30,086 bases of DNA from a virus (taxonomy: Duplodnaviria; Caudoviricetes), in IMG/VR virus record IMGVR_UViG_3300049725_000013, positions 1 through 30,086 of that record; one strand, given 5' to 3'. The translations under genes and the position numbers were made by a program. Shown one piece after another: positions 1-30,086 of this stretch (position 1 is the stretch's first letter; each line of letters begins with the position of its first letter). Under the pieces are notes generated by a model. The model saw only the letters and a program-made list of their open reading frames with translations, did no database searches and was not told where the DNA came from.

Positions 1-58
1 CGACATCCAGCTCGTTGTTGAGAAGGAACAAAGGATAACGAGTCGCTATCGTGGCTAA
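1..58 (+). CDS. 3' end of an upstream tail gene (partial; possibly tape measure protein)
   Basis: Frame 2 reads DIQLVVEKEQRITSRYRG* and its stop overlaps the GTG start of the next gene. Tape-measure identity is inferred from position only. Confidence 0.45.
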   Translation, partial: DIQLVVEKEQRITSRYRG

Positions 59-1667
59 TCCCCATATACATACCCTCGTCTTCCCTGAGGAGACGCTCAA
101 CCAAAATTCAGTTCCCACCGGGGATAACTGGCAACTCAAGATCGTCTTTACCGTCAACGAGGAAGGGACGAACTCAACAGATGATGCTGTCGCGAACCAC
201 GTTGACATCAAGAATCATGGCAAGGCGAAATGGGAACTGAATATGGACGAATCCCTATTCATGCCTGGTGAGAGCAATATCGTCCTCTGCGAGACTGGTT
301 CATACCTTTATAATGCTTTGTTCGGCACGGATTCACACTCGGTTGCCACCGACAAGAAATTCGAAGCCAAGATTTACCTAAACGCTGTTTTGGAATATTC
401 TGGTTACGTCGTGGAGGACTCCATCGTTTATGTCGAAGCAGAGAAGACGTTGAGTTTCTCGCTATCAACTCCAACGGATATACTTTCGACGACCAATCTA
501 TTCACCGATGATAACATCCCGACCGATCCATTCGACTACGCATACGCAGAAACAGAAGGATCGGAATATGTCATATCCATCCTTGATGTTCACTATGACT
601 CCAACAATAAGATCGTAACGATCTTTCACCCACCGATTGGAAGCGCGAATAGTAATTTCGATACGGGTCGATTGGTGAAGATATTTGGCGTCACTGGGAT
701 GACCGACCTAAACGCTTCATGGCAGATAAAGGACAAGTTACTATCTCCGGATGGATCACAACAATTAGCGATCAAGATCTCTCTTATGACGGACCAAACA
801 TACACCGGAGGGGGGACCATCGTCAATTTCGCTTACGATAAGGTGAATTATCCGGTCGCATATTCTGATTTCATTGGGAAGTGTTTTGGACTCATAAACC
901 CGTCCTTATCTACAGGAGACGAGAGCATCCAGGTTAGTCATAATTGGTTGTTTCACGGCGTGCACGGGGGGAGCGAATACGATTTCAATTTGAAGGATAT
1001 ATATTTCTTGTTAGATAACTACTACTTCGACCCCAATATAGGAGCAAAGAGCGTTATAGAACTCTTAAAGGCGATGGCCTTAGAGTTGATCAGTTACGTC
1101 GGGATGATCAACAATGAGCAAGCGTTCTTTAAAAGGTTGTATTATTATGATCCTACAGACGAACAGACGATCTCGAATGTCTTGACCAGGAAAATGACAT
1201 ACCAGCAAGAACTCACGACCGCCATATCCGTGAAAGACATGGAGATGGCACAGATTTTATCGGATGCGCAAACGATATACTACCTACCATCGAGAAATGT
1301 TTTTAGCATTTCCACCAAGAAGAAAGAGATACAAACTTATTTAACATTCTATGATTATGCCGGGGGATCGGGGGGAAGTTTGTCAGCTTACCGAGGAGGC
1401 GATGAATACAGCATAACCAGTGCAAAAGATTCGACAGTATGCAACGATTATAAACCGAGTTTCTGGCTCATCGCCAATGCTTGGTACTCGGCGTTAAACA
1501 AACTCGGAAATTTTAGGACGGATGAAATGACCGTGAATGTGGTGACAGTCCATCCGACGAAATGTTTCATCTTTTCGGGTTGTAAATATCAACCCATCTA
1601 CGTCGAGAAAGACTGGGAGAATCATATCACGACCATCAAGGCGATATTCTTGGGATTGGATTCATGA
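51..1667 (+). CDS. Phage tail/baseplate structural protein with an inserted small beta-barrel (E1 FCCH-like) domain
   Basis: 538-aa acidic beta-rich ORF in the tail region. The segment GRLVKIFGVTGMTDLNASWQI...TYTGGGT resembles the FCCH-like domain common in phage tail proteins. Confidence 0.6.
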   Translation: MANPHIHTLVFPEETLNQNSVPTGDNWQLKIVFTVNEEGTNSTDDAVANHVDIKNHGKAKWELNMDESLFMPGESNIVLCETGSYLYNALFGTDSHSVATDKKFEAKIYLNAVLEYSGYVVEDSIVYVEAEKTLSFSLSTPTDILSTTNLFTDDNIPTDPFDYAYAETEGSEYVISILDVHYDSNNKIVTIFHPPIGSANSNFDTGRLVKIFGVTGMTDLNASWQIKDKLLSPDGSQQLAIKISLMTDQTYTGGGTIVNFAYDKVNYPVAYSDFIGKCFGLINPSLSTGDESIQVSHNWLFHGVHGGSEYDFNLKDIYFLLDNYYFDPNIGAKSVIELLKAMALELISYVGMINNEQAFFKRLYYYDPTDEQTISNVLTRKMTYQQELTTAISVKDMEMAQILSDAQTIYYLPSRNVFSISTKKKEIQTYLTFYDYAGGSGGSLSAYRGGDEYSITSAKDSTVCNDYKPSFWLIANAWYSALNKLGNFRTDEMTVNVVTVHPTKCFIFSGCKYQPIYVEKDWENHITTIKAIFLGLDS

Positions 1668-2050
1668 TTTTTGGGACGCTGGAACCGAGCATCGTCCTTC
1701 CGGACGACACTGTGATCAACCTCGACCATTCGGTCGTCATTAAGAACGAACCGGATACAAAATCATTCGTCAACAAGAACGATTTGACGGGAGAAGACCA
1801 GGCAGTGAAAAGAGGTTATCATTGGCTATTCGACGTGAGGATATACTTATACAAATATTCGAACCAGGTCGGAACGTACCAAAGCCTGGCGGCGATTCTT
1901 GAAACAGAGGTCAAATTTCGGCCGCATCGGGATCATATCTCTTTTCAGGACTCACTCGGAAACATAGTTTGGTTCCTTTTCACTGAGATTGTTCCTGAAT
2001 ACATAACCACCACGGACATAGAGGCGATCTATTGCGGGGCGGTCACATGA
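1664..2050 (+). CDS. Putative tail protein, paralog A (C-terminally shorter)
   Basis: ATGA overlap with the upstream gene. Aligns by eye with 2047-2541 (IFGT, K.EP, RG.HWLFDV.I.L.KY, HRD...FQDS.G, TTTD). Confidence 0.7.
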   Translation: MIFGTLEPSIVLPDDTVINLDHSVVIKNEPDTKSFVNKNDLTGEDQAVKRGYHWLFDVRIYLYKYSNQVGTYQSLAAILETEVKFRPHRDHISFQDSLGNIVWFLFTEIVPEYITTTDIEAIYCGAVT

Positions 2051-2541
2051 GCATTTTTGGAACTGAAGGACCGAGGATCATAACCGGGGCCGATGTTACT
2101 ATCGACCTTGATTATGCCATCGTCTTAAAAGACGAACCGGAGTATAAAAATCTTACACATGAGAACGAGATCACCGGAAGCCGATATTTTATCCAAAGAG
2201 GATCACATTGGTTGTTTGATGTACAAATTCATCTTTGGAAATACGAAGGCATGCCAGATCCATACGATAGACTTGTAAGTGCTCTCTACGACGATGCGAT
2301 TGTTGTTTACAAGCACAGGGATGGAAACCCTTTTCAGGATTCAGCCGGGGCGGATGTTCCGTTCGTGCTTTATGAACTCAATCCTTATTATATGACGACG
2401 ACGGATTACAAGGATGCCTTGATATTGAAATTCAAATCCATGAAATACGTTGACATTGGAAGGCTGTCGTATTCTACCAGAGGCATGGAAGACGGTGGGA
2501 CAAGAATCACGGAAGACGGAGAAGACCGAATAACAGGATAA
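2047..2541 (+). CDS. Putative tail protein, paralog B, with C-terminal EDG repeat (fibre-docking-like motif)
   Basis: ATG at 2047 overlaps the stop of paralog A. C-terminus is RGMEDGGTRITEDGEDRITG. Confidence 0.7.
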   Translation: MSIFGTEGPRIITGADVTIDLDYAIVLKDEPEYKNLTHENEITGSRYFIQRGSHWLFDVQIHLWKYEGMPDPYDRLVSALYDDAIVVYKHRDGNPFQDSAGADVPFVLYELNPYYMTTTDYKDALILKFKSMKYVDIGRLSYSTRGMEDGGTRITEDGEDRITG

Positions 2542-2553
2542 AGAGAGGCCAAA

Positions 2554-5268
2554 ATGAAAACGAAATACTTTATCGCAGCGCTTATTATGTGTTCCGGGAT
2601 TGCAGCGGCTTTCCCTACAACTCCGGACACGACCAAGAAAAAAATAAGGGACCTGGTCGAAACTACTATCAAGGGCGACACGGTTTGGATAGAAGTTAAT
2701 TGCAAGATCAGTGGAGCTTGGTATTCGAAAAAGCTCAAGCTTCCGTTGACGGGCATCTTCCTCGGCGATTCATCTGTGAGTTACGCCAAGCTCAAAAAAA
2801 CCGTAGCCGGTGCCGGACTCGGCGGGGGACTGGATTCGGCTTTAATTGTTTTGGTTGACGGATCGACCATTGAAATTAATTCTGACGTACTCAGGGTTAA
2901 GGATGCTGGAATAGACTCCAATAAAATCGCTCCCCTTGCCGTGCAGACATCGGATATTGCTGCCTCTGCGGTCGGAACCGCACAGGCAAAGATGGATCAA
3001 TTTTCCAACGCATTAAAAGATTCCATACTTGGATTCACGCACAAAATCCAGGGTGCGTTGCTTGATACGGGGATCGTAGGAATAAATCATCTGACCCAGG
3101 CTGCTCGAAATGAGATCCGCAGCGGTGGAAACATTGTAAACAATCCCGGAGAGACATTAGTTCAAAACGCTGACAGCACGATCGACATAAATTGGCTTTC
3201 ATTTCTGAATCAAGGCATTTGGTCCAAGCAGGGTATTGTCATCTCTCCGACATTGGCGGGTGAGGGAACAGGCACCGTAGAACCAAACGTTATTTGGGAC
3301 GGGAACGTGCAAATCCTTGCAGCCGACAGTGTGTTTAAAATGTGGTATAGGGGGGACAACGGTGCTACGCAAAATATTTATTATGCCGAATCGATAGACG
3401 GAATTGTCTGGACAAAAATGACTATGCCTGTCTTAACTGGATATACTCAGCCGTTTGTATTTAAATATGGGTTCACTTATTATTTTTACGGATCAAATGG
3501 GAATTTGGCTGAATATACCTCATCTAATGGAATTACGTGGAGCCTGGTAACCGCCAACGCTCTTAATGTTGGGGAGGGAGGGGCTTGGGATCATCAGGTC
3601 ATAGCCAATTCATTCGTATGGGTTGAATCCGGCACGTGGCACATGCTTTATGAGGCATGCGCCAATACCAGTTACATCTATTCGATTGGACTTGCTACGT
3701 CCGCCAATGGAACGACGTGGACAAAATCATTATCCAATCCCGTGTTAACTGGATCAGGTGAATTTGGAGGGCCGTTTCTTTATAAGTCTGGCGCAACATA
3801 TTGGGTATGGGTTCATACTGCCAGTTCTGGAAATCTTCCCACTGACATACGAAGATATTATTCAAGCAACTTAACGAGCTGGACGAAATCTCCCTCGCAT
3901 CCAACTCTCAGCAGGACAACGACCGACGAGGGTGTAGGCAATTCGAGGGGGCAGATCGGCGATGTTTCGATGGTGCAAGTCAACGACAAAACATATATTT
4001 ATTATGATATAACTAATGACCAAACAAATTTTAAAATCAGTTTGGCAAAGGCTGATTTGAGCAAGTCTCAGATCGTAACCACGAGCGAAGGCACTAAACA
4101 AACTGTTGCTTCAGAAGTCATTCCAGCATTTAATGCGGCGTATTTTGATTCTTTACTGCTCAATGGTTTGGTTTTGTCATCATATGGTTCTTATAATTTG
4201 CATCTTGGTGGGGCGGATGCGGCAGTTTGTCAAGCTCAACATATATCTGTTCAAAAGGTTTTAACGGGAACGTCAAATAAGGCCGGAGAAAGTTTTTACA
4301 TTGATGGCTCGGTCGGCACTGGAACGGGCGCAGGTGGTAAAATTGTTTTTAGAACGTCTCCCGTTGGCGCTTCTGGCTCAACTCAAAACGCTCTTAGAGA
4401 TGCAGGCTGGATTGATGATGCTGGTTTTCTATCTGGTTTAAAACAACTAAATATCATGTCAAACAGCGCGGCTGGAATGATGATATATGATACCGCCAAC
4501 GTAAAAATGGGTGGGTATTTCATAAATCGAGGAGGAAATTCTTATCTTGATTATACCGGAGCGCTACAAATACGAGGTAGTGCCGGTACGGTTCCAATGA
4601 TCAATGTTTTAAGCGACACAATGGAAATTGATGTCGGTAGTTCCGGGCGAAATACAAAAATATTTAAAGTCTATGGGAAATACTACAGCGGAGGGAATAA
4701 CGGAGGAATTGTTTGCAATGACACATCAGGCGCATTGATGGGGCAGCTCATATTTGCAAGAGGAGGAAACTCGTATCTTGATTATACGGGTTCCTTTAGC
4801 GTCAGGTATGGATCGGGAAGTGGAGGGACAACATTCAAGGCTTTCTCAAACGGGAATTTAATGGTTGGTGGCACTATAGAAAGAATGACGGCGAAACTTT
4901 ATACAACCGGAGTTATGGGATGCTCAAGCACTTTTTGGGTTGGTGACAGTTCAACATACTCTTATATAGTACCAAACGGTGATCTTGTGAAGTCTTCAGA
5001 TCTGACGAAGAAAACTGGTATTTCAAATTTTGAAATCGATGGGCTATGGGAAAAATTTAAAGCTGTTAACCCAATTAATTATTCATGGAAAAACGACAAG
5101 AACAAAATAAAATACGTTGGATTTGGTGCGCAAGAATTTAATCCGGTATTTGACCCATATAGAAAATCATTGGATATTGACAACAGCAAGGTTATGATGG
5201 TGGTGTGGAAGACCATCCAAGAAGCTCAGAAGCGGATTGAAAAATTAGAGGAGAAAGTGAATCCATGA
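2554..5268 (+). CDS. Tail fibre/spike: N-terminal signal peptide, glycoside-hydrolase-like five-bladed beta-propeller, C-terminal intramolecular chaperone (peptidase S74-like)
   Basis: GAGG RBS; N-terminus MKTKYFIAALIMCSGIAAA. Propeller-type repeats FKMWYRG..IYYAESIDGIVWTK, WHMLYEA..IGLATSANGTTWTK..NPVL, YYSSNLTSWTK. Chaperone motifs SSDLTKK, NPINYSWK, GFGAQE and a terminal coiled coil (TIQEAQKRIEKLE). Confidence 0.8.
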   Translation: MKTKYFIAALIMCSGIAAAFPTTPDTTKKKIRDLVETTIKGDTVWIEVNCKISGAWYSKKLKLPLTGIFLGDSSVSYAKLKKTVAGAGLGGGLDSALIVLVDGSTIEINSDVLRVKDAGIDSNKIAPLAVQTSDIAASAVGTAQAKMDQFSNALKDSILGFTHKIQGALLDTGIVGINHLTQAARNEIRSGGNIVNNPGETLVQNADSTIDINWLSFLNQGIWSKQGIVISPTLAGEGTGTVEPNVIWDGNVQILAADSVFKMWYRGDNGATQNIYYAESIDGIVWTKMTMPVLTGYTQPFVFKYGFTYYFYGSNGNLAEYTSSNGITWSLVTANALNVGEGGAWDHQVIANSFVWVESGTWHMLYEACANTSYIYSIGLATSANGTTWTKSLSNPVLTGSGEFGGPFLYKSGATYWVWVHTASSGNLPTDIRRYYSSNLTSWTKSPSHPTLSRTTTDEGVGNSRGQIGDVSMVQVNDKTYIYYDITNDQTNFKISLAKADLSKSQIVTTSEGTKQTVASEVIPAFNAAYFDSLLLNGLVLSSYGSYNLHLGGADAAVCQAQHISVQKVLTGTSNKAGESFYIDGSVGTGTGAGGKIVFRTSPVGASGSTQNALRDAGWIDDAGFLSGLKQLNIMSNSAAGMMIYDTANVKMGGYFINRGGNSYLDYTGALQIRGSAGTVPMINVLSDTMEIDVGSSGRNTKIFKVYGKYYSGGNNGGIVCNDTSGALMGQLIFARGGNSYLDYTGSFSVRYGSGSGGTTFKAFSNGNLMVGGTIERMTAKLYTTGVMGCSSTFWVGDSSTYSYIVPNGDLVKSSDLTKKTGISNFEIDGLWEKFKAVNPINYSWKNDKNKIKYVGFGAQEFNPVFDPYRKSLDIDNSKVMMVVWKTIQEAQKRIEKLEEKVNP

Positions 5269-5519
5269 AGAAGATTGTATTTTTCTTTGCGTGTTTGACT
5301 GCTGCGTGCTTGGCGCAAGAGAAACAAGTTACCAAACCAGACAGCACAATCAAGGTCGAATTGGTCGGACAAATCATCCGAGAAATCCGTGACGAACAAA
5401 AGCAAATGACGGAAAGATATAAAACGCTGGATGATGCTGTCGCCGCGTATGAATTTTTATTAAAACGAGCCGAACAAGATACTGCCGCTGCGTCAATGCC
5501 TCGTGGAAAAGTCAAATGA
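5265..5519 (+). CDS. Small coiled-coil protein with signal peptide, coupled to the tail fibre gene
   Basis: ATGA overlap; MKKIVFFFACLTAACLA|QEKQ followed by an amphipathic helix. Confidence 0.7.
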   Translation: MKKIVFFFACLTAACLAQEKQVTKPDSTIKVELVGQIIREIRDEQKQMTERYKTLDDAVAAYEFLLKRAEQDTAAASMPRGKVK

Positions 5520-5602
5520 AACTGACCTTGAATAGATTCCCGTCAACTCCCTATGGAACGTGGGGTGTGATCATGGGGCCGGGCGTTGACACGGTTTTAT
5601 AA
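5516..5602 (+). pseudogene. 28-aa N-terminal stub resembling DUF5675-family lysis-cassette proteins
   Basis: ATGA-coupled ORF MKLTLNRFPSTPYGTWGVIMGPGVDTVL*, which matches the M.L.L.R......GT.G.L start pattern and then stops early. Confidence 0.45.
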
Positions 5603-5617
5603 ATTATTTGGGAAGGG

Positions 5618-6037
5618 ATGATCATGTTTGACGATGTTGTTGAAAATATCAAGCGCCACGAAGGATTCAGGATGGACGTTTACGAGGATTCGTTGGGGTT
5701 CGATACGATTGGCTACGGGTTCAAAATTTCCAGCTTGGACTTGACTCCCCAAGAAGCCGAAATGATTCTGCGCCGGAAGCTCATTGATCTGGCCGACAAT
5801 ATTCGAGGTCAATTTAAATGGTTTGGCCAAATGCCGGCAACCGTCCAAGACGTAGTTTTGGAAATGTGCTATCAATTAGGGATTGCCGGGTTCGCGGATT
5901 TTCGACAAACCATTGGGAGATTGACGCTTAAGGATTTCAACGGTGCCTCTGAATGTATGCGGAATTCGTTATGGTATAAACAGACTCCGGTTCGCGCCGA
6001 AGAGCTGGCGAAGAAGATGGAGGCGGTCAATGGGTGA
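5618..6037 (+). CDS. Endolysin, T4-lysozyme-like muramidase (GH24)
   Basis: Catalytic E-x8-D-x5-T pattern in IKRHEGFRMDVYEDSLGFDTIGYG; also M.YQLG..G and S.WYKQTP.RA motifs. Confidence 0.9.
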   Translation: MIMFDDVVENIKRHEGFRMDVYEDSLGFDTIGYGFKISSLDLTPQEAEMILRRKLIDLADNIRGQFKWFGQMPATVQDVVLEMCYQLGIAGFADFRQTIGRLTLKDFNGASECMRNSLWYKQTPVRAEELAKKMEAVNG

Positions 6038-6290
6038 AGGTGATTTTACAAGACCTGAAGTATGTGGTGAACCGAGACAGCAGAAACCACAGGAACCTGA
6101 ATTGATAGAACTTCCAAAGCCTTCGATCTTGCAAAGGATGGTTGCTTGGTTCGAGGAATTTTGGAAGGGGATCAGGGCTGCGTTCTCTCGCGTAAACGCT
6201 GCATATGATGAAACCAAATGGCAGAAATTCCTGGGGATAATCAGAGATTTGTTGACTCTGGCCGCAGGGATTTTCAAGCCAAAAATCTAA
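6030..6290 (+). CDS. Lysis-cassette protein with amphipathic helices
   Basis: GGAGG upstream of ATG 6030, which overlaps the endolysin end. Helices ILQRMVAWFEEFWKGI and WQKFLGIIRDLLTLAAGIF. Confidence 0.6.
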   Translation: MGEGDFTRPEVCGEPRQQKPQEPELIELPKPSILQRMVAWFEEFWKGIRAAFSRVNAAYDETKWQKFLGIIRDLLTLAAGIFKPKI

Positions 6291-6337
6291 CAGACCATAT
6301 TGCCGACATCGGCAACATGATAACAAGGAGAAATGTC

Positions 6338-6541
6338 ATGGCAGACGCAGTGAAACCAGGTTGGAAAACCTCTGAATTTTGGATGACCGCAATTACCAGT
6401 GTAATTGCGATTCTGGGAAATCTTGCAGGAATCATCCCGACTGATTTGGCGGCGAAGGTTGTCGGCGTTCTAACGGGACTATATACGATCCTGCGAACGC
6501 TCTCAAAACAACCGACCATTACAACGTTGGTTCAAAAGTAA
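6338..6541 (+). CDS. Putative holin (two transmembrane segments)
   Basis: AAGGAG RBS at 6325-6330; KPGWKTSEFW motif followed by two hydrophobic helices; downstream of the endolysin. Confidence 0.7.
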   Translation: MADAVKPGWKTSEFWMTAITSVIAILGNLAGIIPTDLAAKVVGVLTGLYTILRTLSKQPTITTLVQK

Positions 6542-6566
6542 TTTCTACTTATTTACCCTCCCGACA

Positions 6567-6608
6567 AGCGGTCCGTTCAGCGCCATCCCTGGGCGGATCG
6601 CTATTATC
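6567..6608 (+). terminator. Stem-loop after the lysis cassette, probable intrinsic terminator
   Basis: AGCGGTCCGTTCAG pairs with CTGGGCGGATCGCT (three G-U pairs); the T tail (TATTATCT) is weak. Confidence 0.45.
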
Positions 6609-6622
6609 TGAAAGGTAAAGAA

Positions 6623-6709
6623 ATGGCGATCGATATTGGGATAGGGATCATGGGAGTAGGAGGCTTCGTCGCCCTTGCTCAGGTCGGTATAGTTGCGATC
6701 AAAAAATAG
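6623..6709 (+). CDS. 28-aa single-transmembrane peptide (possibly truncated)
   Basis: AAAGGT upstream; MAIDIGIGIMGVGGFVALAQVGIVAIKK*, similar to the N-terminus of 29025-29297. Confidence 0.45.
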   Translation: MAIDIGIGIMGVGGFVALAQVGIVAIKK

Positions 6710-6861
6710 ACCGCCTATTCGAGAAAAACGGTAAATAATTAAATATAATATGACAATGTAGTCATCTCTTTTCCGCGATCCATCCTCCCTAAAAGCATAC
6801 CCTCCCCCTAAAAAAAGGGGGAAAAATAAATTGATCTCCTATCGATTTCTATCCGATTTTA

Positions 6862-6903
6862 CTTGACAATCGTAATTACATGTGGTATATTATAGGTGTC
6901 AAG
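6862..6903 (+). promoter_or_regulatory. Strong sigma70-type early promoter flanked by an inverted repeat (putative operator)
   Basis: TTGACA (6863-6868), 17-nt spacer, extended TG, TATATT (6886-6891). CTTGACA (6862-6868) and TGTCAAG (6897-6903) form an inverted repeat. Confidence 0.8.
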
Positions 6904-6943
6904 AGACAATGACCAACCGCCCCAAGAGGGTAAGGAGAACAAA

Positions 6944-7171
6944 ATGACACTCGAAGAAATCAAAAACTCGCCGGACCTTGATTTGAAAGTTCGCGAATTG
7001 GGTTTGGTCGTTGGCCGTACGCTTGTTGGCGGGAATGGCGTTGAGGTCAAAATCACGGAAGTCACTCCGCACCTTGATATTTTCAAGGGCAAAATAGGCG
7101 AGAAACAATTATCCTTCTCCCTCCGCGCCATAGCATATAATCTCTGCAACGGCAAGGGATCCATCAAATAA
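6944..7171 (+). CDS. Small early hypothetical protein
   Basis: AAGGAG RBS before ATG 6944; first gene after the promoter. Confidence 0.7.
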   Translation: MTLEEIKNSPDLDLKVRELGLVVGRTLVGGNGVEVKITEVTPHLDIFKGKIGEKQLSFSLRAIAYNLCNGKGSIK

Positions 7172-7197
7172 TTACAACCAATTATCAGGAGGACGAA

Positions 7198-7443
7198 ATG
7201 AAAACTTATCAGGTCAAACAGACAGGCGATGCCTATATCTCTGACGACGGGCAACAATACAAGGCCGACGGAGAGATATTGGATAACGACACAGATCATG
7301 ATAGCGATGTCACTATCTATTGGGACATCCTTGATAATTTCGACCCAGAGAGCCACGACGAGAGCGATGCCTGTGATTGGGGCAAACCCGAAAGCTGTTG
7401 GCATTATGCTCTTGGGTGGATCGACTTTGAGATGACAGAATAG
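7198..7443 (+). CDS. Small very acidic early protein (DNA-mimic/anti-defence candidate)
   Basis: AGGAGG RBS; 81 aa with 22 D/E against 4 K and no R. Confidence 0.7.
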   Translation: MKTYQVKQTGDAYISDDGQQYKADGEILDNDTDHDSDVTIYWDILDNFDPESHDESDACDWGKPESCWHYALGWIDFEMTE

Positions 7444-7452
7444 AGTCGCCTC

Positions 7453-7572
7453 ATGACCCCCGAAGCCATCAAAGCCCTGCGTCTCTCTCGCCGGGAGACG
7501 CAGGCGCAATTCGCCGCCGCGGTCGGGACGACCGTTCTCGTGGCATTCATCAAATATATTTTTCGGCACTGA
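7453..7572 (+). pseudogene. Truncated XRE/Cro HTH gene fused to an unrelated hydrophobic tail
   Basis: MTPEAIKALRLSRRETQAQFAAAVGTTV|LVAFIKYIFRH*. The first 83 nt match 8231-8313 (4 mismatches); the recognition helix is lost. Confidence 0.65.
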
Positions 7573-7619
7573 ATTCAGGAAATCAAAATCGTTGAGTAAC
7601 CGACCAAAGGAGATAGGCC

Positions 7620-8153
7620 ATGTGTGATTTCGTCAGTTGGATAGATATCAAAGGGATGATTTATTTTCTGACCGATGCTGAGATATTCAGTGATTTAGGA
7701 CGCGAGAAACTGTCCGGATGCAAGGACAATGACTTTTTAGGTCATGGGGCCATCCGGAGGTTTTATGATTTAAAAGACAAAGGGGTTGACCGTGAGAATA
7801 AGAATTTCTGGGAAGAAGTATCGAATATTCCAGAAATCATCAGATCAAAATTACAAAACTTTGATCATAATTGGGGAAAAACATTCGAGGAATATTTCCA
7901 AAACGATGATCTGCGCTACATCATCGAATACGCTCCGGACGAGTGGAAATCGAAAGCATGGGAGCAGTTGCTCAAGCAATCTCCATCCAACTCAGATCTG
8001 CGCTACATCATCGAATACGCTCCGGACGAGTGGAAGAAGAAAGCATGGGAGCAGTTGCTCAAGCAATCTCCATCCAACGATGATCTGCGCTACATCATCA
8101 GATACGCTCCGGACGAGTGGAAATCGAAAGCATGGGAGCAGTTAAGAAATTAA
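7620..8153 (+). CDS. Hypothetical protein with C-terminal 29-aa helical repeats
   Basis: AAGGAG RBS; nearly three copies of NDDLRYIIEYAPDEWKSKAWEQLLKQSPS. Confidence 0.8.
   Translation: MCDFVSWIDIKGMIYFLTDAEIFSDLGREKLSGCKDNDFLGHGAIRRFYDLKDKGVDRENKNFWEEVSNIPEIIRSKLQNFDHNWGKTFEEYFQNDDLRYIIEYAPDEWKSKAWEQLLKQSPSNSDLRYIIEYAPDEWKKKAWEQLLKQSPSNDDLRYIIRYAPDEWKSKAWEQLRN
7902..8143 (+). repeat. 87-bp in-frame tandem repeat, about 2.8 copies
   Basis: Units start at 7902, 7989 and 8076 and are nearly identical at the DNA level. Confidence 0.95.
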
Positions 8154-8230
8154 CCAATGGCAATAACCACCGCACAAAAGGGCAAGGAGAACAGAATGAA
8201 GATCATCAAAAATGAAGCTGGTATTAGCAG

Positions 8231-8404
8231 ATGACCCCCGAAGCCATCAAAGCCCTGCGTATCTCTCGCCGGGAGACACAGGCGCAATTCGCCACCACGG
8301 TCGGGACGACCGTGACCACCGTCAACCGATGGGAAAACGGAGTATCCGAGCCGTCTCCGGTATTCGACGGTATTTTGAAATCTCTTGGTCATAAAGGAAA
8401 GTAG
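8231..8404 (+). CDS. XRE/Cro-family HTH regulator (57 aa, not in ORF track)
   Basis: MTPEAIKALRISRRETQAQFATTVGTTVTTVNRWENGVSEPS... carries the IK.LR....TQ.QFA..VG....TV.RWE.G...P signature. Confidence 0.85.
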   Translation: MTPEAIKALRISRRETQAQFATTVGTTVTTVNRWENGVSEPSPVFDGILKSLGHKGK

Positions 8405-8414
8405 AAAACAAGTC

Positions 8415-8711
8415 ATGACCTGCACACACGACAAAACCGTATTCCTCGGCTGGCAGGAAGACCTCACGACCGGCATTGATACCGAACTCCGCAACTGCTT
8501 AGCATGTCATTCGACGGTTGCGGGGGAAACCAGGCCAGGGAGAAAGTGGATAGACAAAGAAGTCAAGTGCCGACAAAATAAATGTCCCAAGAACAACAAA
8601 GAATATTCTGGGAATTGTTCTTACTTTGATGACATATCACGATGTGAGAATTCGCCAAATTATTGGAAACGAAACAACACCGACAGGCAAACCCAAAGGA
8701 GAAAGCCATGA
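8415..8711 (+). CDS. Cys-rich hypothetical protein
   Basis: C.H, CLAC, C....C and two further Cys; stop overlaps the next ATG. Confidence 0.5.
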   Translation: MTCTHDKTVFLGWQEDLTTGIDTELRNCLACHSTVAGETRPGRKWIDKEVKCRQNKCPKNNKEYSGNCSYFDDISRCENSPNYWKRNNTDRQTQRRKP

Positions 8712-8977
8712 ATCAAGAAATATTAAAAACCGCGAATGATCTTTCAGAAAAGATTGAAAAATTAAAAACCAACTTGGGAGAATTGAGAAAACTGAAAGAA
8801 GCAATAGGGCAAACAACAAGTCCCATAAGATATACATGTGATATTCCAAAATATAGAATTGTGGTATCGGTAAGCAGTGGCAAGTTCGGTCCAATTATAC
8901 GTGAATCTGTCTTGGCAATCATAGGAGAATTCGAACAGGAACTCAGTGAAACGGAAAATCAATTCTCGAAATTGTAA
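8708..8977 (+). CDS. Hypothetical coiled-coil protein
   Basis: AAGGAG RBS before ATG 8708. Confidence 0.65.
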   Translation: MNQEILKTANDLSEKIEKLKTNLGELRKLKEAIGQTTSPIRYTCDIPKYRIVVSVSSGKFGPIIRESVLAIIGEFEQELSETENQFSKL

Positions 8978-9077
8978 CCTCCTTCAGGGGAGCGGCCACG
9001 GCTTTGATGTATCTATGTAAACGAGAAACGAAAACCCCGTCCCTTGTGGCGCAAGGCGGGAAAGAAAGGAAACGAAT

Positions 9078-9293
9078 ATGAAAATGTATCCAGGTATTAG
9101 GGATGCTTGTGAGACGTGTCAAGATGATGACGAAGACGAATGTGCGGCTTGCCTGGCATACATAAAAAATGAAGAAGCAAGGCATCAACCCAGAACACTC
9201 AAAACCGAAACCGCCTTAGACGCGGTTCCCCTTGACCTGCTCAATGCAGGGAGAGAAAAAGACGATTTACTGCCAGAGAAAGACGATGAATAG
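9078..9293 (+). CDS. Small acidic CxxC...CxxC protein
   Basis: AAGGA RBS; CETCQDDDEDECAAC. Confidence 0.6.
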   Translation: MKMYPGIRDACETCQDDDEDECAACLAYIKNEEARHQPRTLKTETALDAVPLDLLNAGREKDDLLPEKDDE

Positions 9294-9310
9294 CCAGAAG
9301 TAAATAACCA

Positions 9311-9387
9311 AACGGGGGATGTGTAACTACTCCAAAACACAGGTTACAGAGTCTTGCGTTGACAACCGAAACTCGGCATCCCCCGTT
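9311..9387 (+). ncRNA. Putative structured RNA element (four-way junction)
   Basis: Perfect 11-bp closing stem AACGGGGGATG/CATCCCCCGTT enclosing three short hairpins. Confidence 0.45.
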
Positions 9388-9400
9388 AAGGAGCAACAAA

Positions 9401-9595
9401 GTGGAACGTGAATTTATAGAACAAGTCAGAAAGTATGTTTCCCGGTGGACAGAAAACGTTGATGCAGAAACGTGCATGCAACAACTATACGCCGCGCTTG
9501 CTTTGTATGATGACGAGAAACAAAGACAGGAACATGAAGCGTGGATGAAAAGCTTACCATTTCAAGGAATAACCAAGCAAGGATGGAAACCATGA
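9401..9595 (+). CDS. Hypothetical protein
   Basis: AAGGAG RBS before GTG 9401; stop overlaps ATG 9592. Confidence 0.6.
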   Translation: MEREFIEQVRKYVSRWTENVDAETCMQQLYAALALYDDEKQRQEHEAWMKSLPFQGITKQGWKP

Positions 9596-10584
9596 ACGAA
9601 GTAATGACACAAACAGACGCGGCAATGGAAGTCAAAGCGGATCAAACTCAATACAGTGACCTACCGGCGCTTATTCCGAATCAAGGATCGGCGGCATTGT
9701 CGCGTCGCGCCACTATTGAAGAAACGCGAATTTCAATCGCGGAACTTCACAACTTCGTCGAGGAGAATTTTCAGGAAGGCGTTGACTACGGGCCTCCATT
9801 TCCTGGGAGCGACAAAAAAAGTTTACTTCTTCCCGGTGCCGAAAAGTTCAATTTACTTTTTCGGACGCGCCCCCGCGTTATCATCAAAGACGCTGTTCGG
9901 GACTTTGCAACCGGCCATTGCTTTTACCACATCGGCGTTGAGCTTGTCCATATTGACAGCGGAGTCGTGATCGGATACGGCGAGGGGTCATGCACGAACC
10001 TTGAATCCAAATATCGTTACAGAAACGGCGAGCGGGTTTGTCCTGAATGCGGCAAGGCCACAATCAAGCGGTCAAAGTTCCCGCCCAGAGGAATGCCGGA
10101 TGCGGAACCGGGCTGGTATTGCTTCGAAAAGATCGGGGGGTGTGGGGCGCAATACGGAGCCAAGGATTCGGCCATCGTCGGGCAAACGGTCGGACTGATC
10201 GAAAACGAACACCTTCACGATCTTTGGAATACCATGCTCAAGATGGCAATCAAGCGGGCCATCGTTGGGGCCGTCTGTTTGACCGGCGGGGTTTCCGAAC
10301 TTTTCACGCAGGACGCAGACGAGACGCCCGAAGGAGAATCCGGGTACGGGGTCGAACCGCCGAAAACGCCCATTGCGGAACCCCAAGAAATACCCGAAAC
10401 GGATTGGACGAAATTGGCCGCCGCGAAAATGAATAAGATCGCCAAACTGACAACCAATTCCGATGCAATCGACTTTCTCGGAAACCTGGGGTTTGAAAAG
10501 CTGGATCAAGTCCCAAAGAATGACCGTCATAAAGTCATGGTTGCTATTGACGCACACCTGAAAACTTTGGAACCAAAGAAGTGA
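9592..10584 (+). CDS. Putative single-strand annealing recombinase (RecT/Bet/Rad52-like) with Zn-finger insertion
   Basis: EGVDYG..PG..K.SLL.PGAEK, GEGSC...ESKYRYR and NTMLKMA.KRA.V.A motifs; CPEC...C.....GGC insert; next to an exonuclease gene. Confidence 0.6.
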   Translation: MNEVMTQTDAAMEVKADQTQYSDLPALIPNQGSAALSRRATIEETRISIAELHNFVEENFQEGVDYGPPFPGSDKKSLLLPGAEKFNLLFRTRPRVIIKDAVRDFATGHCFYHIGVELVHIDSGVVIGYGEGSCTNLESKYRYRNGERVCPECGKATIKRSKFPPRGMPDAEPGWYCFEKIGGCGAQYGAKDSAIVGQTVGLIENEHLHDLWNTMLKMAIKRAIVGAVCLTGGVSELFTQDADETPEGESGYGVEPPKTPIAEPQEIPETDWTKLAAAKMNKIAKLTTNSDAIDFLGNLGFEKLDQVPKNDRHKVMVAIDAHLKTLEPKK

Positions 10585-11117
10585 AACATGTAACTGCGAT
10601 ACTTTCCGAATGCGGATTGAGAGAATGGCCGGTCTGGGTTCCCGTTGAACAGCGTGAGTTTTGCCTTCAGCGCGGATCGGCAATCCACAAGGCCACGGCC
10701 TTGTTAGACAAGGGAACGCTGGACTGGATGAACCTTGATGATCGGATCTTCCCATACGTCCGGGCTTACGAAAAATTCCGGCGAGAAATGGGCGGAACGG
10801 TTATCGCCACGGAATTGAAGATCGAAAACAAAGCCCTTGGATATGTCGGGACACTGGACGTGATCATCAAAGGGTGTGCATTGTATCCAACGGGGAGCGT
10901 GTTATTCGACAAAAAAACAACTCAGGCCGATGTCTTTACCCGGCTTCAAACGACCGGCTACGTCCTCGGTCAAAAGAAAAAATTGAAACGCGGATTCGTT
11001 GCCCTCCGAAGCGATGGAACCTATCGGGCGGGAATCTACGATAACGATGCAAGCGACAAAGTGGCGTGGATTGCTTGCGTAAAACTTGCCAACTGGAAGG
11101 AGCGGAACAATGTCTGA
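10581..11117 (+). CDS. PD-(D/E)XK exonuclease (recombination partner)
   Basis: RGSAIH, ATE.KI, YVGTLD, FDKKT and LQ..GY motifs. Confidence 0.75.
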   Translation: MKHVTAILSECGLREWPVWVPVEQREFCLQRGSAIHKATALLDKGTLDWMNLDDRIFPYVRAYEKFRREMGGTVIATELKIENKALGYVGTLDVIIKGCALYPTGSVLFDKKTTQADVFTRLQTTGYVLGQKKKLKRGFVALRSDGTYRAGIYDNDASDKVAWIACVKLANWKERNNV

Positions 11118-11757
11118 TCTGCAAAAAATTGAACCCGAAGTCGCGGAAGTCATTAACCGTATGCCGGACTTCCCAGCTATCACGAAACAAGAAGAGGCCG
11201 GGGTCGTGTCGAATTATCTAAATGACGTGGTTTCCCTGCGGAAACGGATTACGGATTTCTTCCGGCCCGACATCGACAAGGCGCACGAACTCCACAAGTC
11301 TCTTCTGGCCAAGATGAAACAAGTTGACTCCGGCCCGGCCCAGGCCGAATCCAAATTCCGGAGTATGATCACCCAATGGTTACAGCGTGAACGAGAGCGA
11401 GTCGCCGCCGAACAGAGAAAGCTTGACGAAGAGGCACGGAAGAAAGCCCTGGCCGAAGCCAAGAAAGACGGTGATGCAAAAACCGTCAAAGCCATTGAAA
11501 CCGGCAAGATCGCGGTCGTTTCCGAGCGGGCTCCGGAGCCAGTTGCCAAGGTAGAAGGTGTTTCCACGCGGGAGTATTTCAGCGCCGAAGTGATCGACCT
11601 CATGGCATTGGTCAAGGCCGTGGCCGCTGGCAAGGCTCCGCTTGAATACCTCGCGGCGAATCAGATCGGTTTAAATGGCGTCATGCGTGCTACGAAAGGC
11701 CAAGCGGTCATTCCGGGTGTCCGCGCCAAACGCGAAGACGGGATCATGAAGCGATGA
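11110..11757 (+). CDS. Coiled-coil recombination-module protein (Gam/Gp157-like)
   Basis: Long coiled coil then VEGVSTR...EV.D and IPGV motifs; follows the SSAP and exonuclease genes. Confidence 0.55.
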   Translation: MSDLQKIEPEVAEVINRMPDFPAITKQEEAGVVSNYLNDVVSLRKRITDFFRPDIDKAHELHKSLLAKMKQVDSGPAQAESKFRSMITQWLQRERERVAAEQRKLDEEARKKALAEAKKDGDAKTVKAIETGKIAVVSERAPEPVAKVEGVSTREYFSAEVIDLMALVKAVAAGKAPLEYLAANQIGLNGVMRATKGQAVIPGVRAKREDGIMKR

Positions 11758-11826
11758 CCTGGAACGATCCCAAAAATTCTGACGAATGGGAAATTGGACG
11801 AACTCACTCATGAACCGGAGGGTAGG

Positions 11827-12213
11827 ATGACTGGAAAAGAAAAGAGGAGCGTCAAGTTCGACCTGACGCACGACGAACTCTTCAAGGCCGGCCAGGATCT
11901 GGCGCGGTTGAACTCGGACATCCTGAACAAGGAGAACGACAAGAAGACCGCGGTGGCACAGTTCGACTCCGAGCTGAAGAGGATGAAGGGCGAGATCGAG
12001 GCCATCGCGCGGACCGTCCAGAATGGATACGAGTATCGGACCATCGACTGCATCCTGTACTACGATGACAAGAACGACAAGGTCTTCGTGGTCAATCCTA
12101 ATACCGGGGAGGTCTACGCGACACGGGACGCGATGGAGTCCGACCGCCAGTACGACATCTTCGACGAGATCATGCGGAAGAAGGTCGAGAAACTCATGGC
12201 ATCTTCGAAGTAA
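11827..12213 (+). CDS. Hypothetical coiled-coil phage protein
   Basis: GGAGG upstream of ATG 11827; strong C/G third-position bias. Confidence 0.7.
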   Translation: MTGKEKRSVKFDLTHDELFKAGQDLARLNSDILNKENDKKTAVAQFDSELKRMKGEIEAIARTVQNGYEYRTIDCILYYDDKNDKVFVVNPNTGEVYATRDAMESDRQYDIFDEIMRKKVEKLMASSK

Positions 12214-12220
12214 GCATAAC

Positions 12221-12285
12221 AGCCCTGACCGGCAAGGAAATTTTCGTCCCACCACGCGGGCTTTTGGGATCGGTCGGTCAGGGTT
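12221..12285 (+). ncRNA. Intergenic structured element
   Basis: 13-bp stem AGCCCTGACCGGC/GTCGGTCAGGGTT (two G-U pairs) with inner GTCCCA/TGGGAT pairing. Confidence 0.35.
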
Positions 12286-12313
12286 ACCCAATTATGAAAG
12301 GAAAAGAAAGTCC

Positions 12314-12589
12314 ATGAAACCTGGCACCCAGGTCGTATACATCCCAAGGTACGCTGATGGAAAACTTTTCCACCCCGACATGGAATACGGGTTCGTCACC
12401 AAGGACTGCGGAGACGACAACCACTTCGTTCGATACTGGTACAAGGACACCGACGAACTCCGAACCAAGTCCTGCTCGGAGAAGACGCCGAACGACTGCC
12501 TCCACGAGATGGATTCGAGGAAGCGCAAGCTGGTCCAGAAGACGATGGAGAAGATATTCCAAGAGAACGTCGGAGAGGCCATTGGATGA
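12314..12589 (+). CDS. Hypothetical protein (small beta-barrel-like)
   Basis: MKPGTQVVYIP...YGFVT...FVRYW; GC3-biased codon use. Confidence 0.65.
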   Translation: MKPGTQVVYIPRYADGKLFHPDMEYGFVTKDCGDDNHFVRYWYKDTDELRTKSCSEKTPNDCLHEMDSRKRKLVQKTMEKIFQENVGEAIG

Positions 12590-12677
12590 AAAAGTAAGTC
12601 CGTAATACGTCTTATTGTTTTTGAACGTTTAAAACCATATCTCCTTCGTCGTAACGTTAAAATAGGAGGCCTGTTCA

Positions 12678-13088
12678 ATGAAGGTTAAGAACTCCACGAC
12701 ACCCACGAAATGCACATATCCTCCCTGCCGGAATATGAGAGCCAAGAATAGCCTCTACTGCGCGGAAGGGAAGTGCCGAGGCAAGATGTTCATCTACAAC
12801 CGAGAACTCAAGAAGCGCGAAGCGAAACAACAGGCGATCATCGACAAGGAAAACAGGCGGCGCAATAACCAAGTCCGCTTCACGGCCTGGTACGCGGCCA
12901 ACGCTTCCGATTTCAACTGGGTCGTCGATTTCCTCAAAAAGAATCAATTCCGTATCACCGGTCGCATCATCATCGAATTGCTTAGGAACGACGAGAAGCA
13001 TCCGCGCCGAATCCCAAACAACTGGGAGAAGGCGGTGAACGACTACGTCAAATCACTAAAGGATACCTATCGATTGGAGGAGAGATGA
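12678..13088 (+). CDS. Basic hypothetical protein with N-terminal Cys cluster
   Basis: AGGAGG RBS; CTYPPC...YCAEGKC. Confidence 0.65.
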   Translation: MKVKNSTTPTKCTYPPCRNMRAKNSLYCAEGKCRGKMFIYNRELKKREAKQQAIIDKENRRRNNQVRFTAWYAANASDFNWVVDFLKKNQFRITGRIIIELLRNDEKHPRRIPNNWEKAVNDYVKSLKDTYRLEER

Positions 13089-13282
13089 AGCTCCAAATAA
13101 CAGATGAGAGAAAGAAATGCCTCATGTATGGGTGTGATAACCAACCAAGCATCATGCCGGAGTTCGAGGGATTCTGCGAACGGTGCTTCGAGGAAGTCGA
13201 GGCGATCAGGCGGATGAAGCAAGAACCCAAGAAAAAACCGTTTGCATTTTTAAAAAGGTTTCGTATATTAATATTATCATGA
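13085..13282 (+). CDS. Small Cys-containing protein
   Basis: GGAGGAG RBS, ATGA overlaps at both ends; CLMYGC...CERC. Confidence 0.55.
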   Translation: MKLQITDERKKCLMYGCDNQPSIMPEFEGFCERCFEEVEAIRRMKQEPKKKPFAFLKRFRILILS

Positions 13283-13413
13283 AAAATAAGTCTGTTCTAC
13301 CGTCCGTTACCTGCCGGAGATGCGGGTATGGGTGGGAGCCGAGGGTCAAAAACCCTAAGGCATGTCCAGAGTGCAAGACGCGGAAATGGAGAGAACCATG
13401 GAGTAAGCGATGA
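13279..13413 (+). CDS. 44-aa zinc-ribbon protein
   Basis: CRRCGYGW.PR...PKACPECK...W; ATGA overlaps at both ends. Confidence 0.7.
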   Translation: MKNKSVLPSVTCRRCGYGWEPRVKNPKACPECKTRKWREPWSKR

Positions 13414-14261
13414 AGATCTCGTGGCTCTCTCTCGATGTAAACATCCTCGACGACGCGAAGATCAAGCTCATCAGGAAATACCCAGGAGGGGACCAACTCT
13501 TCGTCTTGTGGGTCGGGATTCTTTGTCTCGCCATGAAGTCAGAAAATACCGGGTTCGTGGAAATCTCTCCCGGTATACCATATGAACCGCAAGACCTTGC
13601 AAGCCTTTTTGAAATCGATCTAAAAACAGTTCAATTCGGCATACAGCTTTTTTCATCCGAGAAATTTAATATGATCCGGATTTCAGAAATGAACAGTATT
13701 GAAGTCTGTAATTTCCTCAAGCATCAACGCGTTGAACAAATTCAAAAAGTCCGAGAGCAGACACGGCTTAGGGTTGAAAAGCATCGCCAATCAAGAAAAT
13801 TGCTTGTAAGTGATTGTAAAACAGAAAATGGTAACGCGTTACTAACGCAAGTGAAACAAGAAAGTAACGCAACACATATACATAGTACAGATACAAGTAC
13901 AGATACAAGTACAATTACAGATACAATACAAGGACAAAAAGAAGAAAAAGATAAAGATTCCGGCGCGGAGAAAATCGCGCCTACTTGCTCGCCATGTAAA
14001 ACGTTTCAAATACCCACAATCGAAGAAATTAAAAACTACTGCATCGAACGAAAAAACACAGTTGATTTTGAAAAGTTTTTCGCCCACTACGAATCAAACG
14101 GCTGGATGGTAGGCCGGAACAAAATGAAAGACTGGAAAGCGGCGATTCGATACTGGGAACGGACCGACCAAGGAAATCCATTAGGCAGGAAAATGACTTC
14201 CGGCGAACGGGCTATGGAAACAGTGCGCAGGGGAATGGAAAAATACGGAGACAGGAAATGA
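13410..14261 (+). CDS. Phage replication initiator (replisome organizer N-terminal domain)
   Basis: ISWLSLDVNILDDAKIKLIR..PGGD...VLW..ILCLA N-terminus; low-complexity linker; C-terminal PTIEEI..YC.ER...F..HYESNGWMVGRNKMKDWKAAIR.WE domain. Confidence 0.85.
   Translation: MKISWLSLDVNILDDAKIKLIRKYPGGDQLFVLWVGILCLAMKSENTGFVEISPGIPYEPQDLASLFEIDLKTVQFGIQLFSSEKFNMIRISEMNSIEVCNFLKHQRVEQIQKVREQTRLRVEKHRQSRKLLVSDCKTENGNALLTQVKQESNATHIHSTDTSTDTSTITDTIQGQKEEKDKDSGAEKIAPTCSPCKTFQIPTIEEIKNYCIERKNTVDFEKFFAHYESNGWMVGRNKMKDWKAAIRYWERTDQGNPLGRKMTSGERAMETVRRGMEKYGDRK
13831..13930. repeat. Probable replication origin iterons inside the initiator gene
   Basis: Palindrome GTAACGCGTTAC (13831-13842), further TAACGCA copies, then AGTACAGATACA x2 and further NNTACA hexamers (13884-13930), followed by an A-rich tract. 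Confidence 0.6.
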
Positions 14262-14854
14262 CGCGCGAAAAAGATTTCCAGAACTTTTTGGTATTGCTTT
14301 CCACGATTGCCGTAGGAACACCGCAGCGCGATAAAATTGATGAAGACGTGATCGAATCCTATTATGTGCTTCTTGAGGACATGCCTTTTGAAATTATCAA
14401 AACAAACGTGATTACGGCCGTCCGTAAAAACGGATGGTTTCCAATGATCAATGAAATACGCGGGGAAGGAAAAACAAACCGCCAGGCAATGGAAGACTAT
14501 GAATACCTATCTCATCTTCTCGACGTGTTTTATCAGCCCGAACTTGGTAGGTCTTCAATGGCCGTAATTGAGGACAAACTCGAAAAAGCGGGGAAGGGGT
14601 ATCTGGTTGGGTTCTTGAATAGACACGGGCCTGAAATTATTTACGGCGACAATCCAACGGCAACACGCGCTCAACTCATCAAGCAACTTGATATTGAAGT
14701 CGAACGACACGCCGACGAAATGAAACAAATCGGCGTATCAGATCAAAAACAGATCTCAGACACGTCGAATGGGCAGCGTAATTTTCCGGACCTTTCAGAG
14801 ATAATTGCCAAAATTGCAAAGCCTGTTGAGATAGCCGGAGAAAGCCAGCGTTGA
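14258..14854 (+). CDS. Putative helicase loader/inhibitor-like replication protein
   Basis: Coupled directly after the initiator; YY.LLED.P.E.......WFP.I.EIR pattern. Confidence 0.5.
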   Translation: MTREKDFQNFLVLLSTIAVGTPQRDKIDEDVIESYYVLLEDMPFEIIKTNVITAVRKNGWFPMINEIRGEGKTNRQAMEDYEYLSHLLDVFYQPELGRSSMAVIEDKLEKAGKGYLVGFLNRHGPEIIYGDNPTATRAQLIKQLDIEVERHADEMKQIGVSDQKQISDTSNGQRNFPDLSEIIAKIAKPVEIAGESQR

Positions 14855-15375
14855 AGACCATAGAAATGGAATACGCGCTTTCCCGATATTTTAACCCTCG
14901 CGTTAATTTGATAGTGCCGAACGTGTCGTGGGGGATGATGAATCATGAATGTGATTTACTTGTCGTCACGAAGTCCGGATATTGCTATGAGATTGAGATA
15001 AAAGTGAGCCTTGCCGACCTCAAGAAAGACGCAGAAAAGAGACATGGACACAGAGACAGTAGGATAAAGAAGTTATATTTCTCCGTTCCTGAAAAATTAC
15101 TGGACAAGGGCATGCCTTTTATCCCTGATCACGCAGGAATAATAACCGTAGGCCCGGCAGAGAAAACAAATTATATTTATTTGCTAAATGACGAGCTTAG
15201 ATATAAATGCAAGACGATACGAGAACCCCAAGCGTTCCCGGCTCAACCGCTATCACAGACAGATCGTTTTCAAGTTGCAAGACTCGGCACTATGCGGATT
15301 TGGTCACTTAAATATAAAATAATAAAACAAGCAAAAACATTGGACCCGGAGAAAGCCAGCGTTGAAAGAAGATAA
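14851..15375 (+). CDS. PD-(D/E)XK nuclease-fold protein (MmcB-like)
   Basis: ECDLLVV..SGY..EIEIKVS.ADLKKD..K, LYF.VP and P..AGII motifs. Confidence 0.7.
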   Translation: MKTIEMEYALSRYFNPRVNLIVPNVSWGMMNHECDLLVVTKSGYCYEIEIKVSLADLKKDAEKRHGHRDSRIKKLYFSVPEKLLDKGMPFIPDHAGIITVGPAEKTNYIYLLNDELRYKCKTIREPQAFPAQPLSQTDRFQVARLGTMRIWSLKYKIIKQAKTLDPEKASVERR

Positions 15376-15574
15376 AATCATAATTGATGAAGCTTTCTTG
15401 CGCTCGGGGGCAAACGGAAAAGCATGGAATAAAAAGCAATTGTCCATACTTGGTATTAAATGGCCAATCAAACGAGGATGGATGCACGAGCTTTATGGAA
15501 AAGAAATTGACAGAGGAACAGCTAAGGAATTTTTAAAGGCAAAGAGAAAGTCAACAACAGGAAAGGAAGTTTGA
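15362..15574 (+). CDS. Small basic hypothetical phage protein
   Basis: W..KQL.ILGI.WP..RGW pattern; overlaps the upstream stop. Confidence 0.6.
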   Translation: MKEDKIIIDEAFLRSGANGKAWNKKQLSILGIKWPIKRGWMHELYGKEIDRGTAKEFLKAKRKSTTGKEV

Positions 15575-15575
15575 T

Positions 15576-15803
15576 ATGGAAAAATACGAGATCAAGATCG
15601 AGATCCACCAGGTCGCCTACTGCGCCGTGAGTAGGTCGCTATTTAATCAATGCGAGGGTATCGCCGAGGGGGATACCAACATCCTCACTACGACGGACCA
15701 CCTCAACGAACTGGAGACTGACGGCAAGGCGTGGGAACGGATGATCCTGGAAAATATGCCCAAGAACTTCCAGGGTGACGTGATCATATATCCTATCGAC
15801 TGA
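15576..15803 (+). CDS. Hypothetical protein
   Basis: AAGGA RBS; GC3-biased ORF. Confidence 0.65.
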   Translation: MEKYEIKIEIHQVAYCAVSRSLFNQCEGIAEGDTNILTTTDHLNELETDGKAWERMILENMPKNFQGDVIIYPID

Positions 15804-15816
15804 AAGGAGATTTAAG

Positions 15817-16108
15817 ATGAATATCTATCTCAAAACACAAGAAGGTCAATGGAAATTATATGATGATACAAAAGAAAATTTAAAATCTGAGCTTGTTCTG
15901 TTAAATATTCAGATCGAGCAGGATGCGCAGATCGGGCGGGGAGCTCAGATCAGGCAGGGATGCGCAGATCGAGCAGGGAGCGAAGATCGGGTGGGGAGCG
16001 AAGATCGGGCAGGGAGCGCAGATCAGGCAGAATGCGGTGATCGAAAAAATTTACGATTGTGTCGTCGTCGGGCCTATCGGATCGAGATCATCCTATACTA
16101 CGAGATAG
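15817..16108 (+). pseudogene. Frameshifted, truncated left-handed beta-helix (hexapeptide repeat) protein
   Basis: AAGGAG RBS; 18-bp repeats (15910-16036) encode (Q/K)I..(G/D)A units. One 19-bp unit (15946-15964) shifts the frame, and the downstream frame ends VGPIGSRSSYTTR*. Confidence 0.7.
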
Positions 16109-16112
16109 AAAT

Positions 16113-16577
16113 ATGATCTGTATGGGAATAGACCCGGCTTGGGGGAAGAAGTGCGCGTTCGCGTTCACGGACGGGCAGAAGGTCTTCAGGATAGGCTACC
16201 TGAAGAGCGGGAAAGACCCGGTTCCGTTCTTCCTCGACGAACACATCCAGGGAATCCACCCGGACGTTATCCTCATCGAGGCTGGGTATACGAAGAACAG
16301 GACCGTCTGCCACATGATGGACAGGACCGGCGGGATGATCCTCGAAGCCGCTCGTCGGTCCACGTTCTGCGAGAGGGTTCCGACTATATTCGTCGACCCG
16401 ACGACCTGGATGTCCTCCTACAAGATGTACCGGATGCGGCGCGAGACCATGAACCCGATCATCATCCGGACCGCTCGCTACTACTACGGAGACCTCAAGG
16501 ACAAAGAAGACGACCTCGCCTGCGCGATACTCATATCGCTCTACGGCGCGAGGCACTACGACGGGGTGAAGCTATGA
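16113..16577 (+). CDS. RuvC-like Holliday junction resolvase
   Basis: MGIDP, ILIE, V.P.TW and DD.A.A motifs. Confidence 0.7.
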   Translation: MICMGIDPAWGKKCAFAFTDGQKVFRIGYLKSGKDPVPFFLDEHIQGIHPDVILIEAGYTKNRTVCHMMDRTGGMILEAARRSTFCERVPTIFVDPTTWMSSYKMYRMRRETMNPIIIRTARYYYGDLKDKEDDLACAILISLYGARHYDGVKL

Positions 16578-16636
16578 AGCCGATCGAAGAAAAGGGGCAG
16601 TGGTGGGACGTGATGTGGAATCCCATCCATGAGTGA
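16574..16636 (+). pseudogene. 20-aa N-terminal stub resembling DUF5131 (phage Gp37/Gp68) proteins
   Basis: ATGA-coupled MKPIEEKGQWWDVMWNPIHE*, matching the W.D..WNP start motif and stopping before the Cys cluster. Confidence 0.5.
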
Positions 16637-16671
16637 GTGGGTAGAATCTCATTCTTACTAAAGGAGAAACC

Positions 16672-17286
16672 ATGAAGAATAGCGCGATCGCCGCATTGTT
16701 TTTATTGATGTTTTGGAATAAAAGTCAAGGGCAGGACATAGTCGGAACAGGATGGAATGACCCCGTTGATTCGCTTCGGATGGTCATGGAGGGCATGAAA
16801 TCTGAGGCGAGCCTTGACAGTTCGCTCATTCGGCAACTGTTTGCCCTTGAAGGCGAACAGAATTCTAAAATTGCAATATTGCAAAAAGACCGTGTCACTC
16901 TGGTAAATAGGGTTGAGACGATGCGTGGTCGAATTGCAGAATTATCGGATTCAGTGAGATTCCGTTGGGAGTTTGTTGACTCACTGTTTAACCAACGCGC
17001 CAAGATGAGCGATACGTCTATTTCTTGCAACATCACAGATCAACTCCAAAAGTTTGTCCTGAATTGGAAACCAGGGAAACCGCAAAACGACACTCCGGAC
17101 AGTTTCCAAGTTGGCATTATTAGGATGGTTCCAGTTGATACGATCTGGCCGCAGAAATGGCCCTATCAATCTGAGTATTATGACACATTGGAAATTTATG
17201 CGGGACGTGATACAGCGGTAATATTTGTATGCCGGGCGATAAATGGGGGAAAGGTTTCTCCAACAGTCCCGGCGAGACGGAAATAA
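16672..17286 (+). CDS. Secreted protein: signal peptide, coiled coil, FN3-like C-terminal domain
   Basis: AAGGAG RBS; MKNSAIAALFLLMFWNKSQG|Q; LNWKP...DSFQV...F.CRAIN..G.SP pattern. Confidence 0.65.
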   Translation: MKNSAIAALFLLMFWNKSQGQDIVGTGWNDPVDSLRMVMEGMKSEASLDSSLIRQLFALEGEQNSKIAILQKDRVTLVNRVETMRGRIAELSDSVRFRWEFVDSLFNQRAKMSDTSISCNITDQLQKFVLNWKPGKPQNDTPDSFQVGIIRMVPVDTIWPQKWPYQSEYYDTLEIYAGRDTAVIFVCRAINGGKVSPTVPARRK

Positions 17287-17307
17287 GGGACAACCAGAAA
17301 GGAGTGA

Positions 17308-17577
17308 ATGACCACTTCAGTCCAACACACCCCAGCCCAACAGACGGCGCGGCGGATCAACTGCCTACGAAGGCGAGATGCTCGAAGGAAAGATTACGGC
17401 CACGAGTACGACATACAGTTCAGGCCGTTTGGGCGGGGTCGCCTTAAGATGCGTGTCTGGAAAAAAGGCGGGATGCACAGTACCTACTTCAACGGGGCCG
17501 GGTGGTGGACAACCTGGAAGATCGTCAAAGCAAGTGAGGTGGAAAAGTGTCAGATCTTGAATTCTCAGAAGCCGTGA
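17308..17577 (+). CDS. Basic hypothetical protein
   Basis: AAGGAG RBS before ATG. Confidence 0.55.
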   Translation: MTTSVQHTPAQQTARRINCLRRRDARRKDYGHEYDIQFRPFGRGRLKMRVWKKGGMHSTYFNGAGWWTTWKIVKASEVEKCQILNSQKP

Positions 17578-17628
17578 TTCATATCCGGAATCTGGTATAC
17601 TGGTATCTGTATTTTTAAGGGGGATAGG

Positions 17629-17796
17629 ATGACGCTAAAGGAAGCCCAGGAATTGGCACAGGCCCGCACAGATCGACAGATGCGTATGGCTGGTCGCATC
17701 GAATGGAACGCTGCGGATTCTCAGTTTTATGCTGAACATATAGAACGGTTGCATCCGCTTGACAATGATTCTACGAAAGGTTATATTCAGCCATGA
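17629..17796 (+). CDS. 55-aa hypothetical protein (not in ORF track)
   Basis: AAGGGGG upstream; MTLKEAQELAQARTDRQMR...YIQP*. Confidence 0.5.
   Translation: MTLKEAQELAQARTDRQMRMAGRIEWNAADSQFYAEHIERLHPLDNDSTKGYIQP
17759..17795 (+). promoter_or_regulatory. Sigma70-type promoter, probably giving a leaderless mRNA
   Basis: TTGACA (17759-17764), 17 nt, TATATT (17782-17787), ATG at 17793 with no SD. Confidence 0.65.
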
Positions 17797-17912
17797 GACA
17801 TTTCGCTAAAAATCCACGTCAGATCACCAAAAAAGAAATGACCCAACTAGGGAACTGTCGCGGTCGGGTTCTGGTGGCCGCACAAGGCGGCGAAGGACAG
17901 CAATTACGGTGA
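17793..17912 (+). pseudogene. ParB-like N-terminal stub
   Basis: MRHFAKNPRQITKKEMTQLG resembles ADNPRMSTKKQAERI of 19588; similarity ends near 17850. Confidence 0.5.
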
Positions 17913-18003
17913 CAAGGGTTCGTTTGGATGGGCGGACCTGTGGCAGGTGATCATTGACTTGCTCACCAAATACATCCAGAATAAAAAAGGAGTAGACGCA
18001 TGA
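17851..18003 (+). pseudogene. Start-less C-terminal fragment of another gene
   Basis: 50 open codons (GTVAVGFWWP...WQVIIDLLTKYIQNKKGVDA*) preceded by an in-frame TAG. Codon bias matches 18000-18374 and the stop overlaps its ATG. Confidence 0.45.
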
Positions 18004-18374
18004 AGAACCTGACGGACGTGGTGGTGTTTTTCGTGGAATTGCTAAATGGATTCCACAAGGCGCTTGGAGACGGGAAGATCACGCTCGTGGACGCGCCGGA
18101 CTTCTGGCCAGCAACGTTTGACCTGTTGCCGGCCCTGAAGGACATCGGACAGATCAAGGAAGAATGGGCGAACCATACACCCGAAGATGAGGCCGTGCTG
18201 GTAGCGGAAGTCAAAGCCCGGCTCAAGCTCGATCATCCCAATGTCGAGGCTTGGGTTGACCAAGTGATTGCCCAGGCGTTGGCTCTGGTGGACTTGGTCG
18301 AGGAAGGAGTGAAACTCTTCGAACCGGTCCAAGAGGATCAATCGTCCACGCCGGAACAGCAGACGACGGCCTGA
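18000..18374 (+). CDS. Helical hypothetical protein (ALGDGKIT..D motif; lysis-cassette-associated type)
   Basis: AAGGAG RBS; amphipathic helices; high GC3. Confidence 0.7.
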   Translation: MKNLTDVVVFFVELLNGFHKALGDGKITLVDAPDFWPATFDLLPALKDIGQIKEEWANHTPEDEAVLVAEVKARLKLDHPNVEAWVDQVIAQALALVDLVEEGVKLFEPVQEDQSSTPEQQTTA

Positions 18375-18381
18375 CAATCAA

Positions 18382-18430
18382 CCGGCCCGAACATCCGAGA
18401 GGCGCGGGATCGAATCCCGCCGGGCTGGCA
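18382..18430 (+). ncRNA. Minimal tRNA-like element (acceptor stem plus T arm only)
   Basis: CGGCCCG/CGGGCTG stem stacked on GCGGG-ATCGAAT-CCCGC; no D arm or anticodon arm. Confidence 0.5.
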
Positions 18431-18454
18431 AAAAGGAATTTTGGAGGTGAGAAA

Positions 18455-18556
18455 ATGGTTGCGTGGTTTATTTTGACATTCTTGGGCGGCGTATTTGTTG
18501 GCATGCTCGTGGTGTCTCTATGCGTGGCATCGCGGGGTCCAGTAAAAAATGAATAG
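18455..18556 (+). CDS. 33-aa single-transmembrane peptide
   Basis: GGAGGTGA RBS; MVAWFILTFLGGVFVGMLVVSLCVASRGPVKNE*. Confidence 0.6.
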   Translation: MVAWFILTFLGGVFVGMLVVSLCVASRGPVKNE

Positions 18557-18690
18557 CAACCTTCGAAGATTCAGCGCCCAAGAATCCCTTGACATGGCGC
18601 GGATCGGGAGAAAACTATCGCCGGTAAAAGAGGGATGAAAGTTTTCTACGACATCGACGAATTATTACATTGTTATAAAGCGGGGATATT

Positions 18691-19557
18691 GTGAAGCCCT
18701 ATTTCCAACAGGACGGCACAACAGAAAGACAGGTTCGCTTAAAGCATGAACTCTTTAACGATCATTTTCAGAATTACAAACCATACGCAATCCCGAAAGC
18801 TCAATTGGTTATTGCGGATATTCCATACAACGTTGGTAAAAACGCCTATGGCTCAAATCCGGCTTGGTATATCGACGGGGACAACGCAAACGGTCAGAGC
18901 GATTTGGCTGGAAAGGAATTTTTTGATACCGACAAGGATTTTCGATTGTCTGAGTTTATTCATTTCTGTTCAACTATGTTGGTAAAAGAACCGAAGGAAA
19001 CCGGAAAAGCTCCATGCATGATAGTATTTTGTGAATTCGAGGCTCAATTCGAACTTATAGAAAAAGCCAAGGCATACGGATTTGGGAATTATATCAATTT
19101 GATATTCAGGAAAAACTTTTCGGCCCAGGTTTTAAAGGCAAATATGAGGATAGTAGGAAACTGTGAATACGGACTTATTTTATATCGAGACAAGCTCCCA
19201 AAATTCAACAATGACGGGAAAATGGTTTTTAATTGTTTTGACGTTGAACGGGACAATGATACGCCTAAAATTCACCCGACACAGAAATCCGTCAAGTTAT
19301 TAAAAAGGCTTATTGAAATATTCACCGATGAAGGGGATGTGGTTATTGATCCGGTCGCTGGGAGCGGTACAACGATCTTGGCAGCGATGGACCTTGGCCG
19401 AAGCGCTTATGGCTTTGAGATTAAAAAGAATTTTTACAATGCAGCGTCGGCACTTATTAACGATAAAAAAATAGCAATGGATGAAATCAGAAAATACGGA
19501 TTCGCAAAGACGGAGATGGGTAAATTTCAACCGTCATTATTTGAAAATTACATTTGA
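18691..19557 (+). CDS. DNA amino-methyltransferase (N6-A/N4-C, beta-class motif order)
   Basis: Motif IV VIADIPYN, HPTQK, motif I VIDPVAGSGTT, and GFEI. Confidence 0.9.
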   Translation: MKPYFQQDGTTERQVRLKHELFNDHFQNYKPYAIPKAQLVIADIPYNVGKNAYGSNPAWYIDGDNANGQSDLAGKEFFDTDKDFRLSEFIHFCSTMLVKEPKETGKAPCMIVFCEFEAQFELIEKAKAYGFGNYINLIFRKNFSAQVLKANMRIVGNCEYGLILYRDKLPKFNNDGKMVFNCFDVERDNDTPKIHPTQKSVKLLKRLIEIFTDEGDVVIDPVAGSGTTILAAMDLGRSAYGFEIKKNFYNAASALINDKKIAMDEIRKYGFAKTEMGKFQPSLFENYI

Positions 19558-19590
19558 CATTAATCCAGGGAAAGGCTATATTCAACCATG
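19554..19590 (+). promoter_or_regulatory. Sigma70-type promoter, probably giving a leaderless mRNA
   Basis: TTGACA (19554-19559), 17 nt, TATATT (19577-19582), ATG at 19588 with no SD. Confidence 0.65.
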
Positions 19591-20547
19591 AAATGGAAGA
19601 ACATAACCGTACGCCTGGGCGATTTGAAGCCGTGGGCGGACAACCCCAGGATGAGCACCAAGAAACAGGCAGAGCGAATCCTTGCATCGTTTAAGAAGTT
19701 CGGTCAGGTCTATCCAATAGCCATCGGCCCGAAGATGGAAGTTTACGACGGGCATCAAAGGCTTTCCGCGCTTTTAACGATCCACGATGAAAATTATCAA
19801 ATCGAAGCCCGAAAACTTGAAAGATGTTTGACCGACAAGGAACTCCGGGAATTTGTGATTTTGATGAACGGGACGGCAATGGGTCAATTTGATTGGGATT
19901 CATTGGCGAATTGGGACGCCAAGGAACTGATAGACTTCGGCATGGATGAGGATATTTTGCATCAATTCAACAACGACGCGGCCAATCTAAGAGAACTCCT
20001 AACAGGTGATTGCTTTGCCATCGTAGAGGAGTTTGTGGAACGATACACAAACATCGCGCTGGCAGGTTTGCAGTATGAATTTTTTTTGCCTGCGCTACAA
20101 AAACAAAAACCTTTTCTGCTAAACACAAGAATTTATTCTTGTATCCTTATAAAGAACGACATCCCTTATCGATGGCGTGGCCGATACAATGAAGATACCG
20201 ACCTTTCTCTTCGTGCCTTAAAAGACGGGTATTGCACCTTTTTAAGCCAGCAGTTTATATGCAAGAAAATCACTACAATGCAAATGAAAGGCGGGAATAC
20301 CGATGAGCTATACAGGCAGGATTTGAATTTTGACGGCCGTCTTGAAATGGCAAAGTCTCTTCAACGTCAACACCCGGAAGTGACTACAATCAAATGGAAA
20401 TGGGGACGCTGGCAACATGTGGTAAATTATAAGCCATTTGCCAACAACCGCTTGATCTTAAAAAAAGGCGTGAAGATTAAACAAGGGATCGATAATCACG
20501 GATTGGTATTGAAAAAGCTCAACCCATCGGGAGTCCCAGACAAATGA
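19588..20547 (+). CDS. ParB/Srx N-terminal domain fused to the C-terminal half of a GREB1-like (TET-associated) glycosyltransferase
   Basis: LKPWADNPR, FG...PI, DGHQRL and N...G.FDW (ParB); then E.FV.RY.N.ALAG.QY, NTRIYSCILI, WRGRYNEDTDLSLR.LKDG.CT and MKGGNTDELY (GREB1-like). Confidence 0.75.
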   Translation: MKWKNITVRLGDLKPWADNPRMSTKKQAERILASFKKFGQVYPIAIGPKMEVYDGHQRLSALLTIHDENYQIEARKLERCLTDKELREFVILMNGTAMGQFDWDSLANWDAKELIDFGMDEDILHQFNNDAANLRELLTGDCFAIVEEFVERYTNIALAGLQYEFFLPALQKQKPFLLNTRIYSCILIKNDIPYRWRGRYNEDTDLSLRALKDGYCTFLSQQFICKKITTMQMKGGNTDELYRQDLNFDGRLEMAKSLQRQHPEVTTIKWKWGRWQHVVNYKPFANNRLILKKGVKIKQGIDNHGLVLKKLNPSGVPDK

Positions 20548-20984
20548 CTAAACCAGTAAAGCCGGAGGACAAAAACAAAGGAGGGCGGCCCGTATCCGTT
20601 TGGACACCTGCGCGAATTCAAGAAGTCGTTGGCTTGATGGAAGCATACACCGAAAGCGAACCCATTCCTACCATGTGGGGCTTTGCTTACAAGAACCGAT
20701 TAAACCGCACGCAACTTTACAAATATCCAGAGTTAAGTGACACCATAAAAAGGATGGAAGACAAAGCCGTCGATCAGTTGATTCGCGGGGGTCTTGCAGG
20801 AAAGCTCAATCCAGCGGTTACGATCTTCACACTTAAAAATCATGGGCTTAAAGATTCTCACGAAGTAACACTTGAAAACGATGCCGAAACAAAGGCATTG
20901 ACCGCCAAACTTGCCGGGTTATCAAAAAAGGCATTGGAGAAGATCGCATTTGGAAACGATGACGGCCAAGGCTCTACTCAGTAG
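20544..20984 (+). CDS. Terminase small subunit
   Basis: GGRP start, PT..GFA, and IF.LKN.G..D motifs; directly upstream of the large subunit. Confidence 0.75.
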   Translation: MTKPVKPEDKNKGGRPVSVWTPARIQEVVGLMEAYTESEPIPTMWGFAYKNRLNRTQLYKYPELSDTIKRMEDKAVDQLIRGGLAGKLNPAVTIFTLKNHGLKDSHEVTLENDAETKALTAKLAGLSKKALEKIAFGNDDGQGSTQ

Positions 20985-22419
20985 AACCGCCAAGATCGTT
21001 TTGGCGCAGCGGGACTTTTGGAGTTTTTGTAAAGTCCGTGAACCTGGGTATTATCGGGAATCAAGGACGCATCTCAAATACCTTTGCACCATCTTGAATA
21101 ATTTCTATCATCGTTTACCCCTTGATGAAACAGGCAAGATTTACACGCGGATCATGATCAACATGCCGCCACAGCACGGCAAAACGCGGACGCTTATCAA
21201 TTTTTCCATGTGGGCGCTCGGGAAAAACAACGAAGATCGAATCATATCAGCCTCTTACAATGACACGCTGGCCTATGAATTTTCGAAATACACCCGAGAC
21301 GGTATCGCCGTTCAAAAGAACCAAGAAAGTGAAATCGTATTCTCGGATATTTTTCCAGGGACAACAATCAAGAAAGGATCATCATCTTACGACCGCTGGG
21401 CGTTGACAGGCCAGCATTTCAATTATCTGGGCGCTGGCATGTGTGGATCAATCACCGGCAAGGGCGGGACAATCCTTCTTATCGACGACCCTCTGAAAAG
21501 TGCCTTTGAAGCCACAAACGAGGCAGGGCTTGAAAAAACGTGGATATGGTATAATTCGACTTTTCTTTCTCGCGTCACGTCCGAGGGGGTAGCAAAAGGC
21601 GGGGAACCGCTTGAAATCATCTGCATGACGCGCTGGTCAAAGAAAGATTTATGCGGTCGAATTCTTTCCGATCCAGAACAGGCCGGGGATTGGTTCGTCA
21701 TTAAAATGGAAGCTTACAACGAAACTACCGGCGAAATGCTTTGCCCTGAATTCATGTCAAAAACAAGGTATCTTCGAAACTACTCAATCGCCCGTAAGAA
21801 TCCGATCATGCTTTCCATCTTTCGCGCCAATTATCACCAGAAACCGGTTGACATCGCCGGGCGGCTTTATCCGAAACTTAAACGATACGAACGTCTCCCG
21901 ACAGGTAACGATGGAACCATTCTTTTTGATTCGATTGGCGCTTACATCGATACAGCCGACGAAGGCAATGATTATCTCGCGTGTGGAATTTATCTCAAGT
22001 TCGAACGGATCGCCTACATGCTCGATATTTACTACACCCGCGACGCGATGGAAGTCACTGAACGGGAAACGGCGAGACGATTGTTTGATTTCGGTGTCAA
22101 CATCGCGTTGGTCGAAAGCAATTCGGGAGGCAGGGGATTCGCCCGGGCGGTCAAGCGGATTCTTTATGAAGAATTCGAAAGCCGCAAGACGATAGTAAGG
22201 TGGTTTCACCAAAGCAAAAACAAAATATCCAGAATCACGTCAGAATCGGCCAATGTCATAGAAAATATCATTTTCCCCGTTGATGCCGAATCAAGGTGGC
22301 CGGAGGCGATGGAGCACATCAATTCATTCCAATCAAATCCACCTTGGGAACATGACGACGTTGAAGACATGATCACCGGAATCGCTGAACGTATCAATCG
22401 TAACCTTGTGGAGGTTTGA
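20959..22419 (+). CDS. terL: Terminase large subunit
   Basis: Walker A MPPQHGKT, GSITGKGG, Walker B LLIDDP, MTRW; nuclease motifs YIDTADEGND, ESNSGG and HDDVED. Confidence 0.95.
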   Translation: MTAKALLSRTAKIVLAQRDFWSFCKVREPGYYRESRTHLKYLCTILNNFYHRLPLDETGKIYTRIMINMPPQHGKTRTLINFSMWALGKNNEDRIISASYNDTLAYEFSKYTRDGIAVQKNQESEIVFSDIFPGTTIKKGSSSYDRWALTGQHFNYLGAGMCGSITGKGGTILLIDDPLKSAFEATNEAGLEKTWIWYNSTFLSRVTSEGVAKGGEPLEIICMTRWSKKDLCGRILSDPEQAGDWFVIKMEAYNETTGEMLCPEFMSKTRYLRNYSIARKNPIMLSIFRANYHQKPVDIAGRLYPKLKRYERLPTGNDGTILFDSIGAYIDTADEGNDYLACGIYLKFERIAYMLDIYYTRDAMEVTERETARRLFDFGVNIALVESNSGGRGFARAVKRILYEEFESRKTIVRWFHQSKNKISRITSESANVIENIIFPVDAESRWPEAMEHINSFQSNPPWEHDDVEDMITGIAERINRNLVEV

Positions 22420-23933
22420 AAGTGATCACCCAACAGGATTTAATCAACTGGAAAATCAAGACCAATGCTCCAAAATCCGATGAGGAGATACTCAAGGAAC
22501 TCATCAACGAAGACCGGAAATCCGCCGTTAAAAAACGGATGAACGAAGGGGATGAATATTATCGCCTCAAGCACGATATTTGTGATCGTCGAATTATGTA
22601 TATCGACGGGACCACCTTGAAAGAAGACAAGCTCGCCACGAACAACCGGCTCGTCCATCCATTCCATCGAAACCTCGTGGACCAGAAAAAAGACACGATC
22701 CTTTCGAAACCGCCCTCTATTGATTGCGAGGATGAAACGCAGAAAGAAACGATCATGGGGTTGATCGACGGGATGACGATTGAGGATGATAATCTCAAAA
22801 ATCCCAAAAAGGAATACAAGAACTTTCTCAGGAAATTCACGTCCTTGTTAAAAGGTGCCAGCAACAAAGGCGTTGAATGGATCAACGTGTACCGGGACAA
22901 GACCGAAGGCGCTCCGATTCGTTGGGCTGTGGTAGATGCCAGGCAGTGCATCCCCATTTGGGAAACGGTCTATCAAGAGAAACTTTCAGGGATGATCCGG
23001 TATTATTCCGTTTCAACGACCATCGCGTCCGACGAATCCCAGGATTTGATAACCGCCGAATGGTGGGACGATAAAAACGTGAGGCGGTTCCAGCAGCAAA
23101 GCGATGGGTCGTACCTGCTATTAAGCACGGAACCTCATTGGCAGGTGGTGTTTTCGGGAAATGCCGAACCGCAACCGAATTCATTGGGGACTGTTCCTTG
23201 GATCCCCGTTGCAAACAACGATGAATACATCACAGACCTTGAAGCCATTAAATCATTGATCGACGATTACGATTTACTCACGTCGGATCGGTCAAACACA
23301 TTGACCGACCTTCAGGACGCGATTCTCGCTGTCAAGGGTTATGAAGGCGATAGCGAGGTTGAGCTTCGATTGAAGATCAAGCACAATAAAATCATCCGTC
23401 TTTCAACGGACTCGGAAGCCGATGCGAAGGCGATTACGTATGAACCCCCTTCCCAAGCCCATACCGAACATCTCGACAGGGAAGAGCGCGACATTCACCT
23501 TTTTGGCCGAGGCGTTAAAATGCGGTCCGATGAGGCCGGTGGGAATCCTTCTGGCGTTGCCCTTAAAATGATGACGACGTGGCTTCTTCTTAAATGCTCC
23601 GCCGCCGAAGCCGGGTTGTCGATTGCCTTCTCGCAATTGGTTTGGTTCATCACGGAATACCTGAAAGAAAAGGGAATAAGTTACGATCCATCCGCCATTT
23701 CCATCAAATTCAATCAAGCGTTGATTCTCAATGAAAGCGAAGTGATAGACAACTGCGTCAACTCCAAGGGCGTTTCCGATCTTGAAACCATCGTTTCGCA
23801 TCATCCCTGGAATGTCGATCCGAAGACGGTGCTCGACAATCTTAAGAACGAAACGCTCGAACTCGCGGCCATTGACAACGCAGTCGGAACGCAGAAGATC
23901 GACAAAATGGGATTGTCCGGCGAGGGTAAATGA
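22416..23933 (+). CDS. Portal protein (SPP1 gp6-like)
   Basis: YY...HDI, NNRL.HPF...LVDQK, P.IP..NN, LIDDYD...SD..N and GNPSGVALK motifs. Confidence 0.92.
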   Translation: MKVITQQDLINWKIKTNAPKSDEEILKELINEDRKSAVKKRMNEGDEYYRLKHDICDRRIMYIDGTTLKEDKLATNNRLVHPFHRNLVDQKKDTILSKPPSIDCEDETQKETIMGLIDGMTIEDDNLKNPKKEYKNFLRKFTSLLKGASNKGVEWINVYRDKTEGAPIRWAVVDARQCIPIWETVYQEKLSGMIRYYSVSTTIASDESQDLITAEWWDDKNVRRFQQQSDGSYLLLSTEPHWQVVFSGNAEPQPNSLGTVPWIPVANNDEYITDLEAIKSLIDDYDLLTSDRSNTLTDLQDAILAVKGYEGDSEVELRLKIKHNKIIRLSTDSEADAKAITYEPPSQAHTEHLDREERDIHLFGRGVKMRSDEAGGNPSGVALKMMTTWLLLKCSAAEAGLSIAFSQLVWFITEYLKEKGISYDPSAISIKFNQALILNESEVIDNCVNSKGVSDLETIVSHHPWNVDPKTVLDNLKNETLELAAIDNAVGTQKIDKMGLSGEGK

Positions 23934-24856
23934 CCCCGCGCGACAGACTCAAGCAAGCCCTTGACGAGGCAGAGAACGAATACAACCGCCTTGAGGCCGA
24001 GCAACTCCGGACGCTGGCCTCCGTCTACCGTGAAGCGTTAAAATACGCCACGGGAAAACTCAAGGCATTGTACGACAAAATACCCGAGGATGCGCTTCGA
24101 TCCAAACGAATCGCGGCATGGCAGGCTTATCGGCGAGAGGTTGCCAGGGAAATAAAAGAGCTCACCGGAAGGATGATCAAGATCGAATCCTTGGCCATCA
24201 TGGATCAATTCGAAACCGCGTATTACATGAACGGCTGGGCGATGGAGACTACCTTCGGTACTGACCTGGGATTCGTGGGACTCAATAAAGCGGCAATCAT
24301 CGAAGCCGTGAAAAACGATTATTCAAAAGTGTCCTGGTTGAAATCGCAACAAACTGAACAGGCGAAAGCATTGTATGACCTTCGGACAACCGTCGCGTCC
24401 GGCTTTACTCAAGGAAGCCCATTCAAAGTTACGGCAAGTCGATTGCAAGGCGTGATCAGAGGCGTGGCTTATGAAGCCATGCGGATCGTTCGGACGGAAT
24501 CGCATTATGCCTCCGAAGTTGCCCGTGATCGCGTGATGAGTCGAGCCATAGCCGCCGCGCGAGAACTTGGATTCGAGGCTTCTGAGCGGTGGCGGACCAT
24601 CATCGACAAAAGAACGCATCCGACACACAAAAAGATGAACGGAGAAAAAACGGGTAAGGATGGGTTGTTTACATTCCCAGCGGGAACCGATCACGGTCCC
24701 CTTCGCGTGGAAGGGCCAGGCAGAACCGGATACGCCTCAGAAGACATCAATTGCCGTTGCACGACAACGATGTCCCTGGATGAAGTGCCGCATGGATTCA
24801 ATGATTCGACGGATGAGCCTTTCGGAGTTTGGCGGAATAGAAAGGGAATCAAGTGA
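23930..24856 (+). CDS. Minor head morphogenesis protein (SPP1 gp7/Mu gpF-like)
   Basis: RIVRTE, W....D.RT..TH..M.G and INCRC motifs. Confidence 0.88.
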   Translation: MTPRDRLKQALDEAENEYNRLEAEQLRTLASVYREALKYATGKLKALYDKIPEDALRSKRIAAWQAYRREVAREIKELTGRMIKIESLAIMDQFETAYYMNGWAMETTFGTDLGFVGLNKAAIIEAVKNDYSKVSWLKSQQTEQAKALYDLRTTVASGFTQGSPFKVTASRLQGVIRGVAYEAMRIVRTESHYASEVARDRVMSRAIAAARELGFEASERWRTIIDKRTHPTHKKMNGEKTGKDGLFTFPAGTDHGPLRVEGPGRTGYASEDINCRCTTTMSLDEVPHGFNDSTDEPFGVWRNRKGIK

Positions 24857-25086
24857 ATCAACAAACCGAAACCATCCTTTCGACGCTCGATCCCTTGGAA
24901 GTCGTGGAATGTTTGATAAAACGAGAAATCATCAATCGGCATGCCGTGAGAAATTTTTTCATTAAAAAAGATTATGCTGAAATGAGAAAGAATTTATCTC
25001 CGTCTGATTCTAAAAGACTTCTTATGGACAAATACAATCTTGGATTTAAAACCATTGAATATATCGTTTATCAATCAAAGAATTAA
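24853..25086 (+). CDS. Small Mor-like HTH protein (putative late regulator)
   Basis: RN..I...Y......L..KYNL...TIE.IVY pattern. Confidence 0.6.
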   Translation: MNQQTETILSTLDPLEVVECLIKREIINRHAVRNFFIKKDYAEMRKNLSPSDSKRLLMDKYNLGFKTIEYIVYQSKN

Positions 25087-25104
25087 TGTCCTCTTAAAAT
25101 AACT

Positions 25105-25232
25105 ACCTAAACTTTTTAGGTTTCCTCCCTTCTTTAAAAAAGACATATTTCCATTAACCTATTTTCGGTCCTCTGGTATCTCCGACCGACATCGGAGAGA
25201 CGGCTACGCGGACGAACCCGCGATCTTATTTA
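25105..25232 (+). promoter_or_regulatory. Structured leader of the scaffold/capsid operon
   Basis: Inverted repeat ACCTAAA-CTT-TTTAGGT (25105-25121); hairpins TCTCCGA/TCGGAGA and CGCGG/CCGCG. Confidence 0.45.
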
Positions 25233-25261
25233 AACGAAGCACGAAATCAAACGAGGGAAAC

Positions 25262-25939
25262 ATGAAGATTGAAGAAGTCATCGGAAGCGAAACGTGGGCG
25301 AAGATTCCCGCCGACATCCAGAAGTCGATCAGCGAAAAGATCGGCACCAGGAGTTTCGTCGAGGACGACGGGAAGATGATCCCCAAGCATCGGCTGGACG
25401 AAGTGATCGGCGAGCGCGAAGGACTTAAGACGCAGTTGGCCGAGCGCGACAATCAGATCAAGGCCATTTCGAAAGACCTTGAGAAGATGAAGCCGCTCGC
25501 CCAGGAAAACGAAACCGTTAAGGCCGAGATCGTCAAAATGCAGGAAACGATCACCAAGACACAAACCGAAGCCTCCGAGAAAATCAAGTCCATGCTGGTC
25601 GATACCAAGATCAGGGAATCGCTCATTTCCAAGGGACTCCCAGCCGATGCCATCGACCTATTGACACCGAAGTTTGACCGCAAGAGAATCGTGGTCAGCG
25701 AGGACAATTCTTCCGTGGCCGGAATCGACGATCAAATCGCGACCCTCGAAAAAACATTTCCAACGGCCTTTTCAGGGAAACCGACGCAGGTTGGAACAGG
25801 ATTCCAACCCGGAAGATCTCCGAATTTGGATGGAGTATTCACCCGCGATGAACTTTCCAAGTTGACGAAGGAACAGCTTCGCGATCCCAAGGTACTCGAA
25901 AAGGCAAACAAATCACTTGCCGCAATCCAGAAAAGCTAA
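25262..25939 (+). CDS. Capsid scaffolding protein (GP20-like)
   Basis: IPK.R.DEV..ER..LK.QL.ERD.QI motif, coiled coil, GIDDQI..L....P..F; lies before the major capsid gene. Confidence 0.85.
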   Translation: MKIEEVIGSETWAKIPADIQKSISEKIGTRSFVEDDGKMIPKHRLDEVIGEREGLKTQLAERDNQIKAISKDLEKMKPLAQENETVKAEIVKMQETITKTQTEASEKIKSMLVDTKIRESLISKGLPADAIDLLTPKFDRKRIVVSEDNSSVAGIDDQIATLEKTFPTAFSGKPTQVGTGFQPGRSPNLDGVFTRDELSKLTKEQLRDPKVLEKANKSLAAIQKS

Positions 25940-25949
25940 GGAGTAAACG

Positions 25950-26819
25950 ATGTCCGCAAACAATTTCATCCCTGAAATATGGTCCGCGAACGTGACTGTG
26001 GCTAAAGAAAACGCCAGTGTCGCCGCCGGTGTCTGCAACCGATCCTATGAGGGAGAAGTCAAGCAGGGCAACACCGTCCGCGTCAACCAGATTGGCGACG
26101 TGACAATCAACCAGTACACCAAGGCCACTCCCGCGTCCCCGGCTACGGTGCAAATGCTTGATGCCGCGCAAACCGTCTTGACCATCGACCAGGCCAATGA
26201 TTTTTATCTCGGCGTGGACGACATTGACGCGATCCAGGCCAATGTACCGTTAATGCAAGGGTACACCCAAAAAGCCGGGTACGGTCTGGCGAACACTCAG
26301 GATTCGACCATCCTCGGCCTCTACGCCCAGGCACTCTACACGAAGTACAAAACCGGAACCGATCCCGTTGACTTGACCTCCTTGAACGTCGAAGATACGT
26401 TTCTCTCCATACTGGAAAAGTTCCTCGGGTTCAGGAACGTCGATCCCAACCGGATTTTCTCGATCATCCCTGCTTGGGTGCATTCGAAACTCGTCTTGGC
26501 GGGAATCGCCAATATGACCGACAACGTCAATCTTTACAAGCAAGGAGGATTTGCGGGGAAGATGCTGGGGTTCAATTTCTACATTTCGAACAACGTTTCC
26601 GCGTCCAGCACGACCACGTGGGCGGACACGCGGATCATCTGCGGGGTTGAGGGTGAATCAATAGCCTTGGCCGACCAGATCAGCAAGATGTATCCCGGCC
26701 ACGTCGAGGGCACGGCCGTCGAGACCATCTTCGGCCTGAACGTATTCGGCGCCAAGATCATGCGGCCCGATCTGACCGTCACCCTTCACGCCGACAAGAC
26801 CGCCGAACCGTCGGTGTAA
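25950..26819 (+). CDS. Major capsid protein (HK97 fold, P22 coat-like)
   Basis: AAGGAG RBS; NNFIPEIWSA, NR.YEGE...G.TV, LTIDQ, VDDID..Q, GF..Y.SNN and GL.VFGAK..RP motifs. Confidence 0.92.
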   Translation: MSANNFIPEIWSANVTVAKENASVAAGVCNRSYEGEVKQGNTVRVNQIGDVTINQYTKATPASPATVQMLDAAQTVLTIDQANDFYLGVDDIDAIQANVPLMQGYTQKAGYGLANTQDSTILGLYAQALYTKYKTGTDPVDLTSLNVEDTFLSILEKFLGFRNVDPNRIFSIIPAWVHSKLVLAGIANMTDNVNLYKQGGFAGKMLGFNFYISNNVSASSTTTWADTRIICGVEGESIALADQISKMYPGHVEGTAVETIFGLNVFGAKIMRPDLTVTLHADKTAEPSV

Positions 26820-26849
26820 CTCGAAATCAGAGAAACGAGGAGAATTTCA

Positions 26850-27194
26850 ATGTCTGAAACCGTCGTTACCGCGACGAAGTTGACCAAAGACACCGGATCG
26901 GTCAGCACCTACGCCGGATTGACCGCGATCAACACGTCGAACACCGGAGCCGTCCTATACCCGAAAGAAGGCCGTCTCCTTTTCTTGCTTCAATCCAGCA
27001 ATGCCGCAACGTCCTTAACCTTTGGTCCAGGAGATTACAACAACGGCAAAGAAGTCACCGTTGCCGCTACGAGCGGAGTAGAAAAAGTCTTTGTTTTGTC
27101 ATCCGACAAGGTTCAGGAATCCGACGGGTACGTTCGGTGGACGTATGCTGCCAGTTCCGCCGGATACATCGGATGCTTCATCATCCCCGAGTAA
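26850..27194 (+). CDS. Putative head decoration/cement protein
   Basis: GAGGAG RBS; 114-aa beta-rich S/T/G/A protein immediately after the major capsid gene. Confidence 0.6.
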   Translation: MSETVVTATKLTKDTGSVSTYAGLTAINTSNTGAVLYPKEGRLLFLLQSSNAATSLTFGPGDYNNGKEVTVAATSGVEKVFVLSSDKVQESDGYVRWTYAASSAGYIGCFIIPE

Positions 27195-27198
27195 GGTC

Positions 27199-27507
27199 AT
27201 GCCTGAACTCGACAAGAACATCAACGATCAACTCGCCTCGGTGAAACAAAAACGGACGAGAACCGGGAAGATTGCACCCCCAAACAATGTCCCCATTGAA
27301 CAAATCAACATCTCAGAGGACATAACCGTCGTGGAGAGGGATTCGTGGGAATTTAAACGGATCGCGGATCTCCGCAAATTGGCCCGATCAAGGGGAGTCA
27401 AGCACTGGAAACATCGAACTCGGTCCGGTTTGATCGTGGCGCTCCGCGAAAAAAACAGGATCGCGGAAGCAACCAAAAAGGCAACCAAGAAGGAAAAAAA
27501 TCCATGA
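27199..27507 (+). CDS. Basic protein with Rho-N/HeH-like domain
   Basis: IADLRKLARSRGVKHWKHRTRSGLIVAL; ATG at 27199. Confidence 0.6.
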   Translation: MPELDKNINDQLASVKQKRTRTGKIAPPNNVPIEQINISEDITVVERDSWEFKRIADLRKLARSRGVKHWKHRTRSGLIVALREKNRIAEATKKATKKEKNP

Positions 27508-28625
27508 AGAAGATCATCGTTTCGCTCTTCGTCGTCCTCGCTTTCGTGGCGTTCGTCGTTCCGGCAAATGCCCAGCTGAATGCGTGGGCGAACTTTTATA
27601 CCCGGTGCATGCTCAATGCCGGATGGACGCAATCCGACATTTACGGGATTCATCTTCCGAAGATAGCCGGAACATGGTATTTCGTCGATCCCGATACAAC
27701 GACATTTTACGGACGGTACACCAACGACGGCAAGACTCTCAAGACCGCATTCTCCGGGATCGATCAAGCATACGACGCTGTAACCGACGGGGCCGGAGAT
27801 GGAATCGTTTTGATTTCCCGCGTAACCGGTTCGACGACCACGAGTTTCATCATGCCTAAAGGATTGGTTTGGGCCAAGTCGAATTGCACAATATTTGGCC
27901 TGGCTTCGAGAGAAGGATACAATGGGCGCGTGAGGATTTCAGTTGGTTCTACCGGGGATTCGTTGGCGGCATTGTTCTACTTCACCGGTCGCGACATCGA
28001 GGTCGATAACGTCTCTTTCGTGAACGTCGTCGATTGCCAAACCTACTCTGGGATGCAGACCACCCAACACGGGGCAATCCAGGTCAGTTCGCCGCACCTT
28101 CATTTCGTGAATTGCTATTTCAACGCCTATGAGGTGAATACGGCTGGGTCAAGCATCAACACCTACGCCGCGTATTTGACACCTGGGGTTATTCGGCATG
28201 CGGGCGCGGATGAATGCACGTACGATCGATGTTTCTTTGGTTCCAGTTCCTATGATCCTGGGAACACGGCCTGCGCTTGGATTTACAACGACGGCGCGGA
28301 CGCGCAGAATTTTTATAACGACTGTGTATTCCTTCAGCAGGTCGGTTCCGGAACAGCATTCGGCGGTTATAAAAACTCCGCGATCACGGTCTTGAACGGC
28401 CTCGACTTCTTCCGTGGATGTACGTTCGGTATTTGGCGGGCGAGCACGCATGCCAATATCGCCGCGACATGGATGATTGGCTCCACGCCGACGACGGGGA
28501 ACATCGTCATGACGGGGTGCACTTTCTTCGGATTCACACATTTACAAGTTCAGGGTGCCGCGACGGTGTGGACGGATAAGCCTGCCGGTGCCGTGGATGG
28601 TGGTGTGACCGTTTCGGCTTATTGA
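27504..28625 (+). CDS. Right-handed beta-helix (pectin-lyase-like) head-module protein with signal peptide
   Basis: MKKIIVSLFVVLAFVAFVVPANA|Q; WYFVD...DGKT..TAF..I..AY.A....GDGIVL cap; repeated F.NC.F, YDRCFF, YNDCVF, FRGCTF strands. Confidence 0.75.
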   Translation: MKKIIVSLFVVLAFVAFVVPANAQLNAWANFYTRCMLNAGWTQSDIYGIHLPKIAGTWYFVDPDTTTFYGRYTNDGKTLKTAFSGIDQAYDAVTDGAGDGIVLISRVTGSTTTSFIMPKGLVWAKSNCTIFGLASREGYNGRVRISVGSTGDSLAALFYFTGRDIEVDNVSFVNVVDCQTYSGMQTTQHGAIQVSSPHLHFVNCYFNAYEVNTAGSSINTYAAYLTPGVIRHAGADECTYDRCFFGSSSYDPGNTACAWIYNDGADAQNFYNDCVFLQQVGSGTAFGGYKNSAITVLNGLDFFRGCTFGIWRASTHANIAATWMIGSTPTTGNIVMTGCTFFGFTHLQVQGAATVWTDKPAGAVDGGVTVSAY

Positions 28626-28636
28626 TGAGGTGGATC

Positions 28637-28768
28637 ATGGCTTGCAAACCCAAGATCAAACCCGGAACGTTTCGAACCAAGTATGTCGGTGGCAAGAAGG
28701 TCGTCACTGGAAAGAGCGCGAAGACAGGAAAAACCATCATCCACCATCGATCAAGAAGGGGGAAATAG
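28637..28768 (+). CDS. 43-aa Lys/Arg-rich micro-protein (not in ORF track)
   Basis: GAGGTG RBS; MACKPKIKPGTFRTKYVGGKKVVTGKSAKTGKTIIHHRSRRGK*. Confidence 0.7.
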   Translation: MACKPKIKPGTFRTKYVGGKKVVTGKSAKTGKTIIHHRSRRGK

Positions 28769-28770
28769 TA

Positions 28771-28866
28771 ATGGCACGCAAGAAAGGATTGCCTCCCGGC
28801 CTGAAGAAGTGGGTTGCCGCTCATCCGAAAGGCAAAAAGGGCAAAGGGAAAAAAGGCGGTAAGTGA
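28771..28866 (+). CDS. 31-aa Lys/Gly-rich micro-protein
   Basis: AAGGGGG upstream; MARKKGLPPGLKKWVAAHPKGKKGKGKKGGK*. Confidence 0.7.
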   Translation: MARKKGLPPGLKKWVAAHPKGKKGKGKKGGK

Positions 28867-29018
28867 TGGCGCGGAAGGCCAAATTAGGGAGCGGGGCGCG
28901 TTTCAAGTCTCTGACGAAGAAAGTCGGAAGCCCCGCCCTCGCCGCCTGGATAGGTCGGAAGAAATACGGTTCCAAGAAATTCGCATCGCTATCGAAAAAA
29001 GGCCGAAAGAAAAAATAA
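28866..29018 (+). CDS. 50-aa Lys-rich micro-protein (not in ORF track)
   Basis: TGATG coupling; MARKAKLGSGARFKSLTKKVGSPALAAWIGRKKYGSKKFASLSKKGRKKK*. Confidence 0.75.
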   Translation: MARKAKLGSGARFKSLTKKVGSPALAAWIGRKKYGSKKFASLSKKGRKKK

Positions 29019-29024
29019 CCTCCT

Positions 29025-29297
29025 ATGGAGTCGCCCGTGGAAATCGGAACCGCTTTGGTCGTTGTCGGAATAAGCATCTCATTCGCGCCCGTGGCAATCG
29101 TGGCGATCAAAACCAAGTGGCCCCAATGGCCGGAGAACAAAGAAAACTCAGAAATGTCTTTGAGGGGCGTATCCATTGATGTATGCAATGCCCGGCATTC
29201 GTCGATGGACGCACAGTTCGCGCGGGTCAATGAAGCGATCACCAGGATAGACGGTAACGTCAAAATCATCCTCGAATCGTTGACCCGGCTGTCTTAA
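29025..29297 (+). CDS. Single-transmembrane plus coiled-coil protein (holin-like)
   Basis: Hydrophobic N-terminus, then V....C..RH and a heptad helix. Confidence 0.6.
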   Translation: MESPVEIGTALVVVGISISFAPVAIVAIKTKWPQWPENKENSEMSLRGVSIDVCNARHSSMDAQFARVNEAITRIDGNVKIILESLTRLS

Positions 29298-29313
29298 ACG
29301 AAAAGAATTTCCA

Positions 29314-29892
29314 ATGTCCTTGATCACGGCGACAGAAGCCAAGACGTTACTGCAAATTTTCGGCACTACATACGATACGTTGATTGCCGCTTTGATCCCC
29401 GTGGTCCGCAGGGAGATCATTGACATCACGAACAATCGTTTCTTGAATCCTTATGTCTGTCTATCTTCCGGTTCGATTTCATTCGCCGCTGCCACGACCG
29501 GCCCTCCCGCCGTAGGGCCGACAATAACCGATTCACAAGGTTCGTTTTTGCTCTACCATTTCAATTCGGGAATGGACATTTGTGTTTCGGGAAGCATTAA
29601 GAACGATGGGTACTACGAAACAACGACCATCGCGGCGGGGACCATCACGCTTGCAACCACGGAAACGTTGACGGATGAAGCATCGGGACTTTCCGCTCCA
29701 TTGATTCAGCAAATGGTATTCCCGACAGATCTAAAAATGATTGCCGCCCGGATGATTGCCTTCCAGATGGACAAATGGCAATTGTCGGGAGAATCCTCTC
29801 GATCCATTTCCGATCTGAGTATTTCCTATGCAGGGGGCGGATATTATCCTGCCGCTCTTTCGAAAGAACTGTATCGGTGGAGAAAACTCTGA
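29314..29892 (+). CDS. Head-tail connector/adaptor (SPP1 gp15-like) with inserted beta domain
   Basis: LIT..EAK..LQI....YD.LI..LI; FP..LK..AA.MI; S.SISD.SISY; YP......L..WR.L. Confidence 0.8.
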   Translation: MSLITATEAKTLLQIFGTTYDTLIAALIPVVRREIIDITNNRFLNPYVCLSSGSISFAAATTGPPAVGPTITDSQGSFLLYHFNSGMDICVSGSIKNDGYYETTTIAAGTITLATTETLTDEASGLSAPLIQQMVFPTDLKMIAARMIAFQMDKWQLSGESSRSISDLSISYAGGGYYPAALSKELYRWRKL

Positions 29893-30086
29893 TGTTGGAT
29901 GCGATGTTCGACAAGACGCTTGAACTCCGTCATCCTATTTCGAGTCTTTCAGATGCCGAACCCGTCCAGTCGTTTCCGGCAACCGCAGACGCAACATTCC
30001 TTGGACACGTCAGGACACTGCGTGCAACGGAAATAGCATCGAATCAACAACGGTCTTCGGATGCCACGATTCGAATATACTCGCCC
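29892..30086 (+). CDS. Putative head closure protein (partial, runs off the window)
   Basis: TGATG coupling; open frame MLDAMFDKTLELRHP...TIRIYSP; position after the connector gene. Confidence 0.6.
   Translation, partial: MLDAMFDKTLELRHPISSLSDAEPVQSFPATADATFLGHVRTLRATEIASNQQRSSDATIRIYSP

Follow-up and report, generated by a model that had tools for sequence, protein, structure and literature searches.

Sec-like leaders and a D-(S/T)-hydrophobic motif on the tail fibre and three other proteins of a tailed phage

Introduction

Tailed-phage particles are taken to be assembled wholly in the cytoplasm, and the known fibres with an S74 domain fold there. Such fibres and tailspikes include the K1F endosialidase and the T5 fibre, both named in passages of PMC10769870. 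The same passages show that Sec-exported S74 fibres exist in Bdellovibrio, whose MAT fibres have a conserved domain, beta-rich and 130 residues long, after the signal peptide. MAT fibres are trimeric chromosomal bacterial adhesins, and their S74 self-cleavage takes place outside the cytoplasm.

The general O-glycosylation system and Q-rule of Bacteroidota combine a leader, a glutamine directly after the cleavage site (Gln+1) and the motif D-(S/T)-(A/I/L/V/M/T) (PMC8729774, PMC5837995). Published D-(S/T) glycosylation is confined to exported proteins, the known substrates are cell-envelope proteins of Bacteroidetes, and our literature search found D-(S/T)-hydrophobic glycosylation reported from Bacteroidia only.

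Some viruses share parts of this pattern. Prophage genes of Porphyromonas gingivalis with predicted host Sec use and Gln+1 are read as modifiers of the host surface or envelope; the sections of PMC10367356 drawn on here assign them no function and hold no fibre, virion or glycosylation claim. The capsids of P. gingivalis phages also have predicted signal peptides, thought, in the sections covered, to be cut by prohead proteases. As is proposed here for the window phage, the archaeal viruses HFPV-1 and HRTV-DL1 have virion glycoproteins, in HRTV-DL1 some of them structural. They differ in that the route is N-linked or unknown, HFPV-1 is enveloped and loss of aglB has no effect on HRTV-DL1; the passages of PMC10384203 used here describe no appendage export. 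Passages of PMC11576556 suggest that the sheath-like proteins secreted by archaeal tailed viruses are egress factors. Finally, gp085-gp087 of the Cellulophaga phage phi18:3 (KC821620) carry a leader and Gln and are annotated 'structural protein' from MS/MS. Our literature search, whose range ended short of the original proteomics paper, found no discussion of these leaders, and no description of an export-then-docking route for the appendages of tailed phages.

Here we analyse 30,086 nucleotides of a tailed phage (IMG/VR record IMGVR_UViG_3300049725_000013), the window. The original prediction was that four of its ORFs encode fibres exported by Sec and O-glycosylated by the host.

Results

Gene content and host signals

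The window holds 41 genes. SPP1 portal, MuF, scaffold, capsid and adaptor genes occur in order, as in an SPP1-like siphophage. The contig has no terminal repeat and is missing the neck, tail tube and tape measure genes that syntenic phages have, the last two being present in the syntenic loci L043 and L172. The genes discussed below are:

51..1667, + strand: tail-tip-like protein, no leader
2047..2541, + strand: distal tail-like protein, no leader, short acidic repeat at its end
2554..5268, + strand: tail fibre, 904 aa (PF13884; phrog_1980 tail fibre), Sec-like leader
5265..5519, + strand: small protein, 84 aa, leader and Gln, two motifs; overlaps the fibre stop codon
5618..6037, + strand: phage lysozyme (PF00959), no leader
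16672..17286, + strand: orphan protein, 204 aa, leader and Gln, six motifs; follows a RuvC-like (resolvase) gene
20959..26819, + strand: leaderless head module of SPP1-like type (large terminase, portal, MuF, scaffold, major capsid)
27504..28625, + strand: right-handed beta-helix in the head module, 373 aa, leader and Gln, conserved loop motif D152-S153-L154
29314..29892, + strand: leaderless head-tail adaptor, which served to mark clades

Shine-Dalgarno (SD) sites precede 27 of the 41 starts, against a background of 10% and 2 of 38 starts in phi18:3. As a rule, Bacteroidetes do without SD (PMC10783764), and this strong use argues against a Bacteroidia host, setting the phage apart from the substrates known for D-(S/T) glycosylation. 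The host probably lies outside Bacteroidia. The Gln and motif patterns suggest an SD-using member of the FCB group, an argument that is partly circular because it draws on those same patterns; for Ignavibacterium album the Q-value is 77%. A genome scan made in search of the host gave two loci in MAGs, and the MAG labels of relatives (Planctomycetota, Spirochaetia, Syntrophomonadaceae) give no host identification for the window phage. The closest cultured terminase relatives, at 41-45%, belong to phages of Bacillota.

Leaders

Leaders were called by our own rule of charge, hydrophobicity and cleavage site, which was devised after the four ORFs were known and is not SignalP. The rule marks 4 of the 41 genes, exactly 2554, 5265, 16672 and 27504, and so bears out the signal-peptide-type N-termini predicted at these coordinates. 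Gln was also predicted at +1 in 5265, 16672 and 27504, and is present in all three; it is absent at 2554. All four ORFs start with ATG behind a purine-rich site. Their anatomy fits signal peptidase I: the N-region is basic, the h-region is short, and there is a small-x-small site with Gln+1. Across loci, 41 of 54 leader ORFs have Gln after a candidate site (5.8 expected).

The capsid, portal, connector and other tail proteins had been called leaderless. No other window gene was flagged, but for the other tail proteins the statement can be checked only in part because of the genes missing from the contig. Among the proteins matched by window genes, counting ATG starts only, leaders occur on none of 22 terminases, 15 portals, 22 MuF proteins, 8 scaffolds, 22 capsids and 21 adaptors. 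Two leader-like extensions in related loci count against the leader reading, because both products must work in the cytoplasm: one on the major capsid gene of locus L154, where the leader is in frame and an internal ATG is present, and one on the terminase of L027 (TTG start). The first 60 codons of 2554, 5265 and 27504 contain no SD-led internal start.

The tail fibre and its slot

The fibre consists of a putative leader (~1-19), a docking-like N-terminal segment and shaft, a propeller (~220-515, GH43/GH130-like from its propeller relatives), a distal shaft and an S74 chaperone-protease domain (815-867; PF13884 at 28 bits, cut-off 22) that begins with SDxxxK. Eight of its nine D-(S/T)-hydrophobic motifs lie in the shafts. 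A C-terminal S74 domain with SDxxxK, the closing position in the tail module and modular distal domains are shared with known S74 fibres and tailspikes, which lack the Sec-like leader and motif excess of 2554. The combination of signal-peptide-like leader, fibre and S74 is shared with MAT, from which 2554 differs as a gene of a phage morphogenesis operon.

The fibre gene is the last of the tail module, and no second fibre-like gene lies at the contig's tail end. The preceding tail-tip genes are syntenic with L043, L172, L177 and L183, and in L043 and L172 the homologues of 51..1667 directly follow tape-measure-like genes. In three of these, the related siphophages L172, L177 and L183, the final tail gene also carries a leader; the body of the L172 protein does not align to 2554. 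Orthologues of 2047 adjoin this slot gene upstream in the same three loci and end in a similar motif, and the 2047..2541 product may be the docking partner of the fibre. Pooled over the window and these loci, the slot genes have 40 motifs against 18.2 expected and the neighbouring tail genes 22 against 21.2, while the partial sequence of the L177 fibre shows no excess (4 against 6.2).

A profile of the docking-like segment, built on a hand-picked alignment, was run over 8,549 sequences and gained no new members. The single-sequence structure model of 2554 was unusable (pLDDT 30), and a complex prediction of three copies of the fibre N-terminus with the distal tail C-terminus scored 0.00, which speaks neither for nor against docking. 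Among cultured phages 2554 matched two records, across 11-15% of its length; of the further proteins searched, P0126 and P0141 matched none and P0163 matched across 50 residues only.

The small protein and the orphan

The product of 5265 is likely a co-exported helper of the fibre. A search for its relatives found none, and its Atlas look-alikes, a lead only, are small viral hypotheticals (0.81-0.85). Spanins have a retained transmembrane segment or a lipoprotein anchor. We rejected a spanin reading of 5265 and 16672: neither has a post-leader hydrophobic 19-mer (0.15, 0.96), and Gln follows the cleavage site. No second hydrophobic segment is present in 5265, and its Cys-15 stands in an atypical context that by eye is not a lipobox.

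The protein 16672 is helical in one part and, towards its C-terminus, weakly FN3-like (TM 0.34-0.49 by query). Among 56 candidates from a search over proteins of 112-357 residues, its only relative was itself. It lies outside any structural module. The idea that all four proteins are fibres holds for the S74 tail fibre 2554 and is not confirmed for 16672, which sits beside a RuvC-like gene, is not fibre-like and is likely an exported, glycosylated envelope protein.

The head-module beta-helix

The model of 27504 (pLDDT 73) has a pectin-methylesterase-like fold. Its fold matches are generic beta-helices (best TM about 0.4), with none to a solved capsid spike, and no sequence match was found in the PDB or in cultured phages. 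Across unrelated phages its family lies next to the gene for the major capsid protein (54 of the 67 loci with enough upstream DNA); the beta-helix and capsid genes are within three genes of each other in 14/14 leader-bearing and 40/53 leaderless loci. We consider 27504 a likely head spike.

Leaders are present on 27 of 103 family members, and a single leader clade is rejected (AU p 2e-71), pointing to repeated gain or loss. The loop motif tracks the leader, being present in 22 of 23 leader forms and 0 of 46 comparable leaderless forms; in independent pairs, too few to decide, 2-3 go the same way and 0 the opposite (p 0.25). Some leader forms have the same mature N-terminal motif as leaderless forms. 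Over the whole protein, the motif ratio is 1.40 with a leader and 1.41 without.

Motif statistics

Pooled, the four leader proteins have 19 motifs against 5.7 expected (p 8e-6, about three times chance) and the other 37 genes 18 against 19.6, the outcome expected by the original prediction. The control motifs E-(S/T)-h and (S/T)-D-h occur 4 and 7 times in the four proteins, against 2.8 and 5.7. Against shuffles, 2554 has 9 motifs to 3.3 (p 0.004), 16672 6 to 0.7 (p 0.0005, the floor), 5265 2 to 0.2 (p 0.017) and 27504 2 to 1.4 (p 0.43). Each protein was said to contain motifs, two of them heavily: all four have some, 2554 and 16672 are in excess, and 27504 is at chance. The lysozyme was the only leaderless gene with a low p (0.034) among the 47 genes tested.

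The 24 leader ORFs that are not beta-helices have 105 motifs against 37.6, with five control motifs at 0.70-1.25, and the enrichment is confined to the order with D first and a hydrophobic residue last. One relative has 29 motifs against 6.6, in tandem repeats. In the four proteins, the extended published motif fits 26 of the 28 sites. No excess was seen in 24 leader+Gln propeller relatives (77 against 73.3) or in gp085-gp087 of phi18:3 (3 against 9.8). N-glycosylation was rejected on the depletion of N-(S/T)-h (0.70); N-x-S/T occurs 5, 0, 2 and 2 times.

Discussion

The window proteins share motif, leader and, except in 2554, Gln+1 with the Bacteroidota system, but here they mark genes of phage structural modules with strong SD sites. 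Together the leaders and the roughly threefold motif excess suggest that the fibre and the likely head spike are probably exported and sugar-coated outside the cytoplasm. Export of the two is well supported by leader anatomy, synteny and conservation, and the MS/MS-noted proteins of phi18:3 add to this part of the original prediction; glycosylation of the leader proteins is likely on statistical grounds. The lack of excess in phi18:3 indicates that export and glycosylation are separable, and glycosylation is probably not universal among leader-bearing phage proteins.

We think the chances slightly favour appendages that are exported, likely O-glycosylated, and docked at lysis. The leaderless head and tail core would be put together in the cytoplasm; the fibre, likely with its helper 5265, and the likely spike 27504 would pass through Sec. 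Signal peptidase I would cleave the leaders and pyroglutamate could form; folding and S74 self-cleavage would follow in the periplasm, where the host might add O-glycans at D-(S/T)-hydrophobic sites. At cell lysis the appendages would dock on finished particles by their mature N-termini. The orphan 16672 would be exported and glycosylated to act in the envelope.

It is unlikely that the proteins are exported and never enter the virion, serving instead to alter or protect the envelope of the infected cell, to prevent superinfection, as decoys or in egress. Such a role fits 16672 best, by its place outside the structural modules, and recalls the Q-rule prophage genes of P. gingivalis (PMC10367356, in part) and the archaeal egress factors (PMC11576556, in part); the MS/MS notes could also mean co-purification. 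It fits poorly with a sole fibre-like gene at the tail end whose counterparts in three related phages bear a leader too, with a beta-helix that stays capsid-adjacent with or without a leader, and with the mature N-terminal motif common to some forms of both kinds.

We give still less weight to the proposal that the proteins are exported into the virion unglycosylated, the motif being either a structural tendency that beta-rich fibres have or a leftover from a host. The missing excess in phi18:3 and the propeller relatives would agree with it, as would the ratio of the leaderless beta-helices and a probable host outside Bacteroidia, where our literature search found no such system. However, only one motif order is enriched while controls are flat, the residues after D-(S/T) match the published set at nearly every site, the surface-loop site follows the leader, and one relative concentrates its motifs in tandem repeats.

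Marginally less credible again is that the leaders anchor proteins in the inner membrane and assembly is cytoplasmic, or that internal starts skip the leaders, with virion forms made in the cytoplasm: the L154 capsid, the L027 terminase and the P. gingivalis phage capsids (in the sections covered) offer precedents, but leader anatomy with Gln+1 suits signal peptidase I, three of the four genes lack an SD-led internal start, and the motif excess is left unexplained because published glycosylation is confined to exported proteins.

Exported and docked appendages may extend further. We suggest tentatively, at somewhat less than even chances, that a broad class of tailed phages divides its morphogenesis into a cytoplasmic and a periplasmic part, a habit that evolved repeatedly. 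The leader would be a swappable module on spikes, decorations and fibres that gain host O-glycans and dock at lysis, so that virions wear host sugars, and Bacteroidota-type O-glycosylation would exist in SD-using lineages outside Bacteroidia. For appendages, passage through Sec would bring a second compartment into Caudoviricetes assembly. Fibres could acquire glycans from the host as well as disulfides and pyroglutamate caps, with receptor-binding or enzymatic parts kept out of the cytoplasm until lysis, and such fibres expressed in the cytoplasm would be predicted to misfold or lack glycans.

Leader, Gln+1 and motif excess together are a possible host marker for uncultured phages. The cultured phi18:3 resembles the window phage as a tailed phage with leader+Gln proteins, and differs in its Flavobacteriia host, its lack of SD use and its lack of motif excess; the export step could be tested in it now.

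Leaders and motifs in the window

The pattern of leaders and glycosylation motifs is a real, conserved and surprising feature. Leaders, Sec-like N-terminal signals, were called with a rule of our own rather than SignalP (a basic N-region, a hydrophobic run of eight residues and a small-x-small site), drawn up with the four N-termini already in view. The rule flags four of the 41 window genes: the tail fibre 2554, its small partner 5265, the orphan 16672 and the beta-helix 27504, named by start coordinate, whose N-termini match the original description. Glutamine follows the cleavage site in 5265, 16672 and 27504 and not in 2554.

According to the available text of PMC8729774, B. fragilis O-glycosylates its exported proteins, and no others, at D-(S/T)-(A/I/L/V/M/T). 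The four proteins together hold 19 such motifs against 5.7 expected from shuffles (2554, 9 against 3.3; 5265, 2 against 0.2; 16672, 6 against 0.7; 27504, 2 against 1.4), with control motifs near chance, and the remaining 37 genes hold 18 against 19.6. The excess holds for the pooled set; 27504 singly shows no enrichment over shuffles. Across the four proteins, 26 of 28 D-(S/T) pairs conform to an extended motif. Testing of 47 ORFs also gave p 0.034 for the motif count of the lysozyme, which has no leader.

The tail fibre and its neighbours

Gene 2554 matches a tail fibre family and ends in an S74 domain, above the Pfam cut-off; residues 220-515 form a widespread propeller-like domain. The shafts carry eight of the nine motifs and the propeller the ninth, leaving none in the S74 part. 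The gene following the distal-tail homologue in three related siphophages (L172, L177 and L183) also encodes a leader followed by glutamine. The L172 protein in this slot does not align with 2554 (best E 0.29) yet has 20 motifs against 6.7, which indicates that the cargo was swapped and the leader kept. Motifs number 40 against 18.2 in the four slot proteins and 22 against 21.2 in twelve leaderless tail proteins neighbouring the slot. The L177 protein alone is not enriched (4 against 6.2), and the L177 and L183 genes are cut by the locus end.

Judged by eye on a hand-picked alignment, the mature slot proteins open with a similar short segment, which by eye also starts a leaderless L186 gene, and the gene preceding the slot ends in a similar acidic motif, again by eye. 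We read the segment and the acidic end as a putative docking pair, with other phages in mind. A profile built from this alignment and run against 8,549 sequences added no members.

Gene 5265 overlaps the stop codon of the fibre gene, and because of this position we infer that it encodes a co-exported fibre helper; no relative was found, nor any membrane segment past the leader. Gene 16672 comes right after a RuvC-like gene and has the highest motif density of the four. A search for its relatives found none, look-alikes being only weakly FN3-like, and it is best read as a predicted exported envelope protein. The original prediction of four fibre proteins therefore fits 2554, with its S74 domain, and not 16672.

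The beta-helix family

The model of 27504 is a right-handed beta-helix (pLDDT 73), and fold comparison gave generic matches only. The leader is present on 27 of 103 family rows and absent from 76, 5'-cut and short rows being left out. Where a locus extends at least 1.5 kb upstream (30 do not), a capsid-like gene lies within three genes of the beta-helix gene in every one of the 14 loci with a leader and in 40 of the 53 without. Heads of several types occur among the phages that carry the family, the portals ranging from SPP1-like to podovirus-like.

Eight changes of leader state are required on a quick tree, six of them forced by strong branches. Restricting the analysis to the 69 short-loop forms and excluding the loop brings this to four, two of them forced; placing all leader forms in one clade is then rejected (AU p 2e-71). 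Two near-neighbours on the tree, L115 and L041, have almost identical mature starts and a leader on one only. Further leader-bearing proteins have an N-terminal motif also seen in leaderless ones; in the window's subgroup this is not clear.

At the loop where 27504 has D152-S153-L154, the motif, scored with C and F allowed at +1, occurs in 22 of 27 leader rows against 1 of 76 leaderless rows (short-loop forms, 22/23 against 0/46). Nineteen of these 22 leader forms are one clade, and independent pairs gave two or three the same way and none opposite (p 0.25). The whole-protein motif ratio is 1.40 with a leader and 1.41 without.

Leader proteins across related phages

Outside the beta-helix family, 105 motifs were counted against 37.6 in twenty-four leader ORFs, of which three are window genes (a leader-like terminase was dropped); five control motifs gave ratios of 0.70-1.25. 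A set of 30 loci chosen through the adaptor gene, in part the same as the earlier loci, gave 36 motifs against 17.7 for 12 leader ORFs with glutamine after the site, 33 against 32.0 for 20 without it, and 438 against 390 for 449 other ORFs. Of 54 leader ORFs, 41 have glutamine straight after a candidate site, where 5.8 would be expected.

No ATG leader was found on any of the 110 terminase, portal, MuF, scaffold, capsid and adaptor rows matched by window genes. Outside these rows, two core genes are leader-like. The L154 major capsid gene (14819-16060) has a 37-codon in-frame leader-like extension, then an internal ATG matching the family start, and possibly yields two isoforms. The other is the terminase of podovirus-like L027, with a leader-like TTG start. 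This phage, in which stretches 1702-3372 and 10001-20441 are the ones concerned, also has six leader-plus-glutamine genes in its morphogenesis module, one of them for an S74 fibre that has 17 motifs.

In L043, a 555-residue leader-plus-glutamine protein (11491-13155) lies between the adaptor gene and a leaderless beta-helix gene and has 29 motifs against 6.6, many in tandem repeats. Proteins of 140-170 residues with leader, glutamine and one to four motifs recur between head genes and adaptor, also where the phage's beta-helix is leaderless, and are possibly exported capsid decorations:

L072, 2170-2676, small leader-plus-glutamine protein
L074, 2174-2665, small leader-plus-glutamine protein
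L116, 5712-6158, small leader-plus-glutamine protein
L129, 2878-3300, small leader-plus-glutamine protein
L140, 1978-2397, small leader-plus-glutamine protein
L144, 4192-4620, small leader-plus-glutamine protein

The gene after the capsid in L177 (7180-8217) has a leader-like start missed by our rule, a mature N-terminal motif as in some beta-helices and a different body. An endolysin-like gene of L158 (18260-18805) has a leader and glutamine and is followed by a lipoprotein-like gene.

Proposed export, glycosylation and assembly

Export is very likely, incorporation into the virion likely and glycosylation plausible. On balance we lean towards two-compartment assembly, with export, O-glycosylation and docking at lysis, as the most likely mechanism. 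Core particles would assemble in the cytoplasm, and the fibre, the helper and the likely head spike 27504 would be routed through Sec, lose their leaders and fold outside, where the S74 chaperone would be trimmed. Host O-glycans would be added to these three, and lysis would mix the compartments and let the exported appendages bind particles. Fibres and decorations of T4, P22 and lambda can join finished particles in vitro. The route proposed for 2554 resembles that of the Bdellovibrio MAT fibres, which, in the available part of PMC10769870, have signal peptides and S74 domains and appear to fold and be trimmed outside.

That the exported proteins stay out of the virion is an unlikely alternative to this mechanism. 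In the 43 kb examined of phi18:3, a cultured Cellulophaga phage (KC821620), 12 proteins bear the GenBank note 'experimental MS/MS proteomics', and three of them, gp085-087, have leader and glutamine by our rule. Motifs are not in excess in these three (3 against 9.8) or in 24 leader-plus-glutamine proteins among 149 propeller-domain relatives, taken without genomic context (77 against 73.3). On this showing, glycosylation appears less widespread than the export of virion-type proteins. Many of the propeller relatives with leader and glutamine resemble fibres despite having no excess, as do P0063, P0076, P0094, P0124-P0126, P0141 and P0166. That the window's proteins, with their pooled motif excess, are virion-bound and unglycosylated seems improbable. 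A membrane tether or cytoplasmic isoform is no less doubtful.

Full-text literature, with few subscription papers covered, yielded no description of exported or host-glycosylated tailed-phage virion proteins, and within that coverage the earlier remark that no characterised example was known stands. The nearest published parallel, from the accessible part of each source, is the Q-rule genes (glutamine after the cleavage site) in P. gingivalis prophages (PMC10367356); that of PMC11946311 does not mention signal peptides, and those of PMC10384203 and PMC11576556 were also covered.

Host

Of 41 window starts chosen by hand, 27 have an SD-like site upstream, with a background of 10%; the figure for phi18:3 is 2 of 38. 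As far as the available text of PMC10783764 goes, SD is generally unused in Bacteroidetes and used in Calditrichae (51%), Fibrobacteria (37%) and Ignavibacteria (32%); that of PMC5837995 has the Q-rule true of Bacteroidetes and Ignavibacterium album (77%), not FCB-wide. We infer that the host may belong to an SD-using FCB lineage; a literature search found no report of D-(S/T)-hydrophobic O-glycosylation in such lineages. MAG labels on relatives conflict with one another, the contigs being short or wholly phage-like, and cultured terminase relatives at 41-45% infect Bacillota. All runs with at least a fifth of the fibre-region words come from peat metagenomes; they belong to three studies, one of which may be the source of the window.

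Gene layout

The window is an entire viral contig, 30,086 bases long; every recognised gene lies on the plus strand, and no terminal repeat was found:

51-5519, plus strand, tail-end genes
Within the window, plus strand, lysozyme gene and replication genes
Within the window, plus strand, SPP1-like head module (terminase, portal, MuF, scaffold, capsid, adaptor)

In syntenic L043 and L172 the adaptor is separated from the gene 51 homologue by neck, tail tube and tape measure genes, so the window is short of several kilobases.

Residues 198-257 of gene 51 (640-820) are an insertion missing from the L043 homologue, weakly E1_FCCH-like and also matching a tail-tube-like gene of L172. Genes 1664-2050 and 2047-2541 are tandem paralogues (40% identity); the product of the first ends about 35 residues before the C-terminal part of that of the second, and the first is possibly a truncated duplicate or a frameshift. 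The 7620-8153 product has three near-identical helical repeats without a confident family. At 19588-20547, adjoining a DNA methylase gene and immediately preceding the terminase, a ParB-like domain is fused to a TET-associated glycosyltransferase-like domain, probably for DNA modification.
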